In this document: positions 1 through 64,000 of the stretch, piece after piece
How the letters are laid out: each line of letters starts with the position of its first letter
Position numbering within the stretch: the stretch's first letter is position 1
Origin: a virus
DNA: 64,000 nt
IMG/VR virus record: IMGVR_UViG_3300027805_000011
Coordinates: 3,017-67,016 of that record
Reading direction: 5' to 3' (one strand)
The notes under the pieces: model-generated
What the model saw: only the letters and a program-made list of their open reading frames with translations
Databases searched by the model: none
Told to the model about the DNA's origin: nothing
Position numbers and translations under genes: made by a program

Positions 1-959
1 ACGTCACGGGAAATCTCCGCCACTTTACGCTCCGACATGATCGGGCCGTAGTCAGGGAAGGTAGCCAGCTTGAGCCACTCGAACAGGCAGTCCGGCGCAA
101 AAATGTGCCGCGGGAGTTTTTTCTTAGCGATGACCCGATCGATATGCGCGGCCTTTTCCTCGAAGTTGAAGTGCTCCTTGGTCATCTGCGTGCATTCGGC
201 CCGTCGCGCTCCCCCGAACGCCATTGTTGCCACGTAGGCCAGTTCGTGCGGTTTCACTATGATCAAGAACCGCATCAACTGCTCCGGCGTGAAGACGGGG
301 TAGTTGGCCTTCGGCACTGCCATCAGCGTGATCTGCTCCGCGATCGTCTGGTGGTCGTCGGCCAAGTAGCGCCGTTTCTTGGCGAAGTTCTCGATTGTCC
401 GGTAGAAAGCGACCAGCTTGTGTTGGGTGTAAGGCGCGAAATGGGACTCCCGCAGCCGGCGCTCCAGGCTTTGCGGCGTGATCTGCGCCATCTTCTCCTT
501 CGGGAACCACGCTTTCAGAGCCTTCACCTGGGAGTTCACTGTCTGCTCGTGATCCTTCGAGAGCTTCTTCACGGCGAGGTCGGCAACCAACTCGTCGCAG
601 ATCTCGGCAAAACTTTTGCCCTTCGAACTCAAGACATGGAACTTCCGGAAGAACTCACACGCCTTGTGAAGCTGGTAGGGGGCCACGCTTTTCTCGCACT
701 CTAGCAGGTAGACGAGACGGGCCGCATCGACCTTGGTGTGTTCGCCCTCGGCACGGGAGAGGTGCCGGACTTTTTCCTTCGCTAGTTCAATCGCCTCGCT
801 TTTGTCGGCGCGGGTGACCCGGAAGCGTTTGTCGCCCACATACCACGTCAGACGGTAGGTCGTGTAGCGTCCGGTGCGTATCGGGTTTATCTTAACGACC
901 GAATCGCCAAGACGAACTTCCGTGCCTTTTTTCGAATCGAGAACCTTGAAATTGTCCAT
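1..959 (-). CDS. int: Tyrosine recombinase/integrase, C-terminus beyond the left window edge
   Basis: Manual translation from ATG 959 (MDNFKVLDSKK...) stays open to base 1. It contains the AFGGARRAE (G-x-R-x-x-E box I) motif followed by IAKKNSRR. It is absent from the ORF track because no stop lies in the window. Confidence 0.85.
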   Translation of the reverse strand, partial: MDNFKVLDSKKGTEVRLGDSVVKINPIRTGRYTTYRLTWYVGDKRFRVTRADKSEAIELAKEKVRHLSRAEGEHTKVDAARLVYLLECEKSVAPYQLHKACEFFRKFHVLSSKGKSFAEICDELVADLAVKKLSKDHEQTVNSQVKALKAWFPKEKMAQITPQSLERRLRESHFAPYTQHKLVAFYRTIENFAKKRRYLADDHQTIAEQITLMAVPKANYPVFTPEQLMRFLIIVKPHELAYVATMAFGGARRAECTQMTKEHFNFEEKAAHIDRVIAKKKLPRHIFAPDCLFEWLKLATFPDYGPIMSERKVAEISRD

Positions 960-977
960 GCGGATTATGACCAAACT

Positions 978-1179
978 TGGGTAGAATCGTTCAAAATTCG
1001 ACATAACCGCACATAAAAATAATGAAACAATTCGTCGTAAACCACTGTCCGACAGAGAAATGGACAACCTGAAAATATGCAGCGCGCACGGGATTCGAAG
1101 CGGTGTGCCAAAATGCGTAAATCTCTGATGGGTAGAGAGATGTCAGCTATCAAATTAGGTCTCGACCCAATTCGACCCA
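978..1179. repeat. Four YTCKACCCA repeats, putative integrase arm-type sites
   Basis: Minus strand at 978-986 and 1129-1137; plus-strand tandem pair at 1161-1169 and 1171-1179. They flank the tRNA-like core. Confidence 0.6.
1078..1099 (-). mobile_element. Putative attP core: 3' fragment of a tRNA (T-loop plus acceptor 3' strand)
   Basis: The minus strand reads TTCGAATCCCGTGCGCGCTGCA. The 5' T-stem partner is missing, so this is not an intact tRNA. It lies between int and terL. Confidence 0.6.
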
Positions 1180-1192
1180 GCTTTTTAATTCC

Positions 1193-2971
1193 ATGTCTTT
1201 GATTTTAGTGAAATCCGGCATTCAACCGCCAGCCGGATCGTTTCAACGCTACGGCGCGTGGTGGCCGCAGCACACCGCGGACTGGGCGATTGAGTTGTTT
1301 TGTTTCCGCGGACTGGGCACCGAGGAAATGGAGGTTCTTCCGAGGGAGCAGCACTTCAAAAACGCCGCCCAAATGTTCTTCCACAAAAAGACGGAGAACT
1401 TCATTTGGCACCCTTGGGCGGAAGACATGCTCTACGAATGCTGTCACCACAAGTTTGTCGCCTTTGCGGGCTGCGGCTCTTCGGGCAAGTCGGAGTTTAT
1501 GGCGATCTGGGCTTTGCTCAACTGGCTGGCGGCTCCGTTTCATACGCTCTCGCTGGTGACGAGCACTTCGATCCGTGATGCGAAGAAGCGGGTGTGGGGA
1601 GCGGTGCAGCGGTATTGGCCCTGCATCAAACCCGTCGCTCCTGGCAAGCTGGCCGACACTCCGACTCCGGCGATCTATGTCATCCGGAATGGGGAGAGGA
1701 TGGAACAGGCTGGGGTGTATCTGATTCCGGCTGAAGCTAAGAAGACTTCGGAGGTCACCGGCAAGATGCGAGGCATGAAGGCTCACCGCGTCATTGTCGC
1801 GGCGGATGAGTTGAGTGAGTTGGGTCATGCGTTCTTGGACACGGCACTCTCGAACCTCTCGAACAACCCCGAGCTCCGCATCTGTGCCGCGGCCAATCCA
1901 GTCTCTTACTACGATCCGTTTGGCCGCTTTGCCGAGCCGAAAGACGGGTGGGGAAGTATTTCGGTCAACGATGATCGCTGGGACACAAAGATCGGCGGCA
2001 CCTGCCTACACTTCGACGCGCTGAAGAATCCGAACTACTTGGCCGGAGAGAACAAGTGGCCGATCCAGAAATGGGAAAAAATCGACGAGGCCCGCGAGCG
2101 GCTCGGGGAGGATAATCCGATCTTCTGGCGCGACTACCGGGGGTTTTGGCCTCCGCAGGCAGTTTCGAAAGCTATCTACTCGGAGGCAGAAATTGTCCGC
2201 TTCCAAGCCGATCAAAAGCCGGTATGGAAGGGCCGAGTCGAGCGCGTGGCCGGAATCGACCCTTCCTTTGTGAGCGGCGGGGACAGATGTGTGCTTTATC
2301 TCGGGAGTTTTGGCCAGAACAAAGATGGGGCGGACCAGGTATCATTTGATACTTTTCACTTCCTCGACGAGGAGGCGAGCAATCCGGAGCCGAGGACGTT
2401 TCAAATTGCACGGAAGATCCAGCAGATCGTCAACGAGGCGGGCGTTCCGTGGCGGAATGTCGGTGTCGACGTGACGGGCGGCGGTGTGCCGTTCTGCGAT
2501 GCACTTGCCACGGTGTGTGGCTCGAACGAATTTCAACGTGTCCACTTCGGCGGAGCCCCGTCGAGCCGATCGCTCTCGGCTTACGATTCCACCCCTGCCG
2601 ACGAAAAGTATGTCAACAAGGTCACCGAGCTTTGGTTCGGGGCCAAAGAGTTTTTGGCGAGCGGTCAGCTTCGCGGGATCGGTCCGGATCTCGCTCGGGA
2701 GATGACCAGCCGGAACTACGACACAAGGAAGTCCGGTTCGATGAAGGTCGTGGTGGAATCGAAGACCGACATGAAAGCCCGGATCGGTCGGTCGCCGGAC
2801 GTGGCCGATGCCGCCTTTGTCATGCTCGATGTCGTCCGCGAGCGGTTCGGGATGCGTCCTCCGCAGGAGGGTGGCAGCGGGAAAAGGGGCGGGCAGACGA
2901 AATGGAAGCAGGCGATGATGGGCGGGAGGTTTGCCCCGCGACGGTCACCGAGTTTGTTGACCTCGGTTTAG
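1193..2971 (+). CDS. terL: Terminase large subunit
   Basis: 592 aa with Walker A GCGSSGKS, Walker B VAADE, nuclease motifs GIDP...GGD and SPDVADA. Confidence 0.92.
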   Translation: MSLILVKSGIQPPAGSFQRYGAWWPQHTADWAIELFCFRGLGTEEMEVLPREQHFKNAAQMFFHKKTENFIWHPWAEDMLYECCHHKFVAFAGCGSSGKSEFMAIWALLNWLAAPFHTLSLVTSTSIRDAKKRVWGAVQRYWPCIKPVAPGKLADTPTPAIYVIRNGERMEQAGVYLIPAEAKKTSEVTGKMRGMKAHRVIVAADELSELGHAFLDTALSNLSNNPELRICAAANPVSYYDPFGRFAEPKDGWGSISVNDDRWDTKIGGTCLHFDALKNPNYLAGENKWPIQKWEKIDEARERLGEDNPIFWRDYRGFWPPQAVSKAIYSEAEIVRFQADQKPVWKGRVERVAGIDPSFVSGGDRCVLYLGSFGQNKDGADQVSFDTFHFLDEEASNPEPRTFQIARKIQQIVNEAGVPWRNVGVDVTGGGVPFCDALATVCGSNEFQRVHFGGAPSSRSLSAYDSTPADEKYVNKVTELWFGAKEFLASGQLRGIGPDLAREMTSRNYDTRKSGSMKVVVESKTDMKARIGRSPDVADAAFVMLDVVRERFGMRPPQEGGSGKRGGQTKWKQAMMGGRFAPRRSPSLLTSV

Positions 2972-2976
2972 TAGGA

Positions 2977-2990
2977 TATAATAACCGCAC
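2977..2990 (+). promoter_or_regulatory. TAATAAC-YSYRC motif (representative copy; about 17 in the window), putative phage promoter or translation-initiation element
   Basis: TATAATAACCGCAC lies directly before ATG 2991. Similar copies occur in sense orientation before many genes on both strands (see findings). Confidence 0.55.
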
Positions 2991-3176
2991 ATGCCGGCCT
3001 ATTACCCAGAAGGTGACACCCCGCTTTTGACCGACAGCTTTGAGCGCCTCCTGCACAAAGCGGTGTCGCTTTTGAGTGAGCAGAACGGCGGCACCGATGC
3101 GCCCGATCCAACCGACTCGGAGGAGACCCTCATGTTCAAGCTGGTGAAAAACCTGAACACCCTGATAAATGCCTAG
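2991..3176 (+). CDS. Small protein of the MPxY(Y/F)PE N-terminal family
   Basis: 61 aa, paralogous to the first 60 aa of the next gene. Confidence 0.75.
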   Translation: MPAYYPEGDTPLLTDSFERLLHKAVSLLSEQNGGTDAPDPTDSEETLMFKLVKNLNTLINA

Positions 3177-4146
3177 CTACTTTCCAGAAGGTAATACGCC
3201 ACGCCCGACCGACAGCTTCGAGCGGCTCTTGCAAAAAGCCGCGTCGTTGGTCAGCGCCCGCAATGGCGGGGCCGATGCCCCGTCGCCCGACGACTCCCGC
3301 GAGCGCACCATGTATAAGTTCGTCAGGGGCTTGAGCGCGTCGATCAGCGAATCGAGCAACCTGGACCCCGACGCCCTGGCCTATGCCGTGGCCAGCGGTG
3401 CGGCTGATGTCGTCGCCATCGACGCTTTCGTCAAAGGGGTCAAATCCCTCGGACTATGGAACAATATGGTGTGCTGGCCGCTTCGCAGTCGCCAGAACGC
3501 CGGAACAGGGACCGTGGTGCATAGTCTTGGTGGGTTGGGGACGTTTAATGGGACGCTGGTCAATGGGCCTGCTTGGGGTGCGGATGGCATCGACATCAAT
3601 GCGGCTATCTCGCCCACGCCGTCGATCAGCATCGACCCATCGCCGCTTTCCGATTTTGCCAACGGGCATTCGTGGTTTGTGGTGATGAAGCCTACTGGGC
3701 CAAATCCGGCAGGAGGCACATTTGACGACCAGTGGAGAGCTCTGCAAGCCGGAGTCGTCCTGCAAGCAGGAGCGACCGGAACAGGCGGCACAAGTGGGTG
3801 GATGGTTAACGCTAGAACGCAAACCGAGCGGAGGTATTCCCAATCAGCTATTTTAGGTTATGGATCAGTCCGCAACAACTTTGGCTTTGTAGCCACAAAC
3901 TCATCAAGCGGGTCTACGAGCTACAAATATGCGTTGGAAAATTTGACACCAGTCTCACCGCCAACAGGGACAACTGTTTTCTACAGCGGAACCAATTTGA
4001 GTATTACCGCGGCTGGATCAACCTCACGCAACACCAGCGCCTTCGTCCTTGTCACCACGCCGCAATTCAATTTGAGCGCATCGCTACAGACGGCGCTGGA
4101 GACCCTCTACAAATCAACACTAGGCACCGGCCTCGGCCTCCCGTAA
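3169..4146 (+). CDS. Putative virion accessory protein with lectin-like variable core (paralogue 1)
   Basis: 325 aa with MPSYFPE N-terminus. Shares IDAFVKGVK..LGLWN.MVCWPLR and the C-terminal LYK.TLGTGLGLP with 4149-5042. The core is Ser/Thr/Gly-rich. Confidence 0.65.
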   Translation: MPSYFPEGNTPRPTDSFERLLQKAASLVSARNGGADAPSPDDSRERTMYKFVRGLSASISESSNLDPDALAYAVASGAADVVAIDAFVKGVKSLGLWNNMVCWPLRSRQNAGTGTVVHSLGGLGTFNGTLVNGPAWGADGIDINAAISPTPSISIDPSPLSDFANGHSWFVVMKPTGPNPAGGTFDDQWRALQAGVVLQAGATGTGGTSGWMVNARTQTERRYSQSAILGYGSVRNNFGFVATNSSSGSTSYKYALENLTPVSPPTGTTVFYSGTNLSITAAGSTSRNTSAFVLVTTPQFNLSASLQTALETLYKSTLGTGLGLP

Positions 4147-4148
4147 TT

Positions 4149-5042
4149 ATGCCAAACTACTTCCCAGAAAACGACACAGCCTTGCCGACGGATTCTTCGG
4201 AGCGTTCGATGGCGAAGGTTGTCTCGCAGTTACCGGCGGCTTTGGATGTCATCGGCTTGGAGCCGGAGACCGCAGTCTATGTGGCGCGTAGCGGAGCGAC
4301 CGATGTCGCGGCGATCGACGCTTTTGTCAAAGGCGTCAAAGAGCTTGGGTTGTGGAATAGCATGGTGTGTTGGCCGTTGCGGAGGTCGCAGAATTCCGGA
4401 GGCGTGAATCCCAATAGTAATATCGTCTACTCCCTCGGCGGCCTCGGCACGTTCAACGGCACGCGGGTCAATGGGCCTGCTTGGACGGCGGATGGGATCG
4501 CCCATAGCCCAACCCAGTATATTGACATCCGCTTTGGCTCTAATCGCGGCCCGACAAGCGCAATAGTGGGCGCTGTCACAAAAAGCGCCAACAACCAAGG
4601 ATCTGGATTTGCTTATTGCTCATCATTGAGCACTAACGCCTATACCGAAAACAGCCTGTCAATCTTGTCGTTTGGCACAAGTGGCAATAGCTGGTGCACA
4701 GAAGCATATGTAGCGTCTTCGCTCGTGGCTCGTGGCTCCGCAATCAACAACACGGATAATGTGTTCCGCTGGACCCAAGCGCAAAAAACTTCTTCAGACA
4801 CTATTGTAAGAGTTAATGGCTCAACGCAAGCCGTAAGTCTTGCCGGTGGCTTGACTTACGACCGACTTATTTCGGCCGGTAGATGGGCTGCCAACAGTGT
4901 CCAGAACGGAGCGGCAGGACAGTTCTCTGTTTCTTACGAGGGCACGCACGCTTTCATGTTCGTGCTGGAAGGTTCAAGCGATTTTTACAACGCCTACTCC
5001 CTCTACAAAACCACCCTCGGCACCGGCCTCGGCCTCCCTTGA
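4149..5042 (+). CDS. Putative virion accessory protein (paralogue 2)
   Basis: 297 aa with the same conserved flanks as 3169-4146 but an unrelated central region. Confidence 0.65.
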   Translation: MPNYFPENDTALPTDSSERSMAKVVSQLPAALDVIGLEPETAVYVARSGATDVAAIDAFVKGVKELGLWNSMVCWPLRRSQNSGGVNPNSNIVYSLGGLGTFNGTRVNGPAWTADGIAHSPTQYIDIRFGSNRGPTSAIVGAVTKSANNQGSGFAYCSSLSTNAYTENSLSILSFGTSGNSWCTEAYVASSLVARGSAINNTDNVFRWTQAQKTSSDTIVRVNGSTQAVSLAGGLTYDRLISAGRWAANSVQNGAAGQFSVSYEGTHAFMFVLEGSSDFYNAYSLYKTTLGTGLGLP

Positions 5043-5043
5043 T

Positions 5044-5391
5044 ATGCCATTTGAGCAAACAGAACGCATCATCGCCGTGGCGGCAGACGCCGTGGGCACG
5101 TTGTTCCCTGCGCTTCTCACCCAATACGGTGAAGCCTTGCCCGATGCTGATCGGCAGATTCTCACGATCGGCGGGCACTGGGACGATGCTGACAAGACCC
5201 GCATCCGTGCGGCTTCGCTTACCGATGGCACGATTACCGGGCAACCGCTCACCGACGGGCGGGTCGCCTTTCGGTGTCTTTGGCAGGCGGACTTGGCCGC
5301 TGCGTTTGATGAGGATGGGATCGAGGGCGTCGAGCAACTGAGTGAAGAGCAACTGGCCGCATTGACGCCAGCACCGGAAGCTGAGTTGTAG
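5044..5391 (+). CDS. Hypothetical protein
   Basis: ATG 5044 follows the stop at 5042. The ORF-track start at 4897 overlaps the upstream gene and is unlikely. Confidence 0.7.
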   Translation: MPFEQTERIIAVAADAVGTLFPALLTQYGEALPDADRQILTIGGHWDDADKTRIRAASLTDGTITGQPLTDGRVAFRCLWQADLAAAFDEDGIEGVEQLSEEQLAALTPAPEAEL

Positions 5392-5405
5392 TATCATAAC
5401 TCCAC

Positions 5406-5597
5406 ATGTCGTATCGAGTCACGGTTGAAGAGCTTCGCAAAGGCGCACCGCCCTTGCGGATGATTTCGCTCACGGGCGCGGATTGGCTCCAAGCCATCGA
5501 CGCGGTGACCGAAGTGCTCTCCCGCGAGGACGGCTACTTCAACCAAGAGGAAGACGACAACACGGCCACTGAGCCGGATGATGAATTACTTTCATAG
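5406..5597 (+). CDS. Hypothetical acidic protein
   Basis: 63 aa, preceded by the CATAACTCCAC motif. Confidence 0.6.
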   Translation: MSYRVTVEELRKGAPPLRMISLTGADWLQAIDAVTEVLSREDGYFNQEEDDNTATEPDDELLS

Positions 5598-6555
5598 CGG
5601 GGACTTAGGCGATGTCATCTATGCCCTGCCCGCGATCCGGGCTTTGGGTAAAGGCGATCTGTATCTGAACTCCCGTCCGTGGACGGCGAAGATGACGCCC
5701 GAGCGGGCCAACGTGCTTCGTCCGCTCCTCGAATCCCAGGACTACATCGGCAAGGTGATTCACGGGGATGCGCCGAAGTCCGAATACGTAGTCAACTTCT
5801 CCACGTTCCGGAACGGCGGGTTGATCTATGGGGTCAGCCTCATGGAACTGCAAAGCGATTGGGTCAATGCCAACGCGGAGCCGGAACCTTGGTTGAAGGT
5901 CGCGCCATCGGCCAAATCCCGTGGCCGCATCGTTTGTCATCGCAGCCCGCGATATCACAATCCGTATTTCCGCTGGGATGAGATCGGCGAGAAGTTCGGC
6001 ACGCAGCTTCTTTTTGTCGGAATGCCGCATGAAGTCGAGGAACTACGACGAGTGACCAAGATCCATGCCGAATATGCCGTCACGCAGGATTACCTCGAAC
6101 TCGCTCGGCTGATTGCGGGCGCGGATCTTTTCATCGGCAACCAATCATCCCCGATGGGCTTGGCGATCGGCCTCGGGGTGCCGTTTATCCAAGAGACATG
6201 CCTCTGGACGCCCGACTGCCTCTACCCGCGAAAGAATGGTTTCTATTCCTACAACGGAGGAATCCCGAGCCTGGATATCCCTGAGTTTATCCCCCCGCCG
6301 GATGTCGACCGCAATGTGATGCCTCCGGGCGGATGGCAAGTGATCTCCCTTCGCACGGGTGAGCGCGCCACCTTCAAGTCGCACCGCTTGGCGACCAAGC
6401 ACCTCAAGGGTTACGACCGCTATCTCAACGACGAATCCGCCGCCCAAGAGGTTGACCGGCAGAATGCGGTCCGCATCCCGCACCTCGTCCGGCGCGACAG
6501 TGCATTCCAAATCTTTGGGAAAGTTAAGCCGCTGGTCGACGCGGTATCCAAATGA
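5578..6555 (+). CDS. GT9 (heptosyltransferase-like, GT-B fold) glycosyltransferase
   Basis: N-terminal HSGDLGDVIYALPAIRAL and C-lobe LARLIAGADLFIGNQSSPMGLAIGLGVP match GT9 signatures. Confidence 0.7.
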   Translation: MMNYFHSGDLGDVIYALPAIRALGKGDLYLNSRPWTAKMTPERANVLRPLLESQDYIGKVIHGDAPKSEYVVNFSTFRNGGLIYGVSLMELQSDWVNANAEPEPWLKVAPSAKSRGRIVCHRSPRYHNPYFRWDEIGEKFGTQLLFVGMPHEVEELRRVTKIHAEYAVTQDYLELARLIAGADLFIGNQSSPMGLAIGLGVPFIQETCLWTPDCLYPRKNGFYSYNGGIPSLDIPEFIPPPDVDRNVMPPGGWQVISLRTGERATFKSHRLATKHLKGYDRYLNDESAAQEVDRQNAVRIPHLVRRDSAFQIFGKVKPLVDAVSK

Positions 6556-6959
6556 CCAACTGCGAAAAAGGCACTCACGCCGAATTGTTGTTTGCTGCGG
6601 AGGCAACCTCTCGAAAATTCAATATCTTGATCCCGATGGGTCCGACCAGCAGCACGGTCGATGTTTGGATCGTCGCGGCGGCGGGGCGTCCGATCAGTGT
6701 CCAGGTCAAACGGGCTTGGGTTGACCCAAAGCGCCGCCTGTATCAAGTGAAGGTTTCCCGCCGCGGGACGCGCAAGAAGAAGCCAGCCAAGTATAAAGCC
6801 GGCGATTTCGATATCCTTGCCGCCTATCTTCCGGACGTGAACCAGTTCGTCTTGTGGAAATTCAAAGAGATCAAGAACCGGGGTAAGATCAGCTACACTC
6901 CCCGCATCCATCGTCAGCCCGGCAACTGGGAACTCCTCGAACAGTTTGTTGCCTCTTAG
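6552..6959 (+). CDS. PD-(D/E)XK endonuclease, free-standing homing-type
   Basis: G..AELLFAA, VDVW and SVQVKR motifs in 135 aa. Confidence 0.7.
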   Translation: MTNCEKGTHAELLFAAEATSRKFNILIPMGPTSSTVDVWIVAAAGRPISVQVKRAWVDPKRRLYQVKVSRRGTRKKKPAKYKAGDFDILAAYLPDVNQFVLWKFKEIKNRGKISYTPRIHRQPGNWELLEQFVAS

Positions 6960-6990
6960 GTATTCGGCTATAATAACCGCACATCCGCGT

Positions 6991-7746
6991 ATGCTACTTG
7001 TCCTTCCCGTCAGCAAGGCCGACCTGAAGCTCGCCACCGCTCTGGCTGGCCATCTTGAGCTTTTGGGCGGGCTGGCGCGTCACAAGCTCCTTGTGGTCGG
7101 AACGATCCAGACCAAGGACGAGGCGGCGGCTCTGAAGGAGAGATTGGCCCCGCTTTTTGCCTCGGCCGACCTCTTTGTTCCGGATTCCGAGTGTGAACTC
7201 GGCTGGCCCCAAAGTGCCAATCACCTTTGGGCGCGGACGGTCCGCCACCTCCAGCACAGCGCGAATAAAGACATATGGTATTGGTTCGAGGCCGACAATA
7301 CCCCGATTCGGGAAGATTGGCTTGATGCGATCGAGACCGAATACAACCAGGCCCAAAAGCCGTTTCTGGGCGCGGTCCAGCCGACCCGGATGCTCGACCG
7401 CAAGACCCGCGAGTTCGTCAAAGTCGACGGCGAGCATGTCATCGGCACTTGTGTTTATCCGGCCGATTTCCACGGCCGCTCGCTGCTTTGGAGCTATGTC
7501 CGTCTCGATGACGGCCCGAATGTCGAACCCTTCGACGTGTATCTCCGCCACGAGATGCGTCCGAACACGGCGGTCTCCAAACTGATCCACAACAACTGGC
7601 GCACGAAGAACTACGAGATCGGACCGAAAGGTGAGATCTACTGCGACCCGATCGACGACCTCTCAGTCTACGGTCCCGTGCCCGCCGATGCCGCCGTCGT
7701 CCACGGATGTAAGGACGGCTCGCTTATAGAAGCCCTGCAAAAATGA
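6991..7746 (+). CDS. Putative GT-A-like glycosyltransferase or hypothetical enzyme
   Basis: WYWFEADNTPIREDWL resembles a DxD-like motif following a hydrophobic strand. ATG 6991 follows the TATAATAACCGCAC motif. Confidence 0.4.
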   Translation: MLLVLPVSKADLKLATALAGHLELLGGLARHKLLVVGTIQTKDEAAALKERLAPLFASADLFVPDSECELGWPQSANHLWARTVRHLQHSANKDIWYWFEADNTPIREDWLDAIETEYNQAQKPFLGAVQPTRMLDRKTREFVKVDGEHVIGTCVYPADFHGRSLLWSYVRLDDGPNVEPFDVYLRHEMRPNTAVSKLIHNNWRTKNYEIGPKGEIYCDPIDDLSVYGPVPADAAVVHGCKDGSLIEALQK

Positions 7747-10064
7747 CAAATTCCGAACTTGCTCCTCTCGAAATCCTCGGCCTCGACGAAAACGGCAAAG
7801 CGCCGAAGATGCGCGTCGACAACGTCAATTCGGCCCGTTCGATCTACAAAGCGATCAAAGACAGCGACCAAGGCTCCTCCAAGAACCGCGCCTTGGTCGA
7901 CGCCATGTTCAATGGCGCGGCTCCCTTCAATCAGCAGGATTTGATCGAAATGGGGCAGGGGGAACGAACCAACCTCGACTTCGGCGAAGCCGCTTCACTG
8001 AAAGAGCAAGCCCTCGCCGGATACTACGACCTGACCTCCTCGGTCGATGTCATGGCGCGGATCACCATCGACTACGGCTCGCCCGAGCAGCGCGTCGAGT
8101 GGGAGCGGGTCTTGGCCGAAGAATTTCACCGGACGCTCAAGGAGTGGCAGGAGTTTGAATTTAACCATCAAATGCTGGCCGATCAGTTCGTCTCGCACGG
8201 CGTCGGGGTCTGTTATTTCGAAGACGAAGTTGATTGGCGCTGGCGGGTCGCAGGCTTGTCCGAGTTCCGCATTCCGCGTGGAACACGGGCCTCCGAGTGG
8301 GAGATCGAGGTCGCCACGGTCGACCGCGAATACCAAGCGCATCAACTCTATAAATTCATTGAAGACCCGGCGGTGGCGAAGGATCTCGGGTGGAACGTCA
8401 AGATGGTCAAAGAGGCACTCATCCGTGCCTGCCGCGAGTCGACGTATCAAGAGGCCGGTGAGTGGGAGAAGCTCGAAGTCGAACTCAAAAACAACGACCT
8501 CCTCTACGGCAACAGCCGCGGGAAGAAGGTCCATGTCGTCCACATGTGGGTGCGCGAGTTCGACAAGAAAGTCAGCCACTTGATCTTCCTCAAAGACCCG
8601 ATCGGCTCGGACGAGAACGCCAAGGAAGAGGATTTCCTTTTCAAGAAGCCGAACCGCTTTGACGCCCCGACGAACTGCTTCGTTACCTTCTGCTACGGCG
8701 TCGGCAACGGGACCTACCACGGCATCCGCGGGCTTGGATACAAGGTGTATCCACACATCCAACTCCTCAATCGCCTCCGCTGTGGCATGGTCGACGGGGC
8801 TCTGCTTTCGAGCGCGTTGATCGTCCAGCCCGGCGACAACGGCTCCCGTGCGCTCGAAGATCTGACGTTGTCTTACTACGGCCCTTACGCGCTGTTCCCC
8901 CCAGGACTCAAAATCGTCGACAAGGCGATCCCGAATTATAATCAGAACCTCATTCCGGTCTTGAACGACCTGACGATGAATATGCAGAACCGCACCGTTG
9001 GCTATCAGTCGCGTGCGGTGACGCCGGATGGTCAGTCGCGGACGGCTTATGAGGTTCGCGCCCAGTTGCAGCAGGAAGCGGTGCTCGGTGCGGCGGCGAT
9101 CAATCTGTTTTACCACCCTTGGAAACGTCTCCTTCGTGAGGCATACAGGCGTTTAGTGTCGCGTGATTATGCCGCTAATGAGCCCGGCGGTCGCGAGGCG
9201 TTGGAGTTCAAGAAACGGTGCATGGCCCGTGGGGTTCCGGAGGAGGCGATCCATCGCTTCAATACGGTCGAGCCCGTCCGGGCGATCGGCTACGGCAGTC
9301 CCGGAATGCGGAGTGCGGCGATCGACGAGACGATGCAGATCTTCGGCAGCTTGGACGAGGCCGGTCGGATCAATCTTCTCCGCGACCGCATTGCCGCCCG
9401 TTTCGGTCAGGAAGTGGTCGACCGCTATCTGCCGTCGCCGTCCACGACACTTCGCACACCGATCGACGACAAGATCGCGCTCCTCGAAAACGCCACGATG
9501 ACCAGCGGCACCGGATTGCCGGTCTCCTCTGGCGAGAACCATTTCATTCACGCTTCACGTCACCTCACCGCGCTCGACGGACTCGACCAAGCGGTGTCTC
9601 AGGGTCAGGCCGAGCCGCAAAATGCGCTCCGCGCCTACCAGACCATGTTGCCGCACCTCGGAGAACACTTGCAGTTACTTGCTCCGGATGTGGCCCGTCA
9701 GGACCAGATCGCGCTCATGCGCCAGCGGTTCCAGCAACTCAATGCCTCGGGACAGCGTTTGGCCGACGAGCTTCAAGCCGCCGCCGAGCAGCAAGCCAAA
9801 GCCCAAGAGGCCGAGCAAGCCCGTGCGATCGAAGCCGAACGCGCCCGCATCGCCCAGATGGAGCAGCAGTTGGCCGAGGCTCAGATGCTTTCCCCGAAGG
9901 CGCAAGCCGACCTCGCCGAACGTCGGGCCAAACTTCAGATGCAGATCGAGAAACACCAGATCGACATGCAGACCAAGCAGGCCAAGGTCATGCAGGAGCT
10001 TGCGCTCAAAGACGCCAAAACCGCTGCCGAGATTGCCCCGGCTGCACAACCGATGATTCCGTGA
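7743..10064 (+). CDS. Portal protein
   Basis: 773 aa between terminase and head genes, with a Gln/Ala-rich C-terminal coiled coil as in P22-like portals. The call rests on size, position and architecture. Confidence 0.8.
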   Translation: MTNSELAPLEILGLDENGKAPKMRVDNVNSARSIYKAIKDSDQGSSKNRALVDAMFNGAAPFNQQDLIEMGQGERTNLDFGEAASLKEQALAGYYDLTSSVDVMARITIDYGSPEQRVEWERVLAEEFHRTLKEWQEFEFNHQMLADQFVSHGVGVCYFEDEVDWRWRVAGLSEFRIPRGTRASEWEIEVATVDREYQAHQLYKFIEDPAVAKDLGWNVKMVKEALIRACRESTYQEAGEWEKLEVELKNNDLLYGNSRGKKVHVVHMWVREFDKKVSHLIFLKDPIGSDENAKEEDFLFKKPNRFDAPTNCFVTFCYGVGNGTYHGIRGLGYKVYPHIQLLNRLRCGMVDGALLSSALIVQPGDNGSRALEDLTLSYYGPYALFPPGLKIVDKAIPNYNQNLIPVLNDLTMNMQNRTVGYQSRAVTPDGQSRTAYEVRAQLQQEAVLGAAAINLFYHPWKRLLREAYRRLVSRDYAANEPGGREALEFKKRCMARGVPEEAIHRFNTVEPVRAIGYGSPGMRSAAIDETMQIFGSLDEAGRINLLRDRIAARFGQEVVDRYLPSPSTTLRTPIDDKIALLENATMTSGTGLPVSSGENHFIHASRHLTALDGLDQAVSQGQAEPQNALRAYQTMLPHLGEHLQLLAPDVARQDQIALMRQRFQQLNASGQRLADELQAAAEQQAKAQEAEQARAIEAERARIAQMEQQLAEAQMLSPKAQADLAERRAKLQMQIEKHQIDMQTKQAKVMQELALKDAKTAAEIAPAAQPMIP

Positions 10065-10273
10065 GGGACTACAAAAAAGAATACGAAAGCTACCATGCCT
10101 CTCCGGTCCAGAAGAAGCGCCGCGCTCAACGCAACGCCGCCCGTCGGAAGATGAGCAAACTCGGCCACGTCTCCAAAGGCGACGGCAAGGACGTGCATCA
10201 CCGCAGCGGGATGAGCAACCACATGTCGAACCTCGCCGTGTTGCCGAGGTCCGTGAACCGGAGTATAAAATAA
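10061..10273 (+). CDS. Small HNH endonuclease-like protein
   Basis: GTG 10061 overlaps the portal stop. Sequence RDYKKEY...GDGKDVHH...NL...SVNR. Confidence 0.75.
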   Translation: MRDYKKEYESYHASPVQKKRRAQRNAARRKMSKLGHVSKGDGKDVHHRSGMSNHMSNLAVLPRSVNRSIK

Positions 10274-10274
10274 C

Positions 10275-10508
10275 ATGCCAGCTTATTATCCAGAGGGTGA
10301 TACCCCGCTTCGTGAGGATTACACCGAGCGCAGCCTCCAGAAGATCAATTCTGTCCTCTATGCGGCCAGCCCGACCTGGGACGACATTGTGCTGACCTAT
10401 GCCGGCAGCAACCTGACCAAAGTAGAATATAAGTTGAATGGCCAGATTGTTGAGACCCGGAACTTCTCTTACACCGGCACCAATTTGACCCGCGTCCTGA
10501 AAAGCTAA
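10275..10508 (+). CDS. Small virion protein of the MPxY(Y/F)PE family
   Basis: MPAYYPEGDTPL is identical to the N-terminus of 2991-3176. Confidence 0.7.
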   Translation: MPAYYPEGDTPLREDYTERSLQKINSVLYAASPTWDDIVLTYAGSNLTKVEYKLNGQIVETRNFSYTGTNLTRVLKS

Positions 10509-13117
10509 TGTCTTGGAGCTTTAATCCCTTTACCGGCAACCTGGATCTCGTCGGTTCCGGCGGCGGCACGAGCTACATAGACGGCGACGTCGAATACCAC
10601 AGCAATCTTCCGGTGACCGCTGGAACGCCCGCGGTGAATAGCGCGTTCCTTGTGAGAAAAGGCGAGGGGCTGTATTTCATCTCGCGCAAGCCTGCTGGAA
10701 TCTGGGTGCGTGAGTTGAACAACGGAAATTTGGACGATTGGAAATTTGCGGGCCTTTTTAGTGATTTGTATCGGGATGCGAATTTTAGGATCATCTCGGA
10801 TTCTGACGTCAGCAAAGAATTGGCTTTCGATGTTTCGGGCGTAACCACCGGCACCACCCGCACGATCACCGTCCCGAACAAAAACGTCACGCTGGACGAC
10901 GCTGGCGACTCCCGCACCCCGACAAGCCATGCGGCCAGCCATGCGGCGGCTGGAAGTGATCCTGTCTTCAACCAAAATCTTAACACGGCGGACAGCGTTG
11001 AGTTTGGCGAGCTTTTAGTTACTGGCGCCGTAAATTTTGCCAACGCAGTTCTAAACGATTTTAGCTTCAATACAAGCGTCCTACTTAAAGACAATAATGA
11101 CCACATTGGAACGCTTAGTGTTGATGCAGACAGCTTGTCAGCCAACCGTTTATACACGCTCCCCGACGCCTCTGGCACGCTCGCGCTGACCACAACGGCA
11201 CCAGCCTCCCACGCCCACGGCAACCTCACGAATGCGGGGGCCATCGGCTCAACGGCTGGCTTACCAGTTGTAACAACCACTTCGGGCGCAATTACAACGC
11301 TTGCCCTTGGAGCGGCCAACACGGTTCTCAAGGTCAATAGCGGTGGGACGGCAGTGGAGTTTGGTGCGGCTGGCGGCGTCACCAGCGGAAACATTGATAA
11401 CGCTGTCCTGCGGGCGGACGGAACTGGTGGAAGCGCAAGTCAAAGCTCCGACCTAATCGTAGACGATCCAGTAGTCGCCTTCGCCTGCACGGGAGACGCA
11501 TCAACCGACATCATCACGACGGTTGGTCATAATTTCACCGAGAACCAGCGTGTTCGTTTCCAAAGTCTTACGGGCGGTAGCGGCTTGTTTTTTGGTGGGC
11601 CAGCATCAAGCACGACCTATTTCGTCCGCAACATCTCGGGCAACACATTCCAAGTCTCCACAACCAGCGGCGGCGCGGCGGTCAACTTCACCACCAACAT
11701 AACGGCGGGTGCCGTCCTCGCGATTCAGCGCAATCTCACGCTTCGCACAAGGAAGCAAGCGTTTTCCATGACGGCGGATGCCGCTACGAATGTGATCACC
11801 GCCACGGGCCATACATTCGTCAATGGAGACGCGGTCAGTTTCTACAATCTGACTGGTGGCAATGGCCTTGACGAAGTATCGCGCTGGTATGTCATCGAGG
11901 CCGACACCAACACATTCAAGGTTTCCAACTCGTTAAACGGCACCGCCCGCGACATCACGGCAGACTACACGGGCGGCACCGTTGAATTGGAAATCCCGCT
12001 TGTCCTCGGCCTACCGCGTTCTTCCGCGCTTATACTCGGAGACAAGCCAGACGGAACCCTTATCGGAGGAAATTTGCGCGGCTATGGCGCGGTGGATTTT
12101 CAGACGAACCGCAACGGCCAGAACGCCATTGCTTCTGGCCCATTTTCGTTCATCGGCAACGGCCAAAACAATACGGCAAGCGGAACTCGCGCAACAGTCC
12201 TTGGCGGCACAGGCAACACGGCCAACAATACGGATGCTGTTGTTTGCGGTGGAGAGGCGAATGGTGCAAGCGGTGTGCGTTCTATTGTGTGCGGCGGTTC
12301 AAGCAACAACGCAACTGCACAATGGGCCTGCATCGGCGGCGGAACTGAAAATACAAATAGTGGCGTTGCTGCATTTGTTAGCGGTGCAAGCAATACTGCC
12401 ACAGGAGCGCAGTCTGGCATTCTATGTGGAAGAAACGCGGGAGCGGATCGCGAAAATATATTTGCCCATGCAACTGGTCGCTTTGGCGCGCAGGGTGACG
12501 CGCAGACAGTCCGCGTCTCTTTAAGAAACCGCGCAAGCACCGCAACTGCTGTTGAGTTGTTCATGGGATTCAACGCCGATGCCCGATTTCCCATTCCATC
12601 GGGAAAAACCATGTCGGCACTCATTAACATTATTGCCGCGACCAGCGGGGGCGAATTTGCCAATCGTTATGTCCGCGCCGTAACCATTGCCAATCGCGGC
12701 GGCACAACGGCACTGCGCGGAGGCGTTAAGGACATAGACACCGACGAGCAGATCGGTGGTGCTGATGTCACGATCTCGGCCAACGACACGAACGATGCCA
12801 TCCGCATTGAGTTCAGCGGGGTCGCCCCTGTCACGGGATGCACTGGAACGGCGTCCACAGATCGCATCAACAAGGTTGCTCACGGCTACTCCAACAATGA
12901 TGACATTGTCTTCACCTCGCTAACAGGTGGCGCGGGCCTCACGGCGAATACCGTGACTTATTGGGTCATCAACGCAAACGCCGACGATTTCCAAGTTAGC
13001 GCAACTCGCGGCGGCGCCGCCGTGAACATCACGACCGACTACACGGACATGACCGCCGCCCGACTTTTCCGCGTAGTCGCAGGAATCGACGCCGTTGAAG
13101 TAGGCCACGGAACATAA
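10508..13117 (+). CDS. Tail fibre / receptor-binding protein
   Basis: 869 aa, Gly/Thr/Ala-rich. Three H-x-F...LTGG..L...Y.V....F.VS beta-modules and adhesin-like GG..NTA(S/N)G repeats. Confidence 0.8.
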   Translation: MSWSFNPFTGNLDLVGSGGGTSYIDGDVEYHSNLPVTAGTPAVNSAFLVRKGEGLYFISRKPAGIWVRELNNGNLDDWKFAGLFSDLYRDANFRIISDSDVSKELAFDVSGVTTGTTRTITVPNKNVTLDDAGDSRTPTSHAASHAAAGSDPVFNQNLNTADSVEFGELLVTGAVNFANAVLNDFSFNTSVLLKDNNDHIGTLSVDADSLSANRLYTLPDASGTLALTTTAPASHAHGNLTNAGAIGSTAGLPVVTTTSGAITTLALGAANTVLKVNSGGTAVEFGAAGGVTSGNIDNAVLRADGTGGSASQSSDLIVDDPVVAFACTGDASTDIITTVGHNFTENQRVRFQSLTGGSGLFFGGPASSTTYFVRNISGNTFQVSTTSGGAAVNFTTNITAGAVLAIQRNLTLRTRKQAFSMTADAATNVITATGHTFVNGDAVSFYNLTGGNGLDEVSRWYVIEADTNTFKVSNSLNGTARDITADYTGGTVELEIPLVLGLPRSSALILGDKPDGTLIGGNLRGYGAVDFQTNRNGQNAIASGPFSFIGNGQNNTASGTRATVLGGTGNTANNTDAVVCGGEANGASGVRSIVCGGSSNNATAQWACIGGGTENTNSGVAAFVSGASNTATGAQSGILCGRNAGADRENIFAHATGRFGAQGDAQTVRVSLRNRASTATAVELFMGFNADARFPIPSGKTMSALINIIAATSGGEFANRYVRAVTIANRGGTTALRGGVKDIDTDEQIGGADVTISANDTNDAIRIEFSGVAPVTGCTGTASTDRINKVAHGYSNNDDIVFTSLTGGAGLTANTVTYWVINANADDFQVSATRGGAAVNITTDYTDMTAARLFRVVAGIDAVEVGHGT

Positions 13118-13611
13118 TGAAAACTTACGGACTCATCTGGCCCAACGGCGAAAAGGAATTGCGGAGCATCGTCTTGGATGACGAGGGCAACCCTCGCATC
13201 GACACACTGCAACCGAATCCGTTGCCCGAAGACTGGCAACAGCCGCAAATCCTCCCGCTGGTGAAGCTGCCGCAGCCAGATCAAGGCGCATGGGAGCCGA
13301 ACGTGGTCTGGTATGATGATCGCGTAGAGCGGCAGTGGGTTGCGGGAACGCCTGCGCCTGCGCCGACATTTACGCCCGAAGCGTGGACGGCACAGCACTT
13401 CTCGGCAATGCAGGTCAGCGCCCTTCAGCGATTTGAAATGGCGCTTATGCAAGCAGGCAAGCCGCTTGGGCCGCTGATGACCAGCCTGAAGGCGTGGATG
13501 GAAGCGATGCTTGTTGCCAGCGTTGACCCGACACCGCGCACGTTCGATGCGCCGCCGTGTTCCTATGAGCAGGCAAGCGCGGAGGCGGTCTTCCAGTTGC
13601 AGGGATCTTAA
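13117..13611 (+). CDS. Hypothetical protein, possible fibre assembly factor
   Basis: 164 aa, translationally coupled to the fibre gene. Confidence 0.55.
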   Translation: MKTYGLIWPNGEKELRSIVLDDEGNPRIDTLQPNPLPEDWQQPQILPLVKLPQPDQGAWEPNVVWYDDRVERQWVAGTPAPAPTFTPEAWTAQHFSAMQVSALQRFEMALMQAGKPLGPLMTSLKAWMEAMLVASVDPTPRTFDAPPCSYEQASAEAVFQLQGS

Positions 13612-13710
13612 CCCCGCAGCATATTAAGAATGAATGTTTCCGACCCGCTCAACTATGGAATCAACCCCACCGACATGTCGTCGGGTCGGAAGAGTGCTGG
13701 CTTGGCAAAA

Positions 13711-13929
13711 ATGAGCTACGACGGCGAAAGATTGGCCAGACTGGAGACCAAGGTCGACCTGATCTTGGAACACCAGGAGTCGTTCCGTCGTAGCTTTGAA
13801 AAGCATGATGAGCGGCTCAAAGGGTTGGAGAACACCAAGGCCGGCATCTATGGCATCGCCGGAGCAATCGGCGGTCTCTCCGCATTCCTCGTCGACGGCC
13901 TACGCGCCGCGATCCTTTCCCCTAAATAA
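13711..13929 (+). CDS. Holin-like protein (coiled coil plus one C-terminal TM helix)
   Basis: RLARLETKVD...GIYGIAGAIGGLSAFLV. Alternative start at 13630. Confidence 0.5.
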   Translation: MSYDGERLARLETKVDLILEHQESFRRSFEKHDERLKGLENTKAGIYGIAGAIGGLSAFLVDGLRAAILSPK

Positions 13930-13938
13930 TAACCGCAC

Positions 13939-14217
13939 ATGAAAACATTCCTCGCCAAAGTCCTCGGGATCTCCGCCTCCGTCTGGAACTTCTACGCGCC
14001 GCTTTTGCGGGCGCTCTTTGTCACCGGAGCCAGTGCCTTGCTCCCGATCGCCTTGGAGGTGGTCCGCAATCTCGCCCAGACCGACAAGTCCGGTGCGGAG
14101 AAGCGGGAGGAGGCGGTCAGCATCTTGAAGCAGGCGGCAACACGCCAAGGACTTTCGGTCACCGAGAGCATCATCCGGTTCACGGTGGAATCCGCGGTTC
14201 AACGGATGCGAATCTAA
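13939..14217 (+). CDS. Holin-like protein (LL-H-like pattern)
   Basis: Hydrophobic N-half followed by EKREEAV..L...G.SVTESII..TVESAV. Confidence 0.55.
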   Translation: MKTFLAKVLGISASVWNFYAPLLRALFVTGASALLPIALEVVRNLAQTDKSGAEKREEAVSILKQAATRQGLSVTESIIRFTVESAVQRMRI

Positions 14218-14218
14218 T

Positions 14219-14539
14219 ATGGAAAAGATTAAACTCACTATCCTCCGCTTCCTAGTCTCCAAGTCCGGAAGCCTTCTCACCCCGATCATCGCGGGCTTTG
14301 TCGCCACGCTGGTGGCCAAAGTTGCGGCCTTTGATGCCCAGCTTGCCGGCCAGATCGACCAGTCTGCGCTCGTGGGTTTTATCGTGGCCGCGATCTTGGC
14401 CGCTGTGAATTACGCCACGAACGCGGCTCAGACGCCGGGCATCAAGAAGATCCAGGCGCTCGTCAATACGGATCAGGACGGCATCCCCGGACCGATAACC
14501 TACACCGAAGTCCGTCGCGCCATTGCGGTGGAAAAATGA
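14219..14539 (+). CDS. Membrane protein with C-terminal peptidoglycan-binding motif
   Basis: Two hydrophobic helices followed by DQDGIPGPITY (DG-x-x-GP-x-T). Confidence 0.55.
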   Translation: MEKIKLTILRFLVSKSGSLLTPIIAGFVATLVAKVAAFDAQLAGQIDQSALVGFIVAAILAAVNYATNAAQTPGIKKIQALVNTDQDGIPGPITYTEVRRAIAVEK

Positions 14540-14697
14540 CCGAGCACCAGATCCATGAAGCCCTGTTCCAACAAAGGAAAAAAGAAAAGCCGGAAGACCA
14601 AAGGCCGTGGTGGGTGCGGTTGCTGAGTTCCATCCGTCCGGAGATTAAACCCGGCAAAAAGACTTACATCGGGGTGAAGGGGAAAGTGGAATTTTAA
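14536..14697 (+). CDS. Small basic hypothetical protein in the lysis cluster
   Basis: 53 aa (MTEHQIHEAL...KGKVEF), coupled to both neighbours. Below the ORF-track cutoff. Confidence 0.55.
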   Translation: MTEHQIHEALFQQRKKEKPEDQRPWWVRLLSSIRPEIKPGKKTYIGVKGKVEF

Positions 14698-14698
14698 G

Positions 14699-15217
14699 AT
14701 GATCGAAAAACTGGCAGATGTTGCGATGTCGCAAGTTGGCGTCCGTGAAGTCGGCGGCAACAACCGCGGAGCCAAGATCCGCACCTACCAAGCAGCTTCG
14801 AACCTGAAGCCCGGCCCGTGGCCTTGGTGCGCGGCCTTCGTCGACTGGTGCGTGCAGCAGTGGCTCGTGTATCCTGAAGCGCGGCAGTGGCTCGGGTTGA
14901 AGCACAGCACTCCGGCGGGGTGGAGGCCGAAGACGGCGCTCGCCTTCGGGTTGATTGAGTGGGGCCAGAAGCGTCCGAACACCGTCACAATCCTCCCGGA
15001 GAAGACGACCCCGAAGGCGGGTGACATCATCGTCTTTGATTTCAGCCATACGGGCATCGTGGTCGGTGCGACCTCGAAGATCGTCGAGTGCGTCGAGGGC
15101 AATACCAATGGCCGCGGCACCCGCGATTCCGAGATGGGCGACGGGGTCTGGCTCAAGAAGCGCAATCTTTCGCTGGCTCGCTGCTATCTGCGGATTCATC
15201 CGAGCAAGGCGTCATAA
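14699..15217 (+). CDS. CHAP-family endolysin
   Basis: PWCAAFV (catalytic Cys), FSHTGIVV (catalytic His) and VEGNT. Confidence 0.85.
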   Translation: MIEKLADVAMSQVGVREVGGNNRGAKIRTYQAASNLKPGPWPWCAAFVDWCVQQWLVYPEARQWLGLKHSTPAGWRPKTALAFGLIEWGQKRPNTVTILPEKTTPKAGDIIVFDFSHTGIVVGATSKIVECVEGNTNGRGTRDSEMGDGVWLKKRNLSLARCYLRIHPSKAS

Positions 15218-15223
15218 CTCCAC

Positions 15224-15511
15224 ATGAAACAAACCGCCAATAGTTACCGCCGCAACGAACTCCTGCAAACGTCGCTGGCTGAAACCCTGAAGCAGAACCA
15301 CGTCCAACTCGCGCTCGAAGTGTTGCGCGAACTGGGGGAGCCGGCCGAGTTGCCCGTGCCGGGCGAGGTCGACTTTCTAATTTTCAACGCGATGCAGAAC
15401 GCCCGACGCGAGGGCTTCTTCCACGCGCTGCGTTCCCTCGAAGCCTTGGCCACGCCGATCAAGGTGGCCCCATCGACCAAAGACCTCATGCCGAATCTGG
15501 TCGACGAATAA
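15224..15511 (+). CDS. Hypothetical protein upstream of the scaffold
   Basis: 95 aa, preceded by the CATAACTCCAC motif. Confidence 0.65.
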   Translation: MKQTANSYRRNELLQTSLAETLKQNHVQLALEVLRELGEPAELPVPGEVDFLIFNAMQNARREGFFHALRSLEALATPIKVAPSTKDLMPNLVDE

Positions 15512-15514
15512 TTT

Positions 15515-16798
15515 ATGGCAGAAAACCAAACGCCGGTTCAAACCGAGTCCGCCACGGCGTCGGATCAAAACAACAAAACCGTCAGTCCGGAACTCTCCGA
15601 AACTGGCGGCACCATGACCTTCGACGCGGCGCGTTCGCTCTCGGAGGCATTTAACAGCTTGGGCAAAGAGCCCGAGGCACCGAAGGCGGAGGCCAAAGCC
15701 CCCGCAGAACCCGTCAAGACCGCCGCCCCTGAAGCGGCGAAAGAACCCGTCGCCGAAGCGAAGACCGAAGAGGCCGAGCCTCTGAAAGCCGCCACGGCCG
15801 ACGACCTCGCCGAACTCCTCGGCGGACCGAAGAAGGCCGAGCCGAAACCGGACGCCGACGACGAGCCGCCGGTCGATGTCGCGATGACCGATGCCGCCAA
15901 ACGCAAGTGGGGCGAGCAGCGCAAGGCTCTCAAAGAGGAGCGCCGTCGCCGCGAGGAACTCGAAGCGAAGGTGGCCGAACTGGAGAAGCGTCCGGCGACC
16001 GATGTCGCTCCGGATGAGGTCAAGCAACTGCGGGAGACGGTCGATGCCTACGAGCGCGAGCTTCAAATTGCCCGTGTCGAGGCGACCAAGGAATTCAAGG
16101 ATGCGGTGGCCGTTCCTCGGGAGCGGATCAACGCGCAGCTTGAAGCCTTCGCCAAGAAGTATGAATTCCGCGAGGCCGATGCCCGTGTCGCCTTTGCCGA
16201 AGCCGATCCGGAGAAGCAGACCGAGTTGCTCGTCGACATGGCCAGTGGCATGAACGACCGCGATCGGTTCCGTTTTTACGAGATGGCCGAGCAGTGGCAG
16301 AAAGTCGAGGGCATCGCCAACAAGGTCCGCAACAATGCGAAGCTGGCCCTGGAGAAGATCCAGCAGCACCACGAGGAACAGCAGAAGGCGTTCGTCGAAC
16401 AGCGGTCCAAGAGCTACCGCAATACCCTAGAGAAGGTCTGGGGCGATGTCACCGAGAAGGCTCCGCTCTTCAAGCGGCGCGACGGGGACGATAACTGGAA
16501 CAGCCAGATCGCCGAAGTCGAGCGGTTCGCCACGGGGCTGGACTGGAATCTGGTCGCCGAGAACGACCAAGCGCGGGCCGAATTAGCCTTGCGTGCAGCC
16601 TCGGCTCCGTTCCTCTTCGGTCTGGTGCAAAATCTCTACGCCAAGACGGCCGAGCTCCAGAAGACGCTCGGGAAATACCAGAGCGCCAAACCCGGTGCGG
16701 GTGGGGGATCTCCGGATCCGGCCATCGGCTCGGGGCAAGCCGAGAAGGTGGAGCATGAAGACTTCTTCAGCGCCATCAAATCGGGCTTGGCGGGATAA
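15515..16798 (+). CDS. Capsid scaffolding protein
   Basis: 427 aa, acidic Ala/Glu/Lys/Pro-rich with coiled coils, directly upstream of the capsid gene. Confidence 0.7.
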   Translation: MAENQTPVQTESATASDQNNKTVSPELSETGGTMTFDAARSLSEAFNSLGKEPEAPKAEAKAPAEPVKTAAPEAAKEPVAEAKTEEAEPLKAATADDLAELLGGPKKAEPKPDADDEPPVDVAMTDAAKRKWGEQRKALKEERRRREELEAKVAELEKRPATDVAPDEVKQLRETVDAYERELQIARVEATKEFKDAVAVPRERINAQLEAFAKKYEFREADARVAFAEADPEKQTELLVDMASGMNDRDRFRFYEMAEQWQKVEGIANKVRNNAKLALEKIQQHHEEQQKAFVEQRSKSYRNTLEKVWGDVTEKAPLFKRRDGDDNWNSQIAEVERFATGLDWNLVAENDQARAELALRAASAPFLFGLVQNLYAKTAELQKTLGKYQSAKPGAGGGSPDPAIGSGQAEKVEHEDFFSAIKSGLAG

Positions 16799-16829
16799 TT
16801 CCCTCTAGTTCGTTTCGACGGCTAGACGC

Positions 16830-16857
16830 GAGGCGGTTTCCTTCGGGGAGCCGCCTC
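16830..16857 (+). terminator. GC-rich hairpin with UUCG loop after the scaffold gene
   Basis: GAGGCGGTTTCC-TTCG-GGGAGCCGCCTC. No strong U-tract follows. Confidence 0.55.
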
Positions 16858-16880
16858 TGCATTTATACTAAGTGCGTAAT

Positions 16881-16908
16881 TTGACAACCCCTTACACTGC
16901 CGTATCTT
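16881..16908 (+). promoter_or_regulatory. Sigma70-like promoter for the capsid gene
   Basis: TTGACA-16 nt-TATCTT. Confidence 0.6.
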
Positions 16909-17094
16909 AGTCTCACGTTTACGGGTGGCGGTAAGTATCCGGTAGAAATCAAAAGTTAGGTTCCGCGTGCAAAGCCCTGTTCCGCGGCGGGGGAAAACAG
17001 AAGCTCAGTTATTCCCTGCGCTCGGACCCGCCTATGCGGTCTCCGACACAAGCACAGATAATAACTGTGTAACCAAAAGGAGATTACAAGCACT

Positions 17095-18270
17095 ATGGCT
17101 TGCCAAAATATCGAAGCTCTCTTCGTCGAACATGCCGGACTGATCCGGAACAATGTCGCGAAGAACATCATCAACTCCGATTTCTACCTGAAATATCTGC
17201 CGCGTGAGCAGTGGATGGACGGTCAGGGAACGGAATATCAATACCCTATCTACGAGCGCACGCTTTCTAGCTCGCCCGTTTCTTTCTCGGCATGGGAAAG
17301 CTCGGACGGCGAAGCGGGTGGTCAGTGCCAGATTGCCGGTCAAAACATCGACAATTTCGGCATCACCCTGCGTTCGACCAGCCTGAAAAAGGCCGCGCTG
17401 AACTCGCCTGACATCTGTTTGGACGACCTTCAGTTCGCCTGGCAGGTGGAAGATCAGGTCAAAAACATCGTTCGTGTCCTCTCGGAGAACACCAAGTGGG
17501 TCTGGACAAATGCTTATCAGGACGAATACATCGACGCCTGCGGAACCAAAATGGTTGCAGCGCCGAACCTTCCGTCCGGTAGCGCGACCTTCCCGCTCTC
17601 TCCGGCAACTTCCAAGTTGACCTGGGGGATCCTCGAAGAGATCTACCAGCAGTTGGGATACAACGGCGGCGGCATCAATCCGTTCGCCCGCGTGGACGAG
17701 ATGACGCCTATTTACGCCGCTGTCGGCGAGAGGTTCACCTTCCATGATCTCAAGCGCCAAGACGCCAACACCCGTGACGATTTCCGTTACGCTTACGAGG
17801 GTTCGGAGACCCAGTCGCCGATGCTCGGAGCGCCCGGTCTGTCCGGCGTGTATCGCGGCTTCCGCTTCTTCACCGTCGAATTCCCGCCCCGCTACGATTT
17901 CGTTGGCGGTCAGTGGGTTCGCCGTCAGCCCTTCGCGTCGACCCCGACGACCAAGGGTCACAAGTGGGAAGTTTCGGATGCGTATAAGAACGCTGAATAC
18001 ACGGACACCGTGATTTATCACGCTGACGTGCTGAAGGTTCTCATTCCCAAGCCGAAGACCACCAGCCCGATGAAATACAATCCGCAGTATTCCTGGACCG
18101 GCGAATTCGTTTTCCGGAATATCCCTGACCGCGATTGTAATATCGACGGCAACGTGGGCTTCTTCCGGGCGCTGTTCGCCTACGGCCCCAAGATTGAGCG
18201 TCCTGACCTCGGCTTTGTGGTCCGCCACAAACGCTGCGCTCGCGCCCTCGACTTGGTCGCTTGCTACTAA
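17095..18270 (+). CDS. Major capsid protein
   Basis: 391 aa after the scaffold, with SD AAGGAG, its own promoter and a downstream hairpin. The call rests on position and size. Confidence 0.8.
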   Translation: MACQNIEALFVEHAGLIRNNVAKNIINSDFYLKYLPREQWMDGQGTEYQYPIYERTLSSSPVSFSAWESSDGEAGGQCQIAGQNIDNFGITLRSTSLKKAALNSPDICLDDLQFAWQVEDQVKNIVRVLSENTKWVWTNAYQDEYIDACGTKMVAAPNLPSGSATFPLSPATSKLTWGILEEIYQQLGYNGGGINPFARVDEMTPIYAAVGERFTFHDLKRQDANTRDDFRYAYEGSETQSPMLGAPGLSGVYRGFRFFTVEFPPRYDFVGGQWVRRQPFASTPTTKGHKWEVSDAYKNAEYTDTVIYHADVLKVLIPKPKTTSPMKYNPQYSWTGEFVFRNIPDRDCNIDGNVGFFRALFAYGPKIERPDLGFVVRHKRCARALDLVACY

Positions 18271-18290
18271 TCGTAGCACCTCACATCACT

Positions 18291-18310
18291 CTGGGAGCTC
18301 CGGCTCCCAG
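18291..18310 (+). terminator. Hairpin after the capsid gene
   Basis: CTGGGAGC-TCCG-GCTCCCAG, extendable by GCACCTC/GAGGTGC. Confidence 0.55.
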
Positions 18311-18336
18311 GGTGCCAGAGGTGCTCCATTTCTAGC

Positions 18337-18639
18337 ATGAACATCCCTTCGCCGAATCCCATCGTCTTTCCGGCTGCACCGGAGAAGACGTTTCCGCACC
18401 TCTGGATCCGGAGGCTGTTGCTCGAAAGCCCTGCCGTTGATGAAGGCAAAATGGAGGCGCACTTCTCCCCCTACAACGCCGACACCCGCGAAATCGGCCC
18501 TTCGGCTTTCGACACCCAATTTACGACCAACGACTTGTGGGACGCGATCAACGAAGTTCCGGAGGTCGCCGCGGCTTATGCTGCTATATTAGAGTCTGTC
18601 GCGCCGATGATCGCGTGGCTTTCCAATAGAAACCAATAA
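18337..18639 (+). CDS. Hypothetical protein
   Basis: 100 aa ORF in operon orientation. Confidence 0.65.
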   Translation: MNIPSPNPIVFPAAPEKTFPHLWIRRLLLESPAVDEGKMEAHFSPYNADTREIGPSAFDTQFTTNDLWDAINEVPEVAAAYAAILESVAPMIAWLSNRNQ

Positions 18640-18641
18640 TT

Positions 18642-18869
18642 ATGAAATTCGCAATCCCTGAAGGAATGGTCCCGCCCGATGGCGTGGAAGTCGGCTCGAC
18701 ATTCGACGCCCTTGCTACCCTCAAACTTGGTGAAGGTGAGCTTGAGCTCGTCGCCGTCGACGGTCTCCCCGTCGCTGCGTCCGAAGCTCCCGAAGCCGAA
18801 GAGGCCGAGGAGATGGGTGAAGAGATGGGCTTCGAGGAAGCCATCCGCTCCGGAATGATGGAGGGTTAA
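18642..18869 (+). CDS. Hypothetical acidic protein
   Basis: 75 aa, Glu-rich, in operon orientation. Confidence 0.65.
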   Translation: MKFAIPEGMVPPDGVEVGSTFDALATLKLGEGELELVAVDGLPVAASEAPEAEEAEEMGEEMGFEEAIRSGMMEG

Positions 18870-18873
18870 TCCC

Positions 18874-21213
18874 GTGATCGCCGACACGGAGCGTCTCATT
18901 GACGGCTTCCGCGGTGTTCCTGCGGGCATGGACGGCTCCAAGGAGCCGCCACTGACACCGGGCGATGCCGTCTGGTATGCGACCAACGTCACCTTCCGCG
19001 GTGGCAACGGTCCGCGCACCCGTCCTGGGTTTCGCGAGATCCCTCCGACTTACTGGCGCAATCCGCAGCCAGTCAAAGAAGTGTCGTCGATAAGCATTGC
19101 AAGCGGCATTGCTACGGTCACCACGTCGGCCAACCACAACTACGACAACAAAGACAAAGTGACAGTGGCGGGGGCTACTCCGTCTGGGCTTAACGGAACG
19201 CACGTCGTCACGGTCACCGGATCTACGACATTCACGTTTCCGACTTCGGCGTCTGGTTCGGTATCCGGCACGATCACTTGTTTTCGCGACATTGATGCGA
19301 CTTACAACGAAGACTTCATCAATTCGACGACCAGCCGCGTGAGGTTTGCCAACGACATTCTCGGTGCGGTTTACGTGCAGGGTGCGACGGTCTACCAAGA
19401 CCCCCGAGAAGGCAACCCGTCACAGATGATTGTCGTAGTCGATGGCAAAATCATGGCGCTTAACTTCAACGATTTCTCATGCTATCGGCTCAATCTTTCC
19501 GACGAGATTGCTTCAGATGTGCCCGCTTACATGGTCCAAGCCGAAAAGTATCTTATCATCCAAACTGGGCAGAATGAACCTCGTGTCTACGACGGATATG
19601 CGGTCCGCAGGGCCAGTTACTATGGCGACGAAGTCGTGCCGATCGGAAAACAAATGGCTTATGGGCAAGGTCGTCTTTTCGTCGCGGTCAACGAAGGTGC
19701 CGAGATCATCGCGGGCGACTTGGTCTTTGGGGGTTCGGCAACCAATGTCGGTATCACCAGTTCCAGCGCGGCCAACCCGACCGTCATCACGACAGCCTTG
19801 GCACACGGTTTCACCAACGGGGACCAAGTGACAATCAGCGGGCACAGCGGAAGCCCGACGATCAATTCGACCTATGCCGTTTCCGGGGTGACCGCGACCA
19901 CGTTCACGATTCCTGTCTCCGTAACGACCGCTGGACGCGGCGGATTTGTCAGCCGATTCAACGCGGGGCAAGACAGCGACCTTTTGCGCTTCACGGAAAA
20001 CACCTTCCTCAACGAAGGCGGCAGCTTCGCACCGACTGGGAAAGTCGGTCGGGTTACGGGATTGGCCTTTCTTCCGGTGCAGGATACCTCGACTGGCCAA
20101 GGTGATCTGATTGCTTTCTGCGAACGCGGGGCTGTCACTTTTCAAGTCTCCGCGCCACGCGACCAGTGGAAAGATTTGCAGGGGTTTCAGCGTGTGCTTT
20201 TCGACAACATCGGCTCGACCAGCGAAAGCGTTATACCGATCAACGGCGATTTGTTTTTCCGGAGCCGCGAAGGCAATGGCATCCGAACTTACCGCAACGC
20301 CAGGGCCGAGGCCGACGGCTACGGTCAGACTCCGATCAGCGCGGAAATCGATCCGGTCCTCAAGCAGGACACGTCATGGATGCTCGACCAAGTGAGCTTT
20401 GCCAATTTCGACAACCGTCTCTTGATGACATGTCTGCCACGACAATTCCCTCGCCGCGCTCTGAACCAAGCCGAGGCTGATCAGTTTGCCGCCGAACCGA
20501 TCCCGACACTTTACAACGGTATTGCCGTTTTGGACTTCCAATCGGTCTCGACGGGGCGAGGTAAAGCGGCCGCTGTTTTTGATGGCGTCTGGACGGGTCT
20601 TCGCATCGTCAAGCTCGTGCAGGGCACATTCGACGGGGAGCCGCGCTGCTTTGCCGTGTGTTTCCATGAGGACGAGACCGCCCGCCGGATCGAGATCTGG
20701 GAGATCACCAAGAACGACGAGTTCGACACCCCGCAGGAAGGTCGCCGTCGCATCGAGGCTGGCATCGTGACACGGGCCTTTAATTTTGCGGATAGCCCCG
20801 GCGGCGGCAACATGACTTTGAAGAAGTTGGTTCGCTGCGATTTGTGGTTTGACGATCTTGGAGGTGGGCTTGATTTCCCTTTCACTTGCCAACTGGCCTA
20901 TCGGCCCGACGACTACCCGAACTTCACCACTTGGCAGAACTTTGAGCGGGCTTTCGAGACCGAATACAACATGACCTATGCCGCGCCTCCGAACGACACG
21001 GCCCCGATCGAGCCATACAACTACGAGCGCGGTTACGCCCCGCAGGTCCGGTTTCCCGCCCCGCCGCTGACCGCCAATATCGCAACCAATGTTCCGGCTT
21101 ACTTGGGACATGACTTTACGCTGCGGGTCAACTGGACAGGACGGGCCAGGCTCGGGCGGCTCATGCTGCACGGCTACAAGCTGGTCGAGGCAACCGGAGG
21201 AGGAACCCTGTAA
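18874..21213 (+). CDS. Tail tubular / DNA stabilisation protein (P22 gp10 or T7 gp12-like nozzle)
   Basis: 779 aa, GTG start, beta-rich, in the position expected after the capsid. It carries two inserted H-(N/G)-(Y/F) beta-modules. Confidence 0.65.
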   Translation: MIADTERLIDGFRGVPAGMDGSKEPPLTPGDAVWYATNVTFRGGNGPRTRPGFREIPPTYWRNPQPVKEVSSISIASGIATVTTSANHNYDNKDKVTVAGATPSGLNGTHVVTVTGSTTFTFPTSASGSVSGTITCFRDIDATYNEDFINSTTSRVRFANDILGAVYVQGATVYQDPREGNPSQMIVVVDGKIMALNFNDFSCYRLNLSDEIASDVPAYMVQAEKYLIIQTGQNEPRVYDGYAVRRASYYGDEVVPIGKQMAYGQGRLFVAVNEGAEIIAGDLVFGGSATNVGITSSSAANPTVITTALAHGFTNGDQVTISGHSGSPTINSTYAVSGVTATTFTIPVSVTTAGRGGFVSRFNAGQDSDLLRFTENTFLNEGGSFAPTGKVGRVTGLAFLPVQDTSTGQGDLIAFCERGAVTFQVSAPRDQWKDLQGFQRVLFDNIGSTSESVIPINGDLFFRSREGNGIRTYRNARAEADGYGQTPISAEIDPVLKQDTSWMLDQVSFANFDNRLLMTCLPRQFPRRALNQAEADQFAAEPIPTLYNGIAVLDFQSVSTGRGKAAAVFDGVWTGLRIVKLVQGTFDGEPRCFAVCFHEDETARRIEIWEITKNDEFDTPQEGRRRIEAGIVTRAFNFADSPGGGNMTLKKLVRCDLWFDDLGGGLDFPFTCQLAYRPDDYPNFTTWQNFERAFETEYNMTYAAPPNDTAPIEPYNYERGYAPQVRFPAPPLTANIATNVPAYLGHDFTLRVNWTGRARLGRLMLHGYKLVEATGGGTL

Positions 21214-21371
21214 TGCCCGACCTTCAGGAAATCCCGACACTGGATACGGCGATCAAGCCAGAGATGAACTCTTGGAGCAGCCCTCCGCAGGGCTTTTTGC
21301 TCCTAATCGAGGAAAGCCCCGACTACGGCATCTTGATTGATGATGCCGGCAACCGTTTGCTGATCGAGTAA
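21213..21371 (+). CDS. Small hypothetical protein
   Basis: 52 aa (MPDLQEIP...NRLLIE), ATG overlapping the upstream stop. Confidence 0.55.
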   Translation: MPDLQEIPTLDTAIKPEMNSWSSPPQGFLLLIEESPDYGILIDDAGNRLLIE

Positions 21372-21391
21372 TAACCCTGTAAAATAATACG

Positions 21392-22318
21392 ATGGCTTAC
21401 ACCTCCAACAAGAAACCCGGCGCTTTAGATCCCGCGCTGTCTCTTGGGGCGACCAATAACTTGGTCGTCGACCAGAACGGCAGCGTGGTCCGGGCTACGC
21501 TGGCCCAGTTGGAGGCCAAGATGTTCGATGCCAAGACGGCCAAGACATCGGTAGACGGCTCGGAAGTGGTCATTGTCCGCCAGACCGACGACACGTTACG
21601 CCAAGTCCCGCTCAACAACATCGTCAAAAATGGTTTAATTACGAACGATCTGGTCAGCGCCTCGGCGGGTATCGTCGACACCAAGCTGGCCACGATCAAC
21701 ACGGCCGGAAAAGTGACCAACCAAGCGGTGCAGGCCACGGCTTTGAACACGGCCGATCGCATCGTGACCCGTGACGGCAGCGGGAACTTCGCCGCTGGGA
21801 CGATCACCGCGACTCTCTCCGGAAATGCCAGCACGGCAACCGTGGCGAATGCTTGGGCGACGGCAAGGAATTTGTCTCTGACCGGCGATGTCACCGCGAC
21901 CCTTACCACGGTCGACGGCAGCGGAAACGTCAGTGCCGCCGCGACAATCGCCAATGATGCGGTCACCACGGCCAAGATTCTCAACGCCAATGTAACGACC
22001 GCGAAGATTGCCGACGACGCGGTGACCACGGCGAAGATCCTCAACGCCAATGTGACGACCGCTAAAATCGCGGATGATGCCGTGACCACTGCCAAGATCG
22101 CCGACGGTGCCGTGACCGCCGCCAAGATCGATCCCGCCGCCAAGATCAACGGAGCGCAGGGTGGTGGATCTGATCGTGTCTTCTATGAGAACGACCAGAG
22201 CGTGAACACAAACTACACAATTTCGACGAGCAAGAATGCCATGAGCGCAGGCCCGATCACCGTGGCCAGCGGAGTGAGCGTCACTGTGCCGAACGGCTCA
22301 ACTTGGACAATCGTATAA
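21392..22318 (+). CDS. Tail fibre protein with VTTAKI repeats
   Basis: Six 10-aa (A/N)VT(T/A)AKI repeats. C-terminal GGGSDRVFYEN...NAMSAGPITV..G..VTVP.GSTWTIV motif typical of aquatic phage fibres. Confidence 0.75.
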   Translation: MAYTSNKKPGALDPALSLGATNNLVVDQNGSVVRATLAQLEAKMFDAKTAKTSVDGSEVVIVRQTDDTLRQVPLNNIVKNGLITNDLVSASAGIVDTKLATINTAGKVTNQAVQATALNTADRIVTRDGSGNFAAGTITATLSGNASTATVANAWATARNLSLTGDVTATLTTVDGSGNVSAAATIANDAVTTAKILNANVTTAKIADDAVTTAKILNANVTTAKIADDAVTTAKIADGAVTAAKIDPAAKINGAQGGGSDRVFYENDQSVNTNYTISTSKNAMSAGPITVASGVSVTVPNGSTWTIV

Positions 22319-22319
22319 T

Positions 22320-22817
22320 ATGCCAGCAACCATCAACGGAACTACGGGATTCGGCGGCAACCTCACGGGGAACGTGACGGGGAATGTGACCGGCACATCC
22401 AGCGCGGTTGCTGACGGTGCGGTTTCTGCTGCCAAGCTCGACGGAGCGCAGAGTGGATCTGCTCCGGTCTATGGGTGTAGGGCGTGGGTCAATTTTAATG
22501 GCAACGCTGGCTCAACAGTTGATGGCGAGTTTCGATGCACGATTCGCGAAAGCGGCAACGTGTCAAAAGTTGTCAGAACTGGCGGTGCTACAGGGACAGA
22601 CACGGGCGTGTATTTGGTAACACTGACAACAGCCATGAGCGATTCTAACTATTCCGCCGTTTGCTCAATCAAGGCTGTCGATGATTCAGCGCGTCACTTC
22701 GACTTTGTGGCAGTAAGGCCAGAAAGTGCGTCTGTAATACGCATCGTTTGTTCTGGGCCAGTAACTCCATTCAACGGAGTCAATGCCGGTATAGTTTCGC
22801 TCGCCATCTTCCGCTAA
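22320..22817 (+). CDS. Short tail-fibre tip protein (paralogue A)
   Basis: AKLDGAQ.G.AP.YGCRAWV.F, shared with 23451-23918. Confidence 0.65.
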   Translation: MPATINGTTGFGGNLTGNVTGNVTGTSSAVADGAVSAAKLDGAQSGSAPVYGCRAWVNFNGNAGSTVDGEFRCTIRESGNVSKVVRTGGATGTDTGVYLVTLTTAMSDSNYSAVCSIKAVDDSARHFDFVAVRPESASVIRIVCSGPVTPFNGVNAGIVSLAIFR

Positions 22818-22829
22818 CCACCACACGCC

Positions 22830-23447
22830 ATGCCAATCTCCATCGAAGCAGATCCAACACTCGCGCAGGGTTACATCAAGGTAAACGGCACCACGGCGGC
22901 GACCATCTCGACGGCGGGCATTGTGTCCGGTGGTATTCCGGCGGGAGCAGTCATGCCTTTCGCCATGAACTCCGCACCGTCCGGTTGGCTCGCGGCCAAC
23001 GGCGCGCAGGTCAGCCGCTCGACCTACGCCGCGCTCTTCGCCGCCATCGGCACGACCTACGGCGCAGGCGACGGCAGCGGAACATTCAACCTGCCAGACT
23101 TGCAGGGCATCTTTGTGCGAGGCTCAGGGTCGCAGACGATCAGCGGGACCGCGCACGCGGGAACACTTGCGGAGAAGCAGGGTGATGCGATTCGGAATAT
23201 CACTGGGAATCTCACGTTGCGGCGCGGCAGATTTGCGGGCGGAACAAGCGGTGATGTTTTCACTGCGACAACTGGCCCATTTTCGGAAAACGTAACTGAC
23301 ACAGGCGTTAATACACCACGAATTAACTTTGAGGGAACAGAGGTCACGTCGCGCCAAAGAGTAACTTTTGACGCCAGCACCGTGGTTCCCACCGCCGACA
23401 CCAACCGCCCGGCCAACATCGCGCTGCTTTACTGCATCAAACATTAA
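22830..23447 (+). CDS. Phage tail collar domain protein
   Basis: PAGAVMPFAMNSAPSGWLAANG..VSRSTYAALFAAIGTTYGAGDG..TFNLPDL.G.F.RG. Confidence 0.88.
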   Translation: MPISIEADPTLAQGYIKVNGTTAATISTAGIVSGGIPAGAVMPFAMNSAPSGWLAANGAQVSRSTYAALFAAIGTTYGAGDGSGTFNLPDLQGIFVRGSGSQTISGTAHAGTLAEKQGDAIRNITGNLTLRRGRFAGGTSGDVFTATTGPFSENVTDTGVNTPRINFEGTEVTSRQRVTFDASTVVPTADTNRPANIALLYCIKH

Positions 23448-23450
23448 GCC

Positions 23451-23918
23451 ATGCCTACTTCAATCACATCCTCCGGTATCACATTCGACGATGCGACGAC
23501 GCAGACGACCAGCGCGACCAAAGCGGGCGGCATCGGGACGACGCAGTTGGCTAACGCTGCGGTAACCGCGGCGAAGCTCGACGGCGCACAGACCGGCACG
23601 GCGCCGATCTATGGATGTCGCGCTTGGGTCAGCTTTGTCGGAACCACAGGATCAACAGTGGACGGCGAGTTTCGCTGCACAATTAACGGGAGTGGCAATG
23701 TCACAAAAGTTGTTCGCAACAGCACTGGCATATTTACGGTTCATCTCACAACGGCAATGCCGACCGCCAACTACGCTGTCACCATGAGCTATCAAATTGC
23801 GTCTGCTCTCAACACAGGGCGCGCAACTCAAACAACGACAAACCAAATTACTTTGGCGTTTGCAGACGGCAACGGTGCTCAAAATCCAACGCTTTGCGGT
23901 GTGGCAATACTCGGATGA
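23451..23918 (+). CDS. Short tail-fibre tip protein (paralogue B)
   Basis: Shares GSTVDGEFRCTI..SGNV.KVVR with 22320-22817. Confidence 0.65.
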   Translation: MPTSITSSGITFDDATTQTTSATKAGGIGTTQLANAAVTAAKLDGAQTGTAPIYGCRAWVSFVGTTGSTVDGEFRCTINGSGNVTKVVRNSTGIFTVHLTTAMPTANYAVTMSYQIASALNTGRATQTTTNQITLAFADGNGAQNPTLCGVAILG

Positions 23919-23982
23919 CCCCACGGCAAAAGGCAAAAGCATGGCAAGACGAGCACGACGCTAACAAAACTTTCTAACTAAC

Positions 23983-24402
23983 ATGGCACTCATCCCAGGA
24001 ACACTCCCGACCGGAACCAAGTATCCCAACGACCCGCAGTCGTTGCTTGATACGTTTGCTTCTTATCTCACAGCACCCGAGGTCAAGAAGAACCGCCCGA
24101 CGGTGACCGAATACACCGCCGTCGACGGTGCGACGATCTCTGTGCGTCCAGACGGGTTGGATGAAACAATCTTCCTCAATCATACGACCACGGCGACTGC
24201 GGCCACTTTATTGTTCCCGACTAATGCGAACAGCGTGACGGGTCAGATTGTCCGGCTCTTTTCCCGTAGCGCCGTGACGACGCTCACGGTGACGACGCCG
24301 GGAAGCGTGGTCATCCGTGGCACTGCTTTGACTTCGCTGTCGGCCAACGGCTCGGCGGCTTGGCAAAAAGTCGCCACCGACACTTGGATTAGGCTCCAAT
24401 AA
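23983..24402 (+). CDS. Putative virion structural protein
   Basis: 139 aa, Thr-rich and beta-like, coupled to the next gene. Confidence 0.55.
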   Translation: MALIPGTLPTGTKYPNDPQSLLDTFASYLTAPEVKKNRPTVTEYTAVDGATISVRPDGLDETIFLNHTTTATAATLLFPTNANSVTGQIVRLFSRSAVTTLTVTTPGSVVIRGTALTSLSANGSAAWQKVATDTWIRLQ

Positions 24403-27053
24403 TGTCGACCTACCTACAAGCCCGCACCTTGCTCGCACCCTACGTCGACAATGGCGTGGCGGTGACCGACACGACGCGCATCGACCAGCGGATCGATGAG
24501 GCCCAGCGCCGTCTCATCGACCATTACAACTTCCTTTCCCGCCGTGAAGAAAGCGCCCGCACCCCGCTAGTGTGGCAGGCGGGCGGCACGACGGGCGTTG
24601 CTGCCACGGCTAGTCTCATCCTCCCCAATCTTGATGCAACCAAGAACATGATCTTGGCGCTGTGGCGTGAGGAGAATAACCAACTTGAACTGTCCAACGG
24701 TCTGGAGACCAAGGCGTATAGCTACATCGAGCGTAATATCACCAACGAGGTGGAGCGTGAACGCCGCACCGCCTACGAGTCGCTCACGGTCAACGGGCAG
24801 AATACCTTTGGCGGCATGGTCGGCCGGGTCGGTCTGGAGACCTTGATCCAATACCGGATGCCTGTCTCGCGCATCAAGAGCTTCGTCAACCGTGCCTACC
24901 AGCAGGCGATCGACCACCACAATTTCATCTCCCGCCGCGAGAATCTGGAGCGCAACACGATCACCTTCAATGCGCTGACGCTCGACATCGACGCCTTCGA
25001 CGCTTTGCTTCCCGACGAGGTGGTCCGCCTCCTGACTCTCTCGAACATCGTGACTGATGGGGGCGGCGATGGCACGGGGCTCAAACAGCAAGCCCTCGAA
25101 CTAATCGAGCGCAACATCACCTCGACCGTGGAGCGGGCTCGCCGGACCGCAGCCGGAACCGAGGGCCGTCTGCACAACGAACTGCCCAACGGTGTCGCCA
25201 TCCCTACGGCGCGACTGACTCAATTCCTCTCCCAAGCCGCGACTGAGGCGGGGGTGCATTACGACTTTCTCGCCCGCCGCGAAGACTATTCCTCCGGCGT
25301 GAAGCCCAATCCGTTTTCCTACGAAGTGCTCAAGTCGCTGGTCGAATCTTATTTTGCCACAGCCAATGGCTCAGTCGATGTCGCCTCGGCCAAGAAGGGT
25401 GAAGCCTTTCAGATTATCGAGCGCGACCTGATGCAGAACGTGGAGAACGCCCGCCGTCAAACCGCTGGTGAGGAGGGTCGTCTGCACAATGAATTGCCCG
25501 AGGGTGTTCGCGTCTCAACGGCCCGGCTGACCACGTATCTTTCCCAAGCGGCCAGTGACGCTTCGGTCCATTACGATTTCCTCGCCCGGCGGGAAGACTA
25601 TTCCGGCGGCGTCAAACCGAATCCGTTTTCTTTCGAGATCCGCAAAAAGCTCGTCGAGTCCTACATCGCCACAGCCAATGCGGGGATCGAAGCTGCGACG
25701 GTGCTCAAACAAGAGGCTTTTGCCGTTATCGAACGTGACCTCATGCGGGATGTGGAAGCCGCCCGTCGTGCCGCGGCAGGGGAAGAAGGCCGTCTGCACA
25801 ATGAACTTCCCGAGGGTGTGCGGATTTCCACCACCCGACTGACCCAATATCTAAGCCAAGCTGCCACTGAAGCGGGCGCTCACTGGGACTTCTTGGCCCG
25901 CCGTGAGAATTATTCCAGTGGAACCAAACCCAATCCTTTTACTTATGAAATCCGGAAAAAGTTCGTGGAGTCCTATGTCGCGTCCGGGGCTGGTCAAATC
26001 GAAGCCTCGGCGGCGCTCAAAGCCGAAGGCCAAGCGTTGATCGAACGCGATCTCATGGCCCAAGTCGAAGCGGTGCGGAGAGCGGCTGCGGGCGACGAGG
26101 GCAAGTTGCACAATGAACTGCCCAACGGCGTCACCATCCCGACACCGCGCCTGACGACTTTCTTGTCCCAAGCCTCGACCGAAATCGGGGCGCACCAAGC
26201 ATTCCTGCAACGGCGTGAGGATTACAATGGCGCGGCTCCGACGCCGACCTATGAGCAGCGCAAGCTCTTGGTCGAGGCATACCTTGCCACGGCGGCTGGT
26301 CAGCCGGATGTGGCTACGGCGCTCAAACAGCAAGCCTTGGCCATCGTCGAGCGCGATGTCATGCAGTCGATCGAGGCGGCGCGGCGGGCAACCCGTCAGG
26401 CGCTTGCCGCGACAGCCAGCGACACCTTCGGCTACCACTGGGGCCGGATCGGTCTGGAACTGCCGCAAGCCTACCAGCTTTCCGACAATGCCGTGCAGCG
26501 CCATGTCAACACGGCCGAGGAGCAACTGATGGCCGCTGGCAAGTGGGTCGGGACGGTCGCCGAGTATACCCTGACGGTGAACGCGACCGGCGAGTTCTTC
26601 CTGCCCCGCGAAGTTGAGACGATTCTTTTCATGTCCTTCGACGGCGATCCCAAGCCGGTCCATGACCGCTTGAACGAGTGGATCAAAGGCGGCACAGGCT
26701 ACCGCGAGACCGACGATGCTTGGCGGCAGGGGGCCGTGGACCGTGGAGAGGCGATCGACCCAGCCGACGGGTTCCTCAAGCGTAAATACTGGATCACCCT
26801 GCCGACCACCGTTCCGGTCGTCCGCATCCTGGGCAAACGCCGCTTCGTCCACCACACCAGCAACTCGGAGAAGATGTATCTCCGCAACTACCAAGCAATC
26901 TTTGAGGCGACCAAGGGTTTGATCTTGGGCGGTGACCAGATCACCCCGCATATCGACAAAGCCAAGGAGATGCTGGCTACCCAGATCGCCCAACAGAGTT
27001 TCCAAGGTAACCGCGGAGCCGCCCACACCCGTCGCGTTCTCATGTTTCGGTGA
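24402..27053 (+). CDS. Head-tail adaptor-like protein with 104-aa tandem repeats
   Basis: G(R/K)LHNELP recurs at 25164, 25476, 25788 and 26100 (exact 312-nt period), with three further degenerate units. The adaptor call is inferred from the last unit and from synteny. Confidence 0.55.
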   Translation: MSTYLQARTLLAPYVDNGVAVTDTTRIDQRIDEAQRRLIDHYNFLSRREESARTPLVWQAGGTTGVAATASLILPNLDATKNMILALWREENNQLELSNGLETKAYSYIERNITNEVERERRTAYESLTVNGQNTFGGMVGRVGLETLIQYRMPVSRIKSFVNRAYQQAIDHHNFISRRENLERNTITFNALTLDIDAFDALLPDEVVRLLTLSNIVTDGGGDGTGLKQQALELIERNITSTVERARRTAAGTEGRLHNELPNGVAIPTARLTQFLSQAATEAGVHYDFLARREDYSSGVKPNPFSYEVLKSLVESYFATANGSVDVASAKKGEAFQIIERDLMQNVENARRQTAGEEGRLHNELPEGVRVSTARLTTYLSQAASDASVHYDFLARREDYSGGVKPNPFSFEIRKKLVESYIATANAGIEAATVLKQEAFAVIERDLMRDVEAARRAAAGEEGRLHNELPEGVRISTTRLTQYLSQAATEAGAHWDFLARRENYSSGTKPNPFTYEIRKKFVESYVASGAGQIEASAALKAEGQALIERDLMAQVEAVRRAAAGDEGKLHNELPNGVTIPTPRLTTFLSQASTEIGAHQAFLQRREDYNGAAPTPTYEQRKLLVEAYLATAAGQPDVATALKQQALAIVERDVMQSIEAARRATRQALAATASDTFGYHWGRIGLELPQAYQLSDNAVQRHVNTAEEQLMAAGKWVGTVAEYTLTVNATGEFFLPREVETILFMSFDGDPKPVHDRLNEWIKGGTGYRETDDAWRQGAVDRGEAIDPADGFLKRKYWITLPTTVPVVRILGKRRFVHHTSNSEKMYLRNYQAIFEATKGLILGGDQITPHIDKAKEMLATQIAQQSFQGNRGAAHTRRVLMFR

Positions 27054-27069
27054 TATAATAACTGTGCAA

Positions 27070-38000: not shown

Positions 38001-41000
38001 ACACCAATCCCGAGGGTCGGGCGCGGGCCACAGCCATCCGGGATATCCAGATGTCGCGTGCCGCCAAGTTTGCCGGACGTGCCACCCGGCAGCAGACGGC
38101 CCTAGGGGATGACGCCGTCTTCGATACAGGCGCTTACGCTCTCTACATCAACCTCGATGCGCCGCACCCTAACGGCAGTCCGGTTGGGACCGTTCTCCAT
38201 GAGTTCAACCATGTGGTGCTCGACGCCAAGATCGACGGTCTGATCGAGCTCAATCCGACCGAGCGTGCCGCGCTGGAGCGGCTGCGGGCCGAACGCCGTG
38301 CTGCGGTGATCGAAGCCGCCCGCCGCCTCGACATCGACTTGCCGTCCAACCCGTCAGAGGCCGAGATCGATTCGGCGTCACAACAGATTTACCAGTTGGC
38401 TGAGACCATCACGCCGGAGCAGCTTGACGCCCTAGGAATCGACAACGCTCGCGCTCTCGATGCCCTGACCAGCGACCGGGAATTCGCCAACGACATCATC
38501 AGCCGGCCCGACGTGGCCGATCTCCTGGTGAACCTGGGTCGCGGCAAAGCCGGGGGCAAGCCGACCACGCTCCTAGGAGCCATCCGCAAAGCCTGGGACG
38601 CCCTGGTTGAATTGATCTCTGGAGTCAAAGCCGACCCGAACTCGCCGCTGGCGCGGGCTTTCAAGGACAGTTGGACTTTGGTCTACGCCAGCAACGGGGC
38701 AGAAATGGACGACACGTCCTTCACCATGCCCGAGGTGATGCGCTCCGAGCTTGCCGCCGAGATGCAGACCCAAGCCGAGGTCAACGCTTTCATCGAGCGC
38801 GAGCTCGACCGCCGCAATCTGGCCGGAACCGCCGAAGAGCGAAACCGCTTGCTCTCCGAGTTCCGTAAGGAAACCGAACCAGAAGCCCCAGCCCAAGAAG
38901 AGGGGGCGACCGAAGAGGACACCGAGATCGACGAGGAAGAGCAGCTTCGTCTGGCCCGCCAGCGGGTGCTCCGCGCGATGGGTATGGAGGGCCGTGAAGA
39001 CGATCCGGAGGTGTCGGCGTTCGATCCGGATGTAGTCAGTCGCGCCGTCGAAGTCATGTCCGAAAACGAATTCGTGCAGTGGGCGCAGGCCAACGGATTC
39101 CAGTTCCTCGACCCGCGTGCCGTTTACCGGAACACGATTCTGGAGAAAGCGATCCGCGATGCAGGAAAGCCTCCCGTCCCAAAGCAGAAGCAAAAACAGG
39201 CCAAGGCCGAACCCAAGAAAGAGGACGACGACACCGATCCGCCGCCTCCGCCTCCGGGCGGCAAGCCTCCTAGGAAGCCGCCGACGCAAACACCGCCCGG
39301 AAAAAGCCAAGCTCCTCCGACGCCCGCGCCGCCTCCACAACGCAGAGACCGCGGGACTCTCGGCGTAACCCCGCTGACACCCAAAGCCCGCGCCAAAAAA
39401 CTTTTGGATTCGATCCCCGAGGAAAACCGCGGGCAGTTCAAAACTTCGAAAGGTGATGTCCAAGCCGGAACCCGCATCTACAAACGGTCACGGGCCAAGG
39501 ATGGTTCACTGAAAGAAACCCGGTCCGGAGAGGTAAGTCAGTCCGTGCATTTCGTGACGCGGGTCGTAGGCGACAAAGTCTTCACCCTGCCAGCAATCAC
39601 TTTCGATTCAGGTTCGCGATCGGCGCAGTGGAACGACCAGCAGGAATACTCACAAAAAGATTTCCAAGATCTCGTCAAGAAAGGCGACATCGAGGTCGAA
39701 ACCGACCCCGCCCTTCCCGTGGGAAGAAGCGTCTACTCGCCAGAAGAAGGCCGCATGATTTCTGTTATGCCCGCCGCAACGCAGATAGATCCTGACGCCA
39801 CGGCCGGTGCTGCACCCGTCAATGAAAACGCGCCCGATTTTGTTGATGTGCCGCCTAGCGAATCCCGCATCGAAGCCTTCCGTCCAAGAGTCATCGAGCC
39901 GGTGACCAAAAAGACCTACACCGGCGGCACCTACACGATGAAGGGTATCCTGCGTTCAGTCTTCGAGTATCTCGATCCTAGGGCAGGGGATATGTGGCTC
40001 AAGAGCCGGGCGGCGATCAAGGCCGAGGCCAGCCGGGTTGACGATTTGGCGGACATCCTCAAGAAGCAGCTTTCCGAGTTGAAGAAGCAAGGCCAGGAGT
40101 TCTCCTCAGACCTTCTCAACACCGCCCTAGGAAACCTGGAGAACCCGCTGACCACCGATCAGATCAGGGAAATCGAATCTCTTTCCGGTGGCCGGACGAC
40201 TTTCACCGGAGAAGACGGCGAGACTTACACGACCGATCCCGCAGGCGAACTGCGTGACGAGTATCTCCGCGCCAACCGCAACGCTTTCCGTGCCAAGCAA
40301 CGTCTGGCCCTCAAAGAGCTTCCGGAAAACGTGGCCAGCACCATCGCCGAGATGTCGGCGCACATCGAATCGCTTTCCAAGAAACTTCCGAAGGAAGGCA
40401 TTGTCCACGGCGACCTCAAGATCACGGTCGACGAAGCCCTAGGAATTTATCTCAACCGCAGTTACGCAATCTTCGACGATCCGAAGTGGGCGGACAAAGT
40501 GAAGAAGAACGCTCCGGTCATCGCCGCGGCCCGCCGCTATATCAAAAACCAACTGGTCAAAGACAAGGCGAGCGAACTCTTTTCCATCGCGCAGGAAAGC
40601 GGAAGCCCGATCTCCAAGGAGGAGGCTTTGCGGCGAGCCGGTGAGGTCGTCATCGATGACGATGTGGAAACAGCTTTGGAAAGCTACTTGTCGGTCGGGC
40701 TCGACGCGCCGTCGATCGGCATCCTTTCCGGACGCATCCCCGGACAAAAGAATCTTTCGATCCTCTACAACCGCAAAAACATTGCCCCTGAGATTCAAGC
40801 TCTGTGGGGGCGTTACGACGATCCGACGATCAACTACGCCAAGTCCGTCCTCAAGCTGGCCTCATTAGTCTCCAACCACCAGTTCCTCAAGGAGCTCCGC
40901 GCCGAAGGTCTCAAGGAAGGCTGGCTCTGGGATCCCAACTCAAACACCGAAAAGCCGGTTGGGTTCCAGCGCATCGCGAGCGAGAAGAACCGCTCTCTCG

Positions 41001-42853
41001 AACCGCTGGCTGGCATGTATGCCATGCCCGAGTTCCTCCGCGGTTTGGAGACGGTCTTCTCTCCCGACACGCTGGAATCGCACAACTACTTGATGCGCTA
41101 CTTGACCAAAGCCACAGGCATCACGATGGGTATGCAGACGGTCGGTTCCTACGCGGCACAGGTCCGCAACTACTTGGGCAACTTTCTCAAGCTGCTGGCG
41201 ACAGGGAATTTGGGACTGGGCGACATCGCCAATCCCGAATGGCGCAAAAATCTGGCCTTCGCGCACCGCGCCGCCATCGCCGATGTTTTCAAGAGCTACG
41301 GGAAACAGGACCGCAAATTCTGGCGCAACGAGATCGACAAGCTCATTCGGCTCGGGGTCTTCGGCGAGTCGATCACCACCAACCTGATCGACGACTTGGT
41401 CGGCTTGAGCAAAGCGGCGACCGACGGGCAGTTCGACAACAAGTTCAACCAGATCATCGGACGCCCCGCCATGCAGATTGCCAAGCTGGCGCAGGATACC
41501 TATGCGGCTGGCGACAACATCTTCAAGGCGATGATCTTCTTCTCGGAGCGGGCCAAATACGCCAAAGCCATGCCCGAGCTCGACAAGCAAAACGTCGACG
41601 CCGAACTGGGCATCACCGACCTCGACCGCAAGGCCGCGCAGATTTCCCGCGACATTCACTGGACCTACTCGCTGGCTCCGCAGATCGTGCAAGATCTCAA
41701 GCGCGGTCCGGGCGTGTTCATCGCGCCGTTCATCACCTTCACCACCGAAGTCATCCGCACGACGATCAACACTTTCAACCTCGCACGGCAGGAGATTCGC
41801 GACGGGCGGGCCAGCGGCAACCAAGACCTCGAAGCGATCGGTTGGGGGCGCATCCGCGGTCTTACCGCGGCAGCATTGCTGCCCTCGGCGGTCGGCGCTG
41901 GTATCGCGGCTATGTTCGGGAACGACGGCGAAGATGAAGAAAACCTGCGCCGCTTCCTGCCCGACTGGCAGAAGAACAACCAGTTGGTCATGCTCGGTAA
42001 CGAAAACGGGAAGATCAGCTTCATCGACATGTCTTTCCTCGACCCGCACGAGTATTTCAAAAAGCCGCTCAAAGCCTTCTGGCGTTCCCTTACCGACGAT
42101 GACGCCACCGCCACCGAACGGATCAGCGGGTCAGTCATCAGCGCGGTCGGTGAAATACTCAACCCGTTTACTAGCGAGCAGATCTTCGCCGGAGCTATCG
42201 CCGACGTGGCCCGCAACCGCGACGAGGCCGGACGCCAAGTCTGGAACCCGCAGGACACCGCCGCCCGCAAAGGTATGGCTGTGGCCAACCACATCTTCAT
42301 TCAACCGTTTATGCCCGGCACCGGACGAAGCCTCGGACGTATCGGAGCCGCGGCGCTCGGCTGGCAGGGAGACACAGGGCGGGCTTACAGCCTACCCAAT
42401 GAACTGGCCAGCATGTTCCTAGGACAGCGCATCAGCCAAGTGGACGTCAATCAGGCCCTAGGGTTCTCGGTCAACCGTTTCCTCCGCGGTCAGCGGGACG
42501 CCTCGACCTTATTCACAAGAGAGTTCACCAGTGAGGGAACCCGCTCCCCCGCTGGGATTGTGTCGTCCTATGACCGGGCCAATGAAGCTCACCTCTCCCT
42601 GGTCTCGCAGATGCGGAAAGACTACAAAGCGGCCCTAGGGCTGGGCGGCATGACCGTGGACTCGACCCGCCGGAAGATGAAAGAGGCCGGCATGGGTAAG
42701 GAGAGTATCAAAGAAGTAACCACCGGCATCTTCACGCCCTACCAAGCCAGCAAAGAAATGGTCGATAGCGTCCGCCGCCGCGGTCTCAACGACCGGATCA
42801 ACGCCTACGAACAGGCTCGCGACATGGTCCCGCAGCGAGAAGTCCTGCAATAA
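32006..42853 (+). CDS. Giant internal virion protein (large polyvalent-type) with zincin HExxH motif
   Basis: 3615 aa. Gly-rich membrane-like helices at about 32.3-33.3 kb, VLHEFNH at 38198-38212, Pro-rich linker at about 39230-39340, LPD38-like C-terminus (inferred). Confidence 0.7.
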   Translation: MAIRDTINLLTEDEPLELLDTFRSRRESFDEPATLDLASDPEAEAQDFADMPQEPVEMPPDETERAERRRQAMDEFYSDPTNIEGLQENDDELPGEGVGLARFRPSAGEEYGIGLRRGGKQLQGLAGGFIGLVSDALGIEAGADWGLEQYRSAMEEAAESEAFITDPFEQIDGIGDAGLYAAGLLGEQTYQLMSSVLGAGIGYGVGRSIANRVIANEIGKRTAAGLTKEAAEKAVRDEVTENALRVASIPVSEKGFSKGGAITGAYLTNFGMISGGTYGQIEEETGLRDPGTAAAFSAGGAALDTLGEVFLASKFLKPFSRGVEAKPGISLPAKPRTVGGVARSAGLGALTGGAVEGGVEGAQTGIEQAAVGAADPDQTIGERLAAPGASRERAIAAAAGFTVGGALGGPGGVLEALAPKTAQKIRDKGTQENQEQEQPAPSELPGDWSETITVGGLPMRYSEAIDQWAVVNPPENFPNTTNLADGTRVYLVPERTSSGQALSQAARARLSALRGENVEGIEDFTEDEQQEEEGEETELTPFSANTPVLFKPFDGDTQLKAIVRGYDADGNAEIDVFDPENVLGAPEGKARTNLAPWWSEKSGLTQPERTQPENVGEIETARGGLSIGPRIVARREVVSKDQLGRLALDAEAQLTDEQRQRQETLKAELLARRAKPGLDVSDDESSVDAEQEQIDEAQQRDRGESEAFINSLDPGTPVSVIRFNPEGRTTLGRNDGQRFEDAFFLRRLSNGNALFQLRPVRRADQRTSEVPPKGGSREQLEPGVEFQGASPRKEFVAERTANMIELKPSEFNLVTFRGLPTSRPANPIDDQINDIVAALGGNPSGQELAAALGTIYEGPGFPTRSFFRDGVATGNNPGIGIRWRNKRDGSPEKVGQSYGIFGLRWMGEEGTAGRPEKVEMPQIPRKQRQGEDRAAAAERYGREMGTYKNTLDGLALNTLRQMDRGLVVEVEGGFEVERMLRDPLRTFELEQIPDTRRATYQEPSKSGRSTVTRTRPRRFRVTAVRWRGNIARQGKNPLDFSISAALDPLSPEAESRARQQLKETGETDYRPSQVAGTQRGLGILKDIYRFDLRRREQSETAQGTSQTSLTRLLQQSRMTDAQLREAGKTREQVEKELADLGTAIVERPDVGIGKLREFAQRTQSGRYEFVATSEARLRAIELSGGREPNKAQLDRAIDETLAAENLTRDEVITALTEFDKSVEFLASLDPDARNVVEKLLTDVDNYVNASRQVPTRTPGTARADILDLALVRAKNTRLRDIRMAIERAKKKGGRPIQNLSVRDRGNIMRLYLEALDEIRAERADKRVQAEETKIYGGTRGRSDQIQQLLAEAREAGIQDAATILDRKTPIDKARRLIAEARRGMRRTERSVAPGAGQAQRLMRDIENVVERGGVSGVPDAKSVFERMEALVESGAIPQAKKDLVRTNLLNETQANLEKDFKEAKARVIKKLENDQSRYRDEPARDVFPREKTSKSGKSIAAKRVPARRVLTVPTAQIRAEYDYLENIPKVFGDLLKKNPFFTVVDAVRSAARSLESQQRLGRAESMPQGEPAPAQSQQELLEETNRPDRFGMDAPNFARREYWRRVEDLDNVFGNGARALLFRGFGLTESGKRAVTQGKANQFYRAFLEMTETGKLSPKTLRRWSARKNFPAGDRARFIRILDYLIDPNQYGRRTAQPAARAVGASTQPLTVAQPGVAGDPRTQRGVAPRPDSGPITRGLSAEQLMAGTGESRPEGSARQDGVGGPVGAGGTAASGPGTVRDGAAGGVRGPGIRVASQPRTIRTLSRAATRRLVGLAGRSAGLTDAELAAIPDEEIRRAYVALMTTADQTATLAGRNAIGQSPVPMAERFTQTGEQLLTAAAKENADYMANKQRVDRLRQNIGLALRARAFGNPSEFFKAVAADNQQPANLRMLAKEFLKLQGRGLDIDGVALQVGAFGRNFNSDPITEKEIKSKIRLKDGVYTVSTSAGKVTHSGTPDTNPEGRARATAIRDIQMSRAAKFAGRATRQQTALGDDAVFDTGAYALYINLDAPHPNGSPVGTVLHEFNHVVLDAKIDGLIELNPTERAALERLRAERRAAVIEAARRLDIDLPSNPSEAEIDSASQQIYQLAETITPEQLDALGIDNARALDALTSDREFANDIISRPDVADLLVNLGRGKAGGKPTTLLGAIRKAWDALVELISGVKADPNSPLARAFKDSWTLVYASNGAEMDDTSFTMPEVMRSELAAEMQTQAEVNAFIERELDRRNLAGTAEERNRLLSEFRKETEPEAPAQEEGATEEDTEIDEEEQLRLARQRVLRAMGMEGREDDPEVSAFDPDVVSRAVEVMSENEFVQWAQANGFQFLDPRAVYRNTILEKAIRDAGKPPVPKQKQKQAKAEPKKEDDDTDPPPPPPGGKPPRKPPTQTPPGKSQAPPTPAPPPQRRDRGTLGVTPLTPKARAKKLLDSIPEENRGQFKTSKGDVQAGTRIYKRSRAKDGSLKETRSGEVSQSVHFVTRVVGDKVFTLPAITFDSGSRSAQWNDQQEYSQKDFQDLVKKGDIEVETDPALPVGRSVYSPEEGRMISVMPAATQIDPDATAGAAPVNENAPDFVDVPPSESRIEAFRPRVIEPVTKKTYTGGTYTMKGILRSVFEYLDPRAGDMWLKSRAAIKAEASRVDDLADILKKQLSELKKQGQEFSSDLLNTALGNLENPLTTDQIREIESLSGGRTTFTGEDGETYTTDPAGELRDEYLRANRNAFRAKQRLALKELPENVASTIAEMSAHIESLSKKLPKEGIVHGDLKITVDEALGIYLNRSYAIFDDPKWADKVKKNAPVIAAARRYIKNQLVKDKASELFSIAQESGSPISKEEALRRAGEVVIDDDVETALESYLSVGLDAPSIGILSGRIPGQKNLSILYNRKNIAPEIQALWGRYDDPTINYAKSVLKLASLVSNHQFLKELRAEGLKEGWLWDPNSNTEKPVGFQRIASEKNRSLEPLAGMYAMPEFLRGLETVFSPDTLESHNYLMRYLTKATGITMGMQTVGSYAAQVRNYLGNFLKLLATGNLGLGDIANPEWRKNLAFAHRAAIADVFKSYGKQDRKFWRNEIDKLIRLGVFGESITTNLIDDLVGLSKAATDGQFDNKFNQIIGRPAMQIAKLAQDTYAAGDNIFKAMIFFSERAKYAKAMPELDKQNVDAELGITDLDRKAAQISRDIHWTYSLAPQIVQDLKRGPGVFIAPFITFTTEVIRTTINTFNLARQEIRDGRASGNQDLEAIGWGRIRGLTAAALLPSAVGAGIAAMFGNDGEDEENLRRFLPDWQKNNQLVMLGNENGKISFIDMSFLDPHEYFKKPLKAFWRSLTDDDATATERISGSVISAVGEILNPFTSEQIFAGAIADVARNRDEAGRQVWNPQDTAARKGMAVANHIFIQPFMPGTGRSLGRIGAAALGWQGDTGRAYSLPNELASMFLGQRISQVDVNQALGFSVNRFLRGQRDASTLFTREFTSEGTRSPAGIVSSYDRANEAHLSLVSQMRKDYKAALGLGGMTVDSTRRKMKEAGMGKESIKEVTTGIFTPYQASKEMVDSVRRRGLNDRINAYEQARDMVPQREVLQ
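37077..37475 (+). CDS. Candidate nested (overprinted) acidic protein in an alternative frame of the giant gene
   Basis: 132 aa, with an AT-rich start context and a protein-like Leu/Glu/Asp pattern. The host frame becomes Gly/Arg/Ala-rich low complexity over this span. Confidence 0.5.
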   Translation: MDAEQPNQRPAQSEPQRNPSPSPNRESQEILGPNGESPLDPIVAPLLAAYLLNNSWPELASRVPKDLLDRMGSGDQLALGELLQADPELFETEPLEAFEDLAFESLLNPERSELSPEQLPDDSSDSPDEVPV

Positions 42854-42857
42854 CATT

Positions 42858-43451
42858 ATGATAGTGAAAGACCCGAGCGTCATGCCTCCGGGGGGTTGGC
42901 GCTACATCCAGCCCGAGACGGGCTTCGAGTTCTCGGCCTCGACCCTGCGTGCGGTTGTTCAGAAAGTAACCGAGCATCGCAAAGCCAATGGGCTGACCCT
43001 AGGGGATCCTAGGGCGGACATAGAAGACTTCGTCTGTGCCCAGCTTCCGGCCGGCAGCGCCGACTGCACCCACGTCATCGACGGGGACTACGCTCTCAAG
43101 TCGCACTTCACAATGGAGGACGTGAAGCGGTTCATCCAAGCGGCCATCTCGGCACTCGGCTCCCGTGGGCTCGTCGATCAAGCCGAAGCCGAACGCCGTG
43201 CCGCGATCTGTGCCGCATGTCCCCTCAACACGACCGTTGGCGGATGCTGGCGGTGCAAGGGGTTAGCCGATTGGCTCTTCAAGCTGATCGGTGCGCGGAA
43301 CACGGCACACGCTGGACGGCTTAATCAGTGCGGTGTGTGCGGCTGTTCGATCAAGGCGAAGATCTGGCTCCCGCTTGATGTGGCGCAAGGAGTCAGTGAA
43401 GGATATAAATTCCCATCCTGGTGCTGGCTCAATGGAAACGGTTCGGAATAA
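42858..43451 (+). CDS. Cys-rich putative zinc-binding protein with N-terminal VMPPGGW motif
   Basis: CAACPLN, CWRC, CGVCGC and a terminal CW. Confidence 0.65.
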   Translation: MIVKDPSVMPPGGWRYIQPETGFEFSASTLRAVVQKVTEHRKANGLTLGDPRADIEDFVCAQLPAGSADCTHVIDGDYALKSHFTMEDVKRFIQAAISALGSRGLVDQAEAERRAAICAACPLNTTVGGCWRCKGLADWLFKLIGARNTAHAGRLNQCGVCGCSIKAKIWLPLDVAQGVSEGYKFPSWCWLNGNGSE

Positions 43452-43734
43452 TTATCTTGGACTCTTCCGCTGGTTCCTCCGGAAGCTCTTCCCCCTTCAT
43501 CTTCGCGACCTCCCGCTGGAGAGCGCGATTGACCTGATTGGAAAGGGTGACCGAGGAATTGATCGCGTTAAGAAGAAGCGTCTGCTGAAAGAAGACTTGC
43601 TCAAGTAGGGCGTCTCCTTCGGACATACCTTCCTTCTCAGCGGCCTCGTGTTTCTTGCCGAGGTAAGTGGCGACAGCTTTCAGGCTGTGGCTGTGGATGG
43701 GGGCATCGATGGGCTGTGTGGTTTCTTCGTTCAT
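43429..43734 (-). CDS. Hypothetical protein
   Basis: ATG 43734 overlaps the methyltransferase stop. Confidence 0.6.
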   Translation of the reverse strand: MNEETTQPIDAPIHSHSLKAVATYLGKKHEAAEKEGMSEGDALLEQVFFQQTLLLNAINSSVTLSNQVNRALQREVAKMKGEELPEEPAEESKIIIPNRFH

Positions 43735-44237
43735 AAATCTTTCTCCAAGACAATCGCCCACGAGTAGTCGGCGAAGTCTTCCTCGGCCAAGACCTTGGCG
43801 CGGATGTTGCCGGTCTTCAGCACGCGCTTCTTGAAGGTCTTGAGTGAGTAGTCGGCTTCTTTATGGGCGGCGTTGAGTCCTTGTCCGGTGGCCGCGCAGT
43901 GGGCCTCGAAACGCTGCTGGTCGGGGGCCAAGATAAGCAAACGCCCGCCCGGCTTGAGAACGCGGAGCCATTCTTTGACCGCGATGATCTGGTCGGCGTA
44001 GGTGAAGTCTTCGATCAGGTGCGAGGCGTAGACCCAGTCGAGGGTGCTGGGCTTGAAAGGCAGCTTGCGGGCGTCACCCCCCAAGTGCTGCGGGGCCGAG
44101 CCGACCGAGGTGTAGGGCTGGGTCATGTCGAAACAGATGGCATGTGGCACGAGCGGGTCGCCGCCATAGCCCAAGTCGATGCCGTAGCCCTGCGTATACG
44201 GCAGGAACCAATCGCGGTGTTTGCTTGTTTCACTCAT
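43731..44237 (-). CDS. Class I SAM-dependent methyltransferase (small-molecule or glycan type)
   Basis: GIDLGYGG (motif I), GDARKLPF, YASHLIED and RVLKPGG. Confidence 0.82.
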   Translation of the reverse strand: MSETSKHRDWFLPYTQGYGIDLGYGGDPLVPHAICFDMTQPYTSVGSAPQHLGGDARKLPFKPSTLDWVYASHLIEDFTYADQIIAVKEWLRVLKPGGRLLILAPDQQRFEAHCAATGQGLNAAHKEADYSLKTFKKRVLKTGNIRAKVLAEEDFADYSWAIVLEKDL

Positions 44238-44830
44238 AATACTTGCTTGAGGATCTCCAAGCGGCGCTCGTTTTCGAGGGCGGGCAGATGGAGGATGAGA
44301 TCCCCTTTCTGCCAGTGAGCTTCTTCGGCTCCAGGGTATTCGTAAGCCCCCGGCCAATAGGAATTCATGGTGCGTTGGGCGCGGATGTCGAGGAGGCGGT
44401 CATACGGTGGATGCGAGGTCAGCCAACGGATCGCTGTTTGCTCGGGGTTGATTAGGTTGGCAACCAACTGCCGGCCGTAGCCGGAAAGGGCAAAGAAGAA
44501 CTGGCGGGTGAGGAGGCTATTGGCGATGAACATGACCCCGGCATTGGGACCGTGGACATCACAAGTCAAAGCGAGCGACGAGGATCTGGGTTCGCACTTG
44601 GCCGGATTGGTTACCGCGGCATCGGCATCGAGCCAACAGACCAAGCGGTGACCGCGCTCCAAGTATTCACGGATCATCGCGACCTTGGCCCAGAGACACC
44701 CTTCCTGCGGCACGGTGCGTGCTTCATGGTGCATGGACCATGTTTCAGCGAGCCGTGCATGGGTCGGCACGGTCAGGGCTGCGACCTCGGACATGTTCTC
44801 CGAGTAGCAAGTGATGACGGCGGGATTCAT
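44234..44830 (-). CDS. GT34 (GMA12/MNN10-like) glycosyltransferase
   Basis: WAKVAMIRE, WLDADA (DxD motif), NAGVMFI, EQTAI, GDLILHL. Confidence 0.75.
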   Translation of the reverse strand: MNPAVITCYSENMSEVAALTVPTHARLAETWSMHHEARTVPQEGCLWAKVAMIREYLERGHRLVCWLDADAAVTNPAKCEPRSSSLALTCDVHGPNAGVMFIANSLLTRQFFFALSGYGRQLVANLINPEQTAIRWLTSHPPYDRLLDIRAQRTMNSYWPGAYEYPGAEEAHWQKGDLILHLPALENERRLEILKQVL

Positions 44831-45066
44831 CTCACCCAATCCTCCGGTATCTCCACATCCCAATCGCGCCCGTCCATCGGGTTGCCGTAAATGCGAATGT
44901 CTTCGGAGAAGAAATGTTTCACGATTCCGGTGTGTTGCAGCCGGACGACCCAGACCGAATTCACGCCGGTTCCAGTCGATACGATTCCGTAATCGACAAA
45001 AAGAAATGCATCGCCCTGTCCAAGCGGGGTATGAACGGAGATCGGCGCTTTGAACTCGTGGATCAT
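44827..45066 (-). CDS. Hypothetical protein
   Basis: 79 aa, coupled to its neighbours. Confidence 0.65.
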   Translation of the reverse strand: MIHEFKAPISVHTPLGQGDAFLFVDYGIVSTGTGVNSVWVVRLQHTGIVKHFFSEDIRIYGNPMDGRDWDVEIPEDWVR

Positions 45067-45182
45067 AGAACGCCCAAGAACCGCAACGCGCCGAGGGTCG
45101 CCCAGATAATGCCGCCCCAGAAGATGAAGTTGAACATCGCCAATAGCGCGAGGAACACGCCGACCTTAAGGAAGGTGCTCAT
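45063..45182 (-). CDS. Small membrane peptide
   Basis: 39 aa hydrophobic (MSTFLKVGVFLALL...). Confidence 0.5.
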   Translation of the reverse strand: MSTFLKVGVFLALLAMFNFIFWGGIIWATLGALRFLGVL

Positions 45183-45430
45183 TAGTCCCAATGCCGCTGC
45201 GTTCCGGTGAGTTGTCCGGACATCATCCGTTCGAGCACGGCTTCCACGTCCCAAGGGTAGGGGCCGCGGGCGTAGCACGTTTGGACCCCGAAGTAGTCGC
45301 TGAACTTTTCACGGTCCAAGCCTCCATCGATCACCTTTTCATCGAGATCGGTCCATGTGACATGCTCCACCGGATCTTCGATCACGGTCATCCCGAGTTG
45401 GGCGATGCGCGGGTATTCGGTGGTCACCAT
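45182..45430 (-). CDS. Hypothetical protein
   Basis: 82 aa from ATG 45430. Confidence 0.55.
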   Translation of the reverse strand: MVTTEYPRIAQLGMTVIEDPVEHVTWTDLDEKVIDGGLDREKFSDYFGVQTCYARGPYPWDVEAVLERMMSGQLTGTQRHWD

Positions 45431-45690
45431 AAATCTTTGCAGGCCCAATACCCTGCGGTGGATTTATCCTTCTTGGCCGCGCAGTTGTGGCGGCTTCGGA
45501 AGTTGGCGCGGCGTTTCGGGTTCTTGTGCTTGGTAAAGTCCGACATCGAGGAGTCCCCGAAGTGGACGACCTTCGCCGTTCCCGCCTTCTTGCCCGGCAC
45601 AAAGACCGACTTCTTCTTCGCGGCCGGAGTGATGCCGGCCATCTTGCGCGGCTTGTAGAGCGTGACCTTCTTGCCTTTGTAGGTAGCCAT
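45424..45690 (-). CDS. Small basic protein with the FGD..M...RR.NFR.RH.C...YW.C motif
   Basis: 88 aa, Lys/Arg-rich. The motif is familiar from aquatic phages. Confidence 0.7.
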   Translation of the reverse strand: MATYKGKKVTLYKPRKMAGITPAAKKKSVFVPGKKAGTAKVVHFGDSSMSDFTKHKNPKRRANFRSRHNCAAKKDKSTAGYWACKDLW

Positions 45691-45692
45691 GA

Positions 45693-45830
45693 TTACCTCC
45701 GCTTCTTCGCTGCGAATCCGCCACGCTTGGACTTCATCTTCGCGTAGGTCTTCGGTTCGATGGTTGACTTCGACTTAGGACGGGACGTGCCCGCCTTCCG
45801 GCGTTTGTTTATGTTTTCGTATAGGCTCAT
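45693..45830 (-). CDS. Very small basic protein
   Basis: 45 aa, MSLYENINKRRKAGTSRPKSKSTI... Confidence 0.6.
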   Translation of the reverse strand: MSLYENINKRRKAGTSRPKSKSTIEPKTYAKMKSKRGGFAAKKRR

Positions 45831-45913
45831 AGGAAATATTTGAAGAAGACGATTGTGGCGAAAGCGGCCCAGCCGATGAGCAGACCCGTCGCCATGTCGC
45901 GTGGTTCTAACAT
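45827..45913 (-). CDS. Tiny membrane peptide
   Basis: 28 aa hydrophobic, coupled to its neighbours. Confidence 0.4.
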   Translation of the reverse strand: MLEPRDMATGLLIGWAAFATIVFFKYFL

Positions 45914-46137
45914 CGCACCAGTTCCCTGATCTCCTTGTCGTAGCGGTCGAGCATCGCCCCGCACATGCCGGACGCCTCGTCGTGACTGCCGATGGAATGA
46001 AAGCCGCAGAGGATGCGGATCTCCTCGTGGACATCCGTGTATCGGTCGTAGAGTTCGATGAACCTCATCTTCCAAGCAACGTCGCCGTCACTCTCCTCCT
46101 TGGTCAGTTTTCTTCTTGTTCGCTTTTTTGGTGGCAT
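45907..46137 (-). CDS. Hypothetical protein
   Basis: 76 aa from ATG 46137. Confidence 0.5.
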   Translation of the reverse strand: MPPKKRTRRKLTKEESDGDVAWKMRFIELYDRYTDVHEEIRILCGFHSIGSHDEASGMCGAMLDRYDKEIRELVRC

Positions 46138-46396
46138 AAAGTTTCTGACTTCCGAAGACCGCCGAAAGGGCCTTTTCAATGTCTTCCACGATGGCATTGA
46201 CTGCCTCCACTTCGGCCTCCTCCATACTCCCGCCGGTGATCTCCTGTTTGCGCTCGGCCATGTCCATGCAACCCGCCTCGTAGGCGACATTCCATGTCAA
46301 ATCGAAGAGCCGGCGAGCCGCTTCGGGTGAGTGTTGTTTGAACGCCATCGAGGGATCGCGTTGCAACAGAATGGCCCAGAGTTTTTCTTTATTCAT
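46088..46396 (-). CDS. Hypothetical protein
   Basis: 102 aa from ATG 46396, overlapping the upstream stop. Confidence 0.55.
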   Translation of the reverse strand: MNKEKLWAILLQRDPSMAFKQHSPEAARRLFDLTWNVAYEAGCMDMAERKQEITGGSMEEAEVEAVNAIVEDIEKALSAVFGSQKLYATKKANKKKTDQGGE

Positions 46397-46680
46397 ACAA
46401 GGATACCGTCGTTGTGCTTGGCCACCCAGCGGCACACTTCTCCGGCCAGCTTTCCGATTTCCTCAACAGCGTCCTCATCAATGTCGAAAAGGCGGGCATG
46501 GATAAGTTCATGGCAGACAAGCTCGATTCCCCGATGTCCGATCGCTTCGGGGTGGATGTATATGACTCGATCGTCCTTCACGCAGAGCCCGTCGAGGGGC
46601 TCCCGTGAAGGCGGTCGCTGTAGCCGGATGGTCCATGACTTGCCGTCGATCTTGACCCGTTTGGTGCGGACTCGGCGCAT
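46393..46680 (-). CDS. Minimal zincin metallopeptidase-like protein
   Basis: GLC...R.IYI, CHELIHA (HExxH) and a downstream DEDAVE. Confidence 0.7.
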   Translation of the reverse strand: MRRVRTKRVKIDGKSWTIRLQRPPSREPLDGLCVKDDRVIYIHPEAIGHRGIELVCHELIHARLFDIDEDAVEEIGKLAGEVCRWVAKHNDGILV

Positions 46681-46714
46681 CTGGAACAGTGGCACAGTTA
46701 TTATTCATGGGCAA

Positions 46715-46963
46715 CTAACCCCTCAGAGTCTTGCCGACGGAAGGATGTCGGGCGACTAGCCCCCGGAGATAAGCCCGAACCACGGCGTTGGCCCCGTCAT
46801 AGACCGCTTGGTCCACTCTTTCGGGGTTCCAATGCCTCGTGTGCCGTGCCCAATCCAAGGCAAACTGCCGGATGGCGGCTTTGTTGATGAGGCTGTGAGC
46901 CCTTGTGCGGAACGGGGCGTCAACGGGAGCCCCGACTTCTGTAGGTTTGTCTGGTAAGGTCAT
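46715..46963 (-). CDS. Small basic hypothetical protein
   Basis: 82 aa, LINKAAIRQFAL...HPSVGKTL. Confidence 0.6.
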   Translation of the reverse strand: MTLPDKPTEVGAPVDAPFRTRAHSLINKAAIRQFALDWARHTRHWNPERVDQAVYDGANAVVRAYLRGLVARHPSVGKTLRG

Positions 46964-46965
46964 GG

Positions 46966-47295
46966 TCAGAAGCAGTAGGGGTTACCTTCGGCCAAGGGCA
47001 GCGTCTTGGGGCGGATGCCCTCGGGTTGCTCCCAGACCAGACTCCTCGGTGCCGGAGCGGTGCCGTCGAAGACGACCCGCAAGGGCTGGAGTTGCTGGGT
47101 CGGAGGATCGGCCAGCGGCAGGAATGCCGCCGCGACGATGACCGGCAGGGCCGCGCAGAGCCGCGCAAAGGCGGCTCGGCAGCGCGACCACAGGGTCGGG
47201 CGGATTTGACTCGGGGTGGACAGTGCCGCCCAGAGGTAGGGGTAAGCCTCGGCCGGAAGGCAGGAGGCGTTGGGATTGAAGTCTCGGTAGTTCAT
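46966..47295 (-). CDS. Hypothetical protein with one TM segment
   Basis: ATG 47295 with SD AAAGGA upstream. Confidence 0.5.
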   Translation of the reverse strand: MNYRDFNPNASCLPAEAYPYLWAALSTPSQIRPTLWSRCRAAFARLCAALPVIVAAAFLPLADPPTQQLQPLRVVFDGTAPAPRSLVWEQPEGIRPKTLPLAEGNPYCF

Positions 47296-47444
47296 GGTTT
47301 TGGTTTCCTTTCGTTTGGGTAGCTGAACCAAGGCCCGCGCCCTGCCCCCATCAAAGTTGATGGCGACACGGGACACGGTGCATGGTTCAGGGTTCATTTG
47401 GTTAGTCTGACAATGTGGAGTTATTATTCGTTCAAACGGATGTT

Positions 47445-49052
47445 TCATTGGTTCGGAATCGCCCGCAGCGTTCGCACCAAGGCATCGGCCATGCCGAAGA
47501 GCGAGTCGCGGCTGAGTGAGTAGTCGAAGTTTGCCCGCAGCTTGCCCGAGTAATCACGTTCGGAGCAGCAAAGCCCGAGCGTGTAGACTCCACGAGCCCG
47601 CAACGAATCGCGGACAAACGGTTCATCGGTGATCTCACCGTCGGTGTAGACGACAGCGAGCTTGGACCTCTTGGCGACCTCGTCGAAGACGGACCGCTTG
47701 CCTCCGGGCGTCAGCGCAAGGCTGATACCCTCGGCACCGGACCAGCCAAGGAAGCGGCCGATGCGCCAGTGGTCCTCCCGACAGGGGAGGTCCATCTTGT
47801 AGTGGCACCCGCCGTGCGACACACCGTAGGCCGTGGCCGTGATGCGCCCCCGACCGGCGAGGATGCTCAAAGCCCGCCCTAGGATGCGTCCGGCCGTATC
47901 GCAGCGCACCGTGCCGCGCCGGCCTTCGCGATCGACCTTGGCTCTCACGTCCTTCATGCTGCCGGAGCAGTCCACAAAGTATGAGATGTGCGGCTTGCCG
48001 CCACGACCCTCGACCGCGCCGATGAACGGGCGGTTCCAGGCCCCGCGCAGCAGGCCGCGCACGTTGAGGCGCTTGGTCACGGAAGAGCGGGGAGCGATGT
48101 AGTCCTCGCCGCCGCGGAATGCACCGTCGAGCATCGAGGCAAGCTGCATGGACAGGCCGTGCTCGTCGCTCGCCGTGACGACAGCGCCGCCGCCGGATGC
48201 TCCGCCGTAAGCATGGGTCGGATGGCCGGAAGGTTCCGTGCTTGGATCGGACGGCGAACCTTCACGGTCGGACGGTGCCGCGCCATCGCCTTTGGGATCC
48301 TTGGCTTTGACACTGGACGGTGCCTTGCCTGTGGCCTCGGCAATCGAAGCGGCAAGGTCGCCAGTGCCATCGCCGCCCTCGCCCTCAATGGTGTCGTCGC
48401 CCGTAGCGGGGAAGTCCTTGAGCCACTCGATAAGAATCGGAATCAAGTCCTCACTGGAGCGGCATCGGGTGATGCGGCAATAGTAGTCAAAGACCTTTCT
48501 CCAGAACGGAAGCCCGTGGTAGATGTGCAGCGTCCTAGGAACCCTGCGGCGGATGCCTTCGGTCTTGAGCGCGTAGAGCAACGCCGTAGCGCTGGTCTTC
48601 ATCGGCTCGGGGTGTTTGATCCATCGTGTCCAGCGGAAGAGCTTACCCCTGCGCTGAGAATAGATCCACTGGCGCTCGATACGCACGTCCTCGAAGAGGT
48701 TGTGCAAACGCCAAGGGATCTTGTGCTCGCCGAGTTTCTTGGCGAGACCCTCCAAGTCCTTGGTTGTGTAAAGCGAGTGCGCCGCCTCGTGCTCGTAGAG
48801 CGAGCGGTAGAAGTCGGGCACCTGCACACGCTTGCCCTCGGCCGGACCGCCCTTGGTGATGGTGCGGTAGGCCGCTTGGGAGAGCATGATCTCGTGCTTC
48901 TTGGTTGTGTGGTCGTAGCGCCAACAACCTGTCTTGCACGGGTGTCCACTGCGGAGCCAGCCGAGGTTGTAAGCCTCGGACAAGACACCGCCGGTGCGGA
49001 AGCCGAGGTGATGATCCTCGACTGTCCGCCTGAGATGCAGGGTGCAAATCAT
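47445..49052 (-). CDS. vWA domain protein with N-terminal HExxH domain (CobT-like AAA+ partner)
   Basis: YEHEAAH, LFEDVRIE, MIDAS motif VDCSGSM and YTDGE. Confidence 0.8.
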   Translation of the reverse strand: MICTLHLRRTVEDHHLGFRTGGVLSEAYNLGWLRSGHPCKTGCWRYDHTTKKHEIMLSQAAYRTITKGGPAEGKRVQVPDFYRSLYEHEAAHSLYTTKDLEGLAKKLGEHKIPWRLHNLFEDVRIERQWIYSQRRGKLFRWTRWIKHPEPMKTSATALLYALKTEGIRRRVPRTLHIYHGLPFWRKVFDYYCRITRCRSSEDLIPILIEWLKDFPATGDDTIEGEGGDGTGDLAASIAEATGKAPSSVKAKDPKGDGAAPSDREGSPSDPSTEPSGHPTHAYGGASGGGAVVTASDEHGLSMQLASMLDGAFRGGEDYIAPRSSVTKRLNVRGLLRGAWNRPFIGAVEGRGGKPHISYFVDCSGSMKDVRAKVDREGRRGTVRCDTAGRILGRALSILAGRGRITATAYGVSHGGCHYKMDLPCREDHWRIGRFLGWSGAEGISLALTPGGKRSVFDEVAKRSKLAVVYTDGEITDEPFVRDSLRARGVYTLGLCCSERDYSGKLRANFDYSLSRDSLFGMADALVRTLRAIPNQ

Positions 49053-49294
49053 AACACCCTCCAGACACGGGTTCCGGCGCAACCGTTGGAGTCAACGGTG
49101 CGGGTGATGAACTTACGCTTGAGCCTACGACCAGCCGAAGTTGCACAAGTGGATAAGACGACTCGGCGAATGTCGCTGGCGGGGACGAAGAAGCTCTCCC
49201 CCAGCGCCAACTCGCGCCATGGATATTTAGGTGCTCTCCCCTTGCCTTTGTGGTTGTTGGGGATGGGCATGTTCGTTTCTATCTGATAACTCAT
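49049..49294 (-). CDS. Small basic phage protein
   Basis: 81 aa, PIP....GR.PKYPW..L..GESFFVP. Confidence 0.65.
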   Translation of the reverse strand: MSYQIETNMPIPNNHKGKGRAPKYPWRELALGESFFVPASDIRRVVLSTCATSAGRRLKRKFITRTVDSNGCAGTRVWRVL

Positions 49295-49314
49295 AGTTTT
49301 CCTTTCGTTGTGGG

Positions 49315-50700
49315 TTACTTGCGCGGGAAAGCCGTATCGAGAGCGTTACGGACCCGCTTGATTTGTTCTGGCTCGGGCTGACCGTCGATGGTCGTGGCAA
49401 CCCAGACGTGCAAGCCGAGCACTTCCAACATGCGGCGCACATCGGACTCGTCGTGCGCGTATTGCATCGCTTCGGAGAGAATGCGCGTGGTGGGCAGCAG
49501 GTCGATGAAGCCGTCCTGCTTGAGCACCTTGGCCGTGCGCCAGAAAGCCAGCGAACGATCGACCACGTCCGGCTGGAAATCTCTGGCCTTGGCGATGGAA
49601 GACAGGACCGCACGGATCTTGGCTTCGGTGTTCTCGACGTGGACCGAGATGAAGCGGTCACGCTCGGCGGGACAGCCGAGATCAACGTCATACTGCGCCC
49701 CGACGTTGGTCGTGGCGACGATGGCGAGGTTGCGGCACGGGGCCTCGATGACCTCGGACTTGTGGACTCCGGTCTCCGGATCCTCGACAGCGCGGCCGGT
49801 GCGGAGGCGGTAAACCTCTTCACCGGAGGGCAGCACGGCCTTGGACGTGCAAGTCAGCAGCACTTGGCGGGTGCCACGGCGGGCGCGGTAGAACTCGTCG
49901 ATGACGAGCAGCACCGTCTTGCCTGCGGCGGCGGCACGGTAAGCCTCGGAGAGCGGACCATCGATCCACGGCACCCTAGGATCAGGGTTGCCGAGCAGGT
50001 CGCAGGTGTCGGTCTGTTCGTAGACGCCGACCTCGACGTAGTAGTCGAAGTTGGCATCGTAGCGCCACTGACGGGCGGAGTAGGTCTTGCCTGCACCCGC
50101 ATCGCCCTTGACCAAGATCGGCTTGATCGCTGCGGCGGGTTGAGCGAACTCCTCCAAGACTGCGTAGATCGGATCCGACGAAGTCGAAGCCGAGACGCCG
50201 ACGAGCGGGGCCAGCTTGCGGGCCACAGCGGTGCCGCCGGAGGCGAGAGCGGCGTTGATCTTGTCGGCCAGTGCCGCCATGCCGCTGGCGTAGTCGGTCT
50301 GGATGCGCTCGATGCGGGTCTGCACCGGAGCGAGAGCCGACTTGAGGGTGGCACCGTCCACAAGTCCCTTGGCTACGGGGCTGGCGGTGCGGGTTTCTTC
50401 GATCAAGTCGCGTAGGGTCGAGATGTCCTCGGCCAGCGGCTTGGTCATGTCATCCACGGCGGCGATGGCCGCACGGGTAATGGTTTCTTCCAAGGCGGCG
50501 AACGGTGCGACCGTGGTGGCCGCGCCGAACGCCTGTGCCTTGGCTTCATCGACGTTGATCTCGCCCTTGAGGAAGGCTTTGAGGGTTTCCACTCGCGCCT
50601 TGGCGATCCACATCCCCTTATGTCCGGCGGCGCGGACGGCGGAGAGTGCTTCGTTGTAGTTGAGAGTGTCGATGGGTTTGCTGAATGTTGGTTTACTCAT
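49315..50700 (-). CDS. MoxR/CobS-like AAA+ ATPase
   Basis: GDAGAGKT (Walker A), LLVIDE (Walker B), ATTN (sensor 1), DRF (Arg finger). Confidence 0.85.
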   Translation of the reverse strand: MSKPTFSKPIDTLNYNEALSAVRAAGHKGMWIAKARVETLKAFLKGEINVDEAKAQAFGAATTVAPFAALEETITRAAIAAVDDMTKPLAEDISTLRDLIEETRTASPVAKGLVDGATLKSALAPVQTRIERIQTDYASGMAALADKINAALASGGTAVARKLAPLVGVSASTSSDPIYAVLEEFAQPAAAIKPILVKGDAGAGKTYSARQWRYDANFDYYVEVGVYEQTDTCDLLGNPDPRVPWIDGPLSEAYRAAAAGKTVLLVIDEFYRARRGTRQVLLTCTSKAVLPSGEEVYRLRTGRAVEDPETGVHKSEVIEAPCRNLAIVATTNVGAQYDVDLGCPAERDRFISVHVENTEAKIRAVLSSIAKARDFQPDVVDRSLAFWRTAKVLKQDGFIDLLPTTRILSEAMQYAHDESDVRRMLEVLGLHVWVATTIDGQPEPEQIKRVRNALDTAFPRK

Positions 50701-50732
50701 GGTGGTTGATTTCTTTCTTGGTTGTGGAGTTA

Positions 50733-50975
50733 TTATTCTCCGGAAATTTCTGCGTCTTCAAATTGGTCAACGTAACTTTGGCCTAACTCCCAGTTCGAAA
50801 TGAACTGGAGGCCGCAGCTATTCTCGAATGTCTCTTTGAGTTTCGAGATGGGGAGGATGTCATACCCGCTGTCGAGACATTCGTCTCGGTCGCTTTCACG
50901 TTCGAGCAGGTAGATCTTGTGACATCCATCGTAGGCGAATTCCTTCGCGAAGGTGCGTTTGCCGTTGATGGTCAT
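50733..50975 (-). CDS. Hypothetical protein
   Basis: 80 aa from ATG 50975, FAYDGCHKIYL. Confidence 0.6.
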   Translation of the reverse strand: MTINGKRTFAKEFAYDGCHKIYLLERESDRDECLDSGYDILPISKLKETFENSCGLQFISNWELGQSYVDQFEDAEISGE

Positions 50976-50976
50976 A

Positions 50977-51165
50977 CTAGTAGTCCTCGTCGATGGGTTC
51001 ATCGGACCAGTAGTCCGCGTCTTCGAGGACGTCCTTCCGGTATTTGCGGAGCTTCTCCTCGCGGCAATCGTCGCAGACGAAGGTGAGGAAGATGCCACGC
51101 GCATCGTATTCGGCTTCACGCGGCAGGTTGCTGCCGCATCCGCACAGGTTGTAGTGTTCAGTCAT
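50977..51165 (-). CDS. Small Cys-containing hypothetical protein
   Basis: CGCGS...YDARGIFL..VCDDC, with SD GAAAGGGA. Confidence 0.65.
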   Translation of the reverse strand: MTEHYNLCGCGSNLPREAEYDARGIFLTFVCDDCREEKLRKYRKDVLEDADYWSDEPIDEDY

Positions 51166-51283
51166 GGTGGTATCCCTTTCTAGGATGTGGGGTTGGGGGT
51201 TTATTATTAAGCCCTAGGGGCGGCAAGGAAATAATTCCGAAGGCCGCACAGAGGGCGGGGTATCAGGCACTTACGTCTTTCGA

Positions 51284-51457
51284 CTAGTCCCCGATGGGAA
51301 GTTCCAGTTGTGGGTCTTGGGCTTTGACGCGAGCCAGTTGGACTTGGTGCGCGTGACGCAGGGCCGCGGACACGAATTCCAAGATCGCTTCGATGTTGTA
51401 GTCATGGTGCGCGTTGAAGTGCGCCGCCGCTTCGAGGATGTGTGGATCAGGCTTCAT
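51284..51457 (-). CDS. Small hypothetical protein
   Basis: 57 aa (MKPDPHILEAA...), ATG overlapping the upstream stop. Not in the ORF track. Confidence 0.5.
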   Translation of the reverse strand: MKPDPHILEAAAHFNAHHDYNIEAILEFVSAALRHAHQVQLARVKAQDPQLELPIGD

Positions 51458-51726
51458 GGGCTTGCCTCCAACAGATCGTCGAGTCCGGCTATAGTGAACT
51501 CAGCCATCGATCCTCCGTGCCCGCACGATTCACAAGTGGCGAATGATGACTTGTCGTAGTCAATGTCCGAATGGTCGTCTTCTCCGTTGTCCGTCATGGT
51601 GAAGAACGAAGTGGCGGAAATACGAAAACGATCACGATACCCGCACTTAGGGCAGGCTATGTCCCGTAGACAGTTGTCGTTGTATTCGGGGCTGGGGTAT
51701 TTCTTGAGGAATTGTTCTGCTGTCAT
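51454..51726 (-). CDS. Zn-ribbon protein
   Basis: CPKC...CESC, with SD AAGGAG. Confidence 0.65.
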   Translation of the reverse strand: MTAEQFLKKYPSPEYNDNCLRDIACPKCGYRDRFRISATSFFTMTDNGEDDHSDIDYDKSSFATCESCGHGGSMAEFTIAGLDDLLEASP

Positions 51727-51730
51727 GGTG

Positions 51731-51934
51731 TTATCTCCTTGTTATTTTGTTGTTGCAGACTTGCACCAACATTTCTTGCGTGATGTGCATCCCGCAGGGT
51801 GCGGTGTAGTCGATGGGTTGGTCGGGGAAGTCGGGACTGGTCACTCGTTCGCCGTCGAACAGGACGCGCACCTCCTCCCCTGCAATGTTGAGCGTGATCG
51901 GAATCATTAGTTCCTCCCGCTCATCTTGGTCCAC
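51731..51934 (-). CDS. Hypothetical protein
   Basis: 67 aa; alternative start at 51907. Confidence 0.5.
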   Translation of the reverse strand: MDQDEREELMIPITLNIAGEEVRVLFDGERVTSPDFPDQPIDYTAPCGMHITQEMLVQVCNNKITRR

Positions 51935-52476
51935 GTTGCCAAGTCGAACTCGGCAAACGTCATGGCGGGGAACATCTCACGCACCTTTCGCTTCGCCCGT
52001 GCCTCGATGCTCATGTAGAGCGGCGATAGCTTGGGCGGTGTGGCGTGCGGGATGCCGCGCAAACGCGCAACCTTCCGCAGCCAGCGCAGGATGTGAACGT
52101 CGAGCACGACATATTCCTGATGCGGTCTGCTGTGCAACAGAAACATCCGCGCCGTCTTGTGGCCGATGCCGTGGATCGTGAGCAGATCGTGCAGCGAGCA
52201 GCCGCGCAGATCCAAGTCGAGCACGGCATCAGTTGCGGGGATCGTGCGATCTTCGTAGGGGCCGAGGCCGATGTGCCGCATGATGTCGCCGATACGGTTG
52301 CGGTGCTTCCGCAATTCGGTGAACGGACTCGGGTTGCCGAGGTAGGTCAGTAGATCGTTGACCTTCGACGCTGCGAGATCCGATTTCTTCCCCGCCACGG
52401 CGATGCAGAAGAGTATGAACTCTTCGAGTTGCTCTTCGGTGCGGGAGAAGTTGGTGATTTCAGTAGGGATAATCAT
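51907..52476 (-). CDS. HhH-family DNA glycosylase/AP lyase (Ogg2-like)
   Basis: HhH motif LLTIHGIGHKTA with catalytic Lys, and VLDVHILRW with catalytic Asp. Confidence 0.75.
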   Translation of the reverse strand: MIIPTEITNFSRTEEQLEEFILFCIAVAGKKSDLAASKVNDLLTYLGNPSPFTELRKHRNRIGDIMRHIGLGPYEDRTIPATDAVLDLDLRGCSLHDLLTIHGIGHKTARMFLLHSRPHQEYVVLDVHILRWLRKVARLRGIPHATPPKLSPLYMSIEARAKRKVREMFPAMTFAEFDLATWTKMSGRN

Positions 52477-52757
52477 ACTTTTATCTCCTTGGTTACGTGG
52501 AGCAGCGCAGGATACTTCCCCGCTTTCTCCAGCTTGGTTGTCAGGTGTGTGCCTTGGCAGTGCGGGCAGCGGTAGACGCCGTAGCGTTTGCCGTGCTTAC
52601 GCGCAATGCGTTCGGCCTTCATGGCGTAGTGCCTCCCCAAGTTGGTCTTGTTGAGGCAACCACGCCGGAAACTAGGTTTCTTTTTCGACAGAGCGTCGAG
52701 GCTCTGACGGATGCCGAGCATCATGTCGAGTATGCTCATCGGTTTGGTGAGTTCCAA
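52473..52757 (-). CDS. Small basic Zn-finger protein
   Basis: YRCPHCQGTHLT. Confidence 0.6.
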   Translation of the reverse strand: MELTKPMSILDMMLGIRQSLDALSKKKPSFRRGCLNKTNLGRHYAMKAERIARKHGKRYGVYRCPHCQGTHLTTKLEKAGKYPALLHVTKEIKV

Positions 52758-53209
52758 TGGTCCTCCAAGTGCGTGATGTAAGAGCGGGGAGCAACAACGC
52801 CGCCCGAATCAACAATAGGCACCGGACTCCACTCGAAACTGTAGACACGCACCGCATCGCAGACGGGTTTGTCGCCGCATCCTGCGTTCCATTTATATGC
52901 GGGCAGAATATCCGGTTCGTAGTCCCTGCCGAGATGGCGCAAAAGCCACGGCGAGGACGGTATGAGGTAGTCGCCGGAATCGGCATCGACCTCGGGGCAA
53001 ATGTTGCCACGGTCACGCCCGAACGGCGTGTTGAGTTGGATGTGGAGATCGTTGGCATCCTCTTGCCATGCGTAGCGCACGGGTAAATTGAGATGACAAC
53101 AATCGGGACGGTCCTCGTAGCCGGTGCTGCGGCACAGGAGCGCCAGATAGAGCATCCTAGGACGACCGTCACGGACTTTCGGATTAGTGGAGCGATTAGA
53201 TTTGTTCAT
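52736..53209 (-). CDS. Hypothetical protein
   Basis: 157 aa; alternative start at 53155. Confidence 0.5.
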   Translation of the reverse strand: MNKSNRSTNPKVRDGRPRMLYLALLCRSTGYEDRPDCCHLNLPVRYAWQEDANDLHIQLNTPFGRDRGNICPEVDADSGDYLIPSSPWLLRHLGRDYEPDILPAYKWNAGCGDKPVCDAVRVYSFEWSPVPIVDSGGVVAPRSYITHLEDHWNSPNR

Positions 53210-53741
53210 AATTCATACTGTAAACGGGTTGGGGTTGAGGTTTGGACTTGCCGAGCGGGACAAGACGGGGTGCCGTGGAGAACACGACTCGGTAGTCTTG
53301 CGGGTTGGGCATGGCGACAAGCTGGGCTACGGCAGCGGACTCATCACTGAACACGCGGGTCGTGGCGGTGCCGGTGTCGTCGGCCTCGGCGTAGTCCTCC
53401 CAGCCGAACAAGGTGCGTGTCTGCAACTTGAACTGAGTGAACTCCGGTTCGCGGGGCTTGCTCTTGACGGTGCCGGAGTTGAACGCACTGAGCGGTGAAG
53501 CTCCGTCGAACTCTGTGTTTGTGTAGACGACATGGCTGGCGGCGCGGTCGGTTGCGACCTCGTCGCACTGGATCAGGCAACGGTGGTAACTGGTGCCGTT
53601 GTTATTCGTGGCGCTGCCAGCAACTCCGCGAACGAAGTTCTGGACATCGGTGAGAACCAACTCGGTGATGTCGTCCGAGTTTTCAAGATCGGCGACCGGA
53701 ATGTGCAGGTAAGTCCTGATGATACGATAATGTTGTGGCAT
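53196..53741 (-). CDS. Hypothetical protein
   Basis: 181 aa, with a palindromic box 28 nt upstream. Confidence 0.6.
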   Translation of the reverse strand: MPQHYRIIRTYLHIPVADLENSDDITELVLTDVQNFVRGVAGSATNNNGTSYHRCLIQCDEVATDRAASHVVYTNTEFDGASPLSAFNSGTVKSKPREPEFTQFKLQTRTLFGWEDYAEADDTGTATTRVFSDESAAVAQLVAMPNPQDYRVVFSTAPRLVPLGKSKPQPQPVYSMNYEQI

Positions 53742-53790
53742 GGTTGTTTTTCTTTCCTAGGGTTGCGTTGTTCGGACGCGAACAAGCGGG

Positions 53791-54996
53791 TCAGGCATCA
53801 GCCGTGAGGCCCGCTGTCGTGTAGATGCTGCGCCGCACAAGGTATTTGTGCAGGTGGGGATACAGCTTGATGTTGTCGAGGACGTAGCGCAGGAACGGCT
53901 GCGGCGTCTCGATGTCGCCGATGGCGTGGTTGGCCGGAGCACAGAACCCGATGAGTGCCGCGCAGAACTCCAAGTTCTTGCGGAACGAGTCGGGGTTGAG
54001 CGTCCCGCGGAAGATGCGGAGCTCGGCAGTGCGGCGGGTCAGGTTGAGTGCAACGTGGCGTTCGTTGCCGTATTCTTTCTTGGCATCGCTGATCTTCTTG
54101 CCGCCCTCGCGTTTGCACCAGTCGTTCATTTGCTCGAAGGTGCGTCCGGCGATGGTCTTGACCAGCGCGGCGTTGTTGTGGTGATTGACCCAGACCAGCA
54201 TCTTGCCCAGTTGCAACTGGGAGAGTGCGGCACGGGTCATGTGGACGTGCATACCGCAGTTACCGTTGGTCCAGCTTGTCATACGCTTGGAAGCGTCCTC
54301 GATGAAGCCGGTCCACTTGCGTTGGTGAACGTCGAGGGTGTCGGGTCGGGTCACCATCTCGAAGCCGCGCTCGCTGTCGAGCGAAGCGTCATGCTTGAGG
54401 ATGATGTAATCGTGGGTGAAGTGCTGGTAGATCTTGTCGATCTCCGGCTGGATGTTGAATCCGCGTTTCACCTCGACCTCCAACTCGATGCCGAAGAACA
54501 GCGGACCTTTGCCCTCGGGCATCTTGGATGCGATGGACTTGTCGCTGTAGGGGAAGATGATGTTGTTGCCACGACCGGGCTGATACCCGTCATCGTCATC
54601 ATCTTCCGGCTCCGAGCAGTGCGTGCAGTAGCCGTCACCGTCGAGATCCTCGGACCAATACTGGTCACCGCAACTCTCGCAGGAGCTCGCGTTCTCGTTG
54701 AGGTATTCGTGCGAATACCAGACACCGTGGAAGCGTTCACCGTCTCCGGAGAGATAGAACTCGTCGGTGCCGGTGCACCAGTGAGCATCTTCTTCCAGAG
54801 CGTAATCACCATCGTGCAGGCAGACGATTTCGTGGTGATCGCGAACAGCCCAGTCGCCGTCATGCAACTCGCGAAGGTTCTCGTCGTTGAGGTAGGCGAA
54901 GGTGCCGTCGAACAATTCGACAACCTCGGCGGAGGTTGCCGTGATGAGTTCACCCGAATAGAGGGTGAAGGTGGATTGACTAACCGTGTTAGGCAT
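53791..54996 (-). CDS. Putative amidoligase (COOH-NH2 ligase type 2)
   Basis: FGIELEVE, KHDASL..GFEMVT.P, CGMHVH and ELRIFRGT, with an acidic Cys/His-rich N-terminus. Confidence 0.82.
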   Translation of the reverse strand: MPNTVSQSTFTLYSGELITATSAEVVELFDGTFAYLNDENLRELHDGDWAVRDHHEIVCLHDGDYALEEDAHWCTGTDEFYLSGDGERFHGVWYSHEYLNENASSCESCGDQYWSEDLDGDGYCTHCSEPEDDDDDGYQPGRGNNIIFPYSDKSIASKMPEGKGPLFFGIELEVEVKRGFNIQPEIDKIYQHFTHDYIILKHDASLDSERGFEMVTRPDTLDVHQRKWTGFIEDASKRMTSWTNGNCGMHVHMTRAALSQLQLGKMLVWVNHHNNAALVKTIAGRTFEQMNDWCKREGGKKISDAKKEYGNERHVALNLTRRTAELRIFRGTLNPDSFRKNLEFCAALIGFCAPANHAIGDIETPQPFLRYVLDNIKLYPHLHKYLVRRSIYTTAGLTADA

Positions 54997-55068
54997 ATGT
55001 TTTTGTGTGGGTTGTGCGTTGTTCGTTTCCGAACAAGGCGGGTGGTTGTGGTGTTACGGAGTTATTAC

Positions 55069-55992
55069 TTACTGCTCTCCGTTGAACTCGAAGTTGAGAC
55101 CGAACATTTCGGTCTCTTTCTTCTCATCGATCTCCTCGTAGTGCTCCATGAGGAGTTCGTGCATCTCGGACGGGTCGTCGGCGAAGCCGCGTTCGATGTC
55201 GGCCTCGAGGTAGCCGAAGCGAAGCAACTCGTCGGCGATCCATTCCATATCGACCGGAACGTCCGGACCCCAAGCGCCGAGCGGCAGAACCTCGGGGTCG
55301 TAATCGGGGAACGATTCGGTTTCCGATGACGCCCTAGGATTGCGGTCGTCGCGCTCCGGTGTGCCGCGTCCGCCGTAAGACGAACTGCGGTATCCGCCCC
55401 AGTAATCGTCGTCGTATTTGTAAGACGAGTAACCGGAATAGCGGATTACCTTGGTCTTGTATGCCGAGTTGGAATACCAGTGACCATCGTCCTCCCAGAC
55501 GCCGGCATTGTCGTTCCAGATGGCGAAGTCGCCGTCGGAGCGAAGGAAGGCAAACTTGCTGCCGTCGATGGCGAGGCTCCCCAGATAGGAGATCGCATCG
55601 TGACGGTAGAACTCGGTGTCGAGTTCATACAGCGGCTTGAGAACCTTCTCGACGAAGTGCCAAGTGTCCGACTTGTCCTCGTTGTCCTTGGTGCATATCG
55701 GCAGGATGCCGTTATGGATCGTGGCGAGGTTGTCGGCGACGAGGAACGGGTGGCAGTTGTCCGCATCGCGCTTGCCGTGGGTGGCATAGCGGAAGTGGAT
55801 GAGTGCGTCAGCGTCAGCGTAGGGCTGGAACGCTTCCCAGAACTCGTCGAACTTGAAGAACCCCTTGGAGACGACCAAGCAACCGTTGGCGACAGCGGCG
55901 AAACCGGCACCGTGTTCATTGGAATTGAAACCGTTGCGGTATGCCTCCTCGTCGGGCTTGGTGGCGGCGGGTTTGTATATTGCTAAACACAT
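55069..55992 (-). CDS. Class II (Ntn) glutamine amidotransferase
   Basis: MCLAI (Cys at position 2), N.HG.G, HFRYATHG, NCHPF, HNG and SDT. Confidence 0.88.
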   Translation of the reverse strand: MCLAIYKPAATKPDEEAYRNGFNSNEHGAGFAAVANGCLVVSKGFFKFDEFWEAFQPYADADALIHFRYATHGKRDADNCHPFLVADNLATIHNGILPICTKDNEDKSDTWHFVEKVLKPLYELDTEFYRHDAISYLGSLAIDGSKFAFLRSDGDFAIWNDNAGVWEDDGHWYSNSAYKTKVIRYSGYSSYKYDDDYWGGYRSSSYGGRGTPERDDRNPRASSETESFPDYDPEVLPLGAWGPDVPVDMEWIADELLRFGYLEADIERGFADDPSEMHELLMEHYEEIDEKKETEMFGLNFEFNGEQ

Positions 55993-56141
55993 AGGCGTGT
56001 TATTCCTTTCTTTGACTGTGCGAACGGGTGGATTGATCCGTTGACCGATGTTCGCGGGCGGACAACGGAACCTTGTTCGGATGTGAACAAGAATCCGCAC
56101 CCTCGAAGGGAAGGTGCGGTGCTTGCACACTTACGGGGTTA

Positions 56142-56234
56142 TTACTTAGTCAACTCGATGAGCAGCCAGACGAGCAGGAAGGCGAGGAGGGCGAGCTTGA
56201 ACAGGACCTCATCGACGATGTCGCGGTGTTTCAT
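56142..56234 (-). CDS. Tiny membrane peptide
   Basis: 30 aa, MKHRDIVDEVLFKLALLAFLLVWLLIELTK. Confidence 0.45.
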   Translation of the reverse strand: MKHRDIVDEVLFKLALLAFLLVWLLIELTK

Positions 56235-56235
56235 A

Positions 56236-56415
56236 TTAGTCGGCGGTGTAGAACCCGATGGTGTGGCCGTCAGTCGGCGTGTAGGTGGGCAACGCAGCGG
56301 CAACCGCATACAACTTGCGAAGTTTGCGGCGGCGCTTGATCGCCCTAGGACGCCAGATGACGTCGTCGGACTTGGCCTGCGGTTCGGGGGCAAGCCAGCG
56401 TGTTTTGTTCTTCAT
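56236..56415 (-). CDS. Small basic protein
   Basis: 59 aa, with SD GAAAGGA directly after a palindromic box. Confidence 0.6.
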   Translation of the reverse strand: MKNKTRWLAPEPQAKSDDVIWRPRAIKRRRKLRKLYAVAAALPTYTPTDGHTIGFYTAD

Positions 56416-56445
56416 GGTGTTCCTTTCTTGTTCGGATGCGAACAA

Positions 56446-56676
56446 CTAGGGGTTGGTGATGAAGTTCATGGGGATCGCCGAAGCGAACGGATTACCCATG
56501 AACACCGGAGCGGCCTCGTAGGTGACCTTCAAGCCGAACTCCTGCTCCCGCTTGAGAGCTTTGAGTTCGCCTGCCTTGTCACGGTAGTGGTCCGCGATTT
56601 GATGAGGCTCGATGTAAGCCTCGTTGATGAAGTGCATCGACTTGATGCACGTTTGTTTCTTCATGCGTTTTGGCAT
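56446..56676 (-). CDS. Hypothetical protein
   Basis: 76 aa, with SD GAAAGGA. Confidence 0.6.
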   Translation of the reverse strand: MPKRMKKQTCIKSMHFINEAYIEPHQIADHYRDKAGELKALKREQEFGLKVTYEAAPVFMGNPFASAIPMNFITNP

Positions 56677-56790
56677 GTTGGTCCTTTCTGTGCTGTGCCG
56701 CAGAGGGCGGCGGAAAGTGGACTTGTTCGGATACGAACAAGCGACGACGCGGAACGGATGGGACGTTTCCGCGCCGGATGCTGATTCGTC

Positions 56791-56931
56791 CTAGGACGAA
56801 CAATGGATCTCGGTGAGCAATTCACCGCACAACTCTTCCAAGTCGTCGGCGAGTTCAGTCTGCCAAGCGAGTTGGCGATAGACGTTGCTCGATGAGCAGG
56901 AGTAATCCTCGTAATAGGCAGGAGGTTTCAT
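56791..56931 (-). CDS. Small acidic hypothetical protein
   Basis: 46 aa. Its stop lies inside the perfect palindrome TTCGTCCTAGGACGAA. Confidence 0.4.
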   Translation of the reverse strand: MKPPAYYEDYSCSSSNVYRQLAWQTELADDLEELCGELLTEIHCSS

Positions 56932-57069
56932 GCTGCACTTTTCATGGTTCATGCTGCGCGGAACACGCAACATGCTTGTCGGTTCAATGGACAAGGTTCA
57001 GTGCAGGACCGAAGCCCTGCACTGATGCGCTGTCCACTTGTTCGGATGCGAACAACGGACCCTCGTGGC

Positions 57070-57468
57070 TTACTTCTTATTGATGTTGTAAGCGCGGTTG
57101 AGGATGGATGCGACTTTGTCGCGGGTTTTGTATTGGCGGCGCAACTTGCTGACTAACTCCTGCGCGGCGAGCGTGACCGCTTCGCTTTCCTGTTTGCGTT
57201 TCGCTGTCTTGCTGCGTTCCTGATTGCGCGGCTGGATGAACCCATAGGGCTTGAGGATCTCCCATGCGCGGACGCGGCTGATCTTATGCTCGTTGGTGAG
57301 CACGGCACGCAGCGCCTTGCCAGCGGCTAGACGCTCGTCCTTGTCCATGCCATCGGCGAACGCGGCGACGATGGCGCGAGCGGCATCGAGTGCGTTAGCG
57401 TAAGCGGTTTCGAGTTTGAACGCCTGTGCGATGGCAGAGGCGACTGCTTTGACTGTCGGTTTTTTCAT
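57070..57468 (-). CDS. Basic helical protein, first gene of the leftward early block
   Basis: 132 aa, with a palindromic box 17 nt upstream. Confidence 0.65.
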   Translation of the reverse strand: MKKPTVKAVASAIAQAFKLETAYANALDAARAIVAAFADGMDKDERLAAGKALRAVLTNEHKISRVRAWEILKPYGFIQPRNQERSKTAKRKQESEAVTLAAQELVSKLRRQYKTRDKVASILNRAYNINKK

Positions 57469-57597
57469 GTGTTTTTATTTTGCTTGTTCGGATGCGAACA
57501 GTCGCATCAGACCGATGCTGCTTTCCTGTCCGCTTCAACCGATAAGTGGCAGAGAGTGGCATTTTACTCTGTTATTTTTCTGCTAGGTTATGTTCGG

Positions 57598-58122
57598 ATG
57601 CGAACACTGGAAAAAGACTGGAAGAGTATGAAGGCTCTCTATGTAGCCGGAGCAACTTATGCGGAACTTGCTGAAGCTTATGGAGTTAAAGAGGGAACAA
57701 TCAGAGTTAGATCCTCCCGCCAAGGATGGACCAAGTTAAGACCTGTAGTAACTGATGATGCAGCCCTAGGGAAAATATGGGACATCAGAAGGGAAAAGGT
57801 GAAGGAGGGAGAGTTCAAGATTGCAGAGAGAATCATGGACCATGCAGCGCAAATGCCTCCAGATCAGTTAGTTGCGAAAGCAGACAAGGTGAAGATTGGA
57901 GTTGACCTAGGACGCAGATCTGTAGGATTGGACAGAGATGAGGATAAGAATATGGTGAACATAGCACTTTTAGGTGCAATCCCATCGGCGACAGAGACTT
58001 ACAACGTAGAAAGCCGCCAGATGAGTTGGTCAGAATTGGGTCGAAATACTCTGGACAACAGTGTAGAGCACACGGATTCACAATCCGTAGACCACCACCC
58101 AACCCACCACGGTCCCCTCTGA
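57598..58122 (+). CDS. Terminase small subunit-like HTH protein
   Basis: DW..MKALY..G....ELAEAYGVK..TIR.R..R.GW is the HTH pattern typical of terS. ATG 57598 lies inside the palindrome at 57591. Confidence 0.55.
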   Translation: MRTLEKDWKSMKALYVAGATYAELAEAYGVKEGTIRVRSSRQGWTKLRPVVTDDAALGKIWDIRREKVKEGEFKIAERIMDHAAQMPPDQLVAKADKVKIGVDLGRRSVGLDRDEDKNMVNIALLGAIPSATETYNVESRQMSWSELGRNTLDNSVEHTDSQSVDHHPTHHGPL

Positions 58123-58243
58123 TGCCGCCGCGCCGCGCGATGAAACTATCATTTGATGGGAAATAAATTTTTTGCCCGTTTTTAGAATTATTAACTTTTA
58201 GGGGAGGGGAGAGCCGGGTCGGACGGAACTCCCCAGGGCAGGG

Positions 58244-58381
58244 CTACAGGAGCGAACAGAGATACTTCAGAAAACGCCGCCACCGGAAAGAAGTCACGAC
58301 AGCCTTCCGGTCACCTCGCTCGAAATATCCAACGCCGCCGTAAGGTCCGTAGACCAAGCCGAGATCGCTGGAGCGATACAT
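58244..58381 (-). CDS. Unannotated 45-aa ORF with a perfect Shine-Dalgarno sequence
   Basis: GAAAGGAGGTGAA lies 5 nt before ATG 58381. Product MYRSSDLGLVYGPYGG...FLKYLCSLL. Confidence 0.5.
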   Translation of the reverse strand: MYRSSDLGLVYGPYGGVGYFERGDRKAVVTSFRWRRFLKYLCSLL

Positions 58382-58500
58382 ACACATTCACCTCCTTTCA
58401 TCGGCGCGTAATAAAGCACGTCCCGAGCCAAGTGCTATAATAACTGCGGAGCCGGCAGCGCGGCGACATGGTGGTAAGCTGCCTGCCGGTGTCCACCACT

Positions 58501-58722
58501 ATGAAAGCCACACTCGAATTCGATCTACCGGAAGAGAACCACGAGCACCAGGACGCCCTCCGGGGCTCCGAATGGAAGTCGGCGCTGACCGAGGTCGCGG
58601 ACTACCTCCGGAACCAGATCAAGCACGCTGACAATTCCGCGGAGGAATACCGGACGTTCGAACGAGTCCAAGAGCGGCTTTTCGGGATCCTCGATGACCG
58701 CCGGCTCAATCTCTACGCATGA
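58501..58722 (+). CDS. Hypothetical protein
   Basis: 73 aa, MKATLEFDLPEE..., downstream of TATAATAAC at 58436. Confidence 0.7.
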   Translation: MKATLEFDLPEENHEHQDALRGSEWKSALTEVADYLRNQIKHADNSAEEYRTFERVQERLFGILDDRRLNLYA

Positions 58723-58874
58723 CTTTCTGGCCTTTGCTGATAACGACAATACTTTATCTCATCACCGCGGTCGGCTGGTGGCGCGAGGGTAATGTAGGAC
58801 TTGCGATTGCCTTCGCAGGTTACGCCGCCGCGAACGTCGGATTCCTGTATATAGCAGCCATCGGACAGCCCTAA
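58719..58874 (+). CDS. Small two-TM membrane protein
   Basis: 51 aa, LITTILYLITAV...FAGYAAANVGFL, coupled to the upstream gene. Confidence 0.6.
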   Translation: MTFWPLLITTILYLITAVGWWREGNVGLAIAFAGYAAANVGFLYIAAIGQP

Positions 58875-58902
58875 AGGCCCGATTTCAAGGGAAATCCCTA
58901 CC

Positions 58903-59204
58903 AAGTTCCCAGAAGTTCCCTAGGAAGTTCCCACAGTTAAGTCGTTGATTTACTCTATACTTACGTCAAAAGGGAACTTGGGAACTTCCCCCTATCTTTT
59001 ATAGAAAGAAAAATATTATAGGAGGGGACGCCCGTCCCCCCGCGAGCGCGGCCACGTATACTCCCCGCGGGGAGGGCTCTTCCCCCGAACCCGAGTTCCC
59101 AAGTTCCCGTTTGGCCGTAAGCCCTTATCGGTCATCGAGTTAAGTGCGGGAACTTCCTATGGGATTTGGTGGGAACTGGAACTTCCCTGTTCCCTTTACA
59201 GGGA
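58903..59204. repeat. Iteron-like AAGTTCCC/GGGAACTT arrays with AT-rich spacer and palindromes, putative replication origin
   Basis: About 10 copies in alternating orientation; CTCCCCGCGGGGAG palindrome at 59061-59074. Non-coding and downstream of the primase operon. Confidence 0.6.
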
Positions 59205-59299
59205 AACACGCTTCATGCGACCGGGTGCAAACACGACCGACGCATAGGAAATGCGCCGTAGTTCAAGCGTCGTTTGAGTTAATACCTACTTCGATACTC

Positions 59300-59764
59300 C
59301 TAGACCCACCGGACCACGGTTCCCGCTTCATGGAACATGGCACATGCAGCCTCGAAGGAGGCACCCCAACGTGTCGGAGCCGTCGACACGTTATGCGAAC
59401 ATGTCGAAGAACCGGCGATCCTTGGACAGATCACCTCGGAGATTCCGGCCTGAATGATGGCGGCGGCGCATTGGGCGCAGGGTTGGATCGGGTAGACCAC
59501 GATCGAGTAGCCAATGAGGGGTTCCTTGGCCGCGAGGATCGCGTTAAGCTCTGCGTGGACCGTGTAGCGTAGTTTGGTGTCGCGGTCACCCAGACGCTCT
59601 GCGTCGTCCTCCACGCCCCTGGGGAGGCCGTTAAAGCCCACGGAGGCCACTGTGCGGTCGGGCCGGATAATAACCGCGCCGACTTGGAGGCTGGGGTCTT
59701 TCGACCAAGTCGCGATGTGCGCGGCCAGTTCGACAAACCGCTCGATCCACTTGGCGTCCATCAA
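59300..59764 (-). CDS. dCMP deaminase
   Basis: SKDPS.QVGA, GFNG.PRG, HAELNA and PCAQC. Confidence 0.9.
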   Translation of the reverse strand: MMDAKWIERFVELAAHIATWSKDPSLQVGAVIIRPDRTVASVGFNGLPRGVEDDAERLGDRDTKLRYTVHAELNAILAAKEPLIGYSIVVYPIQPCAQCAAAIIQAGISEVICPRIAGSSTCSHNVSTAPTRWGASFEAACAMFHEAGTVVRWV

Positions 59765-62055
59765 TAGGGGTTGTTATCCACCTCGACCGTCTCCGGCTTC
59801 GGCCGGGTCAGGCGGTATTTGTTCAGCTTGGCCGCGCCACATCGTTTCGCGATGATCTCGATGTTCGGGTCTTGGCGGGAGACAAGCTGGCTGAGACGGG
59901 TCGAGAGAGTCCTCACCGGCCAATCTCGGATGATGGCGGTGTTGTCGAAGGTGTCGTTGAGAGATTGGAGAAACTCGACCACGGTGCCTTCCCAGACGTT
60001 GATCTTGGCGTCGACCCGCTTCCACCATGCGTTAATAAGGTCGCGCAGTTCGGCGTGTTTGCCGCCGGCATCGATCTTGTCCCGCACCTCTTGGGCAATG
60101 AGTCCACGGACCACGTAGCGGTTGGCCGCGTCGATGTATTTCGGTGGGACTTCCCACTCCTTGATCCAAGCCAGTAGGGCCGGCAGTTCGGTCTCGACAT
60201 CGCGGAGCTCCTCGACGACGGGGCCGTCCTCGTAGGTCTTGAGAGCCAAGGCGATGATCTTGTCCTCATTCGACATATCGAGGGCGGGGACCGCTTTGAT
60301 CGAAACCGGATCGTCGTTGGCTGCGATGACGACACGGCCGCGCCATTCCACCATGATCGGGGTGAGATACTTCTCGTGGTATTTGTGCTTCCCGTGGGCG
60401 ACCAGCTTCTTCACGTAGCTCGCGTAGCGTTGCAGCGCGGACTCGGATTCGGCGGCACGCGAGTCATCGATGATGGCCAGCGGGCTTTGGAAGAGGTCGG
60501 CATTGAACCCGTTACCCTCACCGGAAACCACGGACGAGAGGTCCGCGTAGCCGCCCATTGCCGGAGCAAGGAGGCGTTCGATGAGGAAGGTCTTATAGCA
60601 GTGGACCGGACCGACCAGGATCATGGCTTGCCCCATGTCGAGCTTGCCGCGTTCCGCGGACTCGTAGAAGCGTTTGAACCAGAAAAGGAAAGTGTCCTTG
60701 TAGTCGGGGTGGGTGAAGACGTTGTCGAGGATGGCTGCGTAGCGCGGGAACCCTTCACCCCAAGCCCCGGCGGTGTCGGCCGCTTTGACCAGTTTGATGT
60801 TCTTGGCGGTGTTCAGGTATTTCTTCCCGCCTTCGAACCAGAGTTCGTTCTTGTTGTAGAGCGACGGGCCGGCACCATCGACGCGGCGGTGCTCGCGAAT
60901 GAAGGCTTTGGCTTTGTCCATCGGCGACATGGCGGCACCCTTCGGGGCGCGGTCGCTGAATCCGCGGCATTTGAGTTCGGAACTGAGCATCGCGACCATT
61001 TCGTAGCGCCAGATCCCGTCATCGGCCTTCATAAAGAAGGTTTTGCCGTCGTAGTAGATGTCGTCAAACTGGCCACTCTTCTCCGCTTTGGTGGACGGCT
61101 TGCTGCTATCTGGCGAATCCTGACAGTTATCGGCAAGGGGGGTGGCAGATTGTCCCTCCCCCTCTCCAGCCTCCGGGTTGAAGTAGATGAGGGTCTGGGC
61201 CTTTCCGGTGTCTTTGCGGATGCACCCAGGAACGCGGGTCAGTCGCACGGCCGACATGGCGGCGGGGTCCGCGCCGAGTGGGACGAGGAGGTCGGCGATC
61301 TCCGAGGCTTTGTCGAGGTAGTCGGCGCGGTCCTTGGCGTTGATCCGAACGAGAGCGTGAGCCGACTTCGATCCGGAGGTCGTGACCGAGACGATGGGTA
61401 GGGTGATCTTGGAGAGGACGCGGAGCCAGAGTTCCAGTTCGACCGAGTCGGATTCTATTAAAATATAGTCGTAAGCGACTAGATTTTCCTCCGCCCGGCG
61501 GGACTTCTTCCCGAGCCGTTCGATCGGCTTTAGCTGGCCGTCGACCGGATTGACCATGATCCACGCACCCTCGGTGTTGTTGGCGATTATTCGATCTACT
61601 TCCAGATCCGGAACCTTGTCGTGCCACACCAACTTCCCTTGGCTTTCTTGGATTGTGAAGATGATGTTGTGCTTCCCGCCGTAAAGGCGGCGGAGGAACT
61701 CGGAGGTCGAGATATCGGCCGGTGGGATTGGGGAGGTAGCTTTGAAATCCTCGACCGAGAGCGGGCCTTCCGCAGTCAAGGAGAGTAGAAACTTTTCATC
61801 CTTCTCCCGTTTCAGCGAAACCTTCGGCCGCGGCTCGATGAGACCTTCAGCTTCCGCCCGCACCTTGCGGATGGTGTTGGCGATCTCCATCGGCTGCGGG
61901 TCGCGCTGGAGGTGGTGCGTGATCCATTGCTCGATGAAGGTGTCATCGTAGGCGTTAGCAACCAGCGCGTGAACCGCGCCGAACATCCAGGTGTGGCATC
62001 CTTGGCCGGAGGTGGGGCAGGGGTTGAGTCCGAGTTCTTCAGGTGTGGGTGACAT
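59761..62055 (-). CDS. Primase-helicase fusion (RepB/AEP-like primase plus SF3/D5-like domain)
   Basis: YILIESD, SGSKSAHALV and RLTRVPG in the primase part. C-terminal LVGPVHCYKT, FNADL....LAIIDD, AAND. Confidence 0.75.
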   Translation of the reverse strand: MSPTPEELGLNPCPTSGQGCHTWMFGAVHALVANAYDDTFIEQWITHHLQRDPQPMEIANTIRKVRAEAEGLIEPRPKVSLKREKDEKFLLSLTAEGPLSVEDFKATSPIPPADISTSEFLRRLYGGKHNIIFTIQESQGKLVWHDKVPDLEVDRIIANNTEGAWIMVNPVDGQLKPIERLGKKSRRAEENLVAYDYILIESDSVELELWLRVLSKITLPIVSVTTSGSKSAHALVRINAKDRADYLDKASEIADLLVPLGADPAAMSAVRLTRVPGCIRKDTGKAQTLIYFNPEAGEGEGQSATPLADNCQDSPDSSKPSTKAEKSGQFDDIYYDGKTFFMKADDGIWRYEMVAMLSSELKCRGFSDRAPKGAAMSPMDKAKAFIREHRRVDGAGPSLYNKNELWFEGGKKYLNTAKNIKLVKAADTAGAWGEGFPRYAAILDNVFTHPDYKDTFLFWFKRFYESAERGKLDMGQAMILVGPVHCYKTFLIERLLAPAMGGYADLSSVVSGEGNGFNADLFQSPLAIIDDSRAAESESALQRYASYVKKLVAHGKHKYHEKYLTPIMVEWRGRVVIAANDDPVSIKAVPALDMSNEDKIIALALKTYEDGPVVEELRDVETELPALLAWIKEWEVPPKYIDAANRYVVRGLIAQEVRDKIDAGGKHAELRDLINAWWKRVDAKINVWEGTVVEFLQSLNDTFDNTAIIRDWPVRTLSTRLSQLVSRQDPNIEIIAKRCGAAKLNKYRLTRPKPETVEVDNNPY

Positions 62056-62072
62056 ATCAGGTGGTGGAGTTA

Positions 62073-63449
62073 TTATTTACGGTAATGTTTGGAGACGATG
62101 GCTTCGGCTCCCAGCGGGAGATCCGGAGCCCAAATTGGTGGGGTCGACATGATTTCTTCGATCACTTGGCGGTGATCTTCGGCGTCATACTCATCGACAA
62201 GGACGACGACTTCGTCGTGGATACGCATGAGGATTTCATAACCGGCGTCTTCTAGGGCGCAGCAGCGGTCCATGAAGACATCGCGGGCAAGCGCCTGCGT
62301 GGCATTTTCTGCGAGCAGACCGCCGTAGAGTTTCACGTCCATGAGCTTCCCGAGCCGCGGGAGCTTGGCGACAATGCTCCCGGTGACGCGGCGAACATCG
62401 CGGTAGACGAGTTCTCGTCCGGAGGGTAGGGGGATGGTCAGTTCTCTGTCGTTCGGGTCGGTGGCGATGCGGAGCGCACGATCGAGCTTGGCCCAGAGTG
62501 CGGTGATCTTCGGGGACGACTCGCGGTAGGACTGCACAATTTGTTGCGATTCCTGTGAGGTAATGTCGAGTCCCGCCAGCATCTTGGCGACGAGTTGGAA
62601 CTTGGCCGCACCGCAACCGTAGCCGAGTCCTAGGACGCGGGCCTTGGCCAGAAAGCGCATCTTCGGGTCCACGTCCTTGAGCGGACGAGGATCGTTGTAG
62701 CCCATCGTCGCTCTGGCGTGCGCCTCGTAGATGTCGATACCGGAGGCGATCAGTTTGAGGAGATCCTTGTCGCCCGCGAGGTAGGGGAGGCAGCGTGCTT
62801 CGATCTGCGCGAGGTCGCAGATGATGAGCGTATTGCCCTTCGGTGCCTCGATGAGGTTGCGGATGTCGACGCCGGCCACTTCGCCCTTGGGGATATTCTG
62901 GGCATTCCAGCCGCCGCCTCCGCTATCCCGTCCGGTCGTGGCACCGAAGTATTTGAGTTCGTAGCCCATCCGGCCGTCCGGCCGCGTCCGGGCGATCATC
63001 GCCTGCACCGTCTTGAGATGTTTATTGGCCTTGCGGTAGTCGCGCACGGCGCGGACCCACGGGAATTGGTCGGCGAACTCGGCTTCCCATGCCGCGCCCT
63101 CGGGATCTTTCTCCGCGAAAGACTTCGGTGAGCGGATGCCCTCCTTCTCGCACTGGTCGCGGATTGCTTGCAGGGAGAGGGGAGGATACTCGCCGCCGAT
63201 CCACGGCAGGAGAGCTTCGGTCCGGCGCTTCTCCTCGATGAGCTTGGCTTCCGCGGCCTTGAGCTTCTCCATATTGACTGGCACTCCGCGCATTCCCATC
63301 TCGCGGGTCATGCGGGAAATCCGCCACTCATGGTCGGGCATCTTGTGTGCGTGCTCCTTCCAGAGCAGGAAGGTGGCCTTGGCGTCGTAGAGTGCGTAGC
63401 GGGCGACTTCTTTTTTGAAGTCGGGCGTCATGTAGGGTGACTTAGGCAC
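62073..63449 (-). CDS. polA: Family A DNA polymerase, part carrying ExoIII and the polymerase domain
   Basis: YALYDA (ExoIII), TGR.SG, DLAQIEAR (motif A), RFLAKARVLGLGYG (motif B), IHDE (motif C). Confidence 0.92.
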   Translation of the reverse strand: MPKSPYMTPDFKKEVARYALYDAKATFLLWKEHAHKMPDHEWRISRMTREMGMRGVPVNMEKLKAAEAKLIEEKRRTEALLPWIGGEYPPLSLQAIRDQCEKEGIRSPKSFAEKDPEGAAWEAEFADQFPWVRAVRDYRKANKHLKTVQAMIARTRPDGRMGYELKYFGATTGRDSGGGGWNAQNIPKGEVAGVDIRNLIEAPKGNTLIICDLAQIEARCLPYLAGDKDLLKLIASGIDIYEAHARATMGYNDPRPLKDVDPKMRFLAKARVLGLGYGCGAAKFQLVAKMLAGLDITSQESQQIVQSYRESSPKITALWAKLDRALRIATDPNDRELTIPLPSGRELVYRDVRRVTGSIVAKLPRLGKLMDVKLYGGLLAENATQALARDVFMDRCCALEDAGYEILMRIHDEVVVLVDEYDAEDHRQVIEEIMSTPPIWAPDLPLGAEAIVSKHYRK

Positions 63450-63615
63450 TCGGCTTGGGAATCGGAATAGGTTGAGCCAAGAGGTAAGGCCGCAGATGCG
63501 ACTTCCGGCTACCGGGCTTGCGGCGGTAACCGACCAAGGCGAAGTCCTCGCCGGACTTGGCGAAGATCGGGAGCAGCCGGCCTTTATCGATGAGCTTTTT
63601 GATTTTAGGATTCAT
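63442..63615 (-). CDS. Small basic ORF inserted within the split polymerase locus
   Basis: 57 aa from ATG 63615; its stop overlaps the polymerase GTG. Confidence 0.55.
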   Translation of the reverse strand: MNPKIKKLIDKGRLLPIFAKSGEDFALVGYRRKPGSRKSHLRPYLLAQPIPIPKPSA

Positions 63616-63814
63616 GTCTGACAAAGGTCTGGTCACTCAGCCACATCGCTTGGAGGTGCTCGTGTGACATGTCCTCTTTCCAGAGGAACGCCGCCTTGCG
63701 GTTGGTTTTCGGATCGTGTTCGAAGGTGACATAGCCATCGTTCTCATGGCCGAAATCCTCCGGTGTCTGCCATCCGCTGATCGCGGTGAATACTTTCAAG
63801 AGTCCTTTGTCCAT
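63605..63814 (-). CDS. Small ORF inserted within the split polymerase locus
   Basis: 69 aa. ATG 63814 has SD AAAGGG and overlaps the end of the exonuclease fragment. Confidence 0.55.
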   Translation of the reverse strand: MDKGLLKVFTAISGWQTPEDFGHENDGYVTFEHDPKTNRKAAFLWKEDMSHEHLQAMWLSDQTFVRHES

Positions 63815-64000
63815 ATCATCCCTTTCATGTTCGTTCGGGTGGATTTACTCATCTTGATTCCGAGGAGCTCGGAGGCCGCTTCCTTGAGCGACCTGGGGTA
63901 TCCCAGGTAGGCCGCGAGGTCGGCCGTATCGAAGACGAAGCGCGGTTTGACCGGAGGCACGGTGCCGGACTCGACGAGCGCCTCGAAGAGCGTCAGGTCA
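63796..64000 (-). CDS. N-terminal 3'-5' exonuclease fragment of the DNA polymerase (start beyond the right edge)
   Basis: Manual translation DLTLFEAL...FDTADLAAYLGYPRSLKEAASELLGIKMSKSTRTNMKGMIWTKDS-stop (TGA 63798-63796), typical of the region after ExoII. Confidence 0.7.
   Translation of the reverse strand, partial: DLTLFEALVESGTVPPVKPRFVFDTADLAAYLGYPRSLKEAASELLGIKMSKSTRTNMKGMIWTKDS

Follow-up and report, generated by a model that had tools for sequence, protein, structure and literature searches.

A PPGGW domain shared by a GT9-like protein and a cysteine-rich protein at two sites of an uncultured phage genome

Gene content at the two sites

The four sugar- or methyl-transferring enzymes of this uncultured phage (complete genome 71,476 bp, ~71 kb) are encoded at two separate sites within the window, by which we mean the whole 64,000-nucleotide stretch of DNA that was analysed. 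An earlier note on this DNA had called a GT9-like gene, a possible GT-A gene, a GT34 gene, a SAM methyltransferase gene and a Cys-rich gene, and all five were found in place. Both of the peptides that it had quoted as a match were also present, and a six-frame search limited PPGGW in the window to the GT9-like and Cys-rich genes. The features are as follows.

1193..2971, + strand: large terminase subunit gene terL (PHROG 2, E 2.4e-17), left boundary of the head-gene interval
5578-6555, + strand: GT9-like gene, encoding P0001
5578..6279, + strand: P0001 residues 1-234, the GT9-like catalytic core with GT-B fold (AlphaFold model and structure matches)
6304..6480, + strand: C-terminal PPGGW domain (P0001 residues 243-301); a helical tail runs on to 6555
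6552..6959, + strand: PD-(D/E)XK nuclease-like gene (Pfam PF11645, 37.5 bits), between the two GT genes
6991..7746, + strand: P0003, probable GT-A-type glycosyltransferase, ATG at 6991 (language-model neighbours, motif, fusions)
7743..10064, + strand: conserved protein of 773 aa at the portal position (homologs after terL and P0002 in 39 loci)
32006..42853, + strand: ORF of a giant 3615-aa late protein, directly upstream of P0002
42858-43451, + strand: Cys-rich gene, encoding P0002, starting 4 nt after the giant-protein ORF
42867..43049, + strand: N-terminal PPGGW domain of P0002, aa 4-64 (AlphaFold model, conservation)
43095..43436, + strand: cysteine-rich C-terminal domain of P0002, aa 80-193 (conserved Cys)
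43731..44237, - strand: class I SAM-dependent methyltransferase (PF08241)
44234..44830, - strand: GT34-like GT-A glycosyltransferase (PF05637)

At the first site, the stop codon of the GT9-like gene overlaps the start of the nuclease-like gene as ATGA, and the stop of P0003 overlaps the start of the portal-position gene in the same way; the GT9-like and P0003 genes are translationally coupled within the terL-portal head-gene operon. The nuclease-like gene is variable or missing in relatives. The 773-aa portal-position protein had no Pfam, PHROG or PDB match, profile searches included; its earlier label as portal is putative, as is the ejection role earlier given to the giant protein. At the second site, on the other side of the structural block, the methyltransferase ATG overlaps the GT34 stop, again as ATGA, and these two genes are likewise translationally coupled. 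Late expression, proposed earlier for the whole set, suits the GT9-like gene and P0003 in the terL-portal operon; the GT34-like and methyltransferase genes are encoded on the other strand, where a leftward replication-gene block ends.

Predicted enzymes and their arrangement in relatives

P0001 resembles GT9 enzymes by fold. Its AlphaFold model (pLDDT 94.5) aligned in VIA-align with WaaC (Z 15.6, rmsd 3.5 A, 219 aligned), 3tov (15.1), WaaF (15.0) and TibC (14.3), while the best non-GT9 folds, other GT-B enzymes included, gave Z of 8.0 or less, and Foldseek retrieved 3tov with E 2.7e-8. The Pfam profile PF01075 scored 17.5 bits, under its gathering cut-off of 22; among 27 GT9-like family members the profile matched 8 at E 0.1 or better (best 4.4e-4), in the donor-binding lobe. 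D9 and D12 in the SGDLGD motif are invariant in the family, as is a GNQSS motif. The SGDLGD Asp presumably corresponds to Asp13 of WaaC, and GNQSS appears to depart from the canonical GT9 donor-binding motif. Given this apparent departure and the low PF01075 score, ADP-heptose may not be the donor of the GT9-like enzyme.

Like the GT9 enzymes WaaC and WaaF (PDB 2H1F, 2GT1, 1PSW) and Veillonella 3TOV, P0001 has a two-lobe GT-B fold (Z 15-15.6), and near its N-terminus a G-D motif is conserved. Its core is far more compact than theirs (234 aa vs ~320), and unlike them it bears an extra C-terminal PPGGW domain. Lipid A-Kdo is an unlikely acceptor.

The possible GT-A gene at 6991 encodes P0003, for which there was no Pfam match in 27 family members and no PDB profile match. 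Its language-model neighbours are GT-A clan families (0.88-0.93), E100-x-D102 and H238 are invariant in its family, and P0003-like sequences are fused to a GT9-like core in 5 loci and to a methyltransferase in three genomes (G009, G010 and G012). P0003 is thus a probable GT-A-type glycosyltransferase, a call supported indirectly by neighbours, motif and fusions but not by profile searches.

The remaining two enzyme calls held up in Pfam. With PF05637 the GT34-like protein scored 30.5 bits (cut-off 23) over profile positions 131-232 of 238, and it contains a D-A-D motif (DxD); a sequence search returned no PDB relative. Its homologs occur in four related loci (L004-L006 and L009), with a more distant one in L142. 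The methyltransferase matched PF08241 (Methyltransf_11) with 37.5 bits against a cut-off of 21.2 and carries the glycine-rich SAM motif DLGYGGD; its homologs are convergent to P0002 in L002 and L004-L012 and adjoin a GT9-like gene in L142, L161 and L164. Membrane segments were found in none of the five proteins.

The dispersed genes had been proposed to form one system, which is supported by their being contiguous or fused in distant relatives. In L142 the order is giant protein, P0002, GT9+PPGGW, methyltransferase (41% identity, E 9e-41) and GT34-like gene, with overlapping stops and starts. P0002 and the GT9-like gene overlap in L164 and L170, and in L139, L143 and L161 terL is followed by a P0003-like/GT9 fusion and a P0003-like gene, convergent with P0002. 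Fusions of P0003-like, GT9 and PPGGW parts also exist among relatives. The slot held here by the GT34-like and methyltransferase genes is occupied in L014 by a GT2-methyltransferase fusion, and in G009, G010 and G012 by the P0003-like-methyltransferase fusions. Genes that are clustered or fused in this manner probably work together, although an insertion hot spot at operon ends could also bring such genes side by side, which speaks against reading them as one system.

A domain shared by P0001 and P0002

The VMPPGGW match noticed earlier proved to be part of a homologous domain of ~55 residues, located at the C-terminus of P0001 and the N-terminus of P0002. The two copies aligned in BLASTP over 52 residues (E 7e-5) and in a profile-profile comparison with hhalign over 52 columns (probability 96.9%, E 2e-10). 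Structure agrees, since both AlphaFold models contain the same beta-hairpin and two helices (in P0002, strands 14-17 and 24-27 and helices 30-43 and 51-62, pLDDT >90). The PPGGW motif is kept in both protein families down to ~30% identity, and the domain is nearly invariant over 27 P0002 homologs. At the DNA level 33 of 57 positions across the motif are identical between the two genes and synonymous differences are present, so the match is no recent duplication. All GT9 structural alignments of P0001 end at residue 234 and leave the PPGGW domain outside, so it is an extra module on an otherwise complete GT9 fold.

The PPGGW domain, which has no Pfam family, is previously undescribed and is the new element here. 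A profile search with it returned 729 clusters at 50% identity, and a local HMM search found the gt9+ppggw architecture in 44 ORFs. Nearly all phage members of the GT9-like family have the domain, intact or degenerate, while it is missing from copies on very long contigs. The domains are not markedly basic (median pI 6.4 and 8.5). The domain also stands alone, in proteins of 73 and 123 aa encoded between homologs of terL (E 1.6e-61) and of the portal-position gene (E 1e-60), and a Lys/Ala/Pro-rich basic tail occurs on one stand-alone PPGGW protein. Because they occupy a fixed terL-portal slot, these proteins point to a specific role for the domain, and the docking or substrate-recognition role suggested for it from the sequence is plausible.

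In P0002 the domain precedes a Cys-rich region that is probably metal-binding, judging from the (near-)invariance of C118, C121, C130, C133, C158, C161, C163 and C189 in 27 homologs, which also share an AERRAAIC motif. The family has no Pfam entry, and the Cys-rich domain had no PDB, BFVD or named AFDB match. In 43 loci the gene has a terL homolog on one side and a portal-position homolog on the other, and in 28 it comes straight after a giant protein (at least 1500 aa). Its position is thus fixed, always overlapping or abutting either the terL and portal-position genes or the giant late protein gene.

Gene content does not bear out the proposal that P0002 is a dedicated member of a glycosylation pathway. 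A GT9-like gene is found in 9 of 29 complete P0002-bearing genomes and missing from the other 20, and 13 of 38 have neither a GT9-like nor a P0003-like gene, a count judged on these two genes; one of the 13 (G013) carries a GT2-methyltransferase fusion beside its P0002 homolog. As P0002 occurs without these enzymes, its core function is independent of them. P0002 is present in 9 of 9 complete genomes with a GT9-like gene, and a recognised glyco gene lay within 5 kb in only 18 of 78 P0002 loci.

A known parallel for an enzyme with an added domain is found in the bacterial autotransporter heptosyltransferases (BAHT) TibC/AAH (PDB 4RAP, 4RB4; PMC4358343). TibC has a GT9-like core, to which P0001 aligns (Z 14.3); it glycosylates protein, and added hairpin and Cys4 modules let it bind its protein substrate. 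In the present phage P0001 bears an add-on with a hairpin, and a Cys-rich domain is found on P0002, which shares that add-on. BAHT members are defined by an N-terminal beta-barrel, an inserted hairpin thumb and a Cys4 iron finger on one chain (PMC4358343). P0001 was considered as a member and rejected, having no N-terminal beta-barrel (the alignment covers TibC residues 98-385 from model residue 1) and no Cys4 cluster. The hairpin of TibC is an insertion, unlike the C-terminal PPGGW domain of P0001, and the likeness drawn between the add-ons is one of architecture. The dodecamer is a feature of TibC; P0001 is known from its sequence and model.

Candidate acceptors of the glycan

A methylated sugar fits the coupling of a glycosyltransferase to a methyltransferase, which upholds that part of the earlier proposal of a methylated glycan on the virion or the host surface. 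The lack of membrane segments in the five proteins disfavours a periplasmic or host-surface route. We tentatively favour, at somewhat below even chances, a soluble cytoplasmic enzyme set of the phage that adds a methylated glycan to a phage protein made while heads assemble, with the PPGGW domain as docking module and a virion protein as the predicted acceptor. The domain would dock, protein to protein, onto a conserved head-assembly partner, whether portal, terminase or the core of the giant protein. The GT9-like enzyme would have borrowed the domain from head assembly and would act at that site, while P0002 may have a more general assembly role that requires no glycosylation. The GT34-like and methyltransferase genes being opposite in strand to the late genes in the window is a point against this reading.

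Somewhat less likely in our estimate, the PPGGW domain has no common partner and serves as a generic accessory for structure or oligomerisation, shuffled among phage genes. The enzymes would still glycosylate, P0002 would be unrelated, and its adjacency to GT genes would stem from hot spots for accessory genes at operon ends. The genome counts given above, with most complete P0002 genomes lacking a GT9-like gene and 13 of 38 lacking a P0003-like gene as well, and the scarcity of glyco genes near P0002 agree with this, as does the varied content beside P0002 (GT34, GT2, P0003-like, DUF6492 and unknown genes); the hairpin thumb of TibC serves oligomerisation (PMC4358343). However, P0002 and glycosyltransferase genes are adjacent in at least five different gene orders, overlapping reading frames included, retention of the domain (in some cases degenerate) distinguishes nearly all phage GT9-like members from very-long-contig copies, and the stand-alone PPGGW proteins keep to their terL-portal slot. 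It is improbable that the enzymes instead alter the host envelope, for example the LPS core at the cytoplasmic face, so that superinfection is blocked or progeny are kept off debris. The nearest solved structures are indeed the LPS heptosyltransferases WaaC and WaaF, and a contig with a homolog was binned to a MAG of the Gram-negative lineage Opitutus, but the enzyme set comes without membrane segments, flippase or lipid-carrier enzymes, coupling of the GT9-like and P0003 genes inside the head-gene operon would make any envelope change come late, an integrase was not noted, and the link of PPGGW to terL-portal genes has no obvious meaning for LPS.

We regard it as highly improbable that phage DNA is glycosylated, as by T4 beta-glucosyltransferase and the GT-A and GT-B DNA glycosyltransferases of metaviromes, with PPGGW and the Cys-rich domain binding DNA near the packaging machinery. 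Phage GT-B enzymes transfer heptose or Kdo to 5hmC and such GTs lie near terminase genes (bioRxiv 10.1101/2023.12.21.572611), and the present phage resembles the systems described there (T4 BGT-like GT-B and GT-A enzymes in 5mYOX or ThyS clusters) in having GT-A and GT-B enzymes with a terminase nearby. The basic tail of one stand-alone PPGGW protein and the nuclease gene between the GT genes would also suit a DNA target. Known DNA glycosylation pathways, however, need enzymes of the kind of a ThyA homolog or 5mYOX, with or without C5-MTase, for a hydroxyl acceptor (PMC13326640), and searches of the complete genome with working controls found neither a thymidylate-synthase homolog (ThyA, PF00303) nor a C5-cytosine methyltransferase (PF00145); Tet/JBP (5mYOX, PF12851) also had no match there, with a silent control that makes this result uninformative. 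The best structural matches of P0001 are GT9 enzymes and not T4 BGT, and the pI values of the PPGGW domains are unremarkable.

A more specific form of the virion reading, which we consider unlikely, sees PPGGW as a portable address tag that marks proteins for the site where portal, terminase or ejection protein is assembled in a large clade of uncultured phages. P0002, the mini-proteins and the GT9-like enzyme would then be recruited to the assembling head, and an internal or portal-proximal virion component would be glycosylated in situ. We know of no description of such a targeting mechanism for virion glycosylation, and to our knowledge virion glycosylation has been proven experimentally in mycobacteriophages only. 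If the domain is a docking tag, a partner could be sought among portal, terminase and giant protein, which could show by what means a phage directs modifying enzymes to its own virions, and the widespread Cys-rich family would gain its first functional clue.

Modification of virion proteins by phage enzymes has its precedent in mycobacteriophages, where the capsid and tail tube carry modifications made by GTs and an O-methyltransferase (Freeman et al. 2023, Cell Host Microbe, as cited in PMC11600133). According to the same account, Che8, Corndog, Myrna and cluster O phages resemble this phage in having soluble GTs and a methyltransferase encoded beside structural genes; their enzymes modify virion proteins, while the present set is known from its genes. 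The mycobacteriophage systems differ in host type and enzyme families from the one seen here, whose genes lie at two sites and which adds a docking-like domain in common with a Cys-rich partner family.

Genomic setting of the late operon

The source virus record (71,476 bp) is rated complete by CheckV, and among the INPHARED cultured phages no match was found to the window DNA, the GT9-like protein P0001, the cysteine-rich protein P0002 or the portal-position protein. All of the elements that the earlier note had assigned to a dispersed glycosylation system were found where it had placed them.

Features of the late operon and the adjoining minus-strand genes (window coordinates)
1193-2971, +, terL (PHROG 2, E 2.4e-17)
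between terL and the portal-position gene, +, small-gene interval of 4.7 kb
5578-6555, +, P0001, GT9-like
6991-7746, +, P0003, probable GT-A type
7743-10064, +, conserved 773-aa protein in portal position
after the portal-position gene in the late operon, +, tail-fibre-like and other structural genes
32006-42853, +, 3615-aa ORF (giant protein)
42858-43451, +, P0002, 197 aa, last-named gene of the long late operon
43731-44237, -, P0004, SAM methyltransferase (MTase)
44234-44830, -, P0005, GT34-like

Replication genes from 44.8 kb on are on the minus strand, heading towards the end of the late operon. A PDB profile search with the portal-position family gave nothing useful. The start codons of P0003 and P0002 are closely preceded by TAATAAC (window 6963-6990) and AATAAC (window 42845-42857), respectively.

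The GT9-like gene is directly preceded by two paralogs rich in S/T (about 21%) (3169-4146 and 4149-5042, +; mutual BLASTP E 4e-40) with a common N-terminal MPxYFPE module and a common C-terminal ending, LYK(S/T)TLGTGLGLP. Homologs are kept there in relatives, and the products are possible candidates for glycan acceptors or decoration proteins. A capsid candidate (17095-18270) and the portal-position protein are further candidate acceptors. Between both GT genes is an ATGA-coupled PD-(D/E)XK nuclease-like gene (6552-6959, +), which has 44-53% identity in relatives compared to 80-96% for the flanking genes and is missing from three related loci (L133, L134 and L136). The gene resembles an insert that is mobile or has been swapped.

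A PPGGW domain common to two late proteins

The GT9-like and cysteine-rich proteins had been linked through a VMPPGGW match, which proved to belong to a real homologous domain of about 55 residues. The sequences DRNVMPPGGWQVISLRTG (P0001, aa 244-261) and DPSVMPPGGWRYIQPETG (P0002, aa 5-22) are both in frame, and across all six frames of the window PPGGW is confined to these two genes. Aligned by BLASTP, the two proteins match over 52 residues (E 7e-5), and when the P0001 extension and the P0002 N-terminus were compared profile against profile, the probability was 96.9% (E 2e-10, 52 columns). A hairpin and two helices are common to the AlphaFold models of both (pLDDT 94.5 for P0001 and 87.8 for P0002). 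At the DNA level 33 of 57 positions over the motif are identical and synonymous differences are present, indicating that conservation is at the protein level and ruling out a recent duplication as its source.

No Pfam family covers the domain. Among 1.84 billion proteins, a combined domain profile matched 729 clusters at 50% identity, nearly all with the P0002 architecture, along with some GT9-like and some stand-alone (64-123 aa) proteins; three of the top matches, of 1751, 1816 and 594 aa, were rejected as false positives due to tandem repeats. In most phage members of the P0001 family (319 homologs) PPGGW starts the C-terminal extension, down to 31% identity, and in many members the motif is degenerate (CPPGKW, PVGGW or PKHGW, for example). 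Homologs on contigs of 250-590 kb stop directly after the catalytic core.

At least 69 homologs of P0002, about 200 aa long, were found in metagenomes; down to about 27% identity they retain PPGGWRYxQPETG, an HRxAN helix and 8-9 cysteines. Viral contigs were scanned with a narrower P0002 alignment, the full alignment having no conserved stretch. Matches in PDB (Foldseek), BFVD and AFDB clusters were uncharacterised or insignificant, with lists given mostly to the N-terminal domain and little to the Cys domain; VIA-align against 48,161 PDB representatives reached at best Z 3.8, again with lists dominated by the N-terminal domain and the Cys domain hardly probed. Pfam gave only scattered zinc-ribbon matches across 27 homologs, and a PDB profile search with the family returned nothing useful. 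Small terminase and HNH nuclease were rejected as identities, as small candidates are already present ahead of terL and no His is invariant in P0002. The sole clear homolog among 185,579 species genomes is on a 56-kb contig (CAYZPV010000044.1) binned to an uncultured Opitutus MAG; this contig is probably of phage origin, and the binning is a weak hint of a verrucomicrobial host.

Enzyme identities and gene arrangement in relatives

The GT9 call for the gene at 5578 holds by fold, with the sequence falling below the Pfam cut-off (PF01075, 17.5 bits vs 22). Residues 1-234 of P0001 are predicted to form a compact GT-B fold, and the model was closest to WaaC (Z 15.6), 3tov (15.1), WaaF (15.0) and TibC (14.3), followed by a tier at 8.0 or below; Foldseek likewise placed it nearest to GT9 enzymes. 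Every GT9 alignment ends at residue 234 yet covers the whole target, which indicates that the GT9 fold is complete without the PPGGW extension and that the latter is an add-on. PF01075 was the sole recurring family among P0001 homologs (8/27), and a PDB profile search with the family gave nothing useful. The GT34 and MTase calls both stand above their Pfam cut-offs, and the two genes are coupled through an ATGA overlap.

P0003, which starts with the ATG at 6991 and had been called a possible GT-A enzyme, is probably one judging from its sequence relationships: its language-model neighbours are GT-A clan families, and an E-x-D and a His are invariant in its family, but neither Pfam nor PDB profiles gave a match. 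P0003-like domains are fused upstream of a GT9-like core in five loci, and to an MTase in three genomes (G009, G010 and G012), in the slot taken by GT34 here and by GT2 in locus L014. An hhalign comparison showed no relation between the P0003 family and the GT34-like P0005. Single minus-strand genes convergent to P0002 encode a GT2-MTase fusion (L014:10569-11825) and a P0003-like-MTase fusion (L010:10978-12288). No membrane segments were found in any of the five proteins.

The proposal that these dispersed genes belong to one system appears correct for the enzymes, whose genes are contiguous or fused in relatives. Close relatives retain the order terL, GT9-like, PD-(D/E)XK, P0003 and portal-position gene, as well as P0002 convergent with the MTase plus GT34 or a P0003-like fusion. 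In a complete 71.9-kb genome (L142) the giant protein is followed by P0002, GT9 with PPGGW, MTase (41% identity, E 9e-41), GT34-like and three more genes, a fuller version of the system. This single-strand run (L142:6537-12503) ends with two unknown genes and a second methyltransferase-like gene; its last six genes form an overlapping series, and about 800 nt separate P0002 from the GT9-like gene. P0002 and GT9-like genes overlap in L164 and L170. Three other loci (L139, L143 and L161) carry terL, (MTase), a P0003-like/GT9(+PPGGW) fusion and a P0003-like gene, convergent with P0002 and the giant protein, and in six further complete genomes same-strand P0003-like genes follow P0002 at a distance of 1.5-2 kb.

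P0002 was present in 9/9 complete genomes having a GT9-like gene. Its casting as a dedicated member of the glycosylation pathway did not stand: just 9 of the 29 complete P0002-bearing genomes have a GT9-like gene, 13 of 38 complete genomes have neither GT9-like nor P0003-like genes, and a recognised glycosylation gene is within 5 kb of P0002 in only 18/78 loci. The constant trait of P0002 is its position, between terL and portal-position homologs in 43 loci (stops and starts usually overlapping) and directly after the giant protein in 28, and its role is wider than glycosylation. PPGGW also occurs in stand-alone proteins, one of 73 aa (L189:5001-5222) and one of 123 aa (L190:488-859), which are encoded between homologs of terL (E 1.6e-61) and of the portal-position protein (E 1e-60), again with overlapping stops and starts. 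Their occurrence in the same slot indicates that it is the PPGGW domain itself which links its carriers to head and packaging genes. At its N-terminus the 123-aa protein carries a basic tail rich in Lys, Ala and Pro.

Possible role of the domain and alternative explanations

The shared PPGGW domain, the P0002 family and the fixed head-module position of that family are newly found, and the phage glycosylation cassette here carries a new domain family. The interpretation in the earlier note is partly supported. On the simplest reading, the domain is a module that docks onto a conserved component of head assembly. P0002 would use it for a general role, in which a metal-bound Cys domain may take part, and the GT9-like enzyme, having fused it to its own C-terminus, would glycosylate at the docking site.

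It is quite possible that PPGGW is instead an accessory domain with no partner, its adjacency to these genes coming from an insertion hot spot. The predicted complex of P0001 with P0002 (score 0.04, mark 0.32) counts neither for nor against binding. The solubility of the enzymes and their coupling to the head operon speak against modification of the host envelope. Glycosylation of DNA is disfavoured as well, since neither a ThyA homolog nor a C5-methyltransferase is present in the complete genome; an uncontrolled Tet/JBP search of the genome was also negative.

Mechanistically, docking-directed glycosylation has its nearest precedent in the GT9-like enzyme TibC, which transfers heptose to protein and uses an add-on hairpin and a Cys4 finger to assemble its oligomer and hold the substrate (PMC4358343). 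Both have a GT9-like core plus add-on modules, but P0001 is not a member of the BAHT family of TibC, since it has neither the beta-barrel nor the in-chain finger. Biologically, the closest precedent is the glycosylation of mycobacteriophage virions by GTs and an O-methyltransferase (Freeman 2023, as cited in PMC11600133); genes for GTs and a methyltransferase are found in both. Cluster O mycobacteriophages, whose virions are glycosylated, have many copies of TGTTCGGNNNCCGAACA (PMC11600133). This sequence resembles, possibly by coincidence, the TGTTCG-N4-CGAACA boxes reported at window 53769-57606.

Follow-up and report, generated by a model that had tools for sequence, protein, structure and literature searches.

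Head-to-tail adaptors are commonly regarded as small, single-ring couplers, and the locus studied here raises the question of what an adaptor-like protein of 883 residues, most of it taken up by repeats, would do in the neck of a phage. In the 64,000-nucleotide stretch of viral DNA that we analysed (the window), the gene occupies 24402..27053 (+), as defined by its ORF and translation; the frame is open, and its product, P0001, is the predicted expanded head-to-tail adaptor. The start codon matches that of all orthologues, whose N-termini read M(S/A)TYL. Portal-like, fibre and ejection-protein genes are its neighbours, making up a virion module, and when the whole 71.5-kb genome was searched with the adaptor-module and unit HMMs, P0001 was the only ORF matched. 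Directly 5' of it, at 23983..24402 (+), the sequence shows a 139-aa gene whose stop codon shares one base with the adaptor start (TAATG). Every locus of the clade has an orthologue of 137-146 aa immediately ahead of its adaptor gene; in L048 and L064, which are distant clades, conservation of this upstream gene is limited to the N-terminal 30 aa. The source phage is uncultured and of freshwater type. Its nearest cultured TerL is 22-24% identical, and, as a lead, 24-39% of the words of the P0001 gene are present in sequencing runs from freshwater, wetland, lagoon, wastewater and landfill.

P0001 is laid out as two degenerate units, then four units of 104 aa, then a C-terminal module. Direct repeats recur with an exact 312-nt spacing (25090/25402/25714, and 25184 to 26120, which equals 3 x 312). 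Tandem Repeats Finder did not detect the array, because nucleotide identity between units is just 62-70%; amino-acid identity among the tandem units is 59-70%. The unit HMM placed four strong units at residues 255, 359, 463 and 567 (E 1e-51 to 1e-59) and recovered the degenerate N-terminal units at residues 16-124 (E 4e-5) and 152-254 (E 6e-8), which contain the boxes HYNFLSRRE at residue 41 and HHNFISRRE at residue 172, respectively. The spacing and the HMM together uphold the repeat description given in the first-pass annotation, namely four exact 312-nt units, two degenerate ones and a last one that continues beyond the array.

The units are not interchangeable. Unit 1 (aa 1-130; 24402..24791 (+)) carries, besides its box, the family-wide motif ..AR..LAPYVDNGV..D..RI..RI.EAQRRL; a short loop (aa 49-76) occupies the beta-sandwich position, and the invariant residues are concentrated at 12-50 and 72-121. 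Residues 1-120 match the helical bundles of Sf6 gp7, P22 gp4 and the T4 neck at Z 5.2-6.2. Unit 2 (aa 131-254; 24792..25163 (+)) begins TFGG.VGRVGLE, resembling the C-terminal module. Among the tandem units, which were scored by the unit HMM and placed on a unit tree, unit 3 (aa 255-358, 104 aa; 25164..25475 (+); 195 bits) is of a "first" type and groups with the first units of orthologues. Unit 4 (aa 359-462; 25476..25787 (+); 195 bits) is of a "middle" type; it is missing from P0037, the nearest relative with 3 units, and its sister is unit 2 of P0018. Unit 5 (aa 463-566; 25788..26099 (+); 192 bits) falls in the clade of penultimate units, and unit 6 (aa 567-670; 26100..26411 (+); 167 bits) belongs with the last units, which form one clade with 100% support. 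In unit 6 the loop is 5 residues shorter, and a longer final helix (635-669) continues into the adaptor module.

The C-terminal module (aa 671-883; 26412..27050 (+)), delimited with VIA-align and Foldseek, comprises a helix bundle, a beta-sandwich and a C-terminal tail. With VIA-align, residues 663-883 matched the SU10 adaptor best (7z47_A; Z 11.3, 197 of 227 residues aligned, rmsd 5.4), and twelve further podovirus adaptors followed, among them A4 (Z 10.1), Pa223 (Z 9.8), GP4 (Z 9.3), Moo19 (Z 9.2) and, lower, N4 (Z 7.6), DEV (Z 7.2) and T7 gp11 (Z 5.5-5.8). Foldseek matched the module to podovirus adaptors with E 1e-4 and probability 1.00. The beta-sandwich (aa 714-815; 26541..26846 (+)), with strands at 719-813 in the AlphaFold model, confirms that the last module runs into a beta-rich region as first noted; its HMM matches nowhere else in the genome. 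It takes the position of a putative "fibre dock"; the equivalent beta domain of SU10 and T7 holds the long tail fibres (PMC9509320). The C-terminal tail (aa 868-883; 27003..27050 (+)) was placed from the model and from conservation: its pLDDT is below 50 at 869-883, yet the sequence is conserved, with G872, A874, H875, R877, R878 and R883 invariant or nearly so. It stands at the position of the adaptors' portal-embracing loop, a role described for the C-terminal loop of SU10 (PMC9509320).

The predicted structure thus gives strong support to the view that a complete adaptor of the T7 gp11/SU10 gp11 type (GP4, A4, Pa223, VP1, KHP30, N4 gp67, DEV gp83) makes up the last 213 residues. The three parts of these proteins recur in the same order in the C-terminal 213-221 residues, and the module aligns along nearly the full length of adaptors of 190-245 aa. 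The adaptor-like reading therefore stands at the level of fold, since residues 663-883 align with whole podovirus adaptors, including T7 gp11. By homology, the module would make a 12-membered ring on the portal. Judged by its modelled fold, P0001 is the phage's head-to-tail adaptor, at about four times the usual length. Adaptors of the T7 gp11/SU10 type consist of one module of about 190-250 residues, whereas P0001 has 883 residues and seven helical cores; six of the cores are additional and lie ahead of the adaptor, and their number differs among close relatives.

Sequence comparison with known families gave no match. P0001 has no Pfam family at E 0.01 (PF11650 and PF05135 included), no PHROGs match and no match among PDB sequences; tblastn of P0001 and of the C-terminal module found nothing in 50,697 phage records, GTDB genomes gave no match, and ten remote family members likewise have no Pfam or PHROGs match. 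PF17212 "Tube" hit nothing in the whole genome at E 1, so the relation to known adaptors is at the fold level only. In the literature we found no description of an adaptor with tandem repeats.

What, then, are the six preceding cores? The AlphaFold model of units 5-6 (pLDDT 96.2, pTM 0.81) was searched with VIA-align against all 48,161 PDB representatives, and phage adaptor and neck proteins made up the majority of the top 25 matches. The top adaptor matches each cover one unit and leave out the target's own beta domain. The scores were Z 9.3 for Pa223 (rmsd 2.4), 9.2 for VP1, 8.1 for SU10 and for GP4, 7.7 for the Mu neck (82 residues), 7.2 for the P74-26 neck and 6.8 for the JBD30 connector; since Z 7-9 is ordinary for helical bundles taken singly, what counts is that adaptors come first in an unbiased list, together with the sequence links given below. 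Foldseek with the same two-unit model returned no significant match. The exhaustive search nevertheless answers in the affirmative whether the tandem units resemble the helical core of gp4/gp11-like proteins. The best analogues of a single unit are necks of the P22 gp4, Sf6 gp7, Mu and HK97 type, whose ring subunits are helix-only and of about 100 residues; unit 1 matches Sf6 gp7 and P22 gp4 at a modest Z 5.2-6.0. Unlike P0001, these helix-only adaptors are single-domain, have their own portal-binding tail and show no tandem reiteration, and they have no sequence match to it.

The sequence links come from within the proteins. In P0001, residues 674-728 of the C-terminal module match residues 134-191 by BLAST (E 2e-5). 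In L064 the start of the C-terminal module matches four places upstream (E 7e-10 to 1e-6), and in L048 two such matches were found (E 5e-8 and 3e-6). By hhalign, the unit profile and the C-terminal module profile align weakly (E 0.007), and the within-protein BLAST of the sister clades is clearer. By these alignments, the repeat units show themselves to derive from the adaptor module itself, and the view that the first 670 residues repeat the adaptor's own three-helix core six times is strongly supported. In the AlphaFold models the tandem units have three helices and no beta-sandwich. As each unit is an odd, three-helix bundle, the units would be laid end to end: the models strongly support a chain that enters a unit at one pole and exits at the opposite pole, so that the copies form an end-to-end rod. 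When four copies of units 5-6 were modelled together (102-row alignment), the score was 0.00, a result that bears on binding in neither direction. P22 gp4 remains a monomer until it encounters the portal, and isolated units may accordingly not associate.

Judged by codon substitutions, the tandem units are old and under purifying selection, in agreement with the original reading of an old and maintained amplification: comparison of the P0001 units with one another gave a dN of 0.23-0.38, a saturated dS of at least 1.4 and a dN/dS of 0.10-0.27. Over 409 distinct units, 33 of the 104 positions are at least 90% conserved, 21 of these 33 being polar or charged. The number of units, on the other hand, varies among close relatives from 2 to 7 tandem units per protein, giving 5, 6, 7, 8, 9 or 10 modules per chain in total. 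On a tree of 95 proteins, parsimony counts 31 changes in copy number, whole units every time; by our count, 14 of the 31 fall inside clades with SH-aLRT of at least 95. The unit tree shows that the units gained or lost are of defined positional type. Sister clades amplified the adaptor core independently, and carry at the N-terminus a full second module, beta-sandwich included. The family as a whole, with 216 cluster representatives, spans 193 to 1585 aa, and at its lower end it grades into single-module proteins of 190-350 aa. The free VDNG-type N-terminal motif of these single-module relatives is kept in P0001 only at the N-terminus of the chain.

Based on these findings, we propose that the tandem cores form extra dodecameric rings stacked under the portal-bound ring, within one chain, a reading that we hold tentatively and to which we give slightly less than an even chance. 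The helical cores of twelve chains would pack laterally as additional dodecameric rings below the portal-bound one, and the outcome would be a multi-ring tail barrel of the PhicrAss001 type made by a single chain. Only the last module would require the portal-binding tail, and only the first would retain the free N-terminal motif, which by analogy may bind the next part of the tail. Unit number would set the length of the barrel, at about 4-4.6 nm per unit, and a lineage could change its reach through host surface layers by gaining or losing units. The conservation of the units (fixed length, 33 of 104 positions) is counted in favour of rings because it is unusually strong for a free spacer. 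A candidate for the nozzle is a 779-aa protein, for which a language model gave a lead to P22 gp10-like clusters and the profile search gave no hit.

The model for such a barrel is PhicrAss001, in which five stacked dodecameric rings of paralogous adaptor-fold proteins make a structure of about 23 nm; one protein makes two of the rings, the distal ring binds the muzzle through its residues 15-26, and relatives differ in ring number, which the authors suggest tunes the reach through the capsule (PMC10172136). The rings R1-R5 (gp43, gp40, gp35, gp34) resemble P0001 in having the adaptor fold with three conserved helices, repeated; in PhicrAss001 the repetition runs along the axis of the tail and makes this podovirus tail longer. 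Residues 670-876 of P0001 match chains 7qoj_D/E/F, 7qoi and 7qog, with 7qoj_E, 7qoi_FS and 7qog_B at Z 6.1-6.6. In PhicrAss001, however, the rings come from separate genes, each has a beta-sandwich, they are 15-31% identical and their stacking has been solved, whereas in P0001 there is one ORF and the stacking is inferred; the inner modules have no beta-sandwich, are 59-70% identical and undergo whole-unit indels. That the tandem units are without the beta-sandwich kept by all five crAss001 rings counts against rings. Length covariation with neighbouring genes was considered and dropped as evidence. Across loci, unit number correlated with the length of the proximal fibre gene (Spearman 0.52) and of the downstream membrane protein (0.42), uncorrected for relatedness, and two informative sister pairs were opposed: in one, the membrane protein has 637 aa with 4 units and 550-580 aa with 3 units, and in the other 612 aa with 4 units and 649 aa with 3 units. 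None of the neighbouring tail genes shows a consistent change in length with copy number when sister pairs are compared, and this counts against a barrel because a growth of 20 nm might call for compensation by the fibres.

The same absence of a neighbour gene that tracks copy number is in keeping with a different arrangement, in which the portal-bound ring is the same but the six cores project from the neck as twelve semi-rigid arms resembling spectrin, which may be paired or have partner proteins covering them. Such arms would hold fibres or appendages at a distance set by the repeats, with the nozzle on the C-terminal module as in T7 and SU10. We regard this, the main rival to the rings, as a real possibility, if on balance a doubtful one. 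The two-unit model is elongated, and its alignment with spectrin repeats 16-17 extends across the two units (172 residues, Z 5.6, rmsd 8.9); spectrin repeats, at about 106 aa, share with the P0001 units their size, their three helices and the end-to-end rod; the fit is weak, however, with no sequence relation, and the likeness is geometric only. Rapid whole-unit change in copy number is typical of surface stalks. Extra bundles could also add docking surface, because the N-termini of the SU10 fibres rest on the surface of the adaptor helix bundle (PMC9509320), and among the products of the phage are many fibre-like proteins whose N-termini bear short, conserved anchors. However, the shared N-terminal anchor modules, of which there are 1-4 per genome, do not track unit number. 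An exact unit length with a third of the positions, mostly polar ones, near-invariant despite saturated dS would also be rare in free spacers. Moreover, the N-terminal motif of single-module adaptors is found at the far end of the array and not on the portal-proximal module, which is odd if the nozzle binds the proximal module.

A further alternative, which appears improbable to us, is that P0001 has an adaptor-derived domain but serves as an accessory protein of the neck, collar or distal ring, with a different, highly divergent gene encoding the true adaptor. Several of the small structural genes in the module are without an assigned function, profiles could miss a very divergent adaptor, and crAss-like phages have up to four adaptor-fold genes (PMC10172136). 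But across all frames of the entire genome the module, beta and unit profiles hit no ORF besides P0001, and PF17212 hits none; P0001 holds the full adaptor domain set, including the conserved tail at the position of the portal-embracing loop; its family also grades into single-module proteins of ordinary adaptor size. The earlier suggestion that one chain supplies several neighbouring subunits of a single 12-position ring draws on the ring-forming fold common to the units, but it is a misfit and very improbable indeed, since of the counts of 5-10 modules per chain 6 alone divides 12, and in the models the chain leaves each three-long-helix unit at the opposite pole, which would put the next unit above or below and not beside it.

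Two further readings were discarded. An N4-like assignment of the phage had been considered from a 3615-aa ORF and the gene order, and it was dropped because no RNA-polymerase hit was obtained for the giant ORF, polyvalent-protein domains are present in its orthologues, and in N4 and DEV the adaptor gene adjoins the terminase gene (PMC13434306, PMC10925440). The idea of one docking module per unit was also set aside; an MPxY(Y/F)PE N-terminal module is real in four genes, but there are 1-4 per genome, unlinked to unit number.

Returning to the stacked rings, the fullest form of our proposal is a podovirus tail barrel made of a single polypeptide species, in which twelve chains would thread 5-10 stacked rings of reiterated cores. 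Its length would be written in the repeat number of one gene and reset by unit-precise recombination, and the arrangement would have arisen independently in at least three lineages. We advance this whole scheme as a conjecture that is quite possible, though it is rather more likely to fail in some part than to hold throughout.

To our knowledge, the only podovirus tail lengthening with the adaptor fold is that by the separate ring genes of crAss-like phages. In P0001 the fold is reiterated inside one gene, and copy number shifts frequently and cleanly among phages that are nearly identical. Should the units be stacked as rings, this would be a simple genetic dial for tail length; if the single-chain barrel is true, short-tailed phages would possess a built-in, fast-evolving length ruler. 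The natural series of 2-7 units would, if the units are rings, allow tail reach to be tested against host surface layers. If they are arms instead, they would represent a new kind of length-adjustable neck scaffold. Either way, a large unannotated adaptor family is marked out, which should improve the annotation of environmental phages.

The adaptor gene (window 24402-27053, + strand) is an intact ORF encoding the 883-residue protein P0001, and its direct repeats are spaced by exactly 312 nt. DNA identity between the copies is only 62-70%, and for this reason Tandem Repeats Finder did not report them. All frames of the 71,476-bp genome were searched with a profile of the four regular units of P0001: the profile placed these units at residues 255, 359, 463, and 567 (starts; E 1e-51 to 1e-59) and degenerate copies at residues 16-124 and 152-254 (E 4e-5 and 6e-8), with no match in any frame outside P0001. 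Comparison of the units with one another gives dN of 0.23-0.38, a saturated dS (1.4 or more), and dN/dS of 0.10-0.27. The first-pass annotation had described four 312-nt units plus two degenerate ones and had called the amplification old and maintained; our direct-repeat, profile, and substitution results agree with it on each point. The tandem unit has a fixed length, and 33 of its 104 positions are at least 90% conserved among 409 distinct units compared, 21 of them polar or charged.

In the AlphaFold model of complete P0001 (mean pLDDT 86), six helical units lead into a helix/beta/helix module, and the tail behind it is modelled with low confidence. With Foldseek and VIA-align, residues 663-883 match complete podovirus head-to-tail adaptors: the best match is the SU10 adaptor (Z 11.3, 197 of 227 residues aligned), followed by A4, Pa223, GP4, Moo19, KHP30, VP1, N4, DEV, and T7 gp11, and the ring proteins of PhicrAss001, a crAss-like phage with a solved multi-ring tail barrel, are also among the structural matches. 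The last two units modelled alone (units 5 and 6; pLDDT 96, pTM 0.81) were compared with all 48,161 PDB representatives by a search independent of Foldseek. Most of the top 25 matches were phage adaptor or neck proteins, each aligned over one unit only, with the beta domain of the target bridged (Pa223, Z 9.3, rmsd 2.4; VP1, 9.2; SU10, 8.1; GP4, 8.1; Mu neck, 7.7); taken singly, such Z values are modest for helical bundles, and the weight lies in the identity of the top-ranked proteins. Sequence comparison of the initial 60 residues of the C-terminal module also gave matches to the starts of upstream units in the same protein, at four places in L064 (E 7e-10 to 1e-6), with E 5e-8 and 3e-6 in L048, both loci of distant clades, and with E 2e-5 in P0001. 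Taking these within-protein matches together with the match of the unit folds to adaptor cores, P0001 consists of a complete adaptor with six copies of that adaptor's own three-helix core in front of it. The earlier label "adaptor-like" therefore holds for residues 663-883, which fall on whole adaptors, and for the units, whose suggested comparison with gp4/gp11-type folds returned adaptor and neck proteins foremost. In fold and position P0001 is an adaptor of the T7 gp11/SU10 type; searches of Pfam, PHROGs, and PDB sequences gave no match, and by sequence it belongs to no curated family.

The 143 metagenomic homologues of P0001 fall into length classes spaced by 104 residues: about 675, 779, 883, 987, 1092, and 1196 aa, corresponding to 2, 3, 4, 5, 6, and 7 tandem units, respectively, which supplies the repeat number in orthologues that the first-pass annotation had wanted checked. 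On a tree of 95 distinct proteins made from the non-repeat flanks, parsimony requires at least 31 copy-number changes, 14 of which, by our count, lie within clades of SH-aLRT >= 95. A tree of the units resolves first, middle, penultimate, and last positional types, and the second tandem unit of P0001 is precisely what its nearest relative, with 3 units, lacks. These variants are not assembly collapse, because units within a protein share 62-76% DNA identity and are too diverged; one 3-unit protein is identical on more than 24 contigs. Two neighbouring units of a 1223-aa homologue (L028:10001-13672, on a 72,313-bp IMG/VR contig) share 96% protein and 91% DNA identity, and this pair is a recent duplication, in contrast to the window's old units. 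P0001 is a rod of adaptor cores on a complete adaptor, and its repeat number often changes.

A profile search of 1.8 billion representatives gave 216 family members, ranging in length from 193 to 1585 aa and in build from a single module to many, and family annotation was absent in all 10 members tested. The 993-aa protein of L064 (9998-12979; 25% identity), a distant relative, carries an array of its own between two full adaptor-like modules: four tandem units of about 133 aa, in which the same core was amplified independently. Uncultured phages in BFVD supply further adaptor-fold proteins, 761-1308 aa long. Our literature search found no published description of such a repeat-lengthened adaptor.

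The source is a complete IMG/VR virus record of 71.5 kb, most of which lies in the window. We found no cultured relative (best TerL identity 22-24%), and tblastn of P0001 against 50,697 phage records gave no match. The gene sits within a virion block that includes TerL and fibre genes, one with a Collar domain. The block also encodes a 773-aa portal-like protein (7743-10064, +) without Pfam, PHROG, or PDB-sequence match, which has SU10/P22-type portals as language-model neighbours; it ends, like P22-type portal barrels, in a long helical stretch rich in Ala, Gln, and Glu. A conserved 779-aa protein (18874-21213, +; 75-81% identity within the clade), with an Ig-like insert (weak E1_FCCH match), is a candidate nozzle or tail hub; among its neighbours in language-model space are clusters that contain the P22 gp10 "Phage_stabilise" and T5 pb9 domains. 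Its 918-952-aa relatives carry an additional insert close to the C-terminus. Always immediately 5' of the adaptor gene is a conserved, beta-rich 139-aa gene (23983-24402, +), whose stop overlaps the adaptor start by one base (TAATG). Distant clades keep only its first 30 residues, the remainder differing (226-274 aa); anchored fibre or hub proteins show such a pattern, and the product is possibly a partner of the adaptor. The adaptor gene is followed by a 164-aa fibre-like gene, a 603-aa protein (27566-29377, +) with a hydrophobic start, a run of seven glycines, and then an Ala/Gln/Gly-rich region, a highly charged, low-complexity 860-aa protein (29381-31963, +), and a giant ORF of 3615 aa (32006-42853, +). 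Orthologues of the 603-aa protein range from 499 to 801 aa. The last three look like an ejection-protein set. The giant itself lacks Pfam matches, and its one PHROG match is 22602, "virion structural protein". ART-PolyVal, Kinase-PolyVal (faint), or LPD37 domains occur in its orthologues of 3533-4522 aa on related contigs, which suggests an ejected polyvalent protein of giant size. An N4-like reading of the genome, with the giant as an N4-type virion RNA polymerase, was dropped because of these domains.

As to where the rod lies in the virion, we lean, at somewhat less than even confidence, toward extra dodecameric rings stacked beneath the portal-bound ring. In PhicrAss001, the closest known system in function, a 23-nm barrel consists of five stacked rings of the adaptor fold, two of them formed by one protein, and the muzzle binds to N-terminal residues 15-26 of the distal ring (PMC10172136). 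With three long helices per unit, the chain runs from pole to pole in each unit, the topology required for threading successive rings. Constraint on the units is far above what we would expect of a free spacer, and sister clades carry a second full module N-terminally: in one (565-574 aa), a full adaptor-like module precedes one helical unit and the C-terminal module. Against this, the inner units have no beta-sandwich, the nozzle is known as a candidate only, and in sister pairs the lengths of neighbouring tail genes do not follow the number of units. The main rival, a set of twelve external arms for spacing or docking fibres, is credible though less probable: the spectrin-like geometry of the units and the fast copy-number change would suit it, as would SU10, where the fibre N-termini rest on the helix bundle of the adaptor (PMC9509320). 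A version with one shared N-terminal anchor module per unit failed; four genes (window 2991, 3169, 4149, and 10275, +) begin with the same module of about 30 residues, MPxY(Y/F)PE..T...D..ER...K, and relatives carry one to four such genes, a number that does not track adaptor unit number. That one chain supplies several subunits of a single ring, as the first-pass annotation had offered, is very improbable, since it fits poorly with 5-10 modules per chain.

Stacked rings are further favoured by the chain ends: the free N-terminal motif of single-module relatives is retained on the first unit only and the conserved C-terminal tail is on the last module only, which fits two specialised end rings. 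Unlike the PhicrAss001 barrel, such a stack would be built from a single chain with beta-less inner modules in variable number. The core units would form the added rings; the proximal ring, made by the last module, would bind the portal, and the distal ring, made by the first unit, would bind the next tail part.

Follow-up and report, generated by a model that had tools for sequence, protein, structure and literature searches.

The window analysed here is a 64,000-nucleotide stretch from the 71,476-bp genome of an uncultured freshwater phage, and it contains a minus-strand early block whose genes are punctuated by copies of one short palindrome, termed boxes below (Table 1). The first early gene, which we call c10, is followed by glutamine-amidotransferase-like and amidoligase-like genes together with small open reading frames of 60, 76, 59 and 30 aa and one of 181 aa.

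Table 1. Boxes, genes and control elements of the early region, in window positions unless stated
Feature	Position	Strand	Remarks
Divergent TerS-like/HTH gene	57598..58122	+	
Box 1	57590..57607	-	GTGTTCG-CATC-CGAACAT; overlaps probable start codon (57598, +) of the divergent TerS-like/HTH gene
TAACAGAGTAAA	57563..57574	-	Control region upstream of c10; conserved across all relatives
Box 2	57484..57501	-	CTGTTCG-CATC-CGAACAA; c10 start codon 15 nt downstream
c10 gene	57070..57468	-	First early gene; 132 aa, all-helical; predicted homodimer; proposed box-binding regulator
Box 3	57038..57055	-	Perfect 18-mer; c10 stop codon 14 nt before
Box-punctuated early genes	53196..56973	-	
Box 4	56723..56740	-	Centre TATC; ATG at 56676 lies 46 nt downstream
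Box 5	56428..56445	-	Perfect 18-mer; abuts TAG stop of upstream gene; 12 nt ahead of ATG 56415
Box 6	56073..56090	-	TTGTTCA-CATC-CGAACAA, one mismatch; just past terminator-like hairpin 56095-56119
Box 6b, degenerate	56048..56065	-	TTGTCCG-CCCG-CGAACAT; 7 nt beyond box 6
Glutamine-amidotransferase-like gene	55069-55992	-	Early block
Box 7	55019..55036	-	Centre GAAA; upstream of amidoligase-like gene
Amidoligase-like gene	53791-54996	-	Early block
Box 8, last	53768..53785	-	Centre CGTC; precedes 181-aa gene starting 53741
Integrase-like protein	Genome 2764-4083, partly window 3-1067	-	PHROG integrase match, E 2.3e-15

Scanning the window for TGTTCG-N4-CGAACA gave seven exact copies (53769, 55020, 56429, 56724, 57039, 57485 and 57591) against a shuffle mean of 0.01, with seven reached in 0 of 100 shuffles, and two copies with a single mismatch (56049 and 56074) complete the nine palindromes that the earlier note had placed ahead of early genes. 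Its further observation that five boxes extend to 18 bp was confirmed by five perfect TTGTTCG-N4-CGAACAA sequences (53768, 55019, 56428, 56723 and 57038). At up to two mismatches the scan returned three additional matches (34062, 41991 and 51846), consistent with the chance expectation of 3.77, and no box copy was found beyond positions 53768-57607 in the whole genome, extending to that scale the confinement to 3.8 kb first noted in the window. All nine boxes occupy gaps separating minus-strand genes of a single operon-like block, including those upstream of the six gene starts already listed (53741, 54996, 55992, 56415, 56676 and 57468). Conservation extends to the 4-nt centre: read along the coding (minus) strand, CATC occurs six times, alongside CGTC, TATC and one flipped GAAA, with CCCG in the degenerate copy, an orientation bias of 8:1. 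The close relative L050 has the centre TTTC, which in reverse complement gives the GAAA of box 7.

For the control region of the relatives, we observed that TAACAGAGTAAA is followed by a single promoter-like motif, CTGCTGGTCACTT, which is degenerate in this phage; the relatives seemingly possess one promoter-like motif, upstream of the entire early operon. A sigma-70 scan identified no minus-strand promoter anywhere in the early block, including beside the boxes, and a terminator scan of the block yielded one terminator-like hairpin, ahead of box 6. Among the assembled contigs of one metatranscriptome run, three short contigs fell in the region, one of them crossing box 4 but reaching just 30 nt past it in one direction, and this contig is uninformative on transcript starts or ends.

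Focusing on related phages, a set to which a metagenome scan contributed one further locus, we found that those with primases 73-81% identical carry a different dyad-symmetric box in the same places, with nine box types counted at the same junctions. The arms differ among relatives through compensated double substitutions; an orthologous junction whose flanks are conserved has CGC/GCG, CCG/CGG, CCT/AGG or TCGC/CCGA in its box, depending on the phage. Over 70 boxes, 90% of cells pair between the arms compared with 68% in shuffles, both sides have changed in 5 of the 7 arm pairs, and the arm covariation score of 0.50 (0.17 when shuffled) was attained by 0 of 500 shuffles. While the centres are conserved within a phage, they are found as reverse complements, AATC and GATT at 3:3 and further as GAAC/GTTC, ATCAC/GTGAT and GTGAC/GTCAC; in four box types the centre is a complete palindrome (AATT twice, TTAA and GTAC), and a fifth has a 5-nt centre, RTSAY, that is palindromic about its middle base. 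Centres that are palindromic or occur in either orientation are the signature of a double-stranded site whose reader is two-fold symmetric. Two scans of reference genome contigs found no prophage copy or host.

The protein family whose variation follows these boxes is c10, the first early gene in every palindrome-type locus. A c10 profile matched G002 and G003 and 0 of the 3 complete relatives without palindromes; these three likewise have no c10. Across 19 loci, nine c10 clades correspond one to one to the nine box types, a match that stems partly from linkage since the gene is flanked by two boxes. Only two cases are independent, a natural swap and a chimera. In the swap, the early genes of L008 and L016 are 96.6, 93 and 99.5% identical, with near-identical flanks, and the boxes differ at their centres alone, while the c10 proteins are only 34% identical; in the chimeric c10 (P0002), box type tracks the central part of the protein and not the C-terminus. 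Within the conserved c10 helix NGYxKQ-, arginine goes with GTCCG boxes, aspartate with GTCGC or GTCGG, and lysine with GTCCT, natural variation that probably singles out this helix as the recognition helix. In a comparison of six genomes, variation in a giant 3615-aa protein and in three small ORFs had also seemed to go with the boxes, and c10 is preferred over these on the presence/absence pattern and the natural swaps.

The homodimer model of c10 scored 0.71, a mark attained by 20 of 30 proteins with structures of same-chain pairs and by 1 of 23 with single-chain structures, whereas the best of three controls scored 0.00. Dimer runs had at least 96% of contacts in common, with partner pLDDT of at least 79. 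No known DNA-binding fold or family was found in c10 using Pfam, PHROG and PDB, fold searches (PDB, BFVD and a wide VIA search) returned weak helical matches at most, and tblastn with c10 and the early region gave no match in GenBank phages. The c10 alignment is without a conserved stretch. The earlier note saw no clear repressor gene in the window, a view we revise in that the best candidate is the protein encoded at 57070-57468, which was already on its EMSA list. The TerS-like/HTH protein (57598), another of its candidates, is excluded as the specificity determinant by the comparison of relatives: L016, L019 and the palindrome-less phages share its recognition helix and have differing motifs, and L011 and L019 have the same box and a different HTH.

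With moderate confidence, we interpret the boxes as double-stranded DNA operators of a symmetric c10 homodimer that would throttle c10 itself and block RNA polymerase at the gene junctions. The array, the dyad covariation, the independence of orientation and the match of clades to box types are observed, and the dimer is predicted. That c10 binds the boxes is suggested by covariation; the outcome of binding is a second step, probably autoregulation together with early-operon shut-off or a roadblock, and we infer repression by c10 rather than activation. The compensated changes, two-way centres and c10 covariation likewise favor, from comparative sequence evidence, the proposal in the earlier note of a gene-by-gene operator array with a phage-encoded reader. 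Transcription would enter from the control region beside the divergent HTH gene, so that c10 is made first; accumulating c10 would fill the two boxes ahead of its own gene and then the one box ahead of each later early gene. Its occupancy would limit its own synthesis, and RNA polymerase would be blocked at every junction, producing either early shut-off or, in the manner of stoperators, a graded roadblock. Because no sigma-70-like promoters were found beside the boxes, c10, if it is a repressor, must work mainly as a roadblock. Weighing against the operator interpretation are the 8:1 orientation of the centres in this phage, the searches that detected no DNA-binding fold or family in c10, and inner mismatches that are more often A.C than G.T.

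Covarying arms would also be expected of RNA stem-loops in a polycistronic early transcript, possibly bound by c10 and acting in processing, stabilization or translational control, for which the intergenic RNase III sites of the T7 early region are the model. The boxes are indeed intergenic, in sense orientation and immediately ahead of ribosome-binding sites, the single promoter-like motif of the relatives would serve the whole operon, and the RNA-library contig crosses box 4, though by 30 nt only on one side. However, centres are conserved only if reverse complements count as equivalent, and reverse complementation alters an RNA loop; the inner mismatches on the coding strand are mainly A.C (about 10), which do not pair in RNA, and not G.U (G.T, 2-3). 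In addition, hybrid boxes with broken pairing persist, the 7-bp stem is shorter than RNase III needs, and duplex DNA better fits a symmetric dimer, leaving this explanation unlikely.

The excess of A.C mismatches would also be explained by a template-strand DNA hairpin, as in phages N4 and LUZ7; a phage polymerase or initiation factor reading the boxes as extruded hairpins of this kind would give each early gene its own promoter. Early promoters in those phages have stems of 4-7 bp and loops of 3 nt, some in tandem, with nine in LUZ7 and transcription beginning 11-14 nt past the centre of the loop (PMC4496689, PMC9163698). The boxes resemble them in anatomy, being short inverted repeats rich in GC that precede early genes, and the genome too is podophage-like, roughly 70 kb in size and coding for a protein of ~3600 aa, here a virion-type protein of 3615 aa; moreover, the distance from box to ATG is never under 5 nt, and relatives without c10 have a probable promoter motif at equivalent positions. 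N4 and LUZ7 have a virion RNA polymerase, whereas none is detectable here: the 3615-aa protein is without T7/N4 polymerase motifs and without DxDxD, has HExxH, and matched no solved polymerase in the PDB by sequence or by a 6-sequence profile. The stem length does fit, but loops of 4-5 nt contrast with the 3 nt of N4 and LUZ7, and centres found in both orientations within one phage, several of them palindromic, are incompatible with directional reading of a loop. We dropped this interpretation, which we regard as improbable, once searches by motif, Pfam, PDB and profile had revealed no polymerase in the giant protein. A genome search with PF00940 lacked a working control.

That same promoter-like motif, occupying the box positions in relatives without c10, would also suit c10 as an activator or sigma-like adaptor, each box then being a c10-dependent delayed-early promoter. 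This would agree with c10 being made first and with an early block that has no other visible promoters. The element is nevertheless symmetric and used in either orientation, and half of the boxes lie no more than 35 nt from the next ATG, leaving no space for a -10 element and start site; those only 5-12 nt from the next ATG have no room to be upstream activator sites. An activating role for c10 seems quite unlikely.

Cassette exchange is seen at the boxes, and the alternative raised in the earlier note, that the boxes are recombination sites bounding exchangeable cassettes, would have an integrase-like protein as their reader. Early gene content is almost wholly different among relatives, foreign boxes sit within arrays, hybrid boxes exist and move with cassettes, a metagenomic variant begins to diverge at 55015, 4 nt from box 7, and this phage has a PHROG integrase match. 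The integrase-like protein is, however, 87% identical between G000 and G002 despite their differing boxes, nine active direct repeats would delete the intervening genes, and the 4-5 nt centre is under the 6-8 bp of tyrosine recombinase overlap regions. Recombination would also leave the tracking of boxes and c10 unexplained, and boxes have been converted in place beside near-identical genes, which argues for a trans-acting reader and not for simple junction scars. The association of foreign and hybrid boxes with cassettes stands, but exchange at the boxes is a side effect, and recombination as their function is very unlikely. A host regulator such as LexA, suggested by the half-site TGTTC/GAACA of the Verrucomicrobiota LexA box (TGTTC-N4-GAACA), is a highly improbable reader, since the boxes have N6 at that position and close relatives with replication proteins 75-96% identical carry nine different boxes that follow the phage gene c10.

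The operator arrangement proposed for c10 resembles the stoperators of Cluster A mycobacteriophages, which together with operators are read by L5 gp71 and the TipsytheTRex repressor (PMC9283540, PMC6550527). In both, one short site recurs many times in the narrow gaps between genes of phage operons, site and protein have evolved jointly into distinct specificities (here nine clades and types in 19 loci), and a single phage-encoded reader has been proposed to block initiation and elongation. By comparison, Cluster A stoperators are asymmetric 13-mers with orientation locked to transcription (PMC9283540), whereas the boxes are dyad 18-mers in either orientation; the Cluster A reader is a two-domain monomer, an immunity repressor of the gp71 family, whereas c10 is predicted to dimerize and resembles it in neither sequence nor fold. 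The boxes, unlike the Cluster A sites, stay within the early block, and the gene for their candidate reader opens the very operon that it would control. The site itself comes close to TGTTCGG-N3-CCGAACA, a dyad repeat of 17 bp in Cluster O mycobacteriophages, for which a dimeric DNA-binding protein was proposed, with reader and function left unexplained (PMC4351075). The two share the TGTTCG half-site, dyad symmetry, many intergenic copies and a centre without consistent orientation relative to transcription. Cluster O phages, however, have over 30 copies spread across the genome, with roughly a third falling within genes, compared with nine here, all intergenic in one early block; the Cluster O spacing is one base longer than the 4-nt spacing of the boxes, and a covarying candidate protein is available only here. 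Lambda Cro would provide a functional parallel, as a small dimer from the first early-operon gene that lowers early transcription, with pseudo-palindromic sites in a divergent control region. Cro operators are clustered at promoters (OR and OL), whereas the boxes stand at every gene junction; no similarity between c10 and Cro was detected.

Repeated short palindromes have previously been noted in phage early regions without a reader, and the Cluster O repeat is still unexplained; here, natural variation indicates a small orphan family as the reader, together with nine matched pairs of site and protein. Such pairs might represent at least nine mutually orthogonal specificities acting as a single-gene immunity or kin-discrimination system within one freshwater lineage, a possibility that we consider doubtful. 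Autoregulated c10 would then stay on at a low level, and serial roadblocks would multiplicatively silence the downstream early genes, both the phage's own and those of a superinfecting phage with the same box type. If true, immunity of this kind would push box and reader to diversify, and boxes arriving on imported cassettes would have to be converted in place. The locus offers a directly testable system for how a phage shuts down or grades an early operon in its entirety, how the specificity of a DNA-binding protein shifts in step with dozens of its target sites, and how a recipient phage takes control of imported gene cassettes. If the pairs truly do not cross-react, they would provide a ready-made small set of orthogonal regulators.

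The array itself bore out what the earlier note had described, nine palindromes of the form TGTTCG-N4-CGAACA in a block of minus-strand early genes and none beyond it. Seven exact copies were found in the window, compared with 0.01 in shuffled sequence, and tolerating mismatches added two more; three further such matches elsewhere in the window are in line with a chance expectation of 3.8. The window comprises bases 3017-67016 of a viral record of 71,476 bp that is rated complete, and across this entire genome all copies fall within 53768-57607. On the coding (minus) strand the element reads TTGTTCG-CATC-CGAACAA, with five copies being perfect 18-mers, and every copy is intergenic and flanked by minus-strand genes. 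A half-box overlapping the stop codon of a 60-aa ORF retains the left arm, while the right arm is swapped for a CCTAGG-centred palindrome.

A primase search retrieved 16 viral contigs (73-81% identity), all of which lack the TTGTTCG-CATC-type box of this phage, and each carries a repeated motif of its own at the corresponding position, on the downstream side of the HTH gene (encoding a TerS-like protein divergent from the early block) and before each early gene. Taken together with contigs reached through homologs of c10, the family encoded by the first early gene, these relatives yielded nine dyad-symmetric box types, and neither of the complete palindrome-type relatives has boxes outside the early block. 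No palindromes were found in three complete relatives (G001, G004 and G005); these relatives, which lack c10, instead carry the asymmetric motif TGCTGGCCTCTTAAT in 13-16 sense copies, located 3-10 nt ahead of start codons that have no Shine-Dalgarno sequence. The relative G003 combines palindromic boxes with three TGCTGGCCTCTTAAT motifs located farther along the same block. In many relatives, and weakly in this phage, the second or third box is followed by stretches of a 7-nt periodic repeat (GAACCNT or CATGAAC).

Coordinates of the boxes, related motifs and neighbouring genes (window positions unless marked; L, loci or contigs of relatives; A, box types)
Feature	Sequence or order	Location	Strand	Remark
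One-mismatch boxes		56049, 56074		
Box before ATG 56415	stop codon, box, 12 nt, ATG		-	
Box before ATG 57468			-	15 nt upstream of ATG
Half-box	TTGTTCG-TCCT-AGGACGA	56786-56803	-	
A1	TTGTTCG-CATC	this phage, L050		
A2	TWGTCCG-RTSAY	L008, L018, L049		
A3	TTGTCGG-AATT	L012, L052, L056		
A4	TTGTCCGG-AATT	L016		
A5	GAGTCGC-AAAC or GATT	L011, L019, L059, L054		
A6	RAGTCCG-TTAA	L015, L055, L058		
A7	GAGTCCG-GAAC	L051		
A8	TTGTCCG-TGCCA	L057		
A9	GAGTCCT-GTAC	L053		
Arrays in c10-less relatives	TGCTGGCCTCTTAAT	L007:14680-21332, L020:14573-21719, L014		
Mixed block of G003		C1:5147-6881		
7-nt repeat runs	GAACCNT / CATGAAC	L007:15226-15300, L019:15303-15335, L011:9231-9269		
7-nt repeat, this phage		about 56930-56965	-	weak
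Control region	TAATAATCGCACAA, TAACAGAGTAAA, single CTGCTGGTCACTT (also given as CTGCTGGTCACTTATTAATG)	L008, L012, L016, L019, L051-L059		upstream of c10
Control motif, this phage	TAACAGAGTAAA	57563-57574	-	
Genome-wide motif	TAATAAC-YSYRCA	2979, 6971, 13927, 17059, 27056, 50729, 55061, 56138, 62069 and others		
Amidotransferase-like and amidoligase-like genes		53791-55992	-	adjacent
HTH gene		57598-58122	+	
3615-aa ORF		32006-42853	+	HExxH at residues 2065-2069
Integrase-like gene		3-1067, continuing to genome 2764-4083 (L065:65-1384)	-	439 aa

In an alignment of 70 boxes, pairing cells accounted for 90% compared with 68% in shuffles, both members varied in five of the seven arm pairs, and covariation scored 0.50 against 0.17, with no shuffle and no slid register coming close. 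One orthologous junction has conserved flanks and a box whose arms read CGC/GCG, CCG/CGG or CCT/AGG, depending on the phage. Such covariation of the arms would be expected equally from a hairpin or from recognition by a protein with two-fold symmetry. We favour duplex DNA that would be read by a dimer, because the centres flip, are palindromic in several types, and hybrid boxes joining arms from two types persist. Within a phage, centres are conserved apart from their orientation, with reverse-complement forms both present (AATC and GATT, 3:3, in L054; GAAC and GTTC in L051; ATCAC and GTGAT, and likewise GTGAC and GTCAC, in L008), and a GAAA centre in this phage corresponds to TTTC in L050. 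The centres of four types are full palindromes (AATT twice, TTAA and GTAC), and RTSAY, 5 nt long, forms a palindrome about its middle base. Inner mismatches on the coding strand comprise about 10 A.C and 2-3 G.T, an excess that weakly fits hairpins of the template strand, with small numbers from sites that are not independent, and that argues against the boxes acting as RNA hairpins. The boxes resemble the hairpin promoters of N4 and LUZ7 in look, but neither the polymerase nor the fixed orientation of those systems is matched here. An N4-like phage using hairpin promoters had been suggested by the 3615-aa ORF and was dropped, as the protein has no T7/N4 polymerase motifs and no DxDxD, and searches of Pfam and PDB gave no match, including those made with a six-sequence profile. 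Its HExxH motif is invariant, its C-terminal third (about 900 aa) is conserved, and it resembles a polyvalent ejected protein.

As for the protein that reads the boxes, the HTH protein was rejected: L016 and L019, which have different box types, and the palindrome-less phages share the same recognition helix, while L011 and L019 have the same box with different helices. The integrase-like protein is 87% identical between genomes G000 and G002 though their boxes differ. The first early position in every palindrome-type locus belongs to c10 (131-143 aa, this phage's member sharing 24-34% identity with the rest), and a profile of 49 members matches G002 and G003 and none of the three palindrome-less relatives. 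The 69 database homologs form clades that correspond one to one with box type in the 19 loci for which both could be assigned, a match that is partly linkage because c10 lies between two boxes. Two cases exceed linkage. Between L008 (A2) and L016 (A4), the downstream early genes are 96.6, 93 and 99.5% identical and the flanking DNA is near-identical with differences only in the box centres, and the c10 proteins are 34% identical. Secondly, the residue following KQ in a conserved c10 helix is R with GTCCG, D with GTCGC or GTCGG, and K with GTCCT, and the chimeric homolog P0002, A6-like in its centre and A5-like at its C-terminus, is accompanied by boxes with an A6-like core. The predicted c10 structure is all-helical (pLDDT 85), and fold comparison of the model gave no informative match. 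Modeling supports a c10 homodimer, with a score of 0.71 compared with 0.00 for the best of three controls, a mark attained, among solved proteins, by 20 of 30 pairs of one chain and 1 of 23 single chains; contacts agreed at ≥96% between runs with partner pLDDT ≥79. We thus regard c10 as the probable reader, with some room for doubt.

All relatives have a conserved control region ahead of the first box and c10. This phage keeps TAACAGAGTAAA, its box 1 occupies the place of the relatives' TAATAATCGCACAA, and its last motif is degenerate; TAACAGAGTAAA is inverted in c10-less phages. The CTGCTGGTCACTT motif is related to the repeated motif of those phages. TAATAAC-YSYRCA is spread genome-wide, often exactly 5 nt ahead of ATG (e.g., TAATAAC-CGCAC-ATG), with two copies placed 30-50 nt ahead of boxes 6 and 7. 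Both it and TGCTGGCCTCTTAAT often stand 3-10 nt ahead of a start codon that has no Shine-Dalgarno sequence, a placement suggesting that TAATAAC-YSYRCA is a promoter for leaderless transcripts and that TGCTGGCCTCTTAAT is probably an early promoter class yielding leaderless mRNAs.

The first 127 bases of the record are repeated close to its end, which marks the assembly as circularly permuted, and the sequencing runs bearing the phage came from lakes and other fresh waters. Its early block encodes small ORFs and glutamine-amidotransferase-like and amidoligase-like proteins; the latter two genes are each preceded by their own box and a TAATAAC motif, and L019 encodes homologs of both. Upstream on the opposite strand, the HTH protein has weak similarity to terminase small subunit and sigma region 4. 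By ortholog alignment its start is most likely ATG 57598, which falls in the middle of box 1, such that a protein on box 1 would cover that start. The integrase-like protein matches the PHROG integrase family (E 2.3e-15) with sub-threshold Pfam integrase matches only, and the phage may be temperate; two scans of reference genomes found no prophage copy.

The earlier note had also proposed that the boxes are recombination sites delimiting exchangeable cassettes, and the findings fit this as to the movement of cassettes rather than as to the function of the boxes. Early genes of this phage have almost no homologs in relatives. Foreign boxes occur within arrays: L008 has an A4 site, L054 an A8 site and L015 A7-like sites. 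Of the metagenomic variants, one diverges at 4 nt from box 7 and a second contains indels within box 1; cassettes therefore travel with their boxes, which are later converted to the resident phage's type, as a consequence of the system.

Among known systems, the stoperators of Cluster A mycobacteriophages are the closest functional analogue, although they are asymmetric, orientation-locked and monomer-bound (PMC9283540), unlike the boxes here. The unexplained 17-bp repeat of Cluster O mycobacteriophages, TGTTCGG-N3-CCGAACA, shares its half-site with the boxes of this phage and, like them, has no fixed orientation of its centre, but its copies are scattered over the whole genome (PMC4351075), with no reader named. 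The symmetric boxes studied here are most likely operators of a c10 dimer. Half lie 5-35 nt from the next ATG, and a Shine-Dalgarno sequence usually follows the boxes, which leaves no room for activator-dependent promoters, and no sigma-70-like promoter was seen beside them. From this anatomy we infer that the early block would be transcribed mainly from its upstream end, that c10 would be made first and then feed back on its own boxes, and that at each gene junction it would block polymerase, a full repressor or roadblock model to which we give an even chance.

Follow-up and report, generated by a model that had tools for sequence, protein, structure and literature searches.

In family A DEDD polymerases, exonuclease and polymerase lie on one polypeptide, and phages are known in which PolA is instead distributed over separate genes. 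In S-SBP1-like T7-like cyanophages the polymerase has been split by fission of its exonuclease and polymerase parts (Czernecki et al. 2023, NAR, PMC10201439). The fission is at the level of the gene, with no frameshift involved, and the two halves are predicted to rebuild the canonical fold with their free termini exposed (PMC10201439). The S-SBP1 exonuclease gp15 carries all three Exo motifs (DLES, HNIIGYD and YCIQD), which places the cut at the domain boundary, and the two genes overlap with no cargo between them. LUZ24-like Pseudomonas phages (Bruynoghevirus) also possess separate exonuclease and polymerase genes, here kept apart by several unrelated small genes (of which LUZ24 has eight). 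The LUZ24 parts are gp25 (‘DNA polymerase exonuclease subunit’), gp34 (‘DNA polymerase part II’) and gp36, the polymerase part being split again around an endonuclease VII gene; gp25 has ExoI, ExoII and ExoIII (YDLEG, HNILDYD and YCLQD), so that the exonuclease site is on one chain. In the OM43 phages MEP401 and MEP402, PolA is found in two ORFs separated by a small ORF of unknown function (PMC10580990). The cut in these phages lies inside the polymerase domain, ORF13 comprising the exonuclease and the N-terminal part of the polymerase and ORF15 the C-terminal part, and introns in phage polymerase genes have been discussed for MEP401 (PMC10580990).

The locus described here lies within a stretch of 64,000 nucleotides (the window) from an uncultured freshwater phage, IMGVR_UViG_3300027805_000011, a single linear virus record of 71,476 bp that is 100% complete by CheckV. 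It belongs to the replication module on the minus strand, and encodes a family A polymerase in two pieces, the N and C fragments. As in S-SBP1, an exonuclease gene and a polymerase gene are present as separate, conserved genes whose products are predicted to reassemble; however, the cut falls before ExoIII rather than at the boundary between exonuclease and polymerase, the gap holds variable genes, and the two polymerases are not close relatives. The LUZ24-like phages share the small genes between the parts but not the division of the exonuclease motifs, and the match of the N fragment to phrog_192 (E 0.062) indicates a relatedness to LUZ24 gp25 that is weak at best. MEP401 and MEP402 share the two-ORF PolA, but with a different cut site. 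Unsplit homologues from the same phage group (P0038, P0029 and P0101) have the same module of DUF1599, PolA and DUF5906 primase; in contrast to the two chains encoded here, their polymerase is a single polypeptide with continuous PF01612 and PF00476. In a cultured phage collection there was no polymerase more than 30% identical to the present one.

Layout and identity of the polymerase fragments

The locus consists of four tightly packed genes (Table 1). Sequence past the end of the window was taken as L001, the window coordinate being the L001 coordinate plus 58,983. The N fragment contains ExoI (DFES), which is beyond the window end, and ExoII (HNAAFD), the Asp of which is at the window edge; it terminates in ...MKGMIWTKDS followed by TGA at 63796-63798, and its probable ATG overlaps the stop of the gene upstream. 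Stops and starts of the four consecutive genes overlap by 19, 11 and 8 nt, and an alternative GTG start at 63636 would give an orf57 product of 64 aa. The C fragment begins with an extension, MPKSPY, continues with MTPDFKKEVARYALYDA, in which ExoIII reads YALYD, and then contains a complete family A polymerase domain. A DUF5906 primase-like gene lies directly downstream.

Table 1. Positions of the genes and of the ExoIII helix at the split polymerase locus
Feature	Position in window	Strand	Product and remarks
N-fragment gene	63796..64296 (L001 4813..5313); 63796..64000 inside window	minus	~166 aa; exonuclease N-lobe
orf69	63605..63814	minus	69 aa; ATG within last N-fragment codons, 19-nt overlap
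orf57	63442..63615	minus	57 aa; basic tail; overlaps orf69 stop and C-fragment start
C-fragment gene	62073..63449	minus	458 aa; GTG start overlapping orf57 stop
ExoIII helix MTPDFKKEVARYALYDA (Y-x3-D)	63381..63431	minus	on polymerase chain

A preliminary description of this DNA had the exonuclease frame ending at the TGA at 63796, with two overlapping ORFs filling the gap, and the ORF layout agrees with this in both coordinates and arrangement. The same description had the ExoIII helix resuming in another frame about 380 nt further on; the change of frame holds, but the measured distance from the N stop to the Met of the helix (63431-63429) is 365 nt. The N and C genes are 350 nt apart and in different frames, with stops in every frame between them.

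The C fragment matches PF00476 (Pfam, E 1.1e-28), and its translation includes the polymerase motifs DLAQIEAR, KARVLGLGYG and HDEVV. It is the sole PolA of the phage, no second one being found in the 71.5-kb genome. The N fragment matches the DNA polymerase family phrog_17 (PHROGs, E 7.8e-10). A search of the phage’s own genome with PF01612 gave no match, the truncated and divergent N fragment falling below the model, and its homology therefore rests on the phrog_17 match together with alignments and relatives. All the elements of a family A enzyme, namely the polymerase domain, ExoI (DxE), ExoII (NxxxFD) and ExoIII (YxxxD), are present at the locus, but on two polypeptides instead of one. When compared with unsplit homologues (580–603 aa; 50–65% identical over the C fragment), the N fragment aligns up to ...MKGxxW, and alignment of the C fragment sets in at xxMTP(D/E)F. 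PF01612 produces one match in these homologues that spans the break (residues 58–167 in P0029, with the break near 130). The phrog_17 match and the alignment to unsplit polymerases identify the upstream fragment as part of a PolA-type exonuclease, and, as had been proposed, the break lies inside the proofreading domain; it falls between MKGxxW and xxMTP(D/E)F. A sequence search of the PDB with an unsplit homologue aligned the polymerase domain alone.

Distribution of the split and content of the gap

The split is common among relatives. In the best 120 protein clusters matching the C fragment, 33 are split alike, with the same start and without the N-terminal part, while 76 are unsplit. IMG/VR, ENA, Logan and JGI supplied nine split loci for inspection, all of them with an intact N-fragment gene upstream. 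The break follows MKGxxW in every split locus, the same position being used in two further split lineages, L022 and L023. An error in the sequencing or assembly of this contig is refuted as the cause of the break, since the same architecture is found in many independent assemblies (JGI, ENA, Logan and NCBI) and the junctions are spanned gap-free, at 63394-63999 and 63405-63816, by independent contigs of other freshwater and lake metagenomes. Misassembly had been named as the finding that would overturn the split; with 33 of the best 120 clusters and the independent contigs carrying it, the arrangement is genuine and evolved.

The history of the split was followed in a quick maximum-likelihood tree of 115 sequences equivalent to the C fragment. 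The window falls within a clade of 29 rows, all of them split (SH-aLRT 97), which is nested in a clade of 42 rows (SH-aLRT 90) that also takes in the unsplit P0029 group and a mixed branch; the latter combines split P0049/P0052 and P0105/P0112 with unsplit P0101. All branches deeper than the 42-row clade are unsplit, the distribution of split and unsplit forms needs at least three changes of state, and dS is saturated between lineages. For these reasons the split is derived and old, and either recurrent or reversible. In the P0029 group the loop is 14–17 residues longer than in other unsplit forms and ends in ...PKRKRM, resembling the MPKSPYM start of split C fragments, whereas P0101 has a short ancestral loop, WNDMT. 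These loop features would accord with a re-fusion in the former. The cut is inherited and common to many related phages, and represents a variation on the split polymerases already known from phages; it is neither an error nor an intron, and the gene is not dead.

The gap between the N and C fragments ranges from 13 nt to 1.4 kb in relatives and contains unrelated small genes with differing junctions. The pair orf69 and orf57 found in the window is also present in L002 and L003, in which the C fragment is 93–95% identical to that of the window. In L006 and L013 (95%) orf69 is accompanied by an 80-aa homologue of orf57 (57–59% identical), in L004 (86%) by four other ORFs, and in L020 (79%) by a 136-aa ORF, an orf57 homologue and a 172-aa phrog_18407 protein. 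L022 (62%) has a 61-aa ORF and a distant orf69 homologue, and L023 (56%) four unrelated ORFs. In L021 (75%) the gap is empty, consisting of TGA, 13 nt and ATG, and the split therefore persists without any cargo. In one variant from a metagenome there are 754 additional nt precisely where orf57 meets the C fragment, and a 201-nt replacement where orf69 meets orf57. The gap thus acts as a cargo slot with a turnover of small accessory genes.

Free-standing homing endonuclease insertions split T4-like gp43 or nrdA. Searches against Pfam and PHROGs, covering orf69, orf57 and ten ORFs from the gaps of relatives, detected no homing endonuclease (HNH, GIY-YIG, LAGLIDADG and others), and returned only coiled-coil noise and phrog_18407, a family of unknown function. 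An unrecognised nuclease could be among the cargo, for example the phrog_18407 protein of L020.

Splicing, decay and the role of the gap genes

Pairwise dN/dS (Nei-Gojobori) is 0.09–0.42 for the N-fragment core (128 codons), over dS of up to 1.6, and similar, at 0.06–0.28, for the C fragment. It is 0.08–0.32 for orf69 and 0.03–0.51 for orf57. Purifying selection acts on each of the four genes (overall range of dN/dS about 0.03–0.5). In every split lineage DFE(S/T), HNAAFD and YALxD are kept, and the acidic residues of ExoI, ExoII and ExoIII are invariant; in an alignment of split relatives (A2), Y18, A19, L20 and D22 of ExoIII do not vary.

Three other accounts of the interrupted frame were weighed. 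One of these, offered by the preliminary description as RNA-level removal or ribosomal bypass, is that the insert is removed at the level of RNA or translation, such that one full-length polymerase is produced; a group I intron, bypass and programmed frameshifting were considered. Introns are frequent in phage polymerase genes. A TCT/TGA...G/CCT junction read from the sequence would restore the frame and would comply with group I rules, in that the 5' exon would have U, and the intron G, as its last base. The gap itself, however, consists of two protein genes under purifying selection, one of which (orf69) is free-standing elsewhere, and in relatives its length varies from next to nothing to over a kilobase, with unrelated content and differing junction sequences. 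Rfam gave only chance-level matches on the gap, the best being an unrelated sRNA (E 0.77), followed by twister-sister (E 3.1), with no intron or ribozyme at significance; a group I or group II intron was rejected on these grounds. Programmed frameshifting and bypass were rejected because the C frame does not stay open from the N-fragment stop to the C start: the printed stretch has five stops in this frame, three of which follow the N-fragment stop, and in the window no more than 55 codons are open ahead of the C start. The N frame has two further stops. An intein or split intein was likewise rejected, since the N fragment runs just 4 residues past the homologous Trp, and the homologous Met is preceded by just 6 residues of the C fragment, extensions that provide no room for intein halves. 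With varying gap content, a negative Rfam search and closed frames, RNA-level removal, bypass, frameshifting and trans-splicing by a split intein are dismissed, and the chance that an intron, bypass or frameshifting yields a full-length enzyme is very small indeed. As a separate observation, some relatives have in-frame inserts of ~300 aa which are intein-like by their boundary residues only; Pfam detected no intein domain in them.

It has also been suggested that proofreading is switched off, in which case the N fragment would be the decaying remnant of a pseudogenised exonuclease and the polymerase would work without it. In several close pairs the N core has indeed changed at a slightly higher rate than the C fragment (dN ratios of up to 2.6). 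Against this, unsplit pairs too have an N/C dN ratio near 1 (one mosaic pair excepted), the N frame is intact in every split locus inspected, and the constraint on the N core extends over considerable divergence. The ExoI and ExoII residues are invariant, as is ExoIII on the C chain, and decay is accordingly considered very unlikely, although not quite to the degree that splicing is.

The remaining account concerns orf69 and orf57, which had been proposed as new subunits or regulators of the polymerase; one or both would be functional partners, such as an assembly factor, a processivity factor or a regulator, within a polymerase operon. Both are real orphan proteins. They are confidently folded as well as selected (AF2 pLDDT 89 for orf69 and 90 for orf57), orf69 being predicted to form two helices and a four-stranded sheet. 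Foldseek searches with the orf69 model against the PDB and AFDB clusters, and with the orf57 model against the PDB, gave no match at E < 0.1, and orf57 has no match in Pfam or PHROGs. A feature search of the ESM Atlas found nothing for orf69 and, for orf57, no more than a lead below threshold (0.86), pointing to short DNA-ligase OB-like fragments. A profile search with orf69 over 1.8 billion representatives retrieved only 14 clusters at E <= 1e-6, with no distant named relatives.

The overlapping stops and starts of these ORFs favour such a partnership, and so does the position of orf69 homologues, which are always in the replication module, touching the polymerase or the DUF5906 primase gene. 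They occur in the gap of split polymerases and, in the P0029/P0034 group, directly downstream of an unsplit polymerase. In more distant phages, however, orf69 is separated from the polymerase by DUF1599 and two small ORFs, and overlaps the start of the DUF5906 primase gene instead. In the gaps of L021, which is gene-free, and L023, with its four unrelated genes, orf69 is missing, and orf57 is replaced, diverged or joined by other genes in close relatives. With gap content varying from none to five unrelated genes, and orf69 also found outside the polymerase, a role for either protein as a functional partner of the enzyme is unlikely. In all likelihood both are passengers rather than subunits of the polymerase. 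From its neighbours, orf69 is a replication-module gene that is not tied to the split, and a role in the replisome could still be accommodated by its constant polymerase or primase neighbourhood.

A probable two-chain polymerase

When the C and N fragments were co-folded, an ipSAE of 0.92 was obtained in three runs, compared to 0.00 for the best of three controls; this mark is reached by 51 of 78 solved complexes and by 2 of 108 mismatched pairs. The predicted interface involves C residues 5–53 (the ExoIII helix and the next helix) and patches at 153–180 and 348–369, an arrangement that would follow from the N fragment completing the exonuclease fold and taking the place that the exonuclease domain has in single-chain PolA. 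The high score may reflect the model’s memory of PolA structures rather than affinity, because both pieces belong to a well-known single-chain fold; the co-fold supports binding of N to C without demonstrating it. Together with the conserved split, selection on both halves and the kept motifs, it lends support to the original suggestion of a two-chain polymerase with an exonuclease site formed in trans.

The reading considered likely is that a heritable fission has produced a two-chain polymerase with a composite exonuclease site, in which the gap serves as a cargo slot and orf69 and orf57 are probably passengers. The fission would have taken place in the surface loop between ExoII and ExoIII of a family A (Pol I-type) replicative polymerase, resulting in an N fragment of ~140–166 aa with the ExoI and ExoII carboxylates and a 458-aa C fragment that combines the ExoIII helix with the entire polymerase domain. 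The four same-strand genes are most likely co-transcribed and translationally coupled. A scan for promoters and terminators found nothing on the minus strand, which says little, as the promoters of the host may differ. None of the RNA sequencing runs searched contained this stretch. The two halves would associate non-covalently and rebuild the DEDD exonuclease fold, in which D, E and D come from one chain and Y and D from the other, and proofreading would be active. The intergenic break would then have become a cargo slot, currently occupied by orf69 and orf57.

A further possibility is that proofreading is regulated by subunit stoichiometry, with ExoI and ExoII on a small, detachable subunit and orf69 acting as an assembly or coupling factor. 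This has a slender chance of being correct; if it were, the phage could tune its mutation rate or couple assembly of the exonuclease to replisome formation.

The principle of a two-gene PolA is known, as is cargo between the genes, from LUZ24; the fission proposed here differs in its cut site, by which the DEDD active site would be shared out between two chains. Dozens of related uncultured freshwater phages likewise have their DEDD fold interrupted in this way, and the five catalytic residues would come from two polypeptides, making this a natural fragment complementation of a proofreading domain. The loop between ExoII and ExoIII tolerates a break in the chain, and even kilobases of inserted genes. 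It matters for annotation, in which 458-aa genes of this kind are given as polymerases lacking an exonuclease, and the 140-aa genes are called hypothetical. The split may also be of relevance to polymerase engineering, as a guide to split sites, and to the origin of cargo slots inside essential phage genes.

Turnover of cargo at gene boundaries

The small genes that lie as cargo between the N and C fragments of the polymerase vary among related phages. A related freshwater-metagenome variant, on a contig of run X2, carries an additional 754 nt precisely where the orf57 stop meets the start of the C fragment, together with a 201-nt segment which replaces 11 nt at the orf69/orf57 junction. The X2 variant shows cargo turnover at gene boundaries in a near-identical backbone. 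In the split relative L020 the gap holds a 172-aa gene matching phrog_18407, a family of unknown function (E 3e-27). No other cargo ORF belongs to a sizeable family. The gene could encode a nuclease or have a role in mobility that has escaped recognition.

L021, a Logan contig (SRR24908315), represents the minimal split form. Its N fragment ends ...CGG CCC TGA, and the C-fragment ATG follows 13 nt later in the +1 frame, which is open from within NMKG onward. In E. coli, CCC_UGA is a site prone to +1 shifts, so a fused polymerase may occasionally be made in this phage.

Positions of cargo, inserts and neighbouring genes in the window and its relatives (the P numbers listed are polymerase homologues from relatives; X2 is a run)
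Feature	Position	Strand	Remark
754-nt addition, X2	window 63448/63450		
201-nt replacement, X2	window 63606-63618		
Cargo gene, L020	L020:2990-3505		
Minimal split form	L021:3470-3520		
orf69-family gene, L025	L025:3001-3207		
Primase/helicase-like protein, 764 aa, contains DUF5906	window 59761-62055	(-)	directly downstream of C fragment
Insert, P0011, P0027, P0112	after ...GGGGW		in-frame, polymerase domain
Insert, P0010	after FGAH		in-frame, polymerase domain
Insert, P0016, P0022	after ...LLAEN		in-frame, polymerase domain

Gene order and possible exchange of polymerase parts

The DUF5906 protein keeps its position in all relatives examined. In more distant phages (L025 and the context of P0150) a gene of the orf69 family overlaps with the beginning of the DUF5906 primase gene and is set apart from an unsplit polymerase by DUF1599 and two small ORFs; the ancestral gene order may have been polymerase ... 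orf69–primase. Divergence is discordant along the polymerase in the L005–L007 comparison, with a dN of 0.121 for the N portion versus 0.009 for the C portion, and between the window and the split locus L023 the N core is less diverged than the C part. Such discordance suggests that recombination around the loop exchanges the exonuclease N-lobe and the part that holds the polymerase, even in unsplit genes.

In-frame inserts in the polymerase domain

In several close relatives, the polymerase domain of the C fragment carries in-frame inserts of ~300 aa at two or three sites, at positions equivalent to residues ~181 and ~381 of the window C fragment. They start with Cys and end with (H/G)N followed by Cys, boundaries which look intein-like; no Pfam intein domain was found in these inserts. 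One insert type carries the motif LVAxAADGH, suggestive of a LAGLIDADG endonuclease. Selfish or inserted elements have a hotspot in the polymerase family to which the window C fragment belongs.
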